In this document: positions 1 to 64,000 of the stretch, one piece after another
Layout: each line of letters starts with the position of its first letter
How positions within the stretch are numbered: the first letter of the stretch is position 1
Assembly (NCBI RefSeq): GCF_963921235.1
Contig: NC_086108.1
Location: 19,406,001 to 19,470,000, forward strand
Direction: 5' to 3'
Source of the DNA: Mobula hypostoma
Lineage: Eukaryota
Length of the DNA stretch: 64,000 bases
Notes under the pieces: generated by a model
The model's input: the letters and a program-made list of their open reading frames with translations, nothing else
The model's database searches: none
What the model was told of the DNA's origin: nothing
Program-made: the position numbers and the translations under genes

Positions 1-978
1 ACAGCATGTACCCAACAGTATTTATGTCTGGTAAATGGAATCTGAATTGTACTTTTTCTACTCACTTCTGTTACAAATAGGAGCAAAGACATGACTTCGG
101 ACCACAATTTTCAGTTTGGTGATAAAATGATAGATATTGCAAGTTGTTCATTAGAAAACACACAATTTCCTTTCAGACAGTCCTTTAGCTTAACAATGAA
201 TTAGATTCACTGCTGTATTCTGAGTTCTCAGATGGTAATAAGACTAATGTCAGAACTACATCACAATGGGGTAGGTCACATTGTAGGCAGTGCACTCCTT
301 GTGCAGGGCAGCAGTGGCCTCACAATACACAGTCTTATGGTTCTTCAAGCCATGACAAAACCCTATCTTCAGTCAAGGGAGAGAAACTCCTGGGAGCCAC
401 CAGCAATGTCACATTCTCAGGATGGCTTCACCTCCTCTGACTATTTACTGTGTCCCATACCCATTCCAGAAGAAAATCCAGACTGCATCAAGAATTCAAC
501 AGCATTTTTGATTAAAAGTAACCCTCATTTTGACAAAGTTGTAAGATCGAAGACTGTTAATACTAACCAACAGTATTTAGTTAGTAGTATGCCAATTGCT
601 TTGTTTTTACTGATTAAAAGCAAGCAGTATAAAGTCCTGTAGCAACAAAACTAGTCTTGGTTCAGTGAGAGGACGAGGAGTCAGTTTAACACTGTAACAG
701 TACTGAATTGCTGAGAAACATTCTGGAGAAATTGTTGGTAATTGAACCCTTCAGACTCATCGCTCATCTCTTTACTTCAGCATTCCCACAGAAGTCAAAA
801 ACATGCCTACTGCTGGATTTAAATGTAGCATCATTCAAGCTTTTGGCATCAGCCTCCTCTTTAGCCTCTGAAATTCAGAAGCAGCAATTCAGATTATCCT
901 CGTTTTAAAGTCAAGTTATCTGCACACCAACATCTGCCTAAACACTGTGGCAGAGTTGTGAAAGAGGACATTTATATA

Positions 979-1281
979 GGCATCTGTTAGTCTCGTGAGA
1001 CCATGGATTTGCGCCTTGGAAGGTTTCCAGGGCGCAGGCCTGGGCAAGGTTGTATGGAAGACCAGCAGTTACCCACGCTGCAAGTCTCCCCTCTCCACGC
1101 CACCGATGTTGTCCAAGGGAAGGGCATTAGGACCCATACAACTTGGCACCAGTGTCATTGCAGAGCAATGTGTGGTTAAGTGCCTTGCTCAAGGACCCAA
1201 CACGATACCTCAGCCAAGGCTCAAACTAGCGACCTTCAGATCACTAGATGAATGCCTTAACCACTTGGCCACACGCCAACA
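979..1281 (-). mobile_element. tRNA-derived CORE-type SINE with RTE-like tail (copy 1)
   Basis: Reverse-complement match to 62357-62664. A-box TGGCCAAGTGG, CORE-like GTCCTTGAGCAAGGCACTTAA. Imperfect flanking repeat aagagga(c/g)att. Confidence 0.8.
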
Positions 1282-1701
1282 CTAAGAGGAGATTACAGTC
1301 TGGTTAGGGGTAGAATCAACCACTGAAGCTGGCAGAGCATCACATCCCACCCAATGGCAGTGACTCTTGCCTGCTATCATATACTAAAAAAAAAGCAATA
1401 ATACAAGTCTTTTAGAAGTTGGAAGAATATCTGCTAAATAGCAGTTCCAAAATTCTTAATATAATAATAATCCTGTGTATGCAACAGTGAGACACATTTC
1501 ACAAGAACAAAAAGAAAATTAAACTCAGGCAATTCCATGAAAGGAGAAAATAAAACATTCCAAGAAACAAATACAGGAGTGGCTTGAATTCTCCGCAATA
1601 ATCTCCACAATCAAAAACACATTATGGAAAAAGACACTTCGTCAAAATGTTGAAGGACAAAATGTGTTCGAATTGATGCAAAATTACAGAGAATCAGGAT
1701 C

Positions 1702-2526
1702 CGGTGGATTTCAGTTAACTAGGGCAACCAATTATTTGGGACAACTTAAAAGGACAAAAACTAAATAAAGAAAACAGCTGGCATTCCCTCGTTTATTTGG
1801 GATACTATGCCCCTTAATAGGGACAGGAGGCTGCAGCCTAACAGTTTCTAACTTGTGTCAATAATGTGACCTTGCGTAGCCATTAGACACTACACTGTGC
1901 TCAGAGTGAACTTTTTAAATACCATTAGTTGCATGTGTTTCTGTTCAAAAAAGTGATTTTTGCCACTGATAGTTAGCGAGAAATAAACTGGAAGACAATT
2001 TTAAACTGCTTTGCTCACTGCGGTTTCAAGCATTCTGGCTTGGAGACGTCAGAAACAGCCATAAGTGAAAGCGAATCGATTTCACGACCTCAACAAATTA
2101 GGAACCACAATGAATTTGAAGGTATGAACAATCATCATCTTCAGTGTTACAATGGAAATGAAAATTTGGAGGATGCAATCATCGAAAGCAATCTATGGAG
2201 GCAGACCATTATCTGTAGATGGTGTCTGCACTGATTTTGTTCATTTACAGTCTATCAAAAGAACACGGCAGCGTGCACTGAGTGATTCCTCCACCAGTAA
2301 CTATTGAGAACTATTATGCATTTTTAGTATCGCAGCAGTATTGATAGTTTTAACTTGTTCTGTACTTCATTTAAATCCATTATTTATTACTCAGTTAAAT
2401 CATAGCTTTTCTTTTTTTTAAATATATTTTTAACTATTTCCACGAAACTTTGGCTAATTGATGCAGTTGGTGAGTTAAGCCAAAATGTAGTGATCCGAAT
2501 GTGTCCCAATTAACCAGAAGCTACTG
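1702..2526 (+). mobile_element. Decayed Tigger/pogo-like DNA transposon derivative
   Basis: The right end ...tgtcccaattaaccagaagctactg|ta is an imperfect inverted match to the left end. Residual KTILNCFAHCGFK near 1992-2030 resembles the pogo/Tigger DDE C-terminal motif TIxNCFxxxGF. Confidence 0.65.
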
Positions 2527-2599
2527 TATTTGGAAAAAAGCATTATCGTTTATCCTCCATTACCAGTACTTGTTATCCTACCCTTAAATTTTGGTTTGC

Positions 2600-3100
2600 G
2601 TGTACCAGCCCAACCACTTATTCTGGCAGTTTACATTCTCACCATCTTCTGCATGAAAATGTTGCCCTTCTCACCCTAAATCTAAGTCCACAAGCTTAGG
2701 TTCCTCTACCTCGGGAAAAAGATTTGTTTCTGCCTCTCACAATTTTAAAGACTTCTATGAAGCCACCCCTCAGTCACCTACGTTACAAGGAATTAACACC
2801 TAGCCTGGCCAACCTCTCCCCATAATACCCTCATTCTTTCAGCACTCTTTCCAGTTTAGCCTAGTCTTTTCTCTGACAGGGTGACCAAAACTATAGATAG
2901 AACTCCAAGTACAGCCTCAACAACAACTTGTACACTACAACAAACATCTGATCCCCTATAGTCAATGCTCTGACTGATGCCGAAGGCCATTATCCTAAAC
3001 ACCTTTGGCATCACCTTGCCTACCTGTGGCACCATTTTCAACAAAATATGCAGTTGTATTCCAGTTCTTCTGTTCCATTACGCTGCCTGGTCCCTGATGA
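2600..3100 (-). mobile_element. Degraded CR1 LINE 3' fragment
   Basis: Similar in reverse orientation to the RT C-terminal region of the better-preserved CR1 copies (e.g. 49750-50250). Confidence 0.65.
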
Positions 3101-3112
3101 CACACACTATGA

Positions 3113-4625
3113 ACCCACAAAATGCTGGAGGAACTCAGCAGGCCAGGCAGCACCTGTGGAAGAGTACAGTCGATGTTGTTTCGGGCCAAGACCCCTCAGA
3201 AGGACTGAAGAAAAAAAAAAGATGAGGAGCAGATTTCAAAGGTAGGGGGAGGAAAGGGAGAAACACAAGGTGACAGGTGAAACCAGGAGGAGGAGGGGTG
3301 AAGTGAAGAGCTGGTATGTTGATTGGTGAAAGAATCAGGGCTGGAGAAGGGGAAAATCTAATAGGAGAGGATAAAAGGTCATGGAAGAATGAAAAGGGGC
3401 GAGGAGCAGCAAAGAAGGCAATGGGCAATGAGATAAGATGAGAGAGGGAAAAGGGGATGGGAAATGGTGAGGGTGGGGGGGGGTGGGGGTAGAATTGCCA
3501 GAAGTTTGAGAAATCAATATTCATGCCATCAGGTTGGAGGCTACGCAAATGGAACATAAGGAATTGTCCCTCCAACCTAAGTGTGGCCTCATATGGCCTC
3601 TTCTACTGTCATGATGAGGCCACACTCAGGTTGGAAGAGCAACATTCCCACTTTCCATTCCACTTCCAATATGTCAATATATGGCCTCCTCCACTGTCAT
3701 GATATTGACATATTGGAATGGGAATGGGAAGTGGAATTAAAATGGGAGGCCACGGAGAAATCCTGCTTTTTCTGGCAGATGGAGTGTAGGTGCTTGGTGA
3801 AGTGGTCTCCCAATCTACATCGGGTCTCACTGATATACAGGAGGGAACACTGGGAACACCAGTCACAGTTTATGACCCCAAAAGACTCACAGGTGAAGTG
3901 TCACCTCACCTGGAAGGACTGTTTAGGTCCCTGAATGGTAGTGGAGGAAGTGGTGTGGGCACTTGCTCCACTTTTGCAAGGATATGTGCAAGGAGGGAGA
4001 TCAGTGGGGAGGGACAAAAGGACATGGGTCAAGTAGGGAGTGATCCCTGTGTAAAGTAGAAAGTGGTGGGGGGGGATGGTGGTGGGGGGGCAGGAAAGAT
4101 CTGCTTGGTGGTGGGATCCGTTGGAGATGACAGAAGTTACGGAGAATTATGTGCTAGGCGTGGCTGGTGGGGTGCTAGATGAGGACAAGAGGAACCCTAT
4201 CCCCAGTAGGGTAGCGGGAGGATGGGGTGAGAGCAGACATACATAAAATGGAAGAGATGCGGTTGAGGACAGTGTTGATGGTGGAGGAAAGGAAGCCCCT
4301 TTCTTTGAAGAAGGAAGACATCTCCTTCATTCGAGAATGAAAAGCCTTATCCTGAGAGCAGATGCGGCGGAGACAGAGGAATTGAGATAAGGGGATGGCA
4401 TTTTTACAGGTAACAGGGTGGGAGGAGGTATAGTCCAGGTAACCGTGAGAGTCCGTGAGTTTATAATAGACATCAGCAGATAAGCTGTCTCCAGAGACAG
4501 AGACAGGGAGACCAAGAAAGTGGTGTTGGAAATGGATCAGGTAAATTTGAGGGCAGGCTGGAAGTAGAAGCCAAGTGGATGAAGTCGACGCACTCCACAT
4601 GGGTGTAGGAAGCAGCACCAATGCA
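3113..4625 (-). mobile_element. Penelope-like element (PLE) 3' fragment
   Basis: ORF 4175-4621 (VYYKLTDSHGYLDYTSSHP...IPLSQFLCLRRICS...FFKERGF) is typical of the PLE RT C-terminus. GIY-YIG-region remnants follow. The terminus at ~3113-3206 has a degenerate hammerhead-like motif. Confidence 0.85.
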
Positions 4626-5004
4626 GACGATGTACAATAAAATGTACACTATTTGACTTTCCAAAATACATCTGTACCAAAATCCTTTTGCCACTCTTCT
4701 GCTCATTTCCCTAAATGATCAAGATCCTCCAAGTAATATATGATAAATTTCTGTGCTAACAATTTAGTGATCAAGTCTTGTGCATTCACATCCATGATCT
4801 ATATAAATCACCAATACAAGGGTCCAAACACTGACTCCTGTGACACACCACTTGTTTCCAATTCCTTTCCAAGAAACAACCTGTAACCATCACCCTTTGC
4901 TTCCTCCCTCTGAGCTGATTTTAAATCCATCTAACCAAATCTCCCAAGATTCACTGGGACCCAATCTTCCAAACAAGCCCGCCATGCAGCAATCTGAAGG
5001 CCCT

Positions 5005-6005
5005 GGTCAACGACACCACTATTGTTGGTCAAATCAAAGGTGGTATAAAAACAACCTCTCACTCTGTATCAGCAAGACCAAGGAGATGACAATGACTTCA
5101 GGGGGAGGAGACCAGAGGTCCATGACCTTCTACATATCAGGAGATCTGAGATGGAGAAGGTCAGCAACTTTAAATTCCTCAGTGTTATCAATTCAGAGGA
5201 CCTGCCCTGGTCCCAGCACACAAGTGCAACTACAAAGACAGTGCCTCTACTTTCTTAGGCTGTGAAGATTCTGCATACAACCTAAGACTTTGACAAACTT
5301 ATATAGATGTGTGGTGGAGAGTATATTGACTATTGCATGATACAGAAACATCAATGCCCTTGTACAGAAAAGCCGACAAAAAGTAGTGGATATGACCCAC
5401 TACTTTACATCACACGTAAAGCCCTCCCCACCGCTGAACACATCTACATGGAGCAATGCCCCAGGAAAGCAGCATCCATCATCGAAGACCCCCACCATCC
5501 AGGCCATGTTCACTTCTCAAAGTTGCTGGTGAATGCAGCTGGCCAGGCAGCATCTCTAGGAAGAGGTATAGTCGACGATTCAGGTCGAGACCCTTCTCAG
5601 CCTGAAACGTCGACTGTACCTCTTCCTAGAGATGCTGCCTGGCCTGCTGCGTTCACCAGCAACTTTGATGTCTGTTGCTTGAATTTCCAGCATCTGCAGA
5701 ATTCCTGTTGTTTGCGTTATACCCACAATCAATGGACTCACTTTCAAGGACTCTTCATCTCATGTTCTCAAAATTATTGCTTATATATTTATTATTTCTT
5801 TTTCTTTCTTTTTGTATTTGCAGTTTGTTGGTGTTTTTTTTAAGTTTTTTTTGCACACTGGTTGTTTGCCCGTCCTGTTGGTCGTGGTCTTTCACTGATT
5901 CTGTTGCATTTCTTTCATTTACTATGATGGCGCACAAGAGAAAGAATCTCAGGGTTGTACATGGTGACATACGTACTTTAATAATATATTTACTTTGAAC
6001 TTTGA
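5005..6005 (+). mobile_element. Rex1/Babar-type LINE 3' fragment interrupted by a fold-back PLE insertion
   Basis: SKTKEM..., FKFL-like and KAASIIEDPHHPGH motifs; ...tttactttgaactttga tail; collinear with 56683-57190. Confidence 0.75.
5517..5718. mobile_element. Fold-back mini-PLE (inverted pLTR termini)
   Basis: Left arm aagttgctggtgaatgcagctggccaggcagcatctctaggaagagg... is the reverse complement of the right arm ...cctcttcctagagatgctgcctggcctgctgcgttcaccagcaactt. The right arm runs on to the terminal gaattcctgttgtttgcgtt. Confidence 0.85.
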
Positions 6006-6201
6006 CGATCCAGTGCCCTACCCTCATCTACCCTTTTAATTTCTTCAAAGAACTAAAAGATTCGTCAAGCACAACTTTCCATATCAAGCAATTCCAGTTA
6101 AGAAATTTACAGCCTTACTAAAGAAAATTTTATTTTGGCCTAAACACGAACACATTGCATCACAGCACATCTATGGGGGAAAAAAAAAACATGGACTAAT
6201 A

Positions 6202-6975
6202 CAGGGGTCCCCAAGCTTCTTTGCACCGCGGACTGGTTTAATATTGACAATATTCTTGCGGACCGGCTGACCAAGGGGTGGTACTTAAGTTGGGTTAAAC
6301 TCACCTCAACGTGTCTTTTACAGTTAGGGTTGCCAACTTTCTCACTCCCAAATAAGGGACAAAAGTAGCAGTCAAATCCCAGGACACTTTACCCCAGGGA
6401 AGACTACCATGACCATGAAGCCTTCCGCGGGCACCTGTGTGTGCATGTGTGATGTGCAGATGTGCCGATTTTTTCCCCCCACAAATTGGTTTTGCCTTCA
6501 TCTTCCCAACTACACTGTACATACATTATTTCTACTTTATATTGGATGTGTATTTATCATATCCTTCCTGCTTTTACTATATGTTAGTGTTATTTATTTT
6601 CGGTGTTATGTGTTATTTGGTATGATTTGTTAGGTTATTTTTTGGGTCTGGGAACGCTCAAAAATTTTTCCTATATAAATTAATGGTAATTGCTTCTTCG
6701 CTTGACGCCATTTCGGCACGGAAGGTTTCATAGGAACGCTCTACCTTAGTGGGGGAAATACGAGACAAGGGCTGTCCCCTATGGGATAAACCAATTTAGC
6801 CCAATATACGGGATGTCCCGGCAAATACAAGACAGTTGGCAACCCTATGTTCAAGTTCAACAGTGCGTGACAGGGAAAGAGGAAAGATGCAGCTGACTCA
6901 TATCGTTTCCTCACAGCCCGGTAGCACGCTTTGCGGCCCGGTACTGGTCCGCGGACCAGTGGCTGGGGACCGCTG
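6202..6975. mobile_element. Non-autonomous hAT (Charlie-like) element, composite
   Basis: TIRs caggggtcccca / tggggaccgctg. Perfect 8-bp TSD gactaata at 6194-6201 and 6976-6983. Confidence 0.9.
6325..6847. mobile_element. Inner TIR element (TAGGGTTGCCA-type, hAT-like) containing a Tigger end fragment
   Basis: Perfect 14-bp TIR tagggttgccaact / agttggcaacccta. Internal ~6510-6755 is the reverse complement of the end of the Tigger-like element at 45508-47404. Confidence 0.8.
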
Positions 6976-7829
6976 GACTAATAGGATCATTCTGAGACCT
7001 GGCCCCGCCATGCACAGATCAAAATGGGGAACAAAATATATTTATTCACAACTGTGGCTCATCTCAACACATGTAAAATTCTAAAGCCAAAGCAATGTGC
7101 ACAATGATAGGTTACCAACATCAAGTAATTTGAATCCATCATAAGGAGCAACCTCATCCTTTACAAAAACACATTTAGCCCAAAAGTACCAAGATGGAAT
7201 AAATACGACACAGCAATTACTTTGCCCCATTGGAGAATCTGCTGAGCTTACTTAATGTTTGAATGGATTCATTTAGAAATCTACAGCTTGAAAGTATCAT
7301 TATATTGATTAGATTGTTAAGAATGTGCTGGATGATTAATATTTGTAATGAGGAATAAAGACAGCTGAATATAAACATGCAATTAAAAACATATTCTGAT
7401 AGGTTAATAAATATTAAACTACATTAGACAATGAAATTAAAACAGAAAAGCCAGAAAAGCAAAGAAATTTTTTCTGAACATTTGTAGAAGTCGCAGTGTT
7501 ATCCCCTACTTTGTAAAGCTCAAGACAGCTGCAATCAATTAACAGTGACCGTGTTCATAAAGCAGTCCGCTTGGGCAATGAGTAACAATTGCTGCATTCC
7601 ACTACCATTTATTGAATACTGTAGAGCCCATCTCAACTTCCTCATACATTTCACTTCCAGCACTACTTGTGACTGCTGTCAACACCATCAGGAGGGAACA
7701 CTCCAAAGAAACAACTTACAATCAGCTTTCACAACATGACCTCTCTGTGCATTCATTCAGAAGCTCTGTACACAAGTCAAGCTTTCATGAAATACAGTTA
7801 CAAAAGGATTTGAATTCAGATACAAATCT

Positions 7830-9770
7830 GACAAATTGTTCTCGTGCTGAAGGATCTCCATGTCACAATCTGCAATCAGCCCCAATCAACCTCATTGTTG
7901 CTGGTGACTTCAATCATAACTTTAAAATAGTCCTACCAGAGTTCTACTGGCATGTCAGCTTCACAACCAGAGGAGAGAGTAGACATAGACTATACTGACA
8001 ATCATGCAGCCTACAAGGTTTGACGAATCAGACCACAGATCCATTTTGTTAACCCCTGCATATAGACCACTGATTAAGTGAGTTAGGCAAGTTCACAGGG
8101 AGATCAGAACCTGGCCACAAGGTGCCACCTCAGCACTGCGGGACTGATTTGAAAGTAGGGACCGGTGAATATTCAGGGAGGGGCCACCTATGAACATCAT
8201 ATCAACATTGATAATTACAAGGCATCAGTGAATGAGGAAAATGCACCAAGGACATTATTGTGATCAGCCGGCCAGTGGTGTAGTGGTATCCACGCTGAAC
8301 TTCAAGATGAGTAGTTCCAGGTTGACATCCGGCTGGTTCCTTACATGCTTTTCATCCACACTGAATTGAATGTCGAGCCAGCAGCCCGGCCTCATAAAAA
8401 AAAACGACAAATGCTAAAGAAATGCAAGGTTGCTGCCTGATGCGCCACAAGGCAGGAAGATGATCAACCTTACTGTGATAAAATACCAGACTGCCACAGC
8501 AACCAGAAACAGGACCTAAACACTAAGTGCTTAAGCTGTTGGTAACGGATCTTATTAAATCTCACTTTCCAGCCAAATTCTCAAACCAGCCCAATGATGA
8601 TGTCATTGCCTTGGCCCTCCCCTCCAACCAGTCCCACCTAGAAAACAATACCTCATAGACCAGCATGTAGTTTATCGATTTCAGCTTGGCATCTGATAGT
8701 GATCATCCTTCACAGGATACTGGGTAAACTGTCCTCATTGGGACTCAACACCCCTTTCTGTAACTGGATCTTGGACTTCTTGATGGAAAGACCTCAGTCA
8801 GTCAGAGTTGGTAGCTACATCCCAAGCTCCATCACACTAGGCACTGGTCCCCACTCCCCCCACGAAACGGTTATGTACTCAGCCTGCTGCTGACTCACGA
8901 CTGCACTGCCAGATCCAGCTCAAACCGCATCATCAAGTTTGCTGATGATACAACAAAGGTTGGCCTCAGCAACAATGATGAGTCAGGATACAAGGAGGAA
9001 GCAGAGAGGCTTATCAAATGGTGCGAAAGCAACAACCCAAGTCTCAATTCGGGCAACAGAGATGATTACAGACTTGAGAAAAGCACAGATCGACTACTGT
9101 CCATTGCACATCAACAGCTCAGCCATGGAGAGTGAAGAGCACTAAGTTCCTTGCTGTGCACGTAACAGACGATCTAATCTGGACCAACAACACCTCATCA
9201 GTCAAGGCGGCAAAGCAGCATCTACACTTTGAGAAGACTGAGACGTGCGAGGCTCCCTGTGCCATTCTAACAACTTTCTACAGGAGTAGATATTCGAATA
9301 TTCTATCTGGATGCATCATAGCATGGTGTGGAAGCTGCAAGGCATCAGACCACAAGATCTTACAGGCAAACACCACCAAGAGCACAACAGGGGGTCTCCC
9401 TCCTCCCCTTATTTGTGCATTTTACTAGGACAATTGTATAGCAAGGGCACAACGCACAATCCCACAATCTCTTTAACCCACTGACATCAGGAAGGAATTT
9501 CAGGAGCATCAGGACTAGGACTGCCCACCTTCGTAACAACTTCTTCCCTCAGGCTGAGACTTACAAATGAGGTCTCATCACAAGATCAGCAAGCTGTTAA
9601 CCTTTGCTGTGCACTTCACATACATTTTGAATTATATTTTCATGATGTACGTGTAGTAATTTTACATGCTGTGTGTGAATTATGCATTGTAGGTGCACTG
9701 TGGTCCACAGAAACTTTGTGTCATTTAGTTGTATATATGTACAGTCAGATAACATTAAACTTGAACTTGA
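7830..9770 (+). mobile_element. Degraded Rex1/Babar-type LINE (EN and RT remnants) with a nested tRNA SINE at ~8267-8468
   Basis: [33 protein letters not shown]-like and KFLAVHVTDDLIWT motifs; tail attaaacttgaacttga. Confidence 0.8.
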
Positions 9771-10767
9771 GATACTGCTAGAGCACATACTCAGAATATA
9801 TTAAGTGATTACAAATACTTTTCTGTTTCTGTGTTTGAAAACAGGGCAGTTAACTTGCACACAGCAGCGCCTCTCAGAAATCAGGTGAAGATATGATGCC
9901 CAGTTTTAGACTCCGTGTTCTCATTGGTTGACCAGCTCATTTGCACTTTAAGTCCAACACTTTCAAAAAATGGCCATGATCCAAGTGACAGTTACTGCAG
10001 CCACCCTCTCCTCTGTCTTTGACTGCACATTTCATAGAGCTGGCGGAGGCAAACGGTGATAGATTGTTCACTGGCATGTCCACCTCTCCCCAGCCTAAAC
10101 ATTACATTACCAAAGTCTCTGACGCCCACAAGGCAGACACTAGGACTGGAATGAGCTACTTCCCGTTTCCCATCTCAGTTATCAGGGATTCCAAAGGGAG
10201 CACATCAGGCCTCTACTTTCTCAGCTTCCTGTGATCACACAGTCATGAACTTTCCAAACACCATGCCAAAACAGACTAAAAAAAGTATCGTTCTCACTTT
10301 CTGGGCCCACAAGAATATGCAGAGTATTCCAAAAATAGCCCATTTTCACTTGGGAACAGGACTTGCTGCATGGGAAGTTATAATTACACAGACTATAACC
10401 ACTCAAGTTATGGTCTTTGTCAAAATCACATGGTTAACATTTTTTTTATATTAATTAAGCTCAGAAATGTAACCCTTCACATGCTGAACATTCCTCCATA
10501 TTTTACACTACCCTTAATTCAGAAGGGATTGGTGCACACATCCTTCTCCACAATCAGACAGATCTACATGAGGCGTTGCCTCAGGAGAGCAACATCTATC
10601 AAAGATCCCCATTATCTTGGCCAGCTACCATCAGGAAGGAAATGCAGAAGCCTGAAGTCCCCCACCACCAGGTCCAAGAACTGCCATTTCTCTTCAACCG
10701 TTCAGTTCTTGAACCACCCAGCACAACCCCAATCACTGCAGTATAGCAATACTATAACCACTGATTA

Positions 10768-11218
10768 TGGTATTCTGCAAATCTAATGCAGTGCCTTTTC
10801 ACTGGCGACACACAGAAACTGAACTCCTTTTGGACTCAGGCTGAACTGCAGAGGACAGGCAGAAGTTCTGGCCCCTACACATGTAGCACACCCTGGTGCT
10901 CATGAACCAGATCCCCCAACTGTAGGTAAATAGCCCCACTGCCTTGTGGGTAGCCTCAGGAGAGACGAAGGCAATGGGAGTAAACCCTGACAGCAAATCT
11001 GGAGTGGAACCCCTGAGGCGGCTGGACGTCATTGAACATCCTTCCTGCAGCTCCTGCAGCCAAGCTGGTGCCAAATGTATTGCTTTGTAAGCTTTCCTTT
11101 GGTGAGGCAGAGAGGGGGATCTTGATAACTGGGCATCTCAGGATCTCCATACCTTCCGCCCAGGCTTGTGTTGATCATCACCACCACCACCCACTGTCCT
11201 TCAAGACAGACGGATGGC
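10768..11218 (+). mobile_element. Short non-autonomous RTE-like retroelement inside a Rex-type tail
   Basis: Flanked by aaccactgatta / aatcactgatta (11/12). The 3' end ...cccaggcttgtg...gtccttcaagacagacggatggc resembles the tail of the CORE-type SINEs in this window. Confidence 0.6.
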
Positions 11219-11252
11219 AATCACTGATTACATCACACTACTATTAACTTTA

Positions 11253-11475
11253 ACAACAGGAATTCTGCAGATGCTGGAAATTCAAGCAACACACATCAAA
11301 GTTGCTGGTGAACGCAGCAGGCCAGGCAGCGTCTCTAGGAAGAGGTACAGTCGACGTTTCAGGCCGAGACCCTTCATCAAGTTCTGACAAAGGGTCTCAG
11401 CCTAAAACGTTGACTGTACCTCTTCCTAGAGATGCTGCCTGGCCTGCTGCATTCACCAGCAACTTTGATGTGTGT
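11253..11475. mobile_element. Fold-back mini-PLE with two degenerate hammerhead cores
   Basis: ~190-nt near-perfect palindrome centred near 11381. TSD tactattaacttta (11239-11252) / tactatgaacttta (11476-11489). Confidence 0.88.
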
Positions 11476-12289
11476 TACTATGAACTTTATCTTTTTTTGT
11501 TCTGATGATTCTGTTTCTTGTAAATATTTGTGCATAACTTATGTTTAATTTGTTTGTTCTTGTAAATGCTGCTTATCTGATGCTATTTCCCCATGATGCT
11601 GCTGTAATTTTTTCATTGCACCTGTGCATAAATGCACTTATGCAAAAGACAACTCCACTTTGAATTTGAGTACGTGTCTGTTTTGTGAGGGGGCGGGGGG
11701 GAGCAGAAGAAAGAGAAGACCCTTACAATTAATTTATTGACAACTATTCTTTGCAAAAGATTGTGTTGCTTCACATTGGCTGACATCACTTATCTTGGGA
11801 GTATGGTTAGCCTCACACGAGCAGATCTCCAGCGTTGTCTTCCAGCATACGATTTGCAGAGCTGGGTGCAATTTTATTCCATAAGAGTGCCAGTATCTCA
11901 CTCAGCCACCATGGGTCTCCTTACATCTGGGATTCACAAACTTTTTCATGCCATGGACCCCAACCATCAACCCAAGGAACCCCTGCCTTACATTGCCGGA
12001 AAATTTTGTGTTTAGCTGTTCAAGGGATTCTAGTGATATTCCCTTTGCAAGTTGCATTACTGAGTTAGACTCACAATGCTTTCAGCAGGAGTTAAAAAGA
12101 TGGAAATCTGAAGTAAAAACACCAAGTGTTGGTAACACTAGACAAAGTCAGTCAGCTTCTGAACAAAGAAACAGTTAAAATTTCATGTCAGATGTCAGAT
12201 AACCCTTATCAAAACAGTTTGCCAGTTCAGTATTTCAGACCACAAACCACCATGAAAGGATAACCTTGCTCCATCTGAAAGTTTATGTA

Positions 12290-13660
12290 ATAGACCACAA
12301 CACCAGAAGATATAGGAGCAGAATTGGGCCATTTGGCCCATCGAGTCTATTCTGCCATTTAATCATGGCAGATCCATTTTTCCTTTCAGCCCCAATCTTC
12401 TGCCTTCTCCCCATGTCCCTTCATGCCCTGACCAATCAAGAATCCATCAACCCCTGCCTTAAATATACATAAAAACTTAGTCTCCACAGATGCCCGTAGC
12501 AACTAATTCCACAGATTCACCATTCTCTGGATAAAGAAATTCCTCCCCATCTCCATTCTACAAGGATGCCCCTCTATGCTGAGGCTGTCCCCTCTGGTCT
12601 TCAATTCTCCCACCAGAGGAAACATCCTCTCCACATCCACTCTATCAAGGCCTTTCACCATTCGATAGGTTTCAATGAGGTGTTACGTACCCCGTAACTG
12701 GGTTGCCAAACCAGCAGAAATGGATCACTCAGTTGGAGTCTGGATTACTGGAACTAAGAAAGTTTTATTAAAGAAATAAGCAACACAGTACTCTAATCAA
12801 AAGGATAATGAATACAACAGTTCAGCAATGATAAACACACATGTACACAGAAACTAGGATAATAGGATCAATCAAGCTCTATCGTCGTCTAGGGGTAAAT
12901 GACCAGTTTCAAAGTGACGCAAAGTTCAGTTCAATTGAGTTCAGTTCAGTTCACAGTAATCACTGCCGTGGGAGAGAGAGAGAGAAAGCGAATGAATATT
13001 CAAAAACGGCTTCCACACAGACCTTCGATATTCCTCGCAGTCAGCTTTCGGGCGAGCCCTTTGTAATGTCTTCTGAGGTCACCGACTGTGACCCCTCCGT
13101 TCCTCTACAGTGAACCTAGCACCCAGGCAAGGGCGGACACACACCAGGTTCCCGCTGTTCGTTCCTTTCCACCCTGTGCGTCTATGGCTTGGTCCCCCGA
13201 CCAGCCCTCCAAAAACTCCCACCGACTTGTGGGAGACGCACCGCTTCCAGGGTCTCGTTACCTCGGGGTGTCGTGTGTGCTGCCTTAGCGAACCTGTCCC
13301 TTTTTATCCCCCTGCTGAGGTATCGCCTGTCCATCACTTCAAACAGTTCAGGGTTCAAAGAGGAGCCGATCTTGACAGCTCTCAGACCGTGTCTCCTTCC
13401 GTTAAACTCTCCCGTCCCTTCATTAACATCTCCAAATGCTGCTCCATTGTTTTCCTTATCTCTCTTTCTCCTGAAGACAGGTGGCAGACCAACTGCTGAT
13501 CCCACTGGTGCCAGCACAGGACAGTTAACATCTTAGTCTATGTGTACTTTCGTCACAGAGGTCACCCCTCATTCTTCTGAATTCTAGTGAATACAGGCCC
13601 AGAGCCATCAAACACTCTTCATATGACAAGCCGTTCAATTTTGGAATCATTGTGAATGAA
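12290..13660 (-). mobile_element. CR1 3' fragment split by a solo LTR
   Basis: CR1 tail sequence is continuous across the LTR: ...ttcaatgagg | tcacccctcattcttctg... Confidence 0.75.
12681..13557 (-). mobile_element. Solo LTR (877 bp)
   Basis: TGTTACG...CGTCACA termini (TG...CA, imperfect inverted repeat). 4-bp TSD GAGG. Minus-strand AATAAA near 12763 and a TATA-like GATAAAAAG near 13300. Confidence 0.88.
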
Positions 13661-14582
13661 TTTTCATGAATAAATTAATAGCAGATGATCATACTTGCAT
13701 AGTATCTCATATAATGAAAGTAAAATGTAATATTAATAAATTGATCACAGTTTATCGAGAACACAAATGCTAAATCATTATTCAATTTCTTCACTTTCAC
13801 TGTATTTTTTAATAATAAGAAACTTTTTATAACTACTCACCTTACTTTTGTTCTTTCTTCTCCAGAAGTCCATTCAGAGCCTGATTCTACCCTAATAATA
13901 TGAACTTGAAGTGTAACAAGGTCATGCTGTTTGTAGAAATCTGATAGAGATATACAAGAGATAGATTTTTTTATATAAAGGTTTCCTTTGTTTCAATATA
14001 GGATGGGAGTTGAGATATGACTAGTAGTGTGATTGCATTGTAGGTGGCAGAAATTGTGGAGGATCATTTGTTCAATGCAAAAAGGTATTGGGGCAAAAGA
14101 AGAGGACCAGGGGAACTATAATGCTGGTCTACTTGGGGAAAAAGGGGGCCAGATCTGACATGCAAGAACTGGAAGGGCTATTTGTGAGCACAGAATGCAA
14201 ACATTTCTTTAGTTAGGGTTGAAGGAACAGGACACCTTATCCTGAATTACACATCAAATACACACCCACACTTTCCAAAATGCATGACAAAAATACTTAA
14301 TGTGAATTCCCTTCTCTCCACCATAACTGCTGAGTCACAGCGTAATCCATCCCATACAATGTTCAATCTGAATCACCATACACTCAGGAAGGAGAGTCAC
14401 GGTGGTAACATCCCAACCCACAGATCTGTGGGCTTTAAACCACTGAGTGGGGAAGCATACGTCTGATACTTGGATACTCACTTAGTATCGAGCCTGTTGT
14501 TCATCCAGGCACAATTAAAACATGCATGAAGACAAACTAACTGTTCAATAACAGTACAAGAAAAACAGATCACTTTTCCCTC

Positions 14583-14687
14583 AACAACAGGAATTCTGCA
14601 GATGCTGGAAATTCAAGCAACGCACATCAAAGTTGCTGGTGAACGGAACTTTCACCAGCAACTTTGATGTGTGTTGCTTGAATTTCC
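14583..14687. mobile_element. Minimal fold-back PLE terminus (hammerhead deleted)
   Basis: 37-nt arms at 14607-14643 and 14651-14687 with one mismatch and a 7-nt loop. Confidence 0.85.
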
Positions 14688-14782
14688 TTAAGTTTGTTTT
14701 GACACAGTGAGATCATAGCAGATCCATGTTCCAATTTTTCTACCCTCATCTTTTCCTTAAAACCCTTAATAATACTGATTGT

Positions 14783-15390
14783 GATTATGAAGACACGTAG
14801 TCCTCTTTTATTGTCATTTAGTGATGTATGCATTAAGAAATGATACATTATTTCCTCCGGTGTGACATCACAAAACACGGGACAAACCAAGACTGAAAAA
14901 ACTGACAAAACCACATAATTATAACGTATAGTTACAAACAGTGTAATAATACCATAACTTGAAGAAGTCCGTGAGCACAGTAAAGTTCAAAGTTTCTCAA
15001 ATGTCCCACATCTCATGCAGGCGGGAGAAGGAAGAAAAACTCTCCCTGCCATGCCCGACCACAGTCCGACTCTGAGTCATCCGAAAACTTCGAGCTCTGA
15101 TCAGCTCTCCGACACTGAGTACTCAGCGCCATCTCTGTCCGAACGATTCAACCTCCTTCTCGGTCGCCAAAAGCAGGCAAGGCCGGGGACTTTGAGGCCT
15201 ATCCTCAGAAAGACTCCCGTCCGCGCAGTAACGACAGCTGCAAACAGGCGTTTCAGAAATTTCTCCAGACGTTCCTCTGTGCTTTCACGTCCATTCTCCA
15301 TCAAATCACAGTTGTCCACTGCCCCTATTTAACAGATACAATATCATTTTTCACCGGAGGGCTGCGCACGCGCGACGTGCTGCCATCTTC
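14783..15390 (-). mobile_element. ~600-bp non-autonomous LINE derivative
   Basis: Minus strand begins GAAGATGGCAGC (YY1-like LINE 5' motif), has a CpG-rich body, and ends ...gacaataaaagaggactacgtgtcttcataatc (Rex/L2-type tail). Confidence 0.6.
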
Positions 15391-17424
15391 TCAGATTAAA
15401 TGTCAACAATTCATTAATATTAATTGTTCTGTGAATAATTCCAACTTTTTCAAATACATACAATCGTCTGACACCCAATAAGCTGAAAATTTTCAAGGGG
15501 TTCTGTCACTATCTAAGTTAATGTCTGAGTTAATGTTCTGTCACTATCTCCATTAATCAAAGTCCAAGACACCTCCTGTTCATTCGCCCTCACTTAGTTA
15601 ATCACCATTATAATTGCTCAGTAGGCTTGCAAAAATAAACAAGCATTCAAACCAACATTACATGAAGAATCGAACACTCAAACAGAACCATTGTTATCAC
15701 TATAAATATATGAAGCTATTGTGTGATCCAATAGGGTCATTGTGCTATATAAGCATTGCTGAATTAAATCGTCAGGAAGGGCTACCAAATTTCCTCTGGA
15801 TTCCTGCCAATCTCAAATTCGATCAAAATCACACCAAGATAAGCAAGTGTACAGAAATGCAGAAAGTTTGAAGAAAATTAAAAATATTTTTCTAGAGGAT
15901 TTTCCATGAAATAAAAGCCTTGCCAAGATTTCTGTGCATCTGGTCTTTAACAGATTAAATACATCTTTTCTTTCCCCAATTAAAGAACAAAGGCATTCAA
16001 TGAGTCATCAAGTTGTTGTGCAACAGCATAAATGCAAAAAAAGTCAGTTCTTTGCACCATCAACACTGTGTAAACATTGACTCAACAAAGCAGCTCCCAA
16101 TTGATAACAGAAGTGTAAGAGACAGCAAGAACAGGCTTCAATGGAGAAGCAGATCAGATTGCCTTCAAGCTAAATTGCTCATTCCACCTTTGCCTTGCTC
16201 TTTAGGCACTAATTTGGAGATGATTCTGCTGTTCACAATTCTTTTATTCTTTAATTTAACCAAGATATTTTTGAATAATTTATCTGGAACATTTCACATT
16301 CCCAAAACTCCACTGTTGACTAAGATCTTTGGAAGCCAGTATATTTGGTTACAAAAATGTAAATAACTCGTTCTTTAGTCTTAGCATTGCTAATCATCAG
16401 TTTAGAATTTTGAACAGCCCTTTTAAAATTACCCTCACATGACCCAACTAATACCCTGTCAAAATATATTTAATATGATTCAGTAAAAATCCAACCTACC
16501 TTTAAAACTATCCTTACACATAACAATTTGTGCAACTGTTTATTTAAGACCTGTTGCACACTTCACTGGATTGAGAAATACCTTTTTAATACGTACTTCT
16601 GGTGCTCACATAAATTAACTAATATTTGTCCACATTAACTGTACTTTTCATTTTCCCCAGTCTGTGTTCATCCTCCTTGCCAAGCAAAGGTTACCATTAG
16701 CTACAAAAAACAGCTACTCTCAAAATGTCATTACAAGTTGAAAGAGAGAAAGAAAATCGATTCTGTACAGCCATGAATTAGGAGAGTAGACTATTCAGCC
16801 TCTCAGATCAGTCCTGCCATTTAACATCATGGCTAATCTGATTTTAGCATCAATTTTGCTCTCCTCTCCATGCTTTTTAATCCTTGCTTATCAAGTGACT
16901 ATCTACCTCTACCATAAATGTATTCAAAGATTCTGCTTCCAATATTGAGAATTCCAAGATTCATAAAACTACACGAACAAAAATTACATCTCATCTCTGG
17001 CTCAAATAGGCAATGCCTTATTTTTAAATAGCAACCCTAAGCTCTAGATTCCCCAAGGAGGAAACAGGCACTCCAGGATTTTAAATATTTCAGTCAAGTT
17101 CCCTCTTAAACCAAGTCCATTCAACTCTCCTCAAAAACTACTCACACATTATTGGAATACAATTAGTCTGAACTTCCTTCCATGGATTAGTAGCTTTCCT
17201 TAAATAAGACCAGTACTATACACAATTGGCCAGGTGGAGTCTCAGCGATCCCCGAGCTCAAGCAAAACCACCCAAATTATGTCTGCAATTCTCCTCATAA
17301 ATAACATTCAGTTAACTTTTCTTACAACTTCCTGTACTGCCCACCAATTTCATACAAGTCACAACAATTACTTTATAATTAAGGTATAAAAATTGTTTTT
17401 ATTCTAAAATGGTAAGTTACAAGT

Positions 17425-18420
17425 TGAAGGAAACCAAAGAGTGATGATAGATAATTGTCTCAAGAAGGGCAGCACCTGTGACTAGTGGGGTACTGCAGGG
17501 GTCAGTGTTCGGCCATGGTAAACTGGATCAGCAAATTTGCAGATGACACCAGGACTGGGGGCATAAAGGACAACGAAGCTGGCTATCAAGGTTTGCAAAC
17601 AGATCGAAACCAGCTGGAAATTTTACTGAAAAGTGGCAGATGGAACTTAATGCAGATGAATGTGAAGTGCTGCACTTCGGCAGGACAAACTAGGGTAGGA
17701 CTTACACAGTAAATGGTAGGCACCTAGGTACATGGTACAATGGAGGGATTTGGTCCACAGATCCATACAGATTCAGATACCTTGAAACTGATGCCACAGT
17801 TAGAAAGGGTCGCAAAAGAGGTTTTGACATATTAGCCTTCACAAGTCAGAGCACTGAGTACTGGTGTTGGGATGTTATGCTGAAGTTGTATAAGATCTTG
17901 GTAAAGCCAAATTTGGAGTATTACGTGTAGTCTGGTCACGTACTTTCAGGGAAAGATATCAATAATCTTGAAAGAGTGCAGAGAAAATTTACAAGGATGT
18001 TGCTGGGATTTGAGGTCCTGAGTTAAAGGGCAAAGTTGAATAGGTTGAATGAGGTTGAAGTGTAGGAAAATGAGCGGCGATCTTATAGAGCGTTTAGAAC
18101 CTTTACAAGGGGTATAAATAGGCTAAATGTAAGCAGGCTTTCTCCCCCCACGCTTAGCTGAGACAAGAACAAGAGGTCATGGTTGAAGAAGAAAAGTGAA
18201 AGGGGAACCTGGGGGAAACCTCTTCACTTAGAAGGCGGGGCAAATATGGCACAAGCTGCCAGTGGAAGTGGTGGATATATCCATCGGAACAAGTAGTTTG
18301 GATAGGTACATAGATGAGAGGGGTATGGAGGTCTCTGATCCCGATGCAGGTAGAAAAACGGGTCAGCACAAATTAGTGGGCTGAAGAGCCTGTTTATCTG
18401 CTAAAATACTCTATGACTTT
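17425..18420 (+). mobile_element. Degraded CR1 RT and 3' fragment
   Basis: VTSGV..GSV and WISKFADDT motifs; CR1 tail. Confidence 0.8.
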
Positions 18421-19599
18421 GTATCTCTACACAAACTTCAGAATGCTCAGAGCCTGCCGAAAGCAAGCCTCAATCAGCAGAAATTTGTGGCTAATAAGTT
18501 ACAAGACGCTAGAAAATAAAGCATACAAGTTTTCTGTTTTTAGTACATGGAGGGTTTCACCTGTGCCCCTAGCTCAGCACAATGGAGAGGAAGTGATGGA
18601 ACAATGAGTATTTATGAAACTTGATTTGAAATGTCCTGCTCTCATTTTCACATCTTTCAAACCTGTTCTCGAACTGTCAGCCTTGTTAATTTTTGAAGAA
18701 GGCGGGATGAAAGGTTAGCACATAAGGGTTCTAAATGTAAAAGTGAATAACAGCATATAGTTTTCATGCAAATATATTGACAAATTAAAATCTCTGATAA
18801 CCCCTTTATTTCTTAAAATTATTTAAAACAATTGCGTTCCACAGTCCAAGGTTCAAATCAATAAGAATATTATAAATCATCACAAAGAGCTGTTCAGGCC
18901 CTGGTGCCACCAGGATTATTGACTTCAATTAATAATACAGTGATTAAAGCAATAATTCTCACCAGCCAAGGTTACAGTCTTGACAAAACTGTGTACTTTC
19001 ACCACACTATGGCCCAATACTTCAAAAAAAATGTGTTAACTCAGACATCCCACCAACCTGCACTTATCTGGTTGACAATATTAATTGGAGGTCCTCAATC
19101 TACTTGTACAGTTCAAGGTAGGAAACAGAGATAAGCTGAACAGTTTCCCACCACTCTAGCAATACCCTAGCCATCTGCCATCCACCAAACTGGTCCTGCT
19201 GTTGGGGAACTTCTGGAAGGAAAGGTCTCGGTATCATTTCCAAACCTCTCCAGCCACCCCAAATACAAAGCATCACAAAATAACACTGAGCTCCAAACAC
19301 TGGAAGTTATCTTGGGAAAAGTGTTGTGAGAGTTTTCTCATGGAAGTCCATTTATCATATTTTATCCTGACAAAAGTATCATAAAGCTGCTCAATTTGAG
19401 ATCTAAAGAGTAACAGCCACTTGGGTTAATTTCAAAGTATCTTCCTTGAAGATGGCACACACATCTTCCTTGAAGATGCAGCTCATCCAACTCACAAAAG
19501 TGGTGTTAGCTTTAAATTCTTAGATAGTGTTTCAAAGTTTTTAGTCAGGAATTTCAGTCATCCAAAGCTCCACAAATATAGTGCCACTGAACTCTTAAG

Positions 19600-22500
19600 A
19601 GAAAACTACATTTAATCTGATGGCAGCAGAGTTAATAGCAGTGCTCAATGGAAGCTGGATTCTACAGGCACCTGAACCAGCGAATGCGACCTGCGACCTG
19701 CCCCAAGTGACTCAGCCGAGGAAGCAGCTAACTTGGGCGGCATAAGAGAAAGCAGAAACTCGGCAAGGGAGCTGGGGTGCTAGTCAGGCTGAGAGCTAAC
19801 CCAGCCAGACTGGCAGTACCATGACTTTTCCTGGCCAATGTCCGCTCGCTGGATAATAGATTGGACCCACTGATACTGAAAATTTACACGCAGAAAGATG
19901 TAAAACTGCTGTTTTCTGGTTTTCACTGAAATATGGTTAACTAACAATATGTCCCAACTCGATGTTTCAACCTGACGGGATGACTCCCTATTGGGGGAAT
20001 CGAAGGAGGTAGAATCTGTGTATACATTAACCAAGACTGGTGCACAATCTCACTGTGACAGTTAGCAGTCACTGTACTGGGGAAAGAGAGCATCTTCCAA
20101 TTAAGTGCCAATAAAATTATCTGCCCAGGGAGTTTACTGTTGTGTACATCCTCACAAATTCCAGTGCCAAGGTCGCTCTGGGAGAGCTTTACAGTATCAT
20201 CGCTCTCCACAAAACAAACATCAGGACAGTCTCTCCATTATTGCAGGAGACTTCAATCAGGGTAACATTTGACCCATGGTCACCAGGGGAACAAAAAGAC
20301 TCGACCATGTCTGTACAAACAGATGTGATACTTACAAAGCCATCCCCTGCCCTCATCTTGGCCTCTGATCACATCTCCATGATGTTAATCCCAGCATACA
20401 GACTGATGCTGAAAATGCAGAAACTAGTCAAGAGAACCATCACTGTATGGCCGAACAAGGCAATCTCTATGTTTTAGGACTGGCAGATGTTCAAGGAGGC
20501 CATCACAAGCAGAGGAACCTTGAGAAATATGCCTCATCTGTCATCGGCTACATTAGTAAATGTGCAGATGACATTGGTACTAGAAGCCCTGGCTGAACGT
20601 AGAGATGTGCTCCCTACTAAAAGCTGCCTTCAAGTCCAGTGACAGAACAGTTCTCAGAGCACCCTGGAGAAGCCTCATCTCAGGCATCAAGCGGGCAAAG
20701 ACTGCCTACGCATGAAAAATTCAGGAATGCCAATCTGCTAACGATCCACAGTATGCATGGTTGGGCATCAAGGGCATTCATGAATATGCAAGCGAAAACA
20801 GTGCTGACTAGCAGTGATGCCTCCCTCCATGATGCTCTAAACAATTTTATGCACGCTTCTAGGTGGCATGCAACTCAACACCAGCCACGAAAGCTTCTAC
20901 CTCGAACAGCAATAGATGTGAGAAAGACTTAGCGATCTTGTCGTGAGAGGCCCCTTGGGTAAGAGTGACCATAATATGGTGGAATTCTTCATTAACATGG
21001 AGAGTGACGTAGTTAATTCAGAAACAAAGGTTCTGAACTTAAAGAGGGGTAACTTTGAAGGTATGAGACGTGAATTAGCTAAGATAGACTGGCAAATGAC
21101 ACTTCAAGGATTGACGGTGGATATGCAATGGCAGGCATTTAAAGGTTGCATGGATGAACTACAACAATTGTTCATCCCAGTTTGGCAAAAGAATAAATCA
21201 AGGAAGGTAGTGCACCCATGGCTGACAAGAGAAATTAGGGATAGTATCAATTCCAAAGAAGTAGCATACAAATTAGCCAGAGAAAGTGGCTCACCTGAGG
21301 ACTGGGAGAAATTCAGAGTTCAGCAGAGGAGGACAAAGGGCTTAATTAGGAAGGGGAAAAAAGATTATGAGAGAAAACTGGCAGAGAACATAAAAACGGA
21401 CTGTAAAAGCTTTTATAGATATGTAAAAAGGAAAAGACTGATAAAGACAAATGTAGGTCCCCTGCAAACAGAAACAGGTGAATTGATTATGGGGAGCAAG
21501 GACATGGCAGACCAATTGAATAATTACTTTGGTTCTGTCTTCACTAAGGAGGACATAAATAATCTTCCAGAAATAGTAAGGGACAGAGGGTCCAGTGAGA
21601 TGGAGGAACTGAGCGAAATACATGTTAGTAGGGAAGTGGTGTTAGGTAAATTGAAGGGATTGAAGGCAGATAAATCCCCAGGGCCAGATGGTCTGCATCC
21701 CAGAGTGCTTAAGGAAGTGGCCCAAGAAATAGTGGACGCATTAGTGATAATTTTTCAAAACTCGTTAGATTCTGGACTAGTTCCTGAGGATTGGAGGGTG
21801 GCTAATGTAACCCCACTTTTTAAAAAAGGAGGGAGAGAGAAACCGGGGAATTATAGGCCGGTTAGCCTAACGTCGGTGGTGGGGAAACTGCTGGAGCCAG
21901 TTATCAAAGATGTGATAACAGCACATTTGGAAAGCGGTGAAATGATCGGACAAAGTCAGCATGGATTTGTGAAAGGAAAATCATGTCTGACGAATCTCAT
22001 AGAATTTTTTGAGTTGTAACTAGTAGAGTGGATAGGGGAGAACCAGTGGATGTGGTATATTTGGATTTTCAAAAGGCTTTTGACAAGGTCCCACACAGGA
22101 GATTAGTGTGCAAACTTAAAGCACACGGTATTGGGGGTAAGGTATTGGTGTGGGTGGAGAATTGGTTAGCAGACAGGAAGCAAAGAGTGGGAATAAACGG
22201 GACCTTTTCAGAATGGCAGGCGGTGACTAGTGGGGTACCGCAAGGCTCAGTGCTGGGACCCCAGTTGTTTACAATATATATTAATGACTTGGATGAGGGA
22301 ATTAAATGCAGCATCTCCAAGTTTGCGGATGACACAAAGCTGGGTGGCAGTGTTAGCAGTGAGGAGGATGCTAAGAGGATGCAGGGTGACTTGGATAGGT
22401 TGGGTGAGTGGGCAAACTCATGGCAGATGCAATTTAATGTGGATAAATGTGAAGTTATCCACTTTGGTGGCAAAAATAGGAAAACAGATTATTATCTGAA

Positions 22501-24730
22501 TGGTGGCCGATTAGGAAAAGGAGAGGTGCAACGAGACCTGGGTGTCATTATACACCAGTCATTGAAAGTGGGCATGCAGGTACAGCAGGCGGTGAAAAAG
22601 GCGAACGGTATGCTGGCATTTATAGCGAGAGGATTCGAGTACAGGAGCAGGGAGGTACTACTGCAGTTGTACAAGGCCTTGGTGAGACCACACCTGGAGT
22701 ATTGTGTGCAGTTTTGGTCCCCTAATCTGAGGAAAGACATCTTTGCCATAGAGGGAGTACAAAGAAGGTTCACCAGATTGATTCCTGGGATGGCAGGTCT
22801 TTCATAAGAAGAAAGACTGGATGAACTGGGCTTGTACTCGTTGGAATTTAGAAGATTAAGGGGGGATCTGATTGAAACGTATAAGATCCTAAAGGGATTG
22901 GACAGGCTAGATGCGGGAAGATTGTTCCCGATGTTGGGGAGGTCCAGAACGAGGGGTCACAGTTTGAGGATAGAGGGGAAGCCTTTTAGGACCGAGATTA
23001 GGAAAAACTTCTTCACACAGAGAGTGGTGAATCTGTGGAATTCTCTGCCACAGCAAACTGTTGAGGCCAGTTCATTAGCTATGTTTAAAAGGAAGTTAGA
23101 TATGACCCTTGTGGCTACAGGGGTCAGGGGGTATGGAGGGAAGGCTGGGTTCTGAGTTGGATGATCAGCCATGATCATAATAAATGGCGGTGCAGGCTCG
23201 AAGGGCCGAATGGCCTATTCCTGCACCTATTTTCTATGTTTCTATGAGTCAACCCTGCACCCCCACCCCCCAATGCTGCCAAGCCAGGCTGAGTACTCAC
23301 AGTGTGCAGACCAGCTCAATGACATCTTCAACACATCGTTCATCCAGGCTGCAGTCCCCACGTGCTTCAAATCAGCCACCATAACCATGGTACCAACAAA
23401 CTCTACACCTTCAGAACTAAAAGACTACCACCCAGTGGCAATGACGCTAATTATCATGAAGTGCTTTGAATGGCTCATGATGGCAAAACATCAAAAACCC
23501 CATTCCTGCCACACTGGTCACTCACCAACATGGTTACCAACAGAACCACTCTACAACCGATGCCTTGGTAACTATTATGCACTTGGCTCTGACACACCTG
23601 GAAAACGAAGACATTTATATGTCAGAATGGGTTTCAGTTCAGCATTCAACACTATTGTCCCACAGACCCTGGTGAACAAACACCTACTCTCGGCCTAAAT
23701 ACATCACTGTGCAATTGGATGGTGGATTTGCAAACGAACAGGCCTCACACAGTCAGGATGCACAACTGCTCCGCCCCATCATCCTCAACACAGGTGCACC
23801 CGAGGGCCATATGCTGAGCCCATTGCTGTACACTATTCACACGCGACTGCACAGCCAAACACTCGAGGGATCACGTGTGAAGTTCAGCGATGACACAGCA
23901 GTGGTGGGGCTCATCAACAACAATACTGAGAGGAGGACAATCTCGAGGTCTGGTAGCAGACAAATAACCTCTTCCTCAATATCAACAAGACAAAGGAGAT
24001 AGCTGTCGACCTGGAGAACTCACGCCCTGCTTTACATCTGCAGCACAGCATTGGAAACTCCATTCTTGGGAGTGCACAACCCACACAAACATCCATGGTC
24101 CCAGAACACATCCTACACGGTCCAGAAAGCTCACCAATGCTTCTTTCTGAGGCTGAATAACGCTGGACTATGCACATCAAAGCTCACGTCAGATGTGCAG
24201 TTGAGCACATCCAAACATGCTGCATCACTGCTTGTGATGGAAACTGCACTGTGGCAGACAGGAAAGCTCTTCAAGGGGCAGTCAAAACTGGGCAATTCGT
24301 TACTGGCACCAGCCTACCAGCCATCAAGGACACGTATACAGAAAGGTGACTGAAAAGGCCAGGAACGATATGAAGGATCCCATATAGCCTGCTCAGGGAT
24401 TATTTGTCCCACTTCCATCAGGGAGACAGTAACCATACATCCACAGCAGGACCACCTGACTCAAACTGTTACTTTGCCCAAGGAATAAGGCTGATCAACA
24501 TGTCCACCACTAAACTCCACACTACTTTATTAGCTCCCATCAGTCACCTTATGTAGATACAGCCTAGCATCACTTCATGGACATACAATCAATCTATATA
24601 AGCTATCTGATGTATTTATAGTTTTTTTTATTATTACTGTTGTGTTCTTTTTATTTTTTTTTAAATGCTGGAGTAGCATTATTTCACTCTCCTTACACTT
24701 GTGTAGAGGAAATTACAGTAAACAATTTTG
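19600..24730 (+). mobile_element. Degraded Rex1/Babar-type LINE interrupted by a younger CR1
   Basis: EN remnants before 20930. After 23246: CADQLNDIFNTS..VPTCFKSATI..DYHPVAMT..MKCFEWL, FSSAFNTI, LNTGAPEG, KFSDDT. Confidence 0.8.
20931..23246 (+). mobile_element. 5'-truncated CR1 (HER1-like) LINE, ORF2 pseudogene
   Basis: ORFs 20943-22019, 22028-22807 and 22832-23155 join into one CR1 ORF2 (KSPGPDG, NYRPVSLTS, YLDFQKAFDKVPH, GVPQGSVLGP, FADDTK). It is broken by a frameshift near 22015 and a TAA at 22805. Tail (tttctatg)n. Confidence 0.95.
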
Positions 24731-25526
24731 AATATACGATTAATTAGTTGTCAGTTAGATAATCTTAGCTATTTTCCAGAAGTTGATTGTTTCCCGATTA
24801 GTCAGGGTGTCAAAGAATATGGTGAGAAGGCAGGTGTATGGGTTGAGTGGGATCCGGGATCAATGATGGAATGGCGGAGCAGACTTGATGGGCTGAATGG
24901 CCAACAGCCAGATATCATATTTGACTAACGTCCGAGTATGTTAAAAAAAATTGATTTGATTAGCGGCATCTGAGCTTTTCCTTTTGTGTATATCATGGGA
25001 AATTTATCACCAATTATTCTCACTAATGACAGCCACTGAGCAGGGACTGATGTTCTGTCCCTCCTCATCCTCTTCAACCACTCTGCAGGAGAGTTGAGTA
25101 ACTCAGCTACTTTCCACACTTCTTTTCTCCATGTCCAAATGAGCAGCCCACCTCCCCTAACTCACCTTAACTGCGTTGAGAGCATCCTGACAAGTTGCAT
25201 CTCCATCGCGTATGAGAGCAGTGGCGTATCAGACTCAACGTCCCTACAAAGGACTGTGAGATCAGCTGAGAGGATCATAGGGCTCTCCCTACCATCCATC
25301 GGGGACATTTATCAGGAGCGTTGCACACACAGGGCTCTTAGTATTGTTAAGGATCCCACCCATCCATCCAGCATCCTTTGACTTTCTACCATCAGGCAGG
25401 AGACCACAATGCACAAAAACAAGAGTGGTCAGGATGAGAGACAGTTTCTTCCCCCAGGATATTAGGCTTTGAACTACCAGCTGCATTGTATTCAAAATGT
25501 CACTGATTAATCATTTCCATACCTTG

Positions 25527-26618
25527 CACAAACAACAGGAATTCTGCAAATGCTGGAAATTCAAGCAACACACATCAAAGTTGCTGGTGAACGCAGCAGG
25601 CCAGGCAGCATCTGTAGGAAGAGGCGCAGTCGACGTTTCAGGCCGAGACCCTTCGTCAGGACTAACTGAAGGAAGAGTGAGTAAGGGATTTGAAAGTTGG
25701 AGGGGGAGGGGGAGATGCAAAATGATAGGAGAAGACAGGAGGGGGAGGGATAGAGCCGAGAGCTGGACAGGTAATAGGCAAAAGGGTTACGAGAGGATCA
25801 TGGGACAGGAGGTCCGGGAAGTAAGACGGGGGGGGGGGAACCCAGAGGATGGGCAAGGGGTATATTCAGAAGGACAGAGGAAGAAAAAGGAGAGTGAGAG
25901 AAAGAATGTGTGCATAAAAAAAAGTAACAGATGGGGGAAGAGGGGGAGGTGGGGCCTCAGCGGAAGTTAGAGAAGTCGATGTTCATGCCATCAGGTTGGA
26001 GACTACCCAGACAGAATATAAGGTGTTGTTCCTCCAACCTGAGTGTGGCTTCATCTTTACAGTAGAGGAGGCCGTGGACAGACATGTCAGAACAGGAATG
26101 GGACGTGGAATTAAAATGTGTGGCCACTGGGAGATCCTGCTTTCTCTGGCGGACAGAGCGTAGATGTTCAGCAAAGCAGTCTCCCAGTCTGCGTCAGGTC
26201 TCGCCAATATATAAAAGCCACATCAGGAGCACCGGACGCAGTATATCACCCCAGCCGACTCACAGGTGAAGTGTTGCCTCACCTGGAAGGACTGTTTGGG
26301 GCCCTGAATGGTGGTAAGGGAGGAAGTGTAAGGGCATGTGTAGCACTTGTTCCGCTTACATGGATAAGTGCCAGGAGGGAGATCAGTGGGGAGGGACGGG
26401 GGGGGGACGAATGGACAAGGGAGTTGCGTAGGGAGCGATCCCTGTGGAATGCAGGGGGGGGGGAGGGAAAGATGTGCTTAGTGGTGGGATTCCATTGGAG
26501 GTGGCGGAAGTTACGGAGAATAATATGTTGGACCCGGAGGCTGGTGGGGTGGCAGGTGAGGACCAGAGGAACCCTATTCCTCGTGGGGTGGTGGGAGGAT
26601 GGAGTGAGAGCAGATGTA
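25527..26618 (-). mobile_element. Penelope-like element 3' fragment with terminal repeat
   Basis: NRVPLVLTCHP...HIILRNFRHLQ...AFHRDRSLRNSLVHS and GIY-YIG-region remnants. The terminus at 25527-25670 is the source sequence of the fold-back elements. Confidence 0.9.
25628..25663 (-). ncRNA. Minimal type I hammerhead ribozyme (PLE-associated), intact core
   Basis: Minus strand AGTC-CTGACGA-AGG gtctcgg CCT-GAAACGTC^GACT: stem I AGTC/GACT, core CUGACGA and GAAA, stem II AGG/CCT, palindromic ACGT stem III, GUC cleavage triplet. Confidence 0.8.
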
Positions 26619-27968
26619 CCTTGCACTTTAGTTTGTTTTTTATGTGTGATTCATCTGTTCATTTTATCCTTACCTTCATAAGTCATCTCGTGTTACATAT
26701 GTTATGGGACTTTACACCCTGGTTTGAAGAAACTTCTCATTTCTATACACATGATATACTTTATATACATGTACTGTAGTTAAATGCTAATAAACCTCAC
26801 TTGTCATAACTGTCTTGACTGGGCCAACTGTGACAAAGAATATCCTAAAATCTTTCCTCTTCTCATATCATTGCCACTGAAGTCCATCATCATGGGTCAT
26901 CAAAATCAATGATGGTGCACTGACAAAATCCAAACCTTGGCTTGGCTTCCTCAACTCTCCACACTATCTAAATTAACAAAATTAATTTTCTTATATTCAA
27001 TAGTGGATAAACAGAATTTTCCTCCAGCTAAGCTCCAGCTAAACAAAAAACATGTGCTCTAATCCCTGCCATCCGCTCCATTCTCATGCACTTGATACAG
27101 GATCCCTTCCTGGCCACCCAGGAAATCTCTGGATATGTTCCAACTTTGAAGGGATGGTATAAATGCAAGTTATTGTTGGTGGTGCTCTTCTGGTTCCAAA
27201 CCCAAATGACGAGTCATCTGTTCTTCTGCCAACATGTTGATTGCAGTTCAGTTGGTTTGGCTCACTTCTCTGGATTCTAAATTACTCGAGTTCACCTCAA
27301 TCACAACACAGAAGAGTGTAACATTGCATTAAAACCTAAAGCAATTCTCTGAGGATGCAAACACTTCCTTCTGCAACTGATTTACCTTTCTGAGATTGAA
27401 CACAGGCTAGAATAGTAACAATAACCAAGCCAACACTTCAAAAACACCAACAAGCTTTTCCAAGAACAGTAATCCAAAGTGGCAGGGGAAAGGAAGAAAG
27501 GAAGAGTTGAAAACATCAAACCAATTTTACAAGTCTCGCTTCTGTCAAGAGACACCTTCAAAAATAACAGTGGAATAAGCCTTCAGGAGAAATTGTGGAA
27601 TAAGTTGCTTTAAACTTGGGTAAGACCTACATACCTGCACTTGAAGTTATAAAACATCTGTGTCTATTTAATGTCTGTCACATTCCCTTCAGGGCATTTT
27701 CAAAGATTCTACAATAAATTAACAACTTCTGATATTTCGTCATTGGCTTATTGCAGAAAATAAACAGTCATATGGACAAATGTATGTCTGCCTGCAATGA
27801 AAGTCAGGCCTGCAGTAGCATCACAGGCACATGAAATACTCCTCACCAGTGCACAATCATCTGAGTCATGAAACAACCTGGTTGTCCTCTGGACCTCTGC
27901 TCTACAACTGAAGAACTGCATTGCAATATTCTATCAAAAGAGCACCAAGAAGCAATTATGTACAAATA

Positions 27969-28021
27969 GCAGCAGAGAATTAAATCAAAATTGAATTAAT
28001 TTTGATTTAATTCTCTGCTGC
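27969..28021. repeat. Perfect 24-bp inverted repeat with 5-nt spacer
   Basis: gcagcagagaattaaatcaaaatt-gaatt-aattttgatttaattctctgctgc. Confidence 0.95.
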
Positions 28022-31000
28022 CAGTTGTATAGCATTGGCTTTTTGATTTATAGCAGACCTGAGTGCTGATAATGGCTGGGATCACCCATCTTGTAAAGAC
28101 ACTGCCCAGAAGGAGGAAATAGCAAACCACTTCTGTAGAAAATTTGCCAAGAACAATCATGATCGTGGGAGGACAGAGGATGATGGACAATGATATTAAT
28201 GATAATGATTACTTATGCCAAGGTACAGTGAAAAGCTTTAAATAATTTAAATAAAGCAATAAATAATTTCCCACTCGGGATCAATAAAGTACTTATTATT
28301 ATAATACAGATCAATCCATTACAGTAGTGAAATGAGATAGTATAAGGTAAAAAAAATAACAGAATAAAGTGTTACAGTTATGGTAAATGTGCAGTGCAGG
28401 CAGGCAATAAGATGCAAGATCATAATGAGGTAGGCGGAGGTCAAAAATCTATCATACGAGGGCTAAAAACCATAATATTCTGATGGGACATTTGTGCCCA
28501 GTGTGTGATTCCCAGAAGGCTCATCTGCAGATAATTCATTAGGAAAATTAACAAAATGTTATTGTTTATTACTGGAGAGGCTTGCTTCAGTTTAATAGGG
28601 CACCAGTGAGTTCATAACTGGAACTAAGTGACCAGTATTTGTCTGCAGTTAAGAAAGCATCTTAATTCAAAGCAATTCAGAAGAAGATCGACCAGACAGA
28701 TTTTCCAAATAGGAAAATTGCCTTATGAATAAAAGGTGAGCAGGCAAGGTTCACATACAAGAGAGGAAGGTGAGATGACTGAAATAACAAGTCGCAGAGT
28801 TGATGTTATAGATCAATGATAGCATGGTTCTTCTTTCGATTGGAGATCACTGTACAAGTCAGAGTTGAGGCAAAAAAAAGCTCTCTCCAAGCATGCTAAT
28901 GTTTACAACTCTCTTCCTCAAAAGGTATTGAATCAAAGTTATTGAAAACATTTCAAGCAAAAGATAGACAGGTACTCGATAAAAGACACAAGGTTACCCA
29001 TTGTTAGTGAGAACAGAGCTCAGGTAACAGCTGGATCACCTGAAACCTTACTGAGAAGCACAGCAGGCCAGCCTGCTCCTATTCCGAACCAATAAGGTGA
29101 ACCTTCCCATTGCACCTATGCATACATGCATTTGTGTATACGAAAATAAACTTGCCATGACGTAAATCTATTCCAATCCTCAAACAGACAGACACATTTA
29201 TTCAACACCAGTTCCACAAAATTACTTTAAATACTCTTTGTGCATTTGAATCATTTTCTGGTTAGATGAAGGCGCACTCAATTGCAGTAGCCACTCCAGA
29301 TCTAAACAAAGGTGTAATTGCAGTCCTTAGAATTAGTCTGAAATTCTTTCCATGAGTTAATATCTTTCCTTAAATAAGACCAGTACTATACACAATATGC
29401 AAGCTAGAGTCTCATCGATTCTCTAACTGAAGGATAACCACCCAAATTATGTATGCAATTCTCCTCATAAATAACATAGTTAACTTGTTAGATAGTCCTT
29501 AGCACCTTTTGTGCAATTATAAGACACTGCTGGATATTGAAAACATCAATTGCCACAGGTCTGTCCCACTGGCTAGTTGCTTGATGGCGGTGGAGCTGAA
29601 CTTGTTGTGCAGCATGTTGCTGGCAGCTACAGCCACCCAAGGAAGGCATCAGCAGCGGTGCACGGAGGCAGTAAGCAATTCAATCAACAGTACAAATGAT
29701 TGTAATCGATGCTTTTCTTGCAATCATAAGACATTGGCTAATGCAGAATACTATTAGTCTCGTTCACTAGTTCATTGGAAAGAGCATCGGCAAGGGAGTT
29801 GTGTGGCCTCAGTTGTTGCACAGACTCAGCCCTCATGCCAGAGTGTCGCCAGTTTCAGTCACCCAGGGAAGGAGATTCCAGAGCTGGTGTTGGATAAAGC
29901 TAGAGTCTGTGCTGGGTTGGGGGCTGGCCCCTCTTGTCAGTGCTGCTCTCCGGAGTTCTCTTGCTGGTAGTCTATTTGGATTGCGTTCGTCTGTGGCTAC
30001 ACCAACAATCTACAGGCCATGACACTCAGGGACTTGGGCTACATCTAATCTTTTTGCGAACTGTTCTTCTGCTGTCATAACTACGTGCTGTATGTGACTG
30101 ATGGTACTGTGTTTTTCACCGTGGCCCCAATGGAAAGCAGTTTCATTTGGCTGGATTCAAGGGCAATGACAATTAAACCTGAACTTTAAAATTGGACTTT
30201 CTCAAACTGCAGCTGCCAAGTAGGGAACAGCAGGTAACCACAAGAAAAAGGCTATTTGTGCAACCTCCCAGCTGATGAAAACTTGCCTCAACATAAATAA
30301 GGCAAAAAAAGTGGCTGGAATACAGATAGCAGTTTAGGAAACAGCTCTGTTATTCTATATTTAATTGGGTGATGTGGAAGTTGAAACAAGAGATCGGTAA
30401 GAATGCTGTATCAATGTTCATTTCATCGCAAATGCTTGCTAACGTTAAATCATGTCAATATCAAACACACTGGTTGCTACAGAAACTCTAATCCCACTGT
30501 GCCTTACTTTGTAAAAGTTATCAAAAAGATGTTCCTTCAGATTTCTGGAAAGCCATACAAGAACAGCTCTCAGTGCTTTCATTAGTATTAGTTCAGCCAT
30601 TCAGAAGCAATAGCCACCTTTGGTGCTGCAGACCTCTGCCACGCTCAGAGTTGCACCAATCCCTCTCAAATCTGCTTTTCCTCAATACCTTAAAATTAAG
30701 AAAAGTTTCAAAGTAGTTATTAATTAAAATAGTCTCTTCAGTTGGGTTCTTTCTTTGTGCAGAGGGAAATGGAACGGCACTTTTCTGGAAAGCTCCTATT
30801 TGCTCTTTGTCAAGTGCAAAGAGACTAATTCATCACCTTGGGAACCAGCTGCCTGAGCTCCTTGTGAAAACAGTGTGGGGAATTAAAATACTTTTGCTGG
30901 TACACAATCCTGTCTAGTGCTTAGACAGTAATACATTAGGAATTCCACCAGAACTTTGGAAAAATATTAACATGCATAGTACGTTTTCTGAACAAAAAGG

Positions 31001-34000
31001 TAAGTTTGAGAAAGAATGGCTGAGGAACAAAATCCAATGGACACTGGGAGTGCCATGCATACTTGTGCAGCTTCCCTGCTGAGATTAAAACAACACAGTT
31101 AAAAACAATGCAAGATAAAATCCTGGCATATTTAAAATATTTCCCAGAGTAATTCACTTCAGAGGAACCCTAAATATCAAAGGACATTGGATTTTGGCAG
31201 CCGGTTGGCTAAGATTGTGATGTAATGATAATTCAATAAAATTCTATAAATCAAAAACTAAAATATATCCTGTTACATGCAGTTGCTGCCAAAATGTGTG
31301 GTGGACTTTAAGAAGCTTTCACTAATATTTCAGCGTGACAGTGGTGTCCAATAATAATCCAGCTGCTGATTTTATATTCTTGCCATTGCTGGTATTACTT
31401 CATTGCAAATACAATTACAACACAGCACAACAGACTAACGTTCACTCAGTATGCATTCTTCAGCTAAACTGATTCATACACCTCAGCTTACCATTGGTAT
31501 CTTTACAGATCTTGTTCTTTTTCCAACATTATTTAGTTTGCGTTAAAATGTATAACTACTTCCATAGTTCACATTTCACATGAAGAATTTAAAGTTTCTA
31601 ATTTGATGCTTTCCAGATCACATAGATAGCAATCGTACGTTTGTGGTAGACCAGCAACTCTGAGGCCAGACCTACTGTATTAATCCAGGGACACAAGTTC
31701 AGAACCTTCCAAGGCAAAGGAATTTAAATGTAGCTAATTAGTTCATAATTTGGAAATAAAAAGTAGCCGTAGTAAAGATCACAAAATTTTCAAATCATGA
31801 ACATTTTTACATCATTCATTTCTTTCTCTATCAAATTTCACATGCCTTTGCAACCAAGTGTGAATAACCTCGATTAGCACATAAAAGCTAAATAGTATTT
31901 TCCCCCCTTACTTTGTGCTTCCACTCTCCTCCAACTTGTAAATCCCTCCAGTAATCAACTCACTTCTGCATCATCTTCTGTGGTCCTTCCTTCTTACTTT
32001 GCACTTCACTCCTTATTAACAAACAGCCAAAATCCAAGCAACCAGCAGCAATTCCTTCTGCCTCAGATAGTAGTAACTATTTGAAACCTTTCTGGGCAGG
32101 AACCATCATCTTAAAGACATCAAACGCTTTGTCCACATTTATTTTTATCAGCACTGCTCCAATGTCATATTTAACCTTGCTGATGACACTATTGACAAAT
32201 CAACGGTGGTAACAAATCAGCATATAGGACGGAGATTGAAAATCTGGCTGAGTGTTACCTCTTCCTCGATGTCAGCAAGACCAAGGAGCTCATTATTGAT
32301 TTCAGCAGGAGGAAAATGGAGGTCCATGAGCCAGCCTCATCGGGTGGATCAGAGGTGGAGAGGATCAGCAACTTCAAATTCCTCATTGCTATCATTTCAG
32401 AGGACCTGCCCAGGCCACAACACACAAGTGCAATTATGAGGAAGCATGGTAGCACTTCTACTTTCCCTTGGAGCTTGCAAAAATTCAGCATGACATCTAC
32501 AGTGTAACGGACTACAGATGTGTGGTGAAATTTTATGGCACCAGGTCAGACAGAGGCAACTCTTCCTGCTCAAACAACAATAAGAAAAATATACTTTGGA
32601 GGGCAGATAAATTTACATCCTAAGTGACCTGGCACCATCATGGCTGAGTGGTTAGAGACAAGATAACAAGATAACAGGCAAGGAGCAATTCATTACCTAG
32701 TCCTCGCCCATTCACCTTTCTTGTCATCACTGTCCATGATGTTGGGGATGGCAATTTAAAGTCAGAGAGGAAAGATTCCAAACAGGTGTGGCAGTTCAGC
32801 TGGGCACCCAAGAGGCACTGTGAACCTTTTGCAACAACAGGAATTTACATCTATACAATATGTACCTTTTTTGAACTGACTAAACAATCTGGCGCTTTTG
32901 CAATGTCCTGGGGAATTCGGCAAACTAGGTTCTTGAGGATGCGGGTACACTCGGGGCAGTGATCGATTGGCGTGGTCTCTGTGGTGAGGCCTGATAGCAG
33001 AATAGTCATCACTCGTGACGACTAAAGCATCAAGCAAGATTAAAATCAGCGATAACGACAGCTGAAAGCAAAATGGTGTTCAAAGCCATCTGCTTCTGTT
33101 TGACCGATCTCCCTTGCTTCTCACTGCTACAGTTGGGCGACGGGTGCAGGAGTCTTGGGTCCACGCCGCCAGGTTCGGGAGCAGTCGTTGTCCTGCAGCC
33201 ATCGGGCTCCTAGACAGGCTTCACATGCCTCTGCACTGAACGGGATCCACAGTTCCGGACTCGCTTTCGGAGACTCCACACTTCATGTTCCATGTGCATT
33301 TGTTTGTTTTTTACTATTCACATGATGTGTGCTCTTCTGTACTTTGGATATGTGGCGGTCTTGTGTGTATTTTTTAGTGAACTCTGTTGTGTTTCTTTGT
33401 TTTGTGAGTTCCTGCAAGAAGGTGAATCTCAGGTTGTACATGATATACACTGATAATAAATTTGAACTTTGATCAGGACCCACCAAACAACCAACTCTAT
33501 CTATAACTATAAACAAGCCCAGGGTGGGAAGGGTTTTATCCAGGTGAGGAATACACAGGAGAGCCCCCCCCCCAGGACAATACGTTAAAAGTGAGGTCCA
33601 AACGTGGCTAGCTACAACATAAGACAACATGCAAGAAAGAAAGCTGAATGATCGCATAACCAAAAAAAAATCAGATGAGAGCTCTGCAGTCTCGCACACC
33701 CCTTTGTAGAGGGTGTTCAGTATGTGAATCACTAATGGGTGAAGGGAGAGCAAAAGACATGCCCAATGGTGATGAGGCATGAACTTACCCAACACATCAA
33801 TGCTGAAGACAAGACTGAATAAATCACATTGAGCTGAAGTAAATGGCTCATTTGGTATCCTTCTGGCATCCACATTATCACACTTAATCTGCCAACCATT
33901 GCTCACTTTGGTGTCCAACAGGACCACTGATTCAGATCTTAGCTTATGGTTGAACATTATCACTCCAGACCAAAGAGCAGAATCCCCAAAAGATAAAAGT

Positions 34001-34389
34001 GACTGCCCTTGAAACAAATCAACATTTGACTTAGTGTGGCATCTAAAAGCCCTGATAAAACTGAGGTCAATGTGCAAAGAGAAAGTATTCCAATGTTTGG
34101 AATTATGCCAAGAATAAAGTAAATGATTCTAGCCTCAGGACACTACAGCAGGAGCACCTCGAGATCACATCGTTGAATACTGGACCCCAATACCTTCAGA
34201 TGCTTCTCTATTCTTCACTGAGAATTGTTCAATTCTATTTGCTGATACCACAATAGAGAAAGCTGACTTGGAATTGTTTTTACAAATTTAAATTGCCAGG
34301 CTGCCAAATACTAAATACAGACTATATTCAAAGCTGGGGAAAATAGAGGTCAGGTGAAATTAAAAGATTTAGTGGACACTATAAACAAA

Positions 34390-34910
34390 GAAAAGTACAG
34401 TACATGAACAGGTCATTCAACCCAAAATATTGTACCCAACTAATTAATTAGTACTCAAATGCCCTCCAAAACGATTCCCTTCTGCCTGCACGTTGTCCAT
34501 TCCTGCACATTCATGTTCCTTAACAGCCTTTTAAATGCCTCCACCACCACCCCAGGCAGCACATTCCATGCACCTATTACTCCGTGCCAAAAAAAACTTG
34601 CCCCCACATCTCTTTTGAACTTACCCCTTCTCACATTAAGCACATGCCCTTTGGTATTAGATATTTCAACCCTGATTGTCAGCTTTATTTATGCTCTCAA
34701 TCTTATTTACCTTTACTCAGCCTCTGCCTCTCTAGTGAAAGCACCTCAACTTTGTCCAAACTATCCATATCGCACATGCCCTCTAACCCAGGCATCTTCG
34801 TAAACCACTTCTGCACCATCTCCAAAACCTCAATGTCCTTCCTATAACAGGGTGACCAGACCTGATTGCAACATTGCAGATGCACCCTAACTAGTGTATT
34901 ATAAAGCTGC
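34390..34910 (-). mobile_element. CR1 3' fragment
   Basis: LYNTLVRVHLQCCNQVWSPCYRKDIEVLEMVQKWFTKMPG (ORF 34703-34912). Confidence 0.8.
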
Positions 34911-37879
34911 AACAGAGAAACAGCATCTGAGCACTGCTTTCATTTGGAATCGAGGACAGTCTTTCCAGTGTTTCTCTTTTATTGCAACACATGAAAAACC
35001 AGTAATTATATTTATGTCACGTCAGCAGAAATGTAATCATAGTTGTACATTATTTCACCATCACTGTTTCCTCTAAAGCTGCTTGGATGCGCAGTAACTG
35101 AAATGCTCCTGCGCACATTGCCTTTGTTGCCAGGCAGCTGGAATTGAACACAGTTAGAAATAGTTCAAGAAACATGAAAGATTTTCTTTGTTGTACTGTC
35201 TTTCATTATACCCTTCAATTAATAAAAAGTATGCAATTTTTCAATTTTCTTTCCAAACAGTCATAGTATGCATATTACAAAACAAAACCACATTCAAAGT
35301 AGCATGCAATTTCAGGCCATGTAAAAATTTCATGCTCAGAGCAATGGTATTCTGTTGCAGAAACACACTACTTTCTCAATTTAATGTACAAATTCAACTT
35401 GAGCGTACTTGTTCATATAGTAAATTCATAATTCAGGGCAAAGTGCTTCAATTGCCGAACAAATACAAAGAAGCCAACGAATTATACCAGGGTGCTTTTA
35501 AATTCAATTTTGTATGAATGCACCCCACAAGCACTGGTATTTGCTGGCCTTGATCTATCAGAACCAAGGTTTGTGGAGGTTTATACTGGCAGAAAAATGA
35601 TTGGATTTGGTCCCACCGACAACTAACGAAGAAAGGACACTATTGTTCAGCAAAGCCCTTTCACAGATGTCACCAGCTGGGTCAAAAAACAGTGCAATAA
35701 AGCAGTGAAATATAATATCAAGTATTAAGGATCATCACTGGTAACAGAAAATGTAACAAGATACAGAATCACTGAAGTAGTAACAGGGGTTGTTATGATA
35801 CACTGAACAATTTTGTTATACAAACAGTGTAAAATCATTCATACACAGTGATGGTCAACAGGGTGCTCATTTAATTACAAAGACATTAAATTTTGTTGCT
35901 CAAGTCTCTCCCCGTTTATTACCTACATCTTTCCCAACTGCTATACACCTCCTTTCTCTTACTTTGTGTATGCATATTAATCCTTCACTTACAACTTCAA
36001 TGTATTTGCTTCAACCATTCTGTGTGACATGTTCTACATTCTGACTCGGAGTAAAAAATAGTATTAATGTTTCATTCTGGTTTATCATACTATCCTCTAT
36101 TTATGCACACTTGACAGGACTCAAAAGTGGACATCCTCCCAGAACAACCTCTTCACTTTGTACACCTTTATCTGAGTCTATCCTTCATTCAACCAACAAC
36201 AATGGAAAGTCGTGCAGGAGTGCCAAACCCAATCCAGGTTAAATAACAGCATGCTCCATGAGCATAGTGAAATAGCATTTAGTCAGTCATAACCTGCAAC
36301 AGCCAGGACACTGCAGCCCTAGAGTTCATTCAAAGAACATTTATTATCAAAGTATGTATGCAGTATACAACCCTGAGATTCTACTTAGCTGTGACAGTCA
36401 CGAAACAAAGAAAACCCTGGAACTTTTCCAAAGAAAAACATCAAACCCCACCTCCCCACGGGCCAAGAAAAAAATCCAAATCATGTAAACAGCAAAAAAA
36501 AACAAGATGCACAACATAAAACACAAAAATGAGAGTCCACAATATTCAGTTCAATCTAGCGCAGTGTTATTTGCAGAGCGCCCCAATTCAAATCGTCCAA
36601 AATACAACAAAAAAAAGGAGCAACCAGGAAGCAGAAACACATCGTAACATGAATTACAGAGTCCAGTCCACAAATTGTGTCGATTAAACATTGCCCAAGA
36701 CTCCAGCACAACCAAGTGAGAGGGAGAAAGAAAAACCATTCAAACCAGAGCCCCTCATCCAGGAGCACTGAACATGGCAGACAGAGAGACCGTCATATGC
36801 AGATACCTTCCTCTGGCAACAGCAAGCAAGAGGCTGGTAGATGGTGCTTTACACCCACTTCCCTTCTGCTCACTCCTCGATGATTTCAATCCTACTCAGT
36901 GCTTTAATCGGTAAGATATGCAGTTGATCATGGGCTTGTGCCCCATCTCCAGGCTTATGAGCCCCAAGCGCACACATGTTGCCTGAAACCTCATGGAACC
37001 CTCCAAGAGAGCAAAGCACCAGATCACTCACTCAGTCCGAAAACACACCACCAAAATGTAGATTACAGGTTCTAACAGTAGCAGAAACACATTTGAAAGA
37101 AAAAATGTAAAAAAAAGTGAAAGTAGTAGTTTCGTGAACCATCTGGAGGATGTCACGTTGTTGTCTGGGCCATGCATGTAAACAAGATACACAAGAACAT
37201 TGGTTCAAACTTGAACCCCAGAAAAACTCAAGGCAGGATAAAGTGACACAACGTCTACATATGACAGTTATTCAGCGAATCGACTTTGAGCCCCTCTCAT
37301 ATCCATAAACTCTAGTGCAGAGAAGTTCCAAGAGTAAGTGACATGGAAGCATCAGGACATGCATGTTTTGGTCTAGGGGTTCCCAACCTGGGGTTCACAG
37401 ACCCCTCAGTTAATGGTAGGGGCCCCATGGCATTGGGACCACTGTTCTAGTCCAAGGTTACACAATTATCCTGAATTGAATACATTCCATAATTGTCACT
37501 AGGTTTAAATCATATCCCTTTAGGTATTGCCTTGAACAGGACAACTATCATAGTTTAAGTCAGTGCCTTGCAAGAGCAAAATGGAATGAATGATAAGTGA
37601 CAGCAATTATAACAGAAAACTAAGAATATCTCAACACGAACAGCTCATTGCTGTTCCAGTATTTGTGGACACTTTGCTACACACCAAGTTAAATGAATAG
37701 AAACCAGCTGCACGATTTTACATGATTATTCTTCAAATCTAGAACGGCACCACAAGCGAGTGATGCAAATTCTTGAAATAAGCTGTATTGCATCTCTAAG
37801 CAGAATTTTAAACATTAGATGCACGCAGACATACATATGGCACAAGTTAGCCACAAGTGTCAGGCTGGAAGGTGGGCAC

Positions 37880-40593
37880 TGAAGCACCTTCAATTACTCC
37901 AAAAGACTGAGGTTTGATAAGATACTGAAAGGCTTTTATTCGCTGTACAATACGACCTCCACAGTGAGTGTCTGCCCCCAGACTGAGGGGGAGGGGCAAG
38001 GCGAACACCTTTATACAGGATTCTGTGGGAGGAGCCACAGGGGCAGTCAACAGAGGAGTGTGTCCAGACAGGTAACTGAGTTACAACATATATACATGGT
38101 TTACCACATGCACTCCTCCTTTTTTTAAAAAGAGTCCTGCGGGGTGAAGTGACTGACAATATTTAAAATAAGTACATTTACAGGTTAAGTCTATCAGGCG
38201 GTCGAGTCCGTCGCTGTGATCTACGTAGCACTGGTGGTGATTGCACTGGTGATGGCGGTTGTGCTGGCTCCGGCCTGACATCAGGTGCCAGCACGTTAGG
38301 CATCGATAATCCCTCGTGTGTGTGCGTCGCGCCCGGTATGGGAGTGTCGTGTGGTGTCTGTATAGGGTTTGGGGTGCACGGTGTCTCGTAGGTACATACA
38401 TTGGTGGGTACGGGGTCAATAGTCACCACAGAGTGTTCAGGGTAGGGGCCTGGAGCTCCTGCGGGCGCCAGGTCGCGGATGGAGACCGTGTCCTCCCGCC
38501 CATCAGGTAAAACCACGTAGGCATACTGGGGGTTCACATGAAGTAAGTGAACCCTCTCGACTATCGGGGAGTATTTATTGCTCCTCGCATGTTTCCGGAG
38601 CAGCACTGGCCCCAGGGACATCAGCCAAGATGGTAGGGTAGAGGGTACGCGTCGAGCTGCGTGAACCTATTGATGATCTGGCTATAGTCCACGACCATCC
38701 TATTCTTCTCCCCGTTCCGAACAACCACCACCTGCGCCCTCCAAGGACTTGTGCTTGCCTCAATGACCCCCTCCCTGAGCAGCCGCTGCACCTCCGACTT
38801 AATGAAAGCTCTGTCCCCCGCGCTGTACCTCCTGCTTTTAGTTGCCACAGGTTTACAGTCGGGGGTCAGGTTGGCGAACAGCGGTGGGGGAGGGATCCTG
38901 AGGGTGGAGAGGCCGCAAGTGGTGTCGGTAGTGTAGCAGTTGGCATGATGTTGGGTGGGATGCGTGGGTCGGTGTGTGTATGTGGTCAGTAGCGGGGTAC
39001 GTGACATATCTCTACAAAACAGGATTTATGACAGTAATTGGCGGGAGGGGCCCATCATACTCCATTGTCACGCTTTTCAGGTGGCTCTGGAAGTCCAACC
39101 CCAACAGCACAGGGGCACACAGTTGAGGCAAGACCAGTAACGTAAAGTCCCGATATTCTGTGCCCTGCACCACTAGTGTCGCTACACAACTCCCCCGGAT
39201 GTCTGCTGTATGCGACCTGGAGGCCATGGTGACCCTCCGATTTACCGGCCGTATCATGAGTCCACAATGCTACACCGTGGCCGGGTGGATAAAACTCTCC
39301 GTGCTGCCTGTGTCAAACAGGCAGCTTGTCCTGCGCCCCTCCACCAGGATGTCCATCATTGATCTTGCGAGCTGGTGGGGAGCGCTTTGGTCGAGGGTCA
39401 CGGAAGCCAGGGTGGGGTCGCTGTCTTGGTCCGGCGTGGTGGGGTGCCCCGTGAGCACCCGTTGGTCGTAGGCGGTGGGAGGTGGCGCCGACCAAGATGG
39501 CCGCCCCATGTCTCGCACGTGGTGGTGGCGTGCAGGGAAGATGGCGGCAGGTAAGATGGCGACCCCCACGTCTCGCACACGGCGCTGCTCGATCCCGCTC
39601 GCGGTTTTGACTTACAGACCTTGGCGAAGTAGCCCTTCTTTCCGCAGCTGGAACAGGTAGCTTGTCGGGCCACGCAGCGTTTCCAGGGGTGCTTCTCCAG
39701 TCCGCAGAAGTAGCACTTCACGGACTCACGACTGGCTGCAGCCGAGGCCGATTCGCCGGCGGGTTGCGGGGTCTGCGGCGCTCACGAGGCCATCGGGGGA
39801 TCGTGTGCCTGGAGAGCCTCGGAGTTATGCAGAGCAGCCTCCAACGTATCAGCCAGCTCCATCGCCGAACTTAGGGTAAGATCGGCTTTTTCCAGCAGCT
39901 GCTGGCGCACGTACACTGACCCGGTCCCCGTGACGAAGGCGTCTCTCACTAGGAATTCTGCATGCTGCGCCGCCGTCAGCTCCTGGCAATTGCAGGCTCG
40001 CACGAGTGTCTGTAGGGCCCGGACAAACTCAGCACTCGATTCCCCGAGGCGTTGTTGCCGTGTCGCTAAACGGTGCTGAGCATAGACGCTGTTTATCGGC
40101 CGCAGGTATTGTCTTTTGAGTGCGTTCATTGCGCCGTCGTAGTTCGGCTGGTCTCTGATCAGTGAATAAACCCGTGGACTGACCCTGGAGAGTAGAACTC
40201 TGCGCTTCACTACGGGGTCGGTCGCTTTAATCTCCTCTGGATACGCTTCGAAGCAGGCCAGCCAGAGTTCGAAAGCGTTTCCAGCGTCAGGCATTTGCGG
40301 ATCAGGTCTAATTTTTCTGATCTCAGGGCCTGTTCCATGTTTTAAAACGTACATCGAATAAAATTGAAGCACCTTCAATTACTCCAAAAGACTGAGGTTT
40401 GGTAAGATACTGAAAGGCTTTTATTCGCTGTACAATACGACCTCCACAGTGAGTGTCTGCCCCCGGACTGAGGGGGAGGGGCAAGGCGAACACCTTTATA
40501 CAGGACTCTGTGGGAGGAGCCACAGGGGCAGTCAGCAGAGGGGTGTGTCCAGACAGGTAACCCAGTTACAACAGATATACATGGCTTACCACA
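37880..40593 (-). mobile_element. Internally deleted Ty3/Gypsy LTR retrotransposon
   Basis: 229-bp LTRs at 37880-38108 and 40365-40593 (TG...CA), 5-bp TSD GGCAC, and PPT aaaaaaaggaggag next to the 3' LTR. Contains gag with a CCHC knuckle (CYFCGLEKHPWKRC), protease (LFDTGS), RT N-terminus (SPWRAQVVVV..RMVVDY..DAYPLP) and an integrase C-terminal remnant. Confidence 0.95.
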
Positions 40594-41313
40594 GGCACAT
40601 CACTGGAGTTCTCCACCAGTCACCCAACCACCCCATCTCAGATGAAGTCACATGCATTGGTATTGGTCTTCTCCAGCACTTCAGACTCCACCGAGATTGT
40701 TAAGCTCACCACTGATTTGTGACATTACTGAGAAAGAGAGACTGTCCCAGTGAGGGCCTCGAGCAGTATGAAAAGGGCAAGGGGGAAGGATGCCATGCAG
40801 TGACTACACTGGAGAACAGGATCCAAAATAGATTCATGTGCTATCTAAAGTTCTTGTTCCAAAGATAGGTAAATCAGGAACGTTATTTAAAAAGCCTTTT
40901 GCTTTCTGTTTGCATGGCATGTCAAAATGAATAACGTGAAAGTGAAGTCACGTAGAATAGTACAAGGAAACAAATTCAACACATAATTGAGCCTGAGATT
41001 TTCCTCCTTTAGTCAATGGTGAAACAATTGTTCTCAATGCATGGAAAAGTACATGTATGGTATTGCAACGAGAACAGCAAACTACTTGATTCAATTATGA
41101 CGCTGGATGGCAAAACTAACCATTTGCTGACAGCAGTACTTTGGCATTTTGCTCCAGTAGTTTCAGCAGATGCTAGTGGGGAGCAGGAAGCAGGAAGCTG
41201 AAGTGCAAGTTGGAAGGTGAGGAGATGACAAGTAAAGTGCATAAAGTGTCATGGTCCAGTCCGTGGACTCCGGACTCCAGGTCTTCCGGCTGTCTCTTGT
41301 TTCTGAGGTGTTA

Positions 41314-41985
41314 TTAAAACAAACAAGGCCTATGAGGTGTTATGTAGTTAAACTGTTTTTTCCAGTATGAATAAAATTGTTCGAGCTTATGATTAGCAGA
41401 TGCTGTTATCTTCTCCATCTTGTGAATGTCCATTGTAATTTCCATCCATACATTTAAAGTTGGGCTCTCCTGTGATAACCATTTCCTGGTAAGGGTCTTT
41501 TTACCAGTCACCAGCAGTATATTCATTAAATATTTATCTCTTTTCAACCATTCTTGAGGTATATACCCAAAATATATGGTCTTACTCCCTAAGGGTATTT
41601 CACATTTAAAGATGTCTTGTAGGGCATTATGTATCCCACTCCAACAGTCTTTGATAACAGGGCGATCCCAGAAAATATGATAATGGTTTGCATTTTGATT
41701 TCCACAATTTCTCCAGCCAACAGGGAGGTTACTAGCATAATGGGATTTCTGAGAGAGTGTAATAAAATATCTTATCAAGTTTTTCCACCCGAACTCCCTC
41801 CTTTTTTGTGAACTGGTACACTTCCATTGATACCTCCATATTATTGTCCATTCTTCCTCAGATATTATTATCCCTCCTTCTTTCTCCCATTTTGTTTTAC
41901 TGTATGAAGTCAAATGTGTTTTAAGATTTGACAAACCCTTGAAATGCTTGAAATTATTCTACGACCGTTGTCTGAATTATATCCA
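41314..41985 (-). mobile_element. L1/Tx1-clade LINE ORF2 C-terminal fragment
   Basis: KWEKE...W...WRNCGNQNANHYHIFWD.P.I...W cysteine-rich C-terminal domain (ORF 41314-41934). Confidence 0.8.
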
Positions 41986-43535
41986 GATCATTAATATATA
42001 TGACAAATAACACTGGACCCAGTACAGATTCCTGAGGCACACCACTAGACACCGTCCTCCAATCTGACACACAGTTATCCACCACTACTCTCTGGCGTCT
42101 CCCATCCAGCCACTGCTGAATCCATTTTGTTACTTCGTTATTAATGCCTACCGATTGAATCTTCCATGTGGAACCTTGTCAAGGGCCTCACTTGAACAAC
42201 CAATGTTATAGAGTTTTTCAAGGAAGTTACTAGGAAAGTGGATGAAGGCAAGGCAGTGGATATTGTTTACATGGACTCCAGCAAGGCATTTGACAAGGTT
42301 CTGCAAGAAGGTTCAGTTCCTTGGCCCTCAAGATGAGGTGGTAGATTCTAATGGATCAACACACATCAAAGTTGCTGGTGAACGCAGCAGGCCAGGCAGC
42401 ATCTCTAGGAAGAAGTGCAGTCGACATTTCAGGCCGAGACCCTTCGTCAGGACTTCGTCTGCAACTTTGATGTGTGTTGCTTGAATTTCCAGCATCTGCA
42501 GAATTCCTGTTGTTTGCGTTTTTAGATTCTATTGGATGTTGGCTTCACAGGAGAAGCCAGAGGGTGGTGTATGGTTGTCTCTCCGACTGGAGGCATGTGA
42601 CTTGCACTGTTCCGCTGGGATAGGTGCAGGGTCTGTTGTTTGTTATCTATATCAACGATCTGGATGAGAATGTGCTGGATCAATGAGTTTTCGGATGACA
42701 CCAGGATTGGGCGTAGAGTGGACAATCAAGAAAAAACTATCCTTGCAGCGGGTTTTGGACCAGTTGGAAAAATGGCAGATGGAATTTAATGCAGACAGGT
42801 GCAAGGTGTTGCACTTCGGTAGGACTAACCAGGGTAGGTCTTACTCCATGAATGGTAGGGCACTAAGGAGTGCGGTAGAATAGTGGGATCTGGGAATACA
42901 GATCCATTATTCTTTGAAAGTGGTGTCACCAGTAGATCGTAAAGAAAGCTTCTGGAACATTGGCCTTCATAAATCAAGGAGATAGGGTATTATGTAGAAG
43001 TTGTATAAGACATTGTTGAGACCTAATTTGGAGTATTATGTACAGTTCAGGTCACCTACCTACAGGAAAAATATAAATAAGGTTAAAAGAGTGCAGAGAA
43101 AATTTAAAGGACGTTGCTGGGATTTAAAGATCTGAGTTTTCGGGAAAGGTTAAATAGGTCTTGACTTAATTCCTTGGAACACAGAAGATTGAGTGGAGGT
43201 TTGAGAGAGGTATACAAAATCGAGGGGTATAGATAGGGAAAATGCAAGTAAGCTTTTTCCACAGAGGTTGGGTGGAACTACAACTAGAGGACACGGGTTA
43301 AGAGTGAAAGTGAGAAGTTTAAGGGGAACATGAGGAGAAACTTCACTCAGAGGGTGGTGAGGGTGTGGAACGAGCTGCTCCTGCAAGTGGTAGGTTTGGG
43401 TTTGATTTTAACATGAACGGGAAGGGTATGGAGGGCTATGATCTGGGTGCAGGTGATGGGACAAGGCAGATTCATGGTTCAGCACAGAACAGATGGCACG
43501 AAGGATCTGTTTCTGCGCTGTCGTGATCTGTGACT
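41985..43535 (+). mobile_element. Degraded CR1 RT and 3' fragment with a short opposite-orientation CR1 piece at ~41985-42190
   Basis: DEGKAVDIVYMDSSKAFDKV and WQMEFNADRCKVLHFGRTNQ motifs; CR1 tail. Confidence 0.8.
42357..42522. mobile_element. Fold-back mini-PLE with near-intact hammerhead (42419-42454, minus strand)
   Basis: TSD tagattctaatggat (42342-42356) / tagattctattggat (42523-42537). Minus strand AGTCCTGACGAAGGGTCTCGGCCTGAAATGTCGACT. Confidence 0.88.
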
Positions 43536-43989
43536 CTTCTGTCCGGCAAAATGTTGAAGTTGCATTTCTACAACAAGAAAAGTTTCTTAACCTCTGTCAG
43601 TCTTGAAATTTAGTGGCCTAGATTTTGTTTTCTTTTTTTTTTTGCAAAAATGATTGCTATTCAGTGATAAAGGAAATTCTTGGGTCTTTTGAAGAAAACC
43701 TTGTTGGATTTCACTTTGATTATATTTGTATCAAAGTGGGTATATTAATACACCTGTCAGTCACCTTGCATAGACATTCCTGTACTGAGCATCTATGTAG
43801 AAAAGCTAACTTGTGTATTTGAATTTGCTTTTTTTTTTAAATTATTGTGTTCTTTATCTGTTTTTTTGCGCAACATTGGATCTGGAATAACTATTATTTT
43901 GTTCTCCTTTACACTTGTGTACTGGAAATGATATTAAACAATCTTCAATCGTTTGTTGACATCTCATGGACCTCGTTGGATAATTATTT

Positions 43990-44990
43990 GTTTTCATTTG
44001 TAAATAGCTATTTTCTCCTTTCACCTACAACTGAATTTTTGTTTTCATTTTGCCTCTTACTCAAGTACGAAATATTTCTCTGGATGTGAAATATATTTTT
44101 GTATCCTCATCATTTTCTGTTGTTAAGCTGGTATCTTGTATGTCAATTCTCTCATTTCCTCAAATTTGAATGTTTATTTTGTAATTGCTTTTAAAATATT
44201 TCCTAATTCTCCTATTAAAATTAGAAACTTGCTTCGTAGTTTTAACTATGCTGTTTCTTTTCCAGCTCAACGCAATGATATCAATGGAGTGTCCTTGTAG
44301 AGAAGTGTTCATAGATGGTTCAGACGGGTAGAAAGGGGATTAACAGGAGTATTTGATATGATGACCAAAAGTCTGTTGAACGTAGTGTTCAGGAAGAATA
44401 GAGGGAAAAGAATTTTGGAGTTCTGGACTAAGTTTAAAGTACCGATGGAAGAGAAGGGGTTAGTGATGTGCAGGCCAAAATCAGCAATAGGCACATTTTT
44501 AAAATTGAAATGACTGGTATTGGTATGACCCGTTAAATTTCTTTCTTTACAGTTAAACCTTTTTCAAAGATCTGGAACTCAACTCACAAAAAAAAATACA
44601 TTTAAATATCTGTTTTATTTTAATTTTTATCTCTAAACTTAAAAATGAAAACACATCATAATCTTGAGTTTCTAATGAGGAAATTAATTTTAGAGTACTA
44701 AGGGAATCCATTGGTTAATATATCCTGTTATTGAGCATTTTGTTCCTTGAGCAGTTGAGTTTAAAATGGAATATTCTTTCAAATTTCTCCTAAAGACTCC
44801 CTTCACCCTTTTTGCCAAAACACAAGTTCAATAAATGGTTTGATATAGGCATTGGGAAAACTTTGAAGTAAATTTGCATTTTATGTTGTTTTCTTGAAAG
44901 ACCACACATTTTGCTTGTTTGCTCTGCTTCTTCACCATGTTATTAAAATAGTTTGCTGATGAAATGGATAAGACCAAAGCTACAGATTAA
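43990..44990 (-). mobile_element. Highly decayed L1-like endonuclease relic
   Basis: Frame-broken VVFQE (cf. FLQETH) and FGKKGEGS..KNIPF-like residues on the minus strand; AT-rich. Confidence 0.4.
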
Positions 44991-45029
44991 CCAAATGAAT
45001 CCTGCATGTTTCCTGCAAAAAGAATAACC

Positions 45030-45475
45030 CAGCCCTTCGGCAGGGCTGGAGAAAAAAACTGAGTAGATTTGAAAGGTGGGAGGGAGGGGAGGGGAGAGAG
45101 AAACACCAGGTGATCGGTGAAACCTGGAGGGGGAGGAATGAAGCAGAGCTCGGAAGTTGGTGAACGAGACAGAAGGCCATGGAAGAAAGCAAAAAAGGGG
45201 AAGGAGCACCAGAGGGAGGTGATGGGAGGGCAAGGAGGAAACATGAGAAAATGATAAGGGGATGAAAATGGTGAGAAATTGATGTTCATGCCATCAGGTT
45301 GGAGCCTACCCAAATAGAAAGGTATTGGTCCTTCAACGCAAGTGTGGCCTTATCACAACAGTGGAGGAGGCCATGGATGGACATATCAGAATGGGAATGG
45401 AAAGTGGAATTAAAATGGGTGGCTACTGGGAGATCCTGCTTGTTCTGGTCGATGGAGCATAGATGCTCAACGAAT
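45030..45475 (-). mobile_element. Penelope-like element fragment
   Basis: Homologous to 3190-3800 and 25970-26170 (LQPDGMNINFS motif). Confidence 0.8.
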
Positions 45476-45737
45476 TGAATTGAATTAAATAGGCTTTATT
45501 TCTTATGCAGGTTTCCCCCGCCATCCGAAGGTAGAGCGTTCCTATGAAACGGTTCGTAAGCCAAAATGTCGTAAAGCAAAGAAGCAATTACCATTTGTAT
45601 GGGAAATTTTTGTGAGCTTTTGCAGACCCAAAAATAACCTACCAAATCATGCCAAATAACACATAAAACCGAAAATAACAGAAACATATAGTAAAAGCAG
45701 GAATGATATGATAAATAGACAGCCTATATAAAGTAGA

Positions 45738-46074
45738 GCAACACACATCAAAGTTGCTGGTGAACGCAGCAAGCCAGGCAGCATCTCCAGGAAAAGGTAC
45801 AGTCAACATTTCAGGCCGAGAAAGTGGGAGAGGAAGGGGGAGATCCAAAATGATAGGAGAAGACAGGAGGGGGAGGGATGGAGCCAAGAGCTGCAAAATG
45901 ATAGGAAAAGTACCCCACTTTCAAATCTCTTACTAACTCTTCCTTCAGTTAGTCCTGACGAAGGGTCTTGGCCTGAAACGTCGACTGTACCTCTTCCTAG
46001 AGATGCTATCTGGCCTGCTGCAACTTTGATGTGTGTTGCTTGAATTGCCAGCATCTGCAGAATTCCTGTTGTTT
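45738..46074. mobile_element. Fold-back mini-PLE inserted in the Tigger element
   Basis: Perfect 16-bp flanking repeat gcctatataaagtaga (45722-45737, 46075-46090); inverted pLTR arms. Confidence 0.9.
45951..45986 (+). ncRNA. Minimal type I hammerhead ribozyme, intact core
   Basis: AGTC-CTGACGA-AGG gtcttgg CCT-GAAACGTC^GACT; predicted cleavage between 45982 and 45983. Confidence 0.8.
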
Positions 46075-47605
46075 GCCTATATAAAGTAGAAATACTTTTC
46101 CACAATCATTGCCTGAACTGTTCCCCGTAGAGAAAATCTCACGCAAGCGCTGTTGGCAAAAACACGGCGCAAGCGCTCTACAGTAACCTTTAAGCTACGA
46201 AGCTGCCAAATCAAACCAAGTAACACGTAAAAGTACACAGCCTATATAAAGTAGAAATAATGTATGTACAGTGTAGAATCACTTACCGAAATCGGGACAG
46301 CACCGAGCATACTGATGATGGTGTGTTAGACTGAGTCGTCGCAGGTTGGGTGGTGCAGTGGCCCCCACCCTCCGGGCCACCAAGCGATACCGATCCGCGA
46401 AGCATGCAGGGATGCAGGGGTGCAGCGGTAGTCGGGAGGCAGACAGCACATCTTTAAGAAAAAAGCCGAAACAAACATGTTAATTAATTAGGTGCCGCCC
46501 GGCACATAAATGTCGGCCTAGATCAGTGCCGATTTCTGATTGCGTCGTCTCTGATCTGGGCTGACAATTACGTGTCGGGTGGCACCTAATTAATTAGCAT
46601 GGTTGTTTGGGCTTTTTTCTTAAAAATGTGCTGTGTGCCTCCTGGCTACCGCGGCATTCTCCATGAATCGGTATCTGTCCGTGGTCTAGGGGTTGGGGTG
46701 GTGGAACACTGGGGTGTCACCTCGTCATCATGTTTCCATTAGGGCAGGCAGGTCATCTTCTATCTCTGCCCGCCTCGATGTCGAAGGTCGAGGTTCGTCA
46801 TCTGCTGTGGAAGGCTTGCTTGACTGCTGAGCCTCGCACATTTTTCTATCACACAGTTCTTTGTAAGGACTCAAAACATCCTGCAAAATCCCCTAAACCT
46901 ACGTACCTTTTCAAAATTAAAGTCGTACTTTATCATTACTCATTCGGTTTCAATTGTTATCCTTTTTTCTTCCAATTGCATCTGCTCTTCATCTATCAGA
47001 TCTTGGTCATGGGATGCCAAAACCTCTTCAACATCATGTTCGTCAGCTTCCACAAGCCAAACTCACTTTGTCCTTACTTCGTTCACCACAATCGAAACGC
47101 TTAACTATGTCTAGTTTTACGCTAAGTGTAACACCCTTACGAGCTCTTTTGGGCTTTTCCAATGCCATAGAACTCATCTTGCAAACGGCTGCTCACAGGC
47201 ATGTGTTTAAGCAATGCCGGCAAGAATGCCATTCTGAATCCGGGGGAGAGTGGCTGCTCGAGGTGCGCGCTGCCTTTTATCGTGCACTGATTTTTTTTCG
47301 TAACAGTGAAAACACCTTCTGAAAGCGAAAACAGGGAACTAATGTATGTCTTTCGTAACAGTGAGGTTTCGTAAAGCGAACGTTCAAAAAGCGGGGGACA
47401 CCTGTATCCTTCACATACATCAGGAGTAAAAATCTTTACGTCACATCTCTGTCTAAATGTGCAATGTGCAATTTATAGTAATTCATAATGCATAGTATGT
47501 GCAACAGGACAGTCAATATAGCATAGAAATACAGCGTCACCTGCGCAGCTGCTTTGAGTGTCCTATGGACTCGGACCCCAAGATCCCTCTGATCCTCCAC
47601 AAGAG

Positions 47606-50475
47606 GAGCATTGTAAGAAAGGTAGATGAACTCAGAGCATGGATTGATACCTGGAAATATGACGTTGTAGCTATTAGTGAAACGTGGTTGCAGGAGGGGT
47701 GTGATTGGCAACTAAATATTCCAGGATCTCGTTGCTTCAGCTGTGATAGAATAGGAGGGGCAAGAGGGGGAAGTGTTGCATTGCTTGACAGAGAAAATAT
47801 ACCAGCAGTCCTCTGGCAGGGTAGATTAGTGAACTCATCCAGGGAGGCTATTTGAGTGGAATTGAGGAATAGGAAAGGTGTTGTGACGCTTATAGGGGTG
47901 TATTATAGACCACCTAATGGGGACCGTGAACCAGAGGAGCAAATTTGTAAGGAGATAGCAGATATTTGTAGTAAGCACAAGGTTGTGATTGTGGGAGATT
48001 TTAATTTTCCACACTTTAATAGACTGGGAAGCCCATTCTGTTAAAGGGCTGGATGGTTTGGAGTTTGTCAAATATGTGCAAGATAGTTTTTTGCAGCAAT
48101 ACATAGAGGTACCAACTAGAGAAGAGGCAGTGTTGGATCTCCTGTTAGGGAATGAGATAGGTCAGGTGACGGAGGTTTGCGTTGGGGAGCACTTCGGGTC
48201 CAGTGATCACAATGCTATTAGTTTCAATATAATTATGGAGAAGGAAAGGACTGGACCCAGGGTTGAGATTTTTGATTGGAGAAAGGCTAACTTTGAGGAG
48301 ATGCGAAAGGATTTAGAAGGAGTGGATTGGGACAATTTGTTTTTATGGGAAGGATGTAATAGAGAAATGGAGGTCATTTAAAGGTGAAATTTTGAGGGTA
48401 CAGGATCTTTATGTTCCTGTTAGGTTGAAAGGAAAAGTTAAAAGTTTGAGAGAGCCATGGTTTTCAAGGGATATAGGAAACTTAGTTGGGAAAAAGAGAG
48501 GGATTTACAATAAATATAGGCAGCTTGGAGTTAATGAGGTGCTCGAGGAATATAAAGAATGTAAAAAGAATCTTAAGAAAGAAATTAGAAAAGCTAAAAA
48601 AAGATATGAGGCAGCTTTAGCAGGTAAGGTGAAAATAAATCCAAAGGGTTTCTACAGCGATATAAATAGCAAAAGGATAGTGAGGAATAAAATTGGTCCC
48701 TTAGAGAATCAGAGTGGACTGTTATGTGCGGAGCCAAAAGAGATGGGGGAGATTTTGAACAATTTCTTTTCTTCGATATTCACTAAGGAGAAAGATATTG
48801 AATTGTGCAAGGTAAAGGAAATAAGAAGGGTAGTTATGGAAAGTATGACGATCAAAGAAGAGGAAGTACTGGCACTTTTAAGGAATATAAAAGTGGATAA
48901 GTCTCCGGGTCCGGACAATATATTCCCTCGGACCTACAGGGAAGTTAGTGTGGAAATAGCAGGGGCTCTGACAGAAAGATTTCAAATGTCATTAGAAACG
49001 GGGATGGTGCCAGAGGATTGGCATATTGCTCATGTGGTTCCACTGTTTAAAAAGGGTTCTAAGAGTAAACCTAGCAATTATCGGCCTGTGAGTTTGATGT
49101 CAGTGGTGGGTAAATTGATGGAAGGTATTCTTAGAGATGGTATATATAATTATCTGGATAGACAAGGTCTGATTAGGAACAGTCAACATGGATTTGTGCG
49201 TAGAAGGTCATGTTTGACAAATCTTATTGAATTTTTTGATGAGGTTATTAGGAAGGTTGATGAGGGTAAAGCGGTGGATGTTGTCTATATGGACTTCAGT
49301 AAAGCCTTTGACAAGGTTCCACATGGAAGGTTAGTTAGGAAGGTTCAATCGTTACACATTAATATCGAAGTAGTAAAATGGATTCAGCAGTGGCTGGATG
49401 GGAGACGCCAGAGAGTAGTGGTGGATAACAGTGTGTCAGATTGGAGGACGGTGTGTAGCGGTGTGCCTCAGGGATCTGTACTGGGTCCAATGTTGTTTGT
49501 CATATATATTAATGATCTGGATGGTGGGGTGGTAAATTGGATTAGTAAGTATGCAGATGATACTAAGATAGGTGGAGTTATGGATAATGAAGGAGGTTTT
49601 CAAAGCTTGCAGAGAGATTTAGGCCAGTTAGAAGAGTGGGCTGAAAGATGGCAGATGGAGTTTAATGCTGATAAATATGAGGTGCTACATTTTGGTAGGA
49701 CTAATCAAAATAGGACATACATAGTAAATGGTAGGGCATTGAAGAATGAAATAGAACAGAGGGATCTAGGAATAATGGTGCATAGTTCCCTGAAGGTGGA
49801 ATCTCATGTGGATAGGGTGGTGAAGAAAGCTTTTGGTATGCTGGCCTTGATAAATCAGAGCATTGAGTATAGGAGTTGGGATGTAATGATGAAATTGTAC
49901 AAGGCATTGGTAAGGCCAAATTTGGAGTATTGTGTACAGTTGTGGTCAGGGAATTATAGGAAAGATGTCGATAAAACTGAGAGAGTACAGAGGAGGTTTA
50001 CTAAAATGTTGCCTGGGGTTCATCTCCTAAGTTACAGAGAAAGATTGAACAAGTTAGGTCTTTATTCTTTGGAGCGTAGAAGGTTGAGAGGGGACTTGAT
50101 ACAGGTATTTAAAATTATGAGGGGGATTGATAGAGTTGACGTGGATAGGCTTTTTCCATTGAGAGTGGGGGAGATTCAAACAAGAGGACATGAGTTGAGA
50201 GTTAAAGGACAAACATTTAGGGGTAACATGAGGGGGAACTTCTTTACTCAGGGAGTGGTAGTTGTGTGGAACGAGCTTCCAGCAGAAGCGGTTGAGGCAG
50301 GTTCGATGTTGTCGTTTAAAGTTAAATTGGACAGATATATGGACAGGAAAGGAATGGAGGGTTATGGACTGAGTGCAGGTCGGTGGGACTAGGTGAAAGT
50401 AGGAGTTCGGCACGGACTGGAAGGGCCGAGATGGCCTGTTTCCGTGCTGCAATTGTTATATGGTTATATGGTTAT
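47606..50475 (+). mobile_element. CR1 LINE ORF2 (EN with lesions plus a 666-aa open RT region at 48392-50392)
   Basis: AISETW, GDFN, SDHN, KSPGPD, QHGF, DFSKAFDKVPH, GVPQGSVLGP and YADDTK motifs; (ttatatgg)n tail; 5-bp TSD AAGAG. Confidence 0.95.
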
Positions 50476-51982
50476 AAGAGTCTTACCATTAATACTATAT
50501 TCTGCCATCATACCTGACCTACCAAAATGAACCACTTCACACTTATCTGGGTTGAACTCCATCTGTCACTTCTCAGCCCAGTTTTGCATCCTATCAATGA
50601 CCCACTCTAACCTCTGACAGCCCTCCACACTATCCACAACACCTCCAATCTTTGAGTCATCAGTAAACTTACTAACCCATCCCTCCACTTCCTCATCCAG
50701 GTCATTTATAAAAATCACAAATAGTAAGAGTCCCAGAACAGATCCCTGAGGCACCCCACTGGTGACCGACCTCCATGCAGAATACGATCCATCTACAACC
50801 ACTCTTTGCCTTCTGTGGGCAAGCCAGAAGCAATGTCCCCTTGGATCCCATGCCTCCTTACTTTCTCAATAAGCCTTGCATGGGGTACCTTATCAAATGC
50901 CTTGCTAAAATCCATATACACTACATCTACTTCATCAATGTGTTCAGTCACATCCTCAAAAAGTCCAATCGGGCTCGTAAGGCACAACCTGCCCTTGACA
51001 AAGCCATGCTGACTACCCCTAATCATATTTTACCTCTCCAAATATTCATAAACCCTGCCTCTCAGGATTTTCTCCATCAACTTACCAACCACTGAGGTAA
51101 GACTCACTGGTCTGTAATTTCCTGGGCTATCTCTACTCCCTTTCTTGAATGAAGGAACAACATTCACAACCCCCCAATCCTCCAGAACCTCTGATGCAAA
51201 GATCACAGCCAGAGGCTCAGCAATCTCTTCTCTCGCCTCCCACAGTTGGCTGAGGTACATCTCATCCAGTCCTGGCAACTTATCCAACTTGATGCTTTCC
51301 AAAAGCTCCAGTACATCCTCTTTCTTAATATCTACATGCTCAAGCTTTTTAGTCAGCTGAAAGTCATCACTGCAATCACCAAGATCCTTTTCCATAGTGA
51401 ATACTGAAGTAAAGTATTCATTAAGTACCTCTGCTATTTTCTCCGGTTCCATACACATTTTCCCACTGTCACACTTGTTAGGTCCTATTCTTTCACGTCT
51501 TATCCTCTTACTCTTCAAATACCTGTAGAATGCCTTGGGGTTTTCCTTAATCCTGCCCGCCAAGGCCTTCTCATGGCCCCTTCTGGCTCTCCCAATTTCC
51601 TTCTTAAGCTCCTTCCTATTAGCCTTATAATCTTCCAGATCTCTAACATTACCTAGCTCTCTGAACCTTTTGTAAGCTTTTCTTTTCTTCTTGACTAGAT
51701 TTATTACAGCCTTTGTACACCACGGTTCCTGTACCCTACCATAACTTCTGTCTCATTGGAACGCACCTATGCAGAACTCCACACAAATATCCCCTAAATA
51801 TTTGCCACATTTCTTTCGTACTTTGTCCTGAGAACATCTGTTTCCAATTTAAGCCTCCAATTTCTTGCCGGATAGCCTCATAATTCCCCTTACTCCAATT
51901 AAACGCTTTTCTGATTTGTCTGTTCCTATCTTTCTCCAATGCTATTGTAAAGGAGACAGAAGTATGATCACTATCTCCAAAA

Positions 51983-53745
51983 CTTTAGATTAGATTCAAC
52001 TTTATTGCCATTGTGCCGAGTACAGATACAAAGCCAATGAAATGCAGTTAGCATCTCACCAGAAATGCAAAGAGTATTATTTACAAAATAAGTGTGAATA
52101 AAAGGTAAGTGCTACAGCACACAAATATAAAAGTACTGAGACAGTACAATATGGGTGCAGTATTACTTAGCGCTGTGATGTGAGGTTCAGCAGGGTCACA
52201 GCCTCAGGGAAGCTCTTCCTGTGCCTACTGGTGCGGGAGCGGAGGCCCCTGTAGCGCCTACCCCATGGGAGAAAAGTAAAAAGTCCATGGTTCGGGTGAG
52301 ATGCATCCTTGATTGGTTTTTCACTCAGGATGGACGGCCCAGTCCTTTTTTTGCCCTGTTTAGAATAGTAGTGTTTTTTTTTCTTTTTTTTTAAATATAT
52401 AAAAATTTCTAATACTCCTTGCTTTCTTCATAAATCGATAAGAGAAGAATGAATTACACTCTTTTTTTTCCTCTGTATTATACATTCTATATTATATTTA
52501 TGCTTTGTAGATGAACACTGTGTGATTCTGATATTGTTTATTTTACCTTCTGTATGTACTGTTACTGACATATATACCAGAGATATTCTCCTCTGGTTTG
52601 TATACACTTTTTTTAAAAATCAATAAAAAGATTGAAAAAAGAAAGAGAAATATCCTTGATAATGCTTTTCGCCCTGCCAAGGCAGCGTTTATGGTAGATG
52701 TTCTCAATGGTGGGCAATTGGGTGCCGATAATCCACTGGGCAGTTTTCACGACACACTGGAGTGCTTTGCAGTCCAATACGGGACAATTGCCATACCACA
52801 CTGAGATGCAGTTGGTGAGTCGGCTCTGAATGGTACAGTAGAAGAAGTCCGTCAGTATCCTGGGACAGAGGTGAGCTTTCTTGATACTCCGCAGGAAATA
52901 AAGGCGCTGTTGTGCCTTTTTGATCAGGATGGAGGAGTTCAGGGACTAGGTGAGATCCTCGGAAATGTGGACACCAAGGAATTTGAAGCTTGATACACGC
53001 TCCACCACAGCTCCATTGATATAGATGGGGACGTGAGCGTGGCTCCTAGCATGCCAGAAGTCCACAATAATCTCCTTGGTCTTCTGGGTGTTAAGGGCCA
53101 GGTTGTTGTCGGCATACCACGCGGCCAGGTGCTGGACCTCATCCCTGTAGGCCATCTCGTCATCCCCTCTGATCAGGACAAACACCGTAGTGTCGTCTGT
53201 GAACTTGATTATGGAGTTAGAACCATGTACAGGAATGCAGTCATAGGTGAAAAGGAATTACAGAAGAGGACTCAGCACACAGCCTTGAGGCATGCTGGTG
53301 TTCAGGGTGAGAGTGGAGGAGGACAGGATGTCTAATTTAACTGATTGGGGTCTGTTAGTCAGAAAGTCCAAGGTCCAATTGCAGAGGGATGAGCTGATAC
53401 CAAGCTGGCAAAGTTTGGCTATCAGCTTGAAGGGGATCACAGTATTGATTGCCGAACTAAAGTCAATGAACAGCATTCTGATGTAAGAGTTGGGACTGTC
53501 CAGGTGGGTCAGGGCAGAGTGAAGTGTCGTGGAGATGGCGTCCTCTGTTGACCTGTTGGTGCGAAAGGCAAATTGATGGGGGTCCAGGGTAGTGGGCAGA
53601 CAGGGTTTCAGATGTGATAGAACCAGTCTCTCAAAGCACTTTGCAATGATGGGGGTGAGTGCAACTGAGCGGGAGTCATTCAGGCCCGTGGCAGTGGAAT
53701 GCTTTGGCACTGGCATGATGGTGGCGATCTTGAAGCTCTCCCGTT
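51983..53745 (-). mobile_element. Rex1/Babar-type LINE RT and 3' fragment nested in CR1
   Basis: [52 protein letters not shown] and NTQKTKEIIVDF motifs. Confidence 0.9.
52314..52651 (+). mobile_element. Short L1-like 3' end insertion
   Basis: AATAAA followed by an A-rich tail; 9-bp TSD atccttgat (52305-52313, 52652-52660). Confidence 0.75.
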
Positions 53746-56682
53746 GAGAGATCTGACACCTGACCAGGTTCATTTCACAATACCAAATCAAGTACAGCTT
53801 CTCCTCTTGTAGGCTTATGGACACATTGTGTCAAGAAACCTTCCTGAACACACCTAACAAACTCCACCCCATCTAAACTCCTCGCTCTTGGGAGATGCCA
53901 ATTGATATTTCCGAAATTAAAATCTCCCATGATAACTCTGTTATTATTACACTTTTCCAGGATCTGTTTCCCTATCTGCTCCTCGATATCCCTGTTACTA
54001 TTGGGCGGCCTGTAAAAAACACCCAGTAAAGTTATTGGCCCCTTCCTGTTCCTCACCTCCACCCACAGAGACTCCATAGACAATCCCACCATGACATCCA
54101 CCTTTTCTGCAGCCTTGACACTATCTCTGATCAACAGTGCCACACCCCCACTTCTTTTGCCTCCCTCCCTGTCCTTTCTGAAACATCTAAAACCCGGCAC
54201 TTGAAGTAACCATTCCTGTCCCTGAGCCATCCAAGTCTCTGTAATGGCCACTACATCCTATCTCCAAGTACTGATCCACGCTCTAAGCTCATCCGCTTTG
54301 TTCACAACACTCCTTGCATTAAAATAGACACATCTCAAACCTTCAGTCTGAGCACATCCCTTCTCTATCACCTGCCTATCCTCCCTCTTGCACTGTCTAC
54401 AAGCTTTCTCTATTTGGGAGCCAACCTCCTCTTCCCCAGTCTCTTCAGTTCAGTTCCCACCTCCCAACAATTCTAGTTTAAACTCTCCCCAGTAGCCTTA
54501 GTAACCTCCCCAGCAGGATATTGGTCCCCCTGGGATTCAAGTGCAACCCGTCCTTTTTGTACAGGTCACACCTGCCCCAAAAGAGGTCCCAATGATCCAG
54601 AATCTGAATCCCTGCCCCCGCTCCAATCCCTCAGCCACGCATTTATCCTCCACCTCATTCTATTCCTATACTCACTGTCACGTGACACAGGCAGTAATCC
54701 CAAGATTACTACCTTTGCAGTCCTGCCTCTCAACTTCCTTCCGAACTCCCTGTAGTCTTTTTTCAGGACCTCTTCCCTCTTCCTACTTACGTCATTGGTA
54801 CAAATATGTACCACGATCTCTGGTTGTTCTCCCTCCCACTGCAGGAGCGATCCAAAACATCCCGGACCCTGTCACCTGGGAGGCAAACTACCATCCGAGT
54901 TTCTTTCTTGCATCTACAGAATCGTCCGTCTGACCCCCTAACTATAGAGTCCCCTATCACTACTGCCTTCCTCTTCCCTTCTCTACCCTTCTGAGCTACA
55001 GGGCCAGACTCTGTGCCAGAGGCACGGCCACTGCCGCTTTCCCCAGGTAGGCTGTTTTCCCCAACGGTACTCAAACAGGAGTACTTATTGTCAAAGGGGT
55101 ACAGCCACAGGGGTACTCTCTCGTACCTGACTCTTTCCCTTCCCCCTCCTGACTGTGACCCACCTGTCTGTGTCTCGTGGCCCTGGTGTGACCACCTGCC
55201 TATAACTCCTCTCTGTCACCTCCTCACTTTCCCTGACCAGGCGAAGGTCATCGAGCTGCATCTCCAGTTTCCTAACTCGGTCCCTCAGGAGCTGCAGCTC
55301 GACACACCTGGTGCAGATATGGCCGTCTGGGAGGGTGGGAGACTCCAGGACCCCCCACATCTGACACTGAGCACAGAAAACTGGCCTCACACTCATACTA
55401 CCTCCTTTCGGCAATTAACACAGTTCAACCTACCTCACCTCGTCCCATTACCGCCCAAGCCTGTTGAGCCAAAGCCCTACCACTCTGCCACCTCTCACTC
55501 CGCTGCCCGCTCCGACGCTGCCTGCTGGATATGGCGGTCTTCTTTTTAAACCTTTCACACGCTACAGGCTGATGTCATGCGCCTGCGCAGTCTCGCCTCT
55601 TTTACCCCCTGTAGTAAAAAACTCCCTTCACTCCGAAGAACATCAGCTGTTCACTCACAGCCTTCTTGCTCCAAATCAAAAACTGGTAAAGATTCCTTGC
55701 CTTTTTAAACCTTTTGCACACTACTGGCTGACGTCACGCGCCTGCACAGTCTCGTCTCTGTTTTACACGAGTAGCAAAAAACTCTCTTCGCTCCAAAAAA
55801 TCAGCTGTTCACTCGCAGCCTTCTTCTTCCGATTGTATGCAGAAAAAGGCCCATGATATCACAGGCTTGATTGCCAGGTTTAAAAGTTGCTTGAAGCTAG
55901 AAAGCATACTATAATCATTTTACAAGTTCTACTGTTCCAGACAATAGCAAAAAAAAAAATCAGAAATATAATGCAGTTAATTATTGAGCAACACTCCGGG
56001 TTTCCACATGGAAGCTGTAACATAGCCAAATTGCATGCAGAAAACTTCTAAAGAAACGAGTGGAAATGCCAAAATACAATTCTAAAAGCAAATATTCAAA
56101 CAAAGTGACTGGCATTATTCTCAAACAAAAAATAAACAAATTTCTTAGAAGTTTGCAACATATGAGCTCTTGGCTTCCAATGTTTGCATTGTTAGCCAAA
56201 GCTTATATACAATCAAATTAATTTTCTTAATAACTCTAAAGAGTTGCCACAAAAATCTTTTTTTAAGGCACCAGTCTTAACTTTCTCGTGTGCAATAGGC
56301 CGTAACAGAGTAGCAGTGATCTGTATAATGTGATCTGTTATCATGACCAGCTGTCCAAACTTCACAATACTTCACGATTAGACAATGTTAAATTTATTCA
56401 ATCAAAATACAATAAGCTTGATTAATACAAACTGAGACACTCACAAGGACTTCCTAGGAATAGTACAATAAACATTTTTTAGATGAAGCTTCAATGATCA
56501 GTAAATTTATCAACATACTCTGTTAAAACAGATTAAAATAAAAGTTGCTTCTAAAAATACTCCATATTATTAAAACTTATTTTGCTGAGTAATTTTGAAC
56601 TGATATTTCAGTGCTGCTTCAAGAAATACCATTATTAAAAGTTATCTTTTTCCAGGATTCTCGTACTCAACTTCTCTTGATA

Positions 56683-57190
56683 CATGCATGCCCTCTCCAC
56701 CATTGAGTACATCTACACAAAATGTAATCACAGGAAAGCAGCATCCATCATCAGAGACCCCCAGCACCCAGGACATGCTCTCTTCTTGCTGCTACCATCA
56801 GGAAGGTGGAAGGAAGCCTCAGGACTCCCACCACCAGGTTCAAGAACAATTATTACCCCTCAACCATCAGGCTTTTCAACTGAAGGGGCTATCTTCACTC
56901 AACTTCATTTGCCCCATCATTGAAACGTGCCACAACCTGTGGACTTAATTTCAAAGACTCTTCACCTCATGTTCTTGATATTCATTGCTTGTTTATTTAT
57001 TTGTTTGTTTATTATTATTTCTTTCTTTTTGTATTTGCAGTTTCTGTCCTTTGCAGACTGGTTGAACACCCAAGCTGGTATGGTCTTTCATTGATTTGTT
57101 ATGGTTATTATTCTATCATGGATTTATTCAGTACACCCTCAAGAAAAGGGTTGAACATGGTGACATATACTTCAAATAAATTTACTTTGA
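56683..57190 (+). mobile_element. Rex1/Babar-type 3' fragment
   Basis: RKAASIIRDPQHPGHALFLLLPSGR motif; aataaatttactttga tail. Confidence 0.8.
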
Positions 57191-58114
57191 GCTATTGTGA
57201 AAATCTCTTAGTTTTCCTGCTCAGTTTCAACATCTACGTGTATCTGGCTTTCAAAGACTGAGATTCTCAAATGTGCTGCATTCCTCAAGTTCAATTTCAC
57301 AGTTATGGAATAGTGTACAGAAGACGACAGTTCATTTTTTTAGATCTGGTGAAAAAGGGCATTACTCTGGTGTGGTTGAAGGAGGAACTGATGTGTGGAA
57401 ATACGAACACCAGTGAATGGACTGAGGACAGTGAAGAAGAGAGATAAAAAGGGAACAAAATGATCTTGGGAGGCTGTGAAGATGTTGGATGTGATTTAAA
57501 AGATGGCAATAGGTGGGATGAAGGAATGCTAGTACTTGAATAGCAGGAACTAGTAATCACTGTTCATTGTGAGAAGTGATAGAGTATTAACGTCAAATAC
57601 AATCGCTTCTCACTTAGACTTAACTGTATGATTTAACAATAACCAATTTACCAAATGCACAGTTCCCATAATCAATTATTTTCTGAAATAACACATGGTT
57701 AGAATTAATCATAATTAAAAAGTTGTCATTTTCTTTCCAGTTTATACATAACCTGATCGATTTCATCACAATGTTGAACTTCAGTCATTGGCATAGTTGT
57801 TCTTATAGATTTCATGTCATTTCAATTCAAAATATAAACGATATTCTTACATTAAAGTGAGATTACGTTTTACATTCTATGCCCATTTGCCCTTTGATAC
57901 ATCTTTATTGTTAACATACAAAATGTGGCCTTACACAACTGAATATTCTAAGATAATTAAGCAGCCCAGATCTCCTTGCTCACCAGAACTTTCAAGATCT
58001 TTTCACCAAGTGTCTATGTCCATCCATACAGCCACAAACAGCAGGTCCTCTTTATAAACTAAAATACCTGAAACAGATAATACCTTCCCTTAAATTCCAT
58101 TGAGTGATCCACTA

Positions 58115-58870
58115 CAGAACATAGAAATCTACAGCACATTACAGGCCCTTCAGCCCACAATGTTGTGTCGACCATGAATTACCTACTGAGAATTATCCTA
58201 CTGCATAGCCCTCTATTTTTCTAAGTTCCATGTATCTATCTAAGAGGCTCTTAAAGGACCCTTTTGTATCCCCCTCCAGCAGTGCATTCCATACACCCAC
58301 CACTCCGTGAAAAATTTACCTCTGACATCCCCCCACCCATACCTACTTCCAAGTACCTTAAAATTATGCCCCCTCATATTAGCCATTTCAGCCCTGGAAA
58401 AAAGCCTCTGGCTAGCCACACAATCAATGGATCTCATCATCTTATACACCTCTATCAGGTCAACTCTCATCTTCCTTCGATCCAAGGAGAAAAGACCATG
58501 TTCACTCAACCTATTCTCATAAGGCATGCTCTCCAATCCAGGCAACATCCTTGTAAATCTCCTCTGCACTCTCTCTACAGTATTCACATCCTTTCTGTAG
58601 CGAGGTGAACAGAACTGAGCACAGTATTACAAGTGGGATCTGACCAAGGTCTTACATTACATTAACATGTAATCTTACATTACAGGCAACATTACCTCAC
58701 AGCTCTGGAACACAATCCCATGGTTGATGAAGGCCAACACACTATACGCTTTCTTTACAAGACTGTCCACCTGCGCAGCAGCTTTGAGTGTCCTATGGAC
58801 ATGGACCCCAAGATCTACGTTGCCAAGAATTAATATTATATTCTTTCAAATTTGACCTGTCAAACTAAAA
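58115..58870 (-). mobile_element. CR1 3' fragment
   Basis: ERVQRRFTRMLPGLE...GLFSLDRRKMRVDLIEVYKMM (ORF 58240-58587). Confidence 0.85.
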
Positions 58871-59703
58871 TATTTCAGAACCAGTTCAGAATTACGTTAA
58901 AATATTAACCAAATTACATTTTAAAAAATGGACTCTTCCATCAACTAACTTCATTCCTCTAACATTAACCATACTTCAAACAACAAGTAAACTGAAAATG
59001 ATCACCACCCCAATTTCACATTTTCAGCACAAACTGCGCAGGCATAAGACAGATCAAATTAAAAATTGTGCAGGGGAAAAAGAGAAAGGAATCTTGGCCT
59101 GAGGTTGAAAAGATCTCTTTCAATTCGCTACCATTTTCACATTCCATGACAGTCAGACGGAATGAAATCAGCGAACAACAAGAAATAGAAGACTCATTAA
59201 AAAAGAACTATGATTTTGTCCCTACTGAAATAATTCCAGTTTCGGCTTGGGAACCTTAGTGCAAACCTACCAATTTTCATTTTCTATTGCTTGCTTTTCC
59301 AGAGCAATGACAAGATACAAAACAAAACGTTAATCACTGTGATGCAAATGGAGTACTGAGAAACAGCAATTAAAGTGTGATGAAACATTGCAAGCACTCA
59401 ACAAACTGAAGGAAAACTGTGAAACAGCAAGGTGGCAAAAAACAGAAGAATCGAGTCCTGACAGCAGTAAATAACTCCAATGGATAGCAGTGACATGGAG
59501 AAATTAAACAAAATATGACTAAACTTCAACAAGGAACAAAACCAGAAGGAAAACAGTGAGGAAACAGACATTGCAAAGAATACACAGTTAACCTCTGCAG
59601 TTTTGTGACGATACTCGTCATTTTTGTCAGATTTTTAAGCGTTCTCGTCCCACTTCAGGTTTAAGTGGACTTAAACTGGTACTTCATCCCATGGGAATGT
59701 TTC

Positions 59704-59713
59704 AAAAGGATAC
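59704..59713 (-). promoter_or_regulatory. U12-type (minor spliceosome) GT-AG 5' splice site
   Basis: The intron starts GTATCCTTTT, an exact match to the U12 donor consensus RTATCCTTT. It splits the conserved His codon in phase 1. Confidence 0.9.
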
Positions 59714-59793
59714 GTCCTTGCTCAATGAAAGTAATTGCTGTTCTCAGGTTTTGAGCCATACGCAGCTTTACCATTATTGTGGGGAGACGTCTC
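59714..59793 (-). CDS. IMP3: Internal coding exon of IMP3 (U3 small nucleolar RNP protein, S4-like RNA-binding domain)
   Basis: Minus strand reads ...ctcttttctgcag|G AGA CGT CTC CCC ACA ATA ATG GTA AAG CTG CGT ATG GCT CAA AAC CTG AGA ACA GCA ATT ACT TTC ATT GAG CAA GGA C|gtatcctttt = (R)[26 protein letters not shown](H). This matches the IMP3 segment [28 protein letters not shown] as I recall it. Clean AG acceptor with a pyrimidine tract; 80 nt long. Confidence 0.93.
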
Positions 59794-60576
59794 CTGCAGA
59801 AAAGAGCACAATTTTGTTTTTATTTAACACAGAATCAAATGCTTATTGCACCTTGAAGCAAATATCACCCTTTTTCAACAATCAGTGACCAAGCACAAGA
59901 ATTCAGCCCTCTATTTGTACAGCTGTGAAGTGCCAAAAGAAAATCTAGCACAAGCTGGTTTCCTCAAATACCTTGGCACTGAAAGTACACAATTCTTACC
60001 GGTAGCCATACCAACCAAAATAGATCAGTAATTGAGAATCTCATTCGAAATGAGTACTGAAGTACACCAATCAGCACTGCAGTTTCTAAAGAGACCAGAG
60101 ACTTAACCACATCAGATTTAAACAGGTTGTGATTTACAACTACCACAATCAAAAGACACTTAAAGCTTTAATATATGCCAGGCAGTCTTTCCCAGTTGTG
60201 TTGAAAAGCTAGTATCTGCAAACACTCATCCAAGTTATTTAGAGATGACATCGTCAAGCTAATGACTTATATTGGATACCAAAAGTATTTATTGAATACA
60301 TTACTGCCTTTATTCAGTATTCAACAAGCAACAACATCTGAGTCCTTTTCCAAAAATCCAGATTAATTTAACATACAAAGAAAATGCCCTTAAATTGCTT
60401 TTTGGTGAGATGGCAATGTACTTGGATGCAGCAGCCACTCTTGTCCAACCAAGGGTAAAAACATTCACCCTTTATGTCTTTTTCATGATCACAAGGCACG
60501 GCTGGTTGTCAGGAACATCAAGTACGGCTGGTCCATCCCACCAGTGAGTTGCTGGATAGCAATGGAGATGGACTTC

Positions 60577-60836
60577 ATTTATTTATTGAGATACAGCACG
60601 GATTAGGCCCTTCAAACCCTGATGTAACCTTAGCCTAATCACAGGACAATTTAAATTATCAATTAACCTACTAACCGCTACATCTTTGGACTGTGGGAGA
60701 AAACCAGGGCACCAGGAGGAAACCCACACAGTCACAGGAAGAACATACAAATTTCTTACAGGCAGCAACAGGAATTGAACCCAGGTCACCTGTACTGTAA
60801 AGCATTGTGCTAACCACTACACTACCATGCCACCCC
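60577..60836 (-). mobile_element. tRNA-derived V-type (HE1-like) SINE
   Basis: A/B boxes (GGTAGTGTAGTGG, GGTTCAATTCC); V-domain-like gtgggtttcctcctggtgccctggttttctcccacagtccaaaga; CR1-like tail. Confidence 0.8.
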
Positions 60837-62019
60837 AGTTGTTGCATATCGTGTCGCAGCCTGCTTCAGCCACCCAAGGAAAGTGGTGTCAGAGGCGAAG
60901 CACAATCCAACAGATGATTGTCTTTTGGTGCCCTGTAGGACAATGGTAGTATCGAATACTGCAAACCTCATTTACTGTTCTGTTTTGGCAAGACCAATGG
61001 CAGGGGAACTGCACGGCCTCTGATGCGGGGAGTGGACAAGGCCCTCGCGCCTCAGGATTGCCTGTTGCAGCCCCTGGGATAAAAGGCTCCAGAGCTGGCT
61101 GTGTGGCACGAGAATTCATACTGGGTTGGGGGCCTGGCCCTTCCCATTAGTGCTGCTTTACAGTGTACAGTGGTGGAAGACGAACTGGATTGCGTTCATC
61201 TGCGGCTGCAGTTACTCAGTATGAGGAACGCCGTTGGCTTGTTCTTGTGGAAACATGGCTCAAGGACAATATCTGTGCACCATCAATCTACGGGCCATGA
61301 TACCCTGGGACTTGGGCTTCTTTCTTGCTATCATAATTATATATGCTCCGTGTGACGGCCGGTACTGTGTTCAGCACCTTGGTACCAAAGGAATGCTGTT
61401 TTGCTTGGCTGTATTCAGAGACATGGTTGAGTGACAATTAAACTTGAACTTCCATTAAGAAATACAAAGTTCCTCAGGGAGAAATCAGGTATTATAGCTT
61501 CAACATAGCTGGGTAAATATCAACTAGGCCTCTGGTCAACTTGTGAGAAATGTTTCACATCTGACTGCAATTCCAGACATGAACCAAAGTTCCTGCCTTT
61601 GTTCAGAAATGTGGTCCACGAAGACAGAAAATGCCATCTATCACAGCAGCACTTGATTCAGAATACATGGAAAAAGTATGAGATACCTGTATTCAGCAGA
61701 ATGTTGCTTCAATTTTGCAATATATTATCCACATGCCAAAGTAAACTTATATTGCATACACCTTGAAAATTCTGAAAATACAGTTCTTATGGTTATTTAC
61801 TGCAAAATTCCTTTATCTGCATACACTGTCTGCACCACTCAGCTTCCTATATTTTATTCTTTGCATCCATGATTTCAACCACCTTCTTCCTCCATCCCAA
61901 TTCATCATGGGTGTTATTTATATCAATTGGTCTGGTGAATATGCAACCCTATTGCTGGATTGCACAAAATCTCAAAACCCTCACAGGTTGGTCATAAGAA
62001 CAACTTCCAATCCGAAGCA

Positions 62020-62280
62020 GAGTGGCATGGTAGCGTAGTGGTTGCACAGCGCTTTACAGAGCAGGCGATTCACACCACTGCCAATAAGGAGCTTGTACAT
62101 TCTACCTGTGACTGCCTGGGTTTCTTCCAAGTGCTCCAGTTTTCTCCCACATTGCAAAGACCTACCGCTTGATCAGTTAATTGGTCTTTGTAAATTGTCC
62201 TGTGATTAGGCTAGGGTTAAATCAGAGGAACTGCTGGGCAGTGCAGCTCCAAGGACATACTCCATGCTGCATCTCAAATT
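62020..62280 (+). mobile_element. V-type (HE1-like) SINE, second copy
   Basis: Same family as 60577-60836 in the opposite orientation; B-box region partly deleted. Confidence 0.75.
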
Positions 62281-62356
62281 TAAAAAAAGATTAAACAATA
62301 TCACCAAATGATTTGCTTTATAAAGCACTAATACATTTATATATTAAATTATCTGT

Positions 62357-62664
62357 GGGCACATGGCCAAGTGGTTAAGGCATTGGACTAGCAACCTGAA
62401 GGTCGTGAGTTCGAGCCTCAGCCGAGGCAACGTGTGTTGTGTCCTTGAGCAAGGCACTTAATCACACATTGCTCTGCGATGACACTGGTGCCAAGCTGTA
62501 TGGGTCCTAAAGCCCTTCCCTTGGACAACACTGGTGTCGTGGAGAGGGGAGACTTGCAGCATGGGCAACTGCTGGTCTTACATACGACCTTGCCCAGGCC
62601 TGCGCCCTGGAGAGTGAAGACTTTCCAGGCGCAGATCCATGGTCTCGCAAGACTAACGGATGCC
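62357..62664 (+). mobile_element. tRNA-derived CORE-type SINE with RTE-like tail (copy 2)
   Basis: A-box TGGCCAAGTGG and B-box GTTCGAGCC; perfect 14-bp TSD attaaattatctgt (62343-62356, 62665-62678). Confidence 0.88.
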
Positions 62665-64000
62665 ATTAAATTATCTGTTACTTTTTGGAAGTCTTTCCTA
62701 AAGTTTATTTAAACTAAAACATTACAGCCTCATCAAAAAGTGATTTGATTGGACAGTGAAACTCTGACAACGCAGGGCAAGAACCTGCTGTGTACCTCAT
62801 AACCAGAATTCAGTACCAAGGCACTGTACCTTGTGTAATTTTCCTTCAATGCTGTCGTATTGTTTTACATTCTCTTCAATCTTAGCAAATGGGTGAACAA
62901 ATGATTACAAAAAGTGTACATATTTAAAAGAAGGCTGCATACAATTTCAAGTATCAACTTACTGACTAGAGCTTTTGCTCTCTCTACCTGATGATTAGAA
63001 AAGCATGAAGTAGAATCGGGACAAGAGTAGGTAAAGTAGGGAAAGTGAGCAGGGAGACAGAGCACACACATTGAGGGAGAATAAGAGGAGGAGGAAGAAA
63101 GGAAGCACCAGAGACGTACATGGCCAAGTTAAACCTGGTTAAGAGGAAGCTCGGAATCAGGAGATCTCAAATGGAGAGAATACAAGCACACAGTCAATGC
63201 TACAAATTAAGAAATTTATCATGGTGATTTGTTTAAAAATTAAAAACAAACTTGGAAAATTCAGAATGAAAACTGAATAAAAAGTTTGTTTTTCCTAGTT
63301 TACCAATTATTATCTTCCAAACACATTTCCCTTGGAGAACTATAGCATATTATCAAAGAAAATGTTTTACACAGTATAGAGCTATTTGGTTCATCATGAA
63401 TATGGTGGTCAAAATAATCTTTAAATCTGTTTCTGTGAGCAATATTAACAGCGCTAAGCGCTACAAGACACTGATGACATTTAAATTAGTGAAGGACAAA
63501 GGGGCAGAATGGTAAATAAACAAGCCCGATGAGAGAAACCAGAAGCAGTGATAAACCACAGTAAGAGCAGGAAACAGAACACAAAGCATCAACAATAGTG
63601 ACAGTTCAACATCAATCAGGCTGCATCACTATTCACATCTACAGGAATCAGACTTCTGCTGTCTGATTTACTTAGACTACTGACAGGAAAAAAAAGATGC
63701 AATCTAATCAGAAACAATTGCTAAATTGCCACATGCACTTTCATCAAATACTAATATAGCAGCCAAAAATCCAACAAGGTACTTCCAGTGAATAGTCCAC
63801 AGCTTTTGCTAAGTCAGTTTAAACTGAAAGCTACTACCAAAAGAAGAGCACTGATTATTTTTCAAATCAAATGAAAATAACCAAACTGATACTATTGCCA
63901 TTCAATAGAACAGGCAACTATACTATTAAATTGTGCTACAAAATTATAAATTATCTGCAGCAGCCCTGCTCCCAATTTTGCCAAGTGGCAATTTTTAATT

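Follow-up and report, generated by a model that had tools for sequence, protein, structure and literature searches.

An IMP3 exon in a ray genome, spliced at a U12-type donor and followed by an old intron that seems to exceed 59.7 kb

Results

The window, by which we mean the whole 64-kb stretch of DNA analysed, carries on its minus strand a single 80-nt coding exon of IMP3, which encodes a U3 snoRNP protein of the uS4 family. The exon lies at 59793-59714, is bounded by ...ttttctgcag|G at its 5' end and GGA C|GTATCCTTTTGA at its 3' end, and encodes the equivalent of human IMP3 residues 109-134 (E 7.7e-7) plus a split codon on either side. All 26 residues are identical to those of the ray protein P0007 as well as P0081 and P0006, and the exon peptide matches myliobatiform rays. 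Both the sequence match and a reading frame unbroken across the junctions, with junction-flanking peptides as in P0007, mark it as part of the IMP3 orthologue. It is not a processed copy, since splice sites bound it and the neighbouring exons are absent from the DNA. Upstream lies a U2-type acceptor with a short pyrimidine tract and CAG (59794..59812, minus strand), recognized from sequence, with RNA contigs aligning as far as 59801. The final 8 nt of this acceptor are identical to the final 8 nt of the upstream exon, and a longer exon taking in the in-frame FCR just 5' of the exon was rejected because this is intron sequence that copies those 8 nt. The remainder of the window on this side (59794..64000, minus strand) is the 3' part of the upstream intron, which is longer than 4.2 kb and gave no IMP3 coding match.

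At its other end the exon is followed by the 5' splice site GTATCCTTT (59705..59713, minus strand), in agreement with the exon end proposed in the earlier note. It is in phase 1, splits a His codon and is a perfect copy of the U12 5' splice-site motif, the consensus of which is RTATCCTTT. With GTATCCTTTT at 59713 the site has the form required of a U12-type donor, and it is the sole GT followed by ATCCTT among the 3836 GT dinucleotides of the minus strand. Examples of the consensus are given in PMC6717393 (file 1). Only 4 of 9 donor positions agree with the U1 consensus, and the best cryptic U2 donor within 400 nt reaches 6 of 9, none being convincing. The GT terminus is observed directly, while the AG terminus is derived solely from frog and carp protein models (P0044, P0048), which read EQG-PD-IR and thereby imply a terminal CAG; the termini of this U12-type intron are probably GT-AG. 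The first ~36 nt of the intron (59678..59713, minus strand) yield a read-through peptide that resembles a catshark model. Of the 9 residues after RIL, 4 are identical to those of P0001, the best of 12 comparisons, against a background of 0.00075 per position, and this segment is probably conserved between ray and shark. A candidate hairpin within the initial 50 intron nt was rejected (z -0.75).

Splicing was followed in runs X1, X2 and X6, which come from two studies and are probably RNA (the label is guessed); they were available as contigs, in which splicing intermediates are invisible. Among eleven listed runs, eight of them RNA by guess and none recorded as such, the analysis covered X1, X2 and X6 together with X9. 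Each run contained one exon contig (X1, 616 nt at depth 155; X2, 762 nt at depth 193; X6, 413 nt at depth 407), and these align at 59710-59801 with one differing letter. In translation, their loose ends give peptides of the IMP3 exon on the upstream side (HLCEKVSASS) and of that on the downstream side (IRIGPEVVTDP). In mature RNA the exon is thus cut at this donor and joined directly to the next IMP3 exon in all three runs, the junction base 59713 being placed by one mismatch near the alignment edge and by the His present in homologues. Because the contigs join the exon to its expected neighbours on both sides, it is spliced and not an orphan, which bears out an intron-containing IMP3 gene and answers the concern that this could be a duplicate without spliced reads. 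Intron contigs occurred at depth 2-5. We do not claim an intronic read-through isoform, since none of these low-depth contigs crosses the donor and, in X1, they are present on both sides of the exon.

None of the neighbouring exons was found in the window. With tblastn of 80 IMP3 proteins against the 64 kb, the exon at 59793-59714 was the sole IMP3 match; the next-best match (E 6e-5, plus strand) was due to read-through residues in the tail of a carp model. Six-frame ungapped scans with P0007 gave best scores of 25 for the next exon (self 80; 20 shuffles 22-32) and 26 for the last exon (self 171; shuffles 21-34), and a 20-mer of the next exon taken from the RNA contigs had no match in the window on either strand with up to 3 mismatches. 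The upstream exon was likewise not found in 59794-64000 by tblastn or six-frame scan. A U12 3' end is described in the relevant passage of PMC3584512 as a branch point ~11-13 nt before the 3' site without a distinct polypyrimidine tract. One exact TCCTTAAC is present on the minus strand near 25353, in repeat-masked sequence and not preceding IMP3 coding sequence. The earlier note, which had reported both exons missing and no branch point with acceptor in unique sequence, is upheld on these points, and the next exon inside the window, which it had named as fatal to its reading, did not turn up.

The sequence downstream of the donor (1..59713, minus strand) therefore constitutes the 5' part of a minor intron whose length, given a correct assembly, is 59,713 nt or more, with no other host-gene exon detected in it. 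At least 38% of the window is repeat, a lower bound. Among the repeats are a LINE copy with reverse transcriptase in two frames (20922..22956, plus strand; RVT_1 matches), which by resemblance we take to be of the CR1/L2 type, a second LINE copy with a 691-codon open reverse transcriptase frame (47661..50392, plus strand; RVT_1 E 2.8e-31) and a nested cluster of LINE fragments with endonuclease, reverse transcriptase and an esterase-like ORF1 piece (50476..55215, minus strand), identified by protein matches and repeat masking. A degenerate LTR retroelement with an aspartyl-protease fragment (37880..40593, minus strand) is flanked by 229-nt TG...CA repeats that are 96% alike and by a 5-nt target-site duplication. 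The Rfam gathering scan of the window gave no match. A Pfam scan of the 131 unmasked frames of at least 66 codons (of 459 at at least 40 codons), which could miss short exons of a nested gene, found no exon of another gene; three frames had sub-threshold matches (ALKBH8_N, GDSL/OSK and gag-asp protease), all compatible with retroelements.

The length of more than 59.7 kb seems real, conditional on correct assembly across the window. Assembly continuity is supported over 58829-60499 only, by another, related organism (X9, ~4-6% diverged), in which one flat-depth contig spans the exon and both flanks. It is improbable, in our estimation, that an assembly error, whether a misjoin or an inserted block, has set the true next exon apart from this one and that the intron is really much shorter. 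The window is rich in repeats and the independent continuity ends at 58829, 0.9 kb into the intron, as such an artefact would allow, but there is no N, the Pfam scan revealed no foreign exon, elasmobranchs typically have long introns and the upstream intron shows the same strand skew as most of 1-59700. The minus strand has, over 36,957 unmasked nt, an excess of T over A (0.058) and G over C (0.063), with T above A in 20 of 26 bins; the skew, which could also originate from replication, is reversed in two of ten six-kb bins (42001-54000).

Nested arrangements of U2 and U12 introns are known, and such introns or recursive sites could shorten this intron before its U12 ends join. The sense strand contains 119 GTRAG and 21 acceptor-like motifs, and GT[AG]AGT is found 36 times there compared to 18 times on the other strand. 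We consider piecewise removal quite unlikely, as YAG|GTRAG occurs 3 times in sense (all in repeats) versus 5 in antisense, AG|GTRAG 9 versus 12 and acceptor-like motifs 21 versus 22, and no internal joint was present within 58700-60560, the 1.9 kb compared with RNA contigs, of which only the stretches covered by RNA count as evidence. Still less credit is due to a recent orphan duplicate in the window, with the spliced RNA stemming from a compact gene at another place that has an identical copy of the exon. RNA contigs cannot distinguish identical copies and the window lacks a neighbouring exon, but X9 has no second exon contig besides the one described above and X1 includes contigs of low depth that match both flanking introns exactly, which makes this very unlikely. 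That the donor merely looks U12-type and the major spliceosome now splices a hybrid or converted intron is scarcely credible even with the branch point outside the window, given the poor fit to U1 and the ATCCT signature kept across sharks and ray-finned fishes.

Discussion

With good confidence we interpret the locus as part of the one IMP3 gene of a myliobatiform ray, a spliced gene of the ancestral type. The exon is internal and precedes a phase-1 intron of the U12 type, probably GT-AG, which is old and has been lengthened by repeats beyond 59.7 kb. Read-through of the donor is visible in 12 of the 80 homologues as EQG-R[IL][LF], 11 of which have R-I as given by C|GT ATC YT; at the protein level, this places the signature in shark, sturgeon, paddlefish, bichir and teleosts plus two further records. 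Since the same donor signature appears in shark and ray-finned fishes, the protein comparison argues that the donor is conserved and that other fishes share the intron as an ancestral feature. Human IMP3, unlike ray IMP3, has no intron; the relevant part of PMC3548309 lists it as a retrogene without a parent (orphan), paired with Danio rerio in the supplement. An intron-containing IMP3 is therefore not peculiar to this lineage, contrary to the earlier note. The multi-exon parental IMP3 of non-mammalian vertebrates in PMC3548309 agrees with the ray gene, while the sections of that source on IMP3 mention neither a U12-type intron nor its length in rays. Our literature search found no report linking IMP3 with U12 or minor introns, and IMP3 is not in the searched supplements of PMC11347168 and PMC10639083; online minor-intron databases may already list the fish intron.

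Growth of the intron would have resulted from LINEs, SINEs and LTR elements that filled a 60%-repeat genome. Batoid genomes contain 61-66% repeats according to the portion consulted of bioRxiv 10.64898/2026.10.27.761883, and LINE-driven intron expansion is described for the whale shark in the corresponding portion of bioRxiv 10.1101/443036. Long introns with CR1/L2-type LINEs in genomes of 61-66% repeats are common to these accounts and the present case, whereas the passages concerned make no distinction between minor and major introns. Accumulation of transposable elements, as suggested in the earlier note, is plausible with a repeat content of at least 38%, but since this lower bound lies below and not above the genome average, such growth is not demonstrated for the ray IMP3 intron specifically.

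For the removal of the intron, ordinary exon-definition U12 splicing is the likely mechanism, and no sign of recursive sites was seen. From established knowledge, U2AF at the upstream acceptor and U11 at the donor would define the 80-nt exon via cross-exon bridging (exon bridging is treated in the pertinent passages of PMC8034651, PMC3584512 and PMC8329584). Beyond the window, a U12 branch point and its acceptor would be defined together with the next short exon, and the U11/U12 di-snRNP would then pair both intron ends in one step. The many cryptic U2-like sites may be ignored, having no exon context and being recognized by another set of snRNPs, and rival U12 signals are scarce in the stretch.

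The size of the ray intron is not exceptional. Of the 770 minor introns catalogued in human, 10 are longer than 59.7 kb (PMC6717393 supplementary file 8), and long human U12-type introns in the same source include those of DIAPH2 (100,276 nt), SLC9A9 (94,503 nt), EIF4G3 (86,961 nt), STXBP5L (86,662 nt), UBE2H (71,531 nt), RALGAPA2 (60,680 nt) and FHIT (522,707 nt), while the mouse Diaph2 intron measures 80,016 nt (supplementary file 8). The length of U12 introns is reported to increase with the size of the genome (r 0.87; PMC7367187). These human and mouse introns share with the ray intron a minor-class donor, tens of kb between the U12 ends and flanking major introns, but lie in other genes of another lineage, and the ray length may surpass most of them. 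As other fishes have this old intron too, and human genes already contain minor introns of such length, the case is unusual but ordinary. The pairing of U12 sites across dozens of cryptic U2 sites, raised as a question in the earlier note, poses no new mechanistic problem because human cells already splice minor introns of 60-500 kb, which are easier test cases.

The import is modest, one more long minor intron that falls within the top 1-2% of the human lengths, and would be greater only if the intron were extreme in length or removed in steps. There is a slim chance that it spans hundreds of kb, ranks among the longest minor introns and either is removed stepwise through nested events of the major spliceosome or has its splicing tuned by the probably conserved first 36 nt, thereby setting IMP3 output in rays. 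If a giant intron did set the output of this small, well-expressed ribosome-biogenesis gene, its loss through retroposition in humans would be a natural test of the role of a minor intron. The case points to IMP3 as a minor-intron gene that lists based on human and mouse overlook, the gene in human being a retrocopy, and it provides an example of minor-intron loss through retrogene replacement. Read-through at the donor also explains a recurrent annotation error, namely IMP3 models that end in EQG-RIL.

Splicing of the IMP3 exon

The exon of IMP3, which encodes a U3 snoRNP protein, spans 80 nt on the minus strand (window 59793-59714) between ttttctgcag on its 5' side and GTATCCTTTTGA on its 3' side, and its 26 encoded residues correspond to human IMP3 residues 109-134 (protein comparison, E 7.7e-7). 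Among the 3836 GT dinucleotides on the minus strand, the U12-type donor is the only one followed by ATCCTT, and it agrees with the U1 consensus at 4 of 9 positions; the window contains no N letters. Taken together, the peptides of the exon and its flanks agree with the Mobula hypostoma (P0007) and Hypanus/Hemitrygon (P0081) proteins and are at least one residue apart from Pristis, Narcine, Leucoraja and the sharks, which points to a myliobatiform ray as the likely source of the gene. The last 8 nt of the upstream intron (59794-59801, minus strand; TTCTGCAG) are identical to the last 8 nt of the upstream exon, an identity that gives the genomic sequence an in-frame FCR-RRLP and can lead aligners to place the junction wrongly. 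The P0015 gene model has the same FCR read-in upstream of the exon.

Of 11 sequencing runs listed, contigs of four were aligned to 58700-60560. For X1 and X2 (organism A, study P1) as well as X6 (organism B, study P2), all presumed to be RNA with contigs unable to show splicing intermediates, one contig per run covered 59710-59801 with 1 mismatch and both ends loose (depth 155, 193 and 407, respectively). The translated loose ends read HLCEKVSASS upstream and IRIGPEVVTDP downstream in all three runs, identical to P0007. The donor is used, and the exon is joined directly to the next IMP3 exon in mature RNA; the spliced, intron-containing IMP3 proposed in the earlier note is supported by contigs carrying the peptides of both neighboring exons. 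The contigs overhang the exon because the upstream exon and the upstream intron end in the same 8 nt, and because 3 of 4 nt at the donor recur at the start of the next exon. We infer the cut at 59714|59713, in agreement with the His found there in 61 of 80 homologues. Among the matches listed, intron contigs were patchy (depth 2-5). X9 (organism C) yielded one 1712-nt contig over 58829-60499 with 71 mismatches and 38 gap letters, and its depth over the exon equaled that of the flanks among the matches listed, a pattern that speaks against this organism having another close copy or a retrocopy.

Extent of the minor intron

When 80 IMP3 proteins were compared with the window by tblastn, only this exon was matched; the next hit (E 6e-5) was a read-through tail on the opposite strand and not an IMP3 exon. 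In a six-frame scan with ungapped 15-residue pieces of P0007, scores peaked at the exon (67-72), and pieces from other parts of the protein did not exceed 37. The best score in the window was 25 for the next exon (self 80, shuffles 22-32); for the last exon it was 26 (self 171, shuffles 21-34). A 20-mer from the real next exon had 0 matches with up to 3 mismatches allowed. On this assembly, the minor intron (59713 down to 1) therefore measures at least 59,713 nt, upholding the proposed length above 59.7 kb, and the upstream intron exceeds 4.2 kb.

All 770 rows of the human sheet in supplementary file 8 of PMC6717393 were examined, and 10 minor introns were longer than 59.7 kb: FHIT (522,707), DIAPH2 (100,276), SLC9A9 (94,503), EIF4G3 (86,961), STXBP5L (86,662), KIAA1328 (73,635), AL807742.1 (73,037), UBE2H (71,531), AC120036.1 (68,221) and RALGAPA2 (60,680). 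The same source gives 80,016 for mouse Diaph2. PMC7367187 reports a correlation of mean U12 intron length with genome size (r 0.87), and PMC10639083 one with the length of major introns. These catalogued introns and the genome-size trend place the IMP3 intron in the upper tail of the known range. The great length of introns in the whale shark has been attributed to CR1-like LINEs (bioRxiv 443036), and batoid genomes are described as 2.2-4.0 Gb with 61-66% repeats (bioRxiv 2026.10.27.761883).

Age of the intron

Donor conservation across species was judged from protein sequences. The exon end EQG-R[IL][LF], produced by gene models reading through the donor C|GT ATC YT, occurred in 12 of 80 homologues (11 R-I), namely catshark, sturgeon, paddlefish, bichir, carp (2), four other teleosts and two further records; a Tetraodon fragment ends in EQGRI as well. 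Human IMP3 appears in an orphan retrogene list, paired with Danio rerio in the supplement (PMC3548309). Together with the donor signature in shark and ray-finned fishes, this makes the spliced gene the ancestral state and not something peculiar to this lineage. The IMP3 minor intron is a real feature; our literature search on IMP3 with a U12 or minor intron found nothing relevant, and online intron databases may list the fish intron.

EQG-PD-IR in frog and carp models is consistent with an acceptor shift by a terminal CAG and suggests the GT-AG subtype. Overall, 19 of 80 proteins deviate from EQ[GA]H[IVM]R, and public fish and frog models (P0001-P0054) are often wrong exactly here, as would be typical for gene predictors that miss a U12 intron. 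A divergent IMP3 unlike the vertebrate sequences (P0054) likewise carries EQG-RIL, hinting that the intron predates jawed vertebrates. The read-through signature was found in none of the bird proteins (P0057, P0059-P0072, P0075, P0077, P0080), compatible with an intronless gene.

At the intron start (59678-59713, minus strand), LKHSHGMKY, the read-through after RIL, and catshark (P0001) FEFSHGVKV have the same residue at 4 of 9 in-register positions (the best of 12 comparisons; background 0.00075 per position), suggesting that ray and shark share a conserved first ~36 intron nt; no significant fold was found in this segment.

Intron content

Self-BLAST and window-derived retroelement proteins masked 22,743 of 59,713 nt (38%), a lower bound, and domain searches of 20 frames confirmed RT or endonuclease in 5. 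The GC/CpG peak at 38-40.5 kb is due to an internally shortened LTR retroelement (37880-40593, minus strand) with 229-nt LTRs that are 96% identical and a target-site duplication of 5 nt. A LINE copy (48317-50392, plus strand) with an uninterrupted RT frame of 691 codons is probably young. Copies of a ~130-nt repeat family lie at 5517-5719, 11245-11479, 25529-25700, 42322-42525 and 45704-46079, several forming head-to-head palindromes with 4-5 nt between, and a separate 112-nt palindrome lies at 46421-46656. The unmasked, CpG-rich 500 nt at 13001-13500 (o/e 0.69, GC 54%), without Pfam matches, represent either a single-copy repeat or a regulatory island. No host-gene domains were detected among 131 unmasked frames and no Rfam families in the window.

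Unmasked minus-strand sequence showed T>A (0.058) and G>C (0.063), with the direction kept in 8 of 10 six-kb bins and T>A in 20 of 26 two-kb bins. Such excess is expected where that strand is transcribed, though replication could also produce it.

Probable splicing mechanism

The 80-nt exon is probably defined by U2AF on the acceptor upstream of it together with U11 on its donor. The distant branch point would be defined together with the next short exon, and the two intron ends joined by U11/U12. U2AF is reported to be bound by U11-59K (PMC8034651), and exon definition in minor splicing has been described (PMC3584512, PMC8329584).

The cryptic U2-like motif GTRAG occurs 119 times on the sense (minus) strand, while RTATCCT was counted 5 times there and 9 times on the other strand and CCTTRAY 14 and 13 times; rival U12 signals are few and cryptic U2-like motifs many. 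Ratchet-like YAG|GTRAG was not enriched (3 sense, all in repeats, versus 5 on the other strand). Retained minor introns are reported to be shorter and alternatively spliced ones longer (PMC6717393), so that low-level cryptic exons in the IMP3 intron would be unsurprising. GT[AG]AGT leaned the opposite way to the other motif counts (36 sense versus 18), an excess that may partly come from strand skew.

Follow-up and report, generated by a model that had tools for sequence, protein, structure and literature searches.

We examined if five short inverted inserts in the genome of the ray Mobula hypostoma, each derived from the 3' end of a very abundant Penelope-like element (PLE), arose as by-products of PLE integration or represent a small parasite that moves on its own. 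The window, i.e., the whole stretch of DNA analysed, is 64,000 nt long (GCF_963921235.1, NC_086108.1, 19,406,001-19,470,000 of the forward strand). The inserts, termed fold-backs, are numbered c1 to c5 in window order; their density was 5 per 64 kb window (Poisson 95% range 1.6-11.7). The arm reference was the PLE terminus of the long copy at 25527-25670 in the window, and a "cons" coordinate is the window position minus 25526.

Results

Parent element and long copy

25530-26616, minus strand: long copy, a 5'-truncated, one-armed parent PLE with the RT-EN linker end, GIY-YIG region, 3' region, hammerhead and tail
25520-25529 (left) and 26617-26626 (right), no strand: target-site duplication (TSD) of the long copy, 10 bp, 10/10 identical
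25628-25663, minus strand: minimal hammerhead of the long copy, 4/4 helix I pairs, cut predicted at cons 106/105

The long copy in the window holds the linker and EN part only; its GIY-YIG region contains a frameshift and stops, and the stop codon at 25957-25959 is followed by a 3' region of about 430 nt. It matched ray proteins P0003 and P0005 at 74-88% (tblastn), where P0003 gave a GIY-YIG match (E=4.6e-4) and P0005 an RVT_1 match (E=1.1e-4), both under the Pfam curated cut-offs. Judged by these protein matches, the parent family is an EN+ PLE, with a C-terminal GIY-YIG after the PLE RT. The linker carries C-x4-C-x2-C, a pattern that fits the linker cysteine motif of Neptune and Nematis as described in PMC8557442, and by this motif, set against that description, the family may be closer to Neptune/Nematis than to Penelope/Poseidon. 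The window contains no full-length copy with a partial-tandem pLTR-ORF-pLTR structure. When the full ORF running on from the pLTR peptide was sought, 2 host proteins with this peptide were all that came up.

Contigs matching the 1.4-kb long copy numbered 270,423 (X1), 237,597 (X5), 17,832 (X10) and 12,183 (X9), counts that show a very high-copy family, depth here not being a copy number. Terminus-to-body depth ratios and the runs presumed to be RNA are not taken here as evidence of transcription or editing; contigs reveal neither strand nor RNA ends. No run recorded as RNA contained the stretch, a result that says nothing about expression. The 144-nt terminus alone was no more structured than its shuffles (z=-0.22). 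An exact scan for the 20-nt terminal motif gave 0 loci in viral sequences and 7 metagenome loci; the latter matched over just 20-22 nt and were judged to be chance.

Structure of the five fold-backs

5517-5718, no strand: c1; tail-less arm 5517-5596 = cons 49-128, tail arm 5595-5718 = cons 122 to the tail end (3)
11253-11475, no strand: c2; tail arm to 11379 = cons 5-132, tail-less arm from 11380 = cons 137-41
14583-14687, no strand: c3; tail arm 14583-14645 = cons 5-67, tail-less arm 14651-14687 = cons 65-29
42357-42522, no strand: c4; tail-less arm 42357-42454 = cons 40-137, tail arm from 42461 = cons 58 to the tail end (3)
45738-46074, no strand: c5; tail-less arm = cons 39-239 without 121-165, tail arm 45914-46074 = cons 175-3

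An earlier note had reported five fold-back insertions at these positions, and all were recovered, at 105-337 bp, each matching the PLE terminus twice, in opposite orientations. The arms, 37-200 nt long and therefore without any ORF, were 87-100% identical to the long copy across most of their alignments. In 5/5 inserts they lie inverted and head-to-head with the tails outward, i.e., a one-sided tail and an adjacent inverted 5'-truncated PLE copy. The tail-less arm, said in the note to start roughly 25-50 nt further in, was offset by 24-46 nt at its outer end in every insert: about 36 nt in the TSD-bearing c2, c4 and c5, 46 nt in c1 and 24 nt in c3. Its outer start fell at cons 41 (c2), 40 (c4) and 39 (c5), with c1 (49) and c3 (29) outside this 39-41 cluster.

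Two descriptions in the note needed adjustment. That the inserts consist only of two inverted PLE termini was slightly too strong; both arms are PLE, but c3, c4 and c5 hold 5-13 nt of filler. Likewise, the terminus at 25527-25670 covers the arms of c1-c4 but not of c5, which reaches cons 239, about 95 nt past 25670.

The centres differ, as the note had claimed, and all five are distinct, with either 0-2 nt of overlap (c1, c2) or 5-13 nt of filler (c3, c4, c5). The arms of c1 overlap by 2 nt and the c2 centre is blunt. The 13-nt filler of c5 (45894-45906) is locally repeated (chance 0.00015), and that of c4 (42455-42460) duplicates adjacent sequence (7 nt, chance 0.013); the repeat of the 5-nt c3 filler was not significant (chance 0.30). 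The tail-less arm reached further inward than the tail arm in 4/5 inserts (cons 128 vs 122 in c1, 137 vs 132 in c2, 137 vs 58 in c4, 239 vs 175 in c5; sign-test p=0.19), the margin in c1 and c2 being just 5-6 nt. Cons 137 is the inner end of the tail-less arm in both c2 and c4 (chance about 0.05 if ends were uniform), where the c2 end depends on one letter read as a substitution. Within c5, the tail arm lacks about 10 nt near cons 59-68 and the tail-less arm has an internal 45-nt deletion.

Target-site duplications

11239-11252 (left) and 11476-11489 (right), no strand: TSD of c2, 13/14 identical, 86% A+T
42342-42356 (left) and 42523-42537 (right), no strand: TSD of c4, 14/15 identical
45722-45737 (left) and 46075-46090 (right), no strand: TSD of c5, 16/16 identical

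The TSDs of 14, 15 and 16 bp proposed for three copies were thus borne out, with an A+T content of 69-86% across c2, c4 and c5. As a control, of 3000 random window pairs, 13 matches were reached by 1 and 14 by none. The empty c5 target has a single occurrence, in a host-repeat paralog near 6510-6750. The c4 host site is a CR1-type LINE fragment, and an empty-site comparison to CR1 paralogs with one vs two TSD copies gave 122 vs 115 and 47 vs 48, showing no clear preference. No TSD was found when sought at the flanks of c1 and c3; the c1 flanks match a host-repeat paralog which holds about 140 nt more between them.

Hammerhead cores

42419-42454, minus strand: complete minimal type I hammerhead core of c4, in the tail-less arm; in context, helix I pairs with a probability of about 0.09
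45951-45986, plus strand: complete minimal hammerhead core of c5, in the tail arm

The view that several inserts carry hammerheads held in part: besides the long copy, 2/5 inserts (c4, c5) have a complete core, but the core of c2 is damaged and c1 and c3 have none. Each insert has at most one complete core, and in no case (0/5) do two lie on the same strand. For c5, the fold-back itself is predicted to block the core, at a penalty of 30.6 kcal/mol. Rfam searches at E<=1 gave 19 matches, none to a hammerhead family; all 19 were to miRNA models, lay under the gathering scores and are explained by perfect hairpins.

No arm of the 10 stops at the ribozyme cut (cons 105/106) and 7/10 read through it, in agreement with the anole PLE system, where the main substrate is uncleaved RNA (PMC11167929). 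The hammerhead is likely a passenger of the terminal repeat. Half of the arm ends (5/10) lie between cons 122 and 137, where the 5' part of the hammerhead is structured.

Sequence decay and family-wide joints

Among arm variants, 11/28 were CpG transitions, compared to 10 CpG bases in 137 (p=2e-6); the fold-backs decay neutrally, at CpG sites. Arms of one insert differed from each other by 8-11% (6/74 in c1, 9/102 in c2, 8/73 in c5), and no derived variant was common to both arms in any insert. Divergence of tail-less arms (19/379) vs tail arms (8/309) was not significantly different (p=0.12).

Loose ends of contigs, among the 24 of 4629 listed, included window position 25529 (cons 3; 319 contigs, X1) and 25564 (cons 38; 11 contigs, X9). 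The strong loose end at 25663, whose purine-rich consensus departs from the window copy, likely represents sister subfamilies and not fold-back centres. The 15 best-supported of 1215 contig joints were all "skips" (depth <=339), with no dominant strand-change joint among them, a weak census in that not every joint was counted and contigs break in repeats. Two of the 12 joints listed start at cons 137 (depths 310 and 118, joint kind unspecified).

Discussion

We consider it likely that the five inserts are one-off, dead integration products, made from two 3'-end cDNAs primed on both target strands. Nicks made by the element enzyme, one in each target strand, would lie 14-16 nt apart; one cDNA would begin at the tail end and the second about 36-40 nt further in; both would stop early and then be joined end to end. 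The arm geometry, TSDs, unique centres, CpG decay and EN+ PLE parentage are shown. In vitro, both target strands are nicked and extended by the anole PLE protein, and its RT starts at two sites that bound the tail (PMC11167929); we infer that the ray family behaves in the same manner. Outward tails in 5/5 are expected from priming on both target 3' ends. As both arms span the same sequence, one pass over one pLTR cannot produce them, and the second cDNA may have been templated by a second RNA or by the second pLTR copy of a partial-tandem RNA; the centres may have been made by microhomology-type end joining or by RT template jumps. The in vitro work used a Poseidon and the ray linker motif is more like that of Neptune/Nematis; the mechanism would thus be carried over from one clade to another. 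Points against two-strand priming are that n=5 and that c1 and c3 have no TSD and lie outside the 39-41 start cluster. With the stop at cons 137 shared by c2 and c4 and two contig joints there, some recurrence does exist.

A single nucleic acid could instead have folded back and been copied into the second arm (snap-back or self-priming), still as a one-off by-product. Since its tail arm is 2 nt longer than the other arm and it has no TSD, c3, with its 5-nt loop, fits snap-back and is the sole copy compatible with the simple form; palindromic head-to-head PLE junctions of rotifer Penelope have been read as self-priming on an antisense template (PMC3846280), and the arm ends clustered in the structured part of the hammerhead point the same way. 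However, the extra centre sequence lies on the tail-less arm in 4/5 inserts (79 nt in c4, 64 nt in c5), which is impossible for a tail-primed cDNA, and the lack of derived variants common to both arms also speaks against it, with the power of that comparison limited by later decay; overall we regard snap-back as unlikely, though its antisense version is still compatible with these data. Collapse of longer inverted PLE pairs after insertion, with the middle deleted, would be in keeping with the 45-nt deletion in one c5 arm, by which palindromes do erode, and with the target sequence missing from c1 relative to its paralog, but it would merely place the same inverted insertion at an earlier step. 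That the assembler made the palindromes is unlikely because the arms of c1, c2 and c5 differ and TSDs frame c2, c4 and c5. Collapse and artefact together are extremely improbable.

A further possibility, for which we see a very slim chance, is that transcripts of some fold-backs are returned intact to the genome by the PLE protein, which would make these fold-backs hairpin mini-elements of a retrozyme or SINE type. The high density (5 in 64 kb), the inserts' own TSDs in 3/5, both RT start motifs in every insert and the recurrence of cons 137 in c2, c4 and two contig joints would suit such a parasite, and pLTR sequences suffice for mobilisation in trans in rotifers (PMC3846280). Against it stand five different centres and lengths, a complete core in 2/5 with that of c5 predicted to be blocked, CpG decay without compensating changes and, weakly, the lack of a dominant fold-back joint among the best 15 of 1215. 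The inserts do not fit MITEs (non-autonomous DNA transposons), which have symmetric terminal inverted repeats, uniform length and a fixed short TSD: their ends are asymmetric by 24-46 nt, their lengths variable and their TSDs 14, 15 or 16 bp or absent. Nor do they match retrozymes: the arms are inverted where head-to-tail tandem type I hammerheads would be found, and in place of a constant cleavage-bounded monomer the lengths range over 105-337 bp with no arm ending at the cut. The retrozyme-like parasite that the earlier note had offered is therefore not supported, given head-to-head arms, at most one complete core in each, 0/10 arms at the cut and five different centres; its favoured reading of repeated de novo integration, drawn from the variable centres, is supported, and integration by-products are the better explanation. 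For the subset that stops at cons 137, the first base of hammerhead helix I, there is a small chance of an origin from a defined short RNA template or as a re-copied hairpin mini-element. If this were true, a vertebrate genome would host a fold-back Penelope parasite and, with it, a very large supply of double-stranded RNA.

At several inserts per 64 kb, the genome would hold very many independent events, with both starts, TSD and centre readable within 350 bp. The fold-backs are useful as a natural read-out of the PLE mechanism, and their value lies in the data, the discovery itself being ordinary. It is possible that they are a large source of hairpin RNA. Should they be transcribed within introns or UTRs, RNA editing or dicing of their perfect stems of 37-95 bp would be likely; in Drosophila, siRNAs arise from inverted Penelope copies (PMC3681739).

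Comparison with known systems

In L1 twin priming both target strands prime RT, and microhomology joins the two cDNAs within a single TSD. The ray inserts would be alike in priming on both strands and in cDNA joining within one TSD. L1 inversions hold non-overlapping parts of one RNA; in contrast, both ray arms span the same segment, and therefore a second template copy is needed. No paper centred on stand-alone short PLE fold-backs or on PLE twin priming was found in the literature searched, most subscription papers lying outside that search.

Retrozymes are described as head-to-tail tandem repeats with canonical hammerheads, giving circles of 170-400 nt (Cervera and de la Pena 2020, PMC7229834); the ray inserts resemble them in being short, non-coding, interspersed and possibly PLE-mobilised, with a type I hammerhead, but are head-to-head, variable and mostly without a complete core. 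The type I minimal core with palindromic helix III of the ray PLE is like that described for metazoan PLE minimal hammerheads (Cervera and de la Pena 2014, PMC4209133). That study reports paired minimal hammerheads about 100-700 bp apart on opposite strands in Schistosoma, and ties dispersed motifs to truncated PLEs (PMC4209133), whereas at most one complete core survives per ray insert.

Anole Poseidon PAc (Frangieh et al. 2024, PMC11167929) is similar in its two tail-bounding RT starts, use of both strands, A+T-rich targets and hammerhead cleavage that is not needed; it differs in host and probably in PLE clade. The main text of PMC11167929 contains no description of stand-alone short fold-back products. 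The EN+ PLE insertion unit is described as a 5'-truncated copy with an inverted 5'-truncated copy and a one-sided tail of 30-40 bp (Craig et al. 2021, PMC8557442), and rotifer Pen2a_Av combines an inverted pLTR with a tail of 31 bp and a 9-bp TSD (Arkhipova et al. 2013, PMC3846280). Both PMC8557442 and PMC11167929 describe the way in which PLEs form their tandem and inverted arrangements as unsettled. The fold-backs share with these canonical units the head-to-head pair, one-sided tail, short TSD or microhomology junction and heavy 5' truncation; they differ in having no ORF, TSDs of 14-16 bp (8-10 bp in the rotifer examples) and a far higher density. The published standard for PLEs is an inverted copy with a one-sided tail, of which the five inserts are the shortest form.

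Results

The fold-backs were found to be real and ordinary: they are the shortest members of a known insertion type of Penelope-like elements (PLEs). All five inserts reported in the earlier note (c1 to c5) exist, and their arms were mapped on a one-armed PLE copy (the long copy).

Arms of the fold-backs and the reference copy (cons, window position minus 25526; the tail arm keeps the terminal tail)
25530-26616, minus strand: long copy of the PLE, 5'-truncated, 1.09 kb, source of the reference terminus
5517-5718 (c1): tail arm cons 3-122, tail-less arm cons 49-128
11253-11475 (c2): tail arm cons 5-132, tail-less arm cons 41-137
14583-14687 (c3): tail arm cons 5-67, tail-less arm cons 29-65
42357-42522 (c4): tail arm cons 3-58, tail-less arm cons 40-137
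45738-46074 (c5): tail arm cons 3-175, tail-less arm cons 39-239, without cons 121-165

The tails pointed outward in 5/5 fold-backs, and both arms of a fold-back covered the same part of the PLE terminus. The tail-less arm reached further inward in four (by 6 nt in c1, 5 in c2, 79 in c4 and 64 in c5), the tail arm being longer only in c3; this asymmetry was not significant (sign test, p=0.19). Target-site duplications (TSDs) of 14, 15 and 16 bp had been claimed for three inserts and were recovered at c2 (13/14 identical), c4 (14/15) and c5 (16/16), compared with 13 matches in 1/3000 and 14 in 0/3000 random pairs; the c5 target sequence is single copy in a paralogous host repeat. No TSD was found at the flanks of c1 and c3, and those of c1 are short of about 140 nt relative to the host paralog. 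In the TSD-bearing copies the first position of the tail-less arm lay between cons 39 and cons 41, some 36 nt in from the end of the tail; in the others it was cons 29 (c3) and cons 49 (c1). Loose contig ends on the long copy included cons 3 and cons 38 among the 24 listed of 4629.

At 46015-46030 roughly 10 nt (near cons 59-68) are missing from the c5 tail arm, and the first letters of the c4 tail arm at 42458-42470 are compatible with the same deletion junction; the tail-less arms of both are intact there. If this deletion were a source allele, each insert would have had two templates, the support amounting to two extra letters.

The centres differed between copies, as first noticed, and 5/5 were distinct: a 2-nt overlap in c1, a blunt joint in c2 and filler in c3-c5. 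Repetition of nearby sequence in the filler exceeded chance for c5 (0.00015) and c4 (0.013) and did not for c3 (0.30). Locally repeated filler is a mark of microhomology-type end joining or reverse transcriptase (RT) slippage. An inner stop at cons 137 was shared by c2 and c4 (chance about 0.05), and two contig joints of unspecified kind, among 12 listed, also began there. No dominant strand-change joint appeared in the top 15 of 1215, a weak result with joints incompletely counted. Recurrence at cons 137 is the remaining lead.

The parent of the fold-backs is an EN+ PLE. The long copy is flanked by a perfect 10-bp TSD, and its ORF remnant (26282-26617) had 10/11 protein neighbours from Mobula and Hypanus, which places the window in a ray-like cartilaginous fish. 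It aligned to ray proteins at 74-88%, and these had weak Pfam similarity, under the curated cut-offs, to GIY-YIG (E=4.6e-4) and RT (E=1.1e-4); the GIY-YIG frame of the long copy is broken, ending at 25957-25959. Its C-x4-C-x2-C linker motif may point toward Neptune/Nematis, as far as the description in PMC8557442 extends. Contigs matching a 1.4-kb long-copy stretch numbered 12,183 to 270,423 per run in four public runs, and therefore the family is very abundant, contig depth not being equal to copy number. Hammerhead helix I is immediately preceded on its 5' side by a pyrimidine tract plus AG (25663-25680, minus strand), and P0012 and P0013, both predicted Mobula proteins, include the peptide of the terminal repeat (pLTR) beginning at this place, which suggests that the PLE terminus was exonised through a splice acceptor.

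The fold-back arms are decaying like inert DNA: CpG transitions made up 11/28 arm variants (p=2e-6) and no derived variant was common to both arms of any insert in c1-c5. Several inserts had been thought to carry hammerheads; a complete core was confined to c4, c5 and the long copy, and c1-c3 were without one. For the c5 core, locking by the fold-back was predicted (30.6 kcal/mol), and for the c4 core weak accessibility (4.5 kcal/mol). No fold-back end was set by the ribozyme: the predicted cleavage site (cons 105/106) was the stopping point of 0/10 arms and was read through by 7/10.

Other repeats in the window
3116-4640: PLE copy of greater age, matching the long copy at about 73%, tail different; two adjoining internal mini-inversions (3564-3642, 3648-3734) with mutually alike 21-nt spacers
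14013-14072 and 45060-45477: smaller PLE fragments
20922-23155 and 48317-50392: long LINE RT remnants with RVT_1 matches, presumably CR1-type
27953-28037: A+T-rich palindrome (88% between 40-nt arms) dissimilar to the PLE; no TSD found
38081-40378, minus strand: broken-up ORFs that include one zinc-knuckle-like and one protease/RT-like segment and look, by eye, like the remains of an LTR retrotransposon; no Pfam match for one ORF
41981-42665: CR1-type LINE fragment hosting c4, itself a fold-back (41981-42102 matches 42550-42665 in inverted orientation at 70%; 42171-42195 and 42277-42301 form a second inverted pair)
46421-46656: hairpin with a 12-nt spacer between 112-nt arms of 86% complementarity, BLASTN showing no relation to the PLE; possibly an old MITE-like insert, no TSD found by scan

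Discussion

PMC11167929 shows in vitro that an anole PLE protein, predicted to be a dimer, nicks and extends both target strands and prefers A+T-rich DNA; its RT has two adjacent internal start sites bounding the tail, and hammerhead cleavage is dispensable. Carried over to the fold-backs, nicks staggered by 14-16 nt on the two target strands would supply two primers. The first cDNA would begin at the tail end. The second would begin about 36-40 nt further in, templated by another RNA or by the other pLTR of the partial-tandem RNA already in use. The two cDNAs would halt early and then be joined. The product would be a pair of head-to-head arms with the tail on one side only, a single TSD and a centre of its own.

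Alternatively, a single tail-primed cDNA could snap back upon itself to make the second arm. This fits c3, but it must leave the tail arm longer, as was seen only there, and it is contradicted by c4 and by c5, each taken alone. Self-priming on an antisense template is a published alternative (PMC3846280) with which the five copies are compatible; the c3 geometry, the common cons 137 stop in c2 and c4, and the joints at cons 137 were counted against two-strand priming.

The earlier note also allowed for a retrozyme-like parasite. Retrozymes are defined in PMC7229834 by head-to-tail tandem ribozyme repeats yielding circles, and the fold-backs differ on the two features tested, having neither head-to-tail tandem hammerheads nor a cut-bounded monomer of constant length. 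No paper dedicated to stand-alone short PLE fold-backs was found in a search that left most subscription papers outside. Schistosoma has paired minimal hammerheads on opposite strands, 100-700 bp apart (PMC4209133), Chlamydomonas has very short de novo PLE insertions (median 128 bp; PMC9977147), and in Drosophila siRNAs arise from inverted Penelope copies (PMC3681739). According to PMC8557442 and PMC3846280, PLEs typically have an inverted 5'-truncated copy and a one-sided tail of 30-40 bp, and the fold-backs share both of these.

Follow-up and report, generated by a model that had tools for sequence, protein, structure and literature searches.

In the literature examined, as far as its available text extends, self-priming among Ty3/Gypsy retrotransposons is tied to the Tf1/sushi chromoviruses. 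The first 11 bases of Tf1 pair with its PBS (primer-binding site), RNase H cutting the RNA between bases 11 and 12 (PMC7175516, available text), priming taking place within a three-duplex 'pretzel' structure (bioRxiv 2022.12.06.519325, available text). Self-priming has also been predicted, from complementarity between PBS and LTR, for the Tcn1 clade of mosses and fungi and for the Ty1/copia elements TAR, Houba and Osr-1 (PMC6317226, available text), TAR showing that the trait can arise outside chromoviruses. Skipper of dictyostelids and GalEa of fungi are LTR elements that lack a TGG primer site, and their accessible descriptions give Skipper a polypyrimidine stretch to which nothing in its LTR is complementary and GalEa a conserved hairpin inside its internal domain.

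The lineage described here is represented by one copy in the window, which is the whole 64-kb stretch of Mobula hypostoma DNA that was analysed. It resembles Tf1 and Tf2 (Schizosaccharomyces pombe), Tj1, Tosmo1-3, Tcry1 and the Tf1/sushi group in its Ty3/Gypsy gene order and lack of a tRNA site, and shares with that group a PBS by the 5' LTR that is complementary to a segment of the LTR, with a core of about 11. As in Tf1, a flanking stem is predicted to open just past the primer segment, the lineage having support for a central duplex and one flanking stem (compare the available text of bioRxiv 2022.12.06.519325). It differs from the Tf1/sushi chromoviruses in lacking a chromodomain (28/28 relatives), in its leader of only about 16-45 nt before gag, in its pairing of often 13-18 nt, in a primer segment that ends in a poly(A) hexamer in 19 of 25 families, and in a reverse transcriptase (RT) motif YxDN in 60 of 84 relatives (from 120 of 882 proteins); its gag has two zinc knuckles, whereas chromoviruses usually have one (PMC2577118, available text). 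As with Tcn1 and TAR, its self-priming is predicted from PBS-LTR complementarity; unlike Tcn1, a chromovirus, and TAR, a copia element, both plant or fungal, it is an animal Ty3/Gypsy lineage without a chromodomain, and unlike Skipper and GalEa it has the partner of its PBS in the LTR.

Anatomy of the Mobula element

The window copy is a 2.7-kb, internally deleted Ty3/Gypsy element on the minus strand, with the TG...CA LTRs, target-site duplication (TSD) and polypurine tract by which such elements are recognized. The order gag-protease-RT-RNase H-integrase is retained on either side of a deletion near 38636, which takes out the RT core, RNase H and the integrase core (about residues 483-1056 of the relative P0029); without these the copy could only be mobile in trans. 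Its features are as follows.

40594..40598, minus strand: target-site duplication GTGCC, left copy (5 bp)
40365..40593, minus strand: 5' LTR, 229 bp, TG...CA, with loose contig ends at both borders
40495..40500, minus strand: TATAAA, variable within the family, a candidate promoter word only
40466..40471, minus strand: TCAGTC, initiator-like, about 30 nt past TATAAA, a rival start site
40419..40433, minus strand: LTR partner and putative self-primer, strict core about 40419-40429
40420-40425, minus strand: AATAAA within the LTR partner; putative cut after 40419
40368..40418, minus strand: predicted second stem (about 40418-40409 with 40379-40368), opening at the first base past the partner
40349..40363, minus strand: PBS-position arm, the complement of the LTR partner, starting one base (40364) past the LTR
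39400..40338, minus strand: gag, ATG at 40338-40336, frame broken by frameshifts and stops
39015..39400, minus strand: aspartyl protease, with stops in frame (PF13975, E 3.3e-4, under the curated cut-off)
38637..38950, minus strand: reverse transcriptase, N-terminal part, ending at the deletion junction near 38636
38178..38636, minus strand: integrase C-terminal part and Pro-rich tail, no chromodomain
38109..38126, minus strand: polypurine tract, preceding the 3' LTR
37880..38108, minus strand: 3' LTR, 229 bp, differing from the 5' LTR at 9/229 positions
37875..37879, minus strand: target-site duplication GTGCC, right copy (5 bp)

The gag ATG lies just 26 nt past the LTR, and two zinc-knuckle arrays are found in gag near 39720-39620. 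A tandem 5-base repeat, CTACC, sits at the deletion junction (38632-38641), and the configuration suggests that a microhomology jump made the deletion. Elsewhere in the window are remnants of LINE-type reverse transcriptase and endonuclease (20922-22807, 48317-50392 and 53258-54257) and dispersed short repeats (at 25566, 42357 and 45739); ARAGORN found no tRNA gene in the window.

As the original prediction had described, the 5' LTR ends GCTTCA at 40365 and is followed not by TGG but by a single A (40364) and then the 15-mer 40363-40349; the second LTR and the GTGCC TSD establish this end independently, and the LTR borders at 40365 and 40593 are likewise marked by contigs that end loosely with mixed flanks. 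At 14/15 positions the 15-mer is the complement of 40433-40419, a segment that ends AATAAAA and includes the AATAAA already pointed out there, and the one mismatch sits at 40354. The geometry is antiparallel and primer-like, the 3' end of the partner pairing with the base nearest the LTR. Against 3000 dinucleotide-shuffled LTRs the best match of the 15-mer was at most 12/15 (12 being reached in 4/3000), and no other 15-mer of the internal region has more than 12 matches to the LTR. Past the 3' LTR come the TSD and host DNA, so the earlier statement that the pairing arm is absent there also stands. The 140-nt leader has a folding z-score of -1.79, with 13 of 200 shuffles folding as well; because this is unremarkable, it is position and covariation that carry the argument, and folding energy does not. 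For PBS positions 1-2 of the window copy, competition from U5 is predicted, their pair probabilities being 0.14 and 0.56. A perfect 10-base palindrome, GTTTTAAAAC, lies between the PBS and the gag ATG (40339-40348); its candidacy as a dimer site was dropped, as three of four sequencing runs show a variable first base (58-100% of depth) and it is absent from the leaders of relatives.

The state of the ray family was read from contigs of four runs of four studies, with four organism labels, one of which may be the source of the window. By depth, the pairing base at 40354 accounts for 53401/53437, 182797/182907, 153/153 and 11.4/11.4 in the four runs; the mismatch is private to the window copy and the family state is a perfect duplex, which reaches position 16 in 58-100% of depth in three of the four. 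Depth over the LTR is several times that over the PBS and the flanks are mixed at both LTR ends, which indicates a multi-copy family with many LTRs. For LTR variants at 40429 and 40433 (6-13% of depth, three runs) there is no matching PBS change among the variants listed (40 of 52), and for a PBS variant at 40353 the partner change is absent among the variants listed. The TATAAA to which the original prediction drew attention is present but is not a lineage feature, being altered in 19-59% of depth across the four runs, with no TATA-like word found at a fixed distance in relatives. A subfamily (19-59% of depth) has TATAAA changed to an AATAAA-containing word (40495-40506) that resembles a second poly(A)/primer word. 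The initiator-like TCAGTC occurs again at 40395; the initiator motif TCAKTY is named in the available text of PMC3601003.

Relatives and covariation of the pairing

The closest proteins among the matches listed (120 of 882) are from Mobula (97-98% identity), then Hypanus, Scyliorhinus and Narcine, and named matches at 64-70% among those listed come from soft coral, trematode, crustaceans and insects. All four Pfam domains, and the RNase H domain, are present in 28/28 full-length relatives, the gene order being read on P0029, and the best PDB match is Ty3 Gag-Pol (E 1.3e-108). No chromodomain was found in the 28 (23 Pfam families matched at E up to 0.05), which extends to the lineage an absence first remarked on in the window copy, where it could not have been shown from that copy alone because its integrase is mostly deleted. 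Two CCHC arrays are among the invariant columns of the 28 relatives' gag. The RT catalytic motif is YxDN instead of YxDD in 60 of the 84 relatives that cover it (proteins P0001-P0120, 120 of 882) and in 9/9 close relatives checked, ray and shark among them; a literature search on YLDN and reverse transcriptase found nothing relevant. A scan of IMG/VR gave 44 pattern matches, with no relative among them.

A metagenome scan confirmed 506 stretches, of which the best 80 were retained; 59 loci reaching gag, minus three missing the gag start and one with <70 nt upstream, plus the window copy, gave a final set of 56 leaders, which fall into 29 families when grouped at 80% DNA identity. Because many loci share one assembly, counting is by family and not by copy. 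For 13 copies, from three families, the pair of LTRs and a 5-bp TSD show independently where the LTR ends. Two loci, L023 and L053, have the same 3' flank and different 5' flanks, L053 being without a TSD, which suggests recombination or misassembly.

An 11-mer read one base past the CA pairs perfectly with its own LTR in 36/56 leaders and at 10/11 or better in 49/56; the same test shifted to begin with the base directly following the CA is perfect in only 4/56, so the duplex begins sharply one base past CA. When the junction was chosen by a rule blind to pairing, an own-LTR match of at least 11/12 was found in 22/27 family representatives vs 9/702 cross-family pairs; 27 of the 29 families entered, two having no junction motif, and the rule chose an earlier CA in L026, L054 and L069, all three counted as misses. 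Seven of the 56 leaders fall under 10/11, including L035, which has no fold-back in 92 nt, and L055, which is cut by the contig start; among further exceptions L067 is weak, L042 is a decayed copy and L069 fits at another CA with one mismatch.

The 25 families with a clear duplex leave out L035, L055, L067 and L069 and include L008 and L063, chosen over mismatched or shortened siblings, so that this set leans to pairing. Within it positions 1-9 pair in 25/25 families, with up to four pair types per position, and positions 10-13 in 21-23; of the outer positions, 12 pairs in 23, 13 in 22, 14 in 19, 15 in 18 and 16 in 14, with background beyond. There are 23 different PBS 11-mers among the 25 families, and none of the 25 has a TGG-led PBS at 0-3 nt past the 5' LTR. 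CA..TGG matches occur in 4/56 leaders, three being ATG codons and one, without assignment, being in the truncated L055.

Six sister pairs were taken from a protease-RT tree with a weak backbone and no outgroup; three are starred, and the other three, with bootstrap values of 92-99, either have a weaker second support value or sit within a starred trio. Between sisters all 12 changes at positions 1-9 are compensatory, and at positions 10-13 three are compensatory and five broken. Thus the two checks on relatives that the original prediction had proposed came out in its favour: no normal TGG site was found at the position, and complementarity is conserved with changed letters. In L024 one change is present in both LTRs together with the matching PBS change, unlike its siblings, as expected if the PBS were re-copied from a retained primer; retention of the self-primer is reportedly a feature of Tf1. 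In L010 a position-2 change occurs in both LTRs with the PBS unchanged, and L006 is likewise.

On the LTR side, the base at -11 is A in 17/25 families and that at -10 is G in 19/25, and the bases just past the partner are purine-C-C in most of the 25. The predicted second stem opens right past the partner in 21/25 families, whereas 40 shuffles gave it in 6.8 on average and never in more than 12. The partner is carried by both LTRs, and its 5' copy lies 31-87 nt from the PBS across families. The leader of L050 (about 100 nt before gag) holds the PBS arm twice, one copy falling within the LTR-leader region and the other preceding gag. Three contigs that begin at the partner (L012, L026 and L075) were rejected as start-site evidence, because nearby polymorphism between LTR copies explains such breaks.

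Candidate primers and other roles of the duplex

The best reading of the PBS-position arm is self-priming through the element's own LTR segment, which we consider fairly probable, and the lineage likely starts copying with a piece of its own RNA. The 15 bases past the 5' LTR would act as a self-primer binding site onto which the 5' part of the RNA would fold back; an intact family member would probably supply the RNase H that cuts the RNA at the 3' end of the partner, and the freed 3' end would prime minus-strand DNA synthesis into U5 with no tRNA. A working primer of about 11 nt, the length known from Tf1, is most probable, and the RNA would then start at -11 (40429 in the window copy) or a few bases ahead of it; alternatively, the start may lie further upstream (40469), giving a longer 5' piece. 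In most families the last six bases of the primer would also serve as the poly(A) signal, which would be exposed in the 3' LTR. At the general distance of cleavage from a poly(A) signal, roughly 10-30 nt of R past the cut would be left for strand transfer.

A Tf1-like model, with the RNA's 5' end as self-primer, appears to be matched by the strict core of 9-11 pairs, by the biased bases at -11 (and -10), by the fixed register and by the predicted stem past the putative cut site. Pairing out to 15-16 is left unexplained by a start at -11, and the TATA/initiator pair of the window copy points to a start at 40469, which does not fit that model neatly. Folding, cutting and priming are all deduced from DNA, so that the self-priming reading of the original prediction gains support from conserved, covarying complementarity while the priming itself stays inferential.

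Two further accounts of the duplex seem unlikely to us, and to a similar degree. According to one, the duplex hides the 5' poly(A) signal, or serves packaging or translation control, and something else primes. The original prediction had added such masking to self-priming, and for the window copy it is borne out by prediction, the unpaired probability of the hexamer being 0-0.01 in the 5' context and 0.36-0.99 in the 3' context; AATAAA or ATTAAA also ends the partner in 19/25 families. As the sole reason for the pairing it fails, since the duplex is kept with neither hexamer in 6/25 families, and masking is therefore not the whole story: in L029 the end of the partner is changed on both sides of the duplex, and in L003 a separate AATAAA 26 nt downstream is left uncovered, outside the duplex. 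Masking has no need for a start exactly one base past CA, and another primer site is absent. It may be a side benefit in the window copy.

The second account takes the primer from the 3' LTR copy of the partner, on the same or a second RNA, cut past the hexamer, with the RNA circularised or paired in trans. Both LTRs carry the partner, and if the start is at -11, bases -12 to -16 lie only in the 3' LTR part of the RNA, which would explain the pairing beyond position 11. A start a few bases upstream of -11 accounts for the long pairing equally well, however, and the 5' copy, at a distance of only 31-87 nt, is predicted with high probability to pair with the PBS; precedent for a 3'-LTR primer was not found in the available text of the literature examined.

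Priming by a host tRNA, tRNA fragment or other host RNA, with the LTR match incidental, is less probable still. Half-tRNA primers do exist in Ty1/copia lineages (PMC6317226, available text), and for the ray family taken singly an internal tRNA fragment may yet match the PBS, but a host primer fails to explain 23 different 11-mers that each track their own LTR, and TGG is absent in 25/25 families. Nor is there an Rfam match in 40250-40650 at E up to 5, a weak test for 15 nt, and three short PBS strings are absent from the tRNA PBS 12-mer supplements of PMC13524379, as far as available, likewise a weak test. A chance inverted repeat or assembly artefact, for which the z-score of just -1.79 and the inflation of matches by conserved AT-rich first six bases might speak, can be virtually discounted in view of the shuffle and cross-family controls and of the recurrence of the duplex in four runs of four studies and in many assemblies.

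Affinities and significance of the lineage

Two zinc knuckles liken the lineage to Mag, by description and without a reference sequence; since the accessible descriptions of Micropia/Mdg3 also have two CCHC arrays, these are not diagnostic of Mag. No clade name for the lineage came from the literature, the searched supplements of PMC6238403 and PMC8556966, or the Atlas, within their available content. A Mag-like or Cigr-1 home is a pair of leads only, by description. The Cigr-1 clade presumably fits in having one ORF of around 1200 aa, LTRs that are short and hardly any leader.

Self-priming through the LTR is thus the best reading of a pairing that is real; the Tf1-like mechanism is known, and what differs is its predicted setting in a chromodomain-less animal Gypsy lineage. 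No report of self-priming in a non-chromovirus animal Gypsy clade was found in the available text, although subscription papers or Repbase and GyDB entries may hold one. It is possible, if doubtful, that a large Gypsy lineage of animals, with no kinship to the Tf1/sushi chromoviruses, came to self-priming independently, with an RT whose catalytic motif is mostly YxDN. Its primer would then not be the capped 5' end but an internal or 3'-LTR segment that also serves as poly(A) signal and is cut where two stacked helices meet.

The leader of about 80-100 nt holds primer, poly(A) signal, stem, PBS and start codon, and this compactness makes the mechanism easy to test in vitro and explains why annotation that relies on the PBS misses these elements. 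If the reading is true, silencing by tRNA fragments at the PBS would not touch such elements. The trait would then have arisen again, or be older than thought, in a lineage traced through protein homology to rays, sharks, soft coral, trematode, crustaceans and insects, and its origin would bear on whether tRNA priming came late, as proposed in the available text of PMC3601003.
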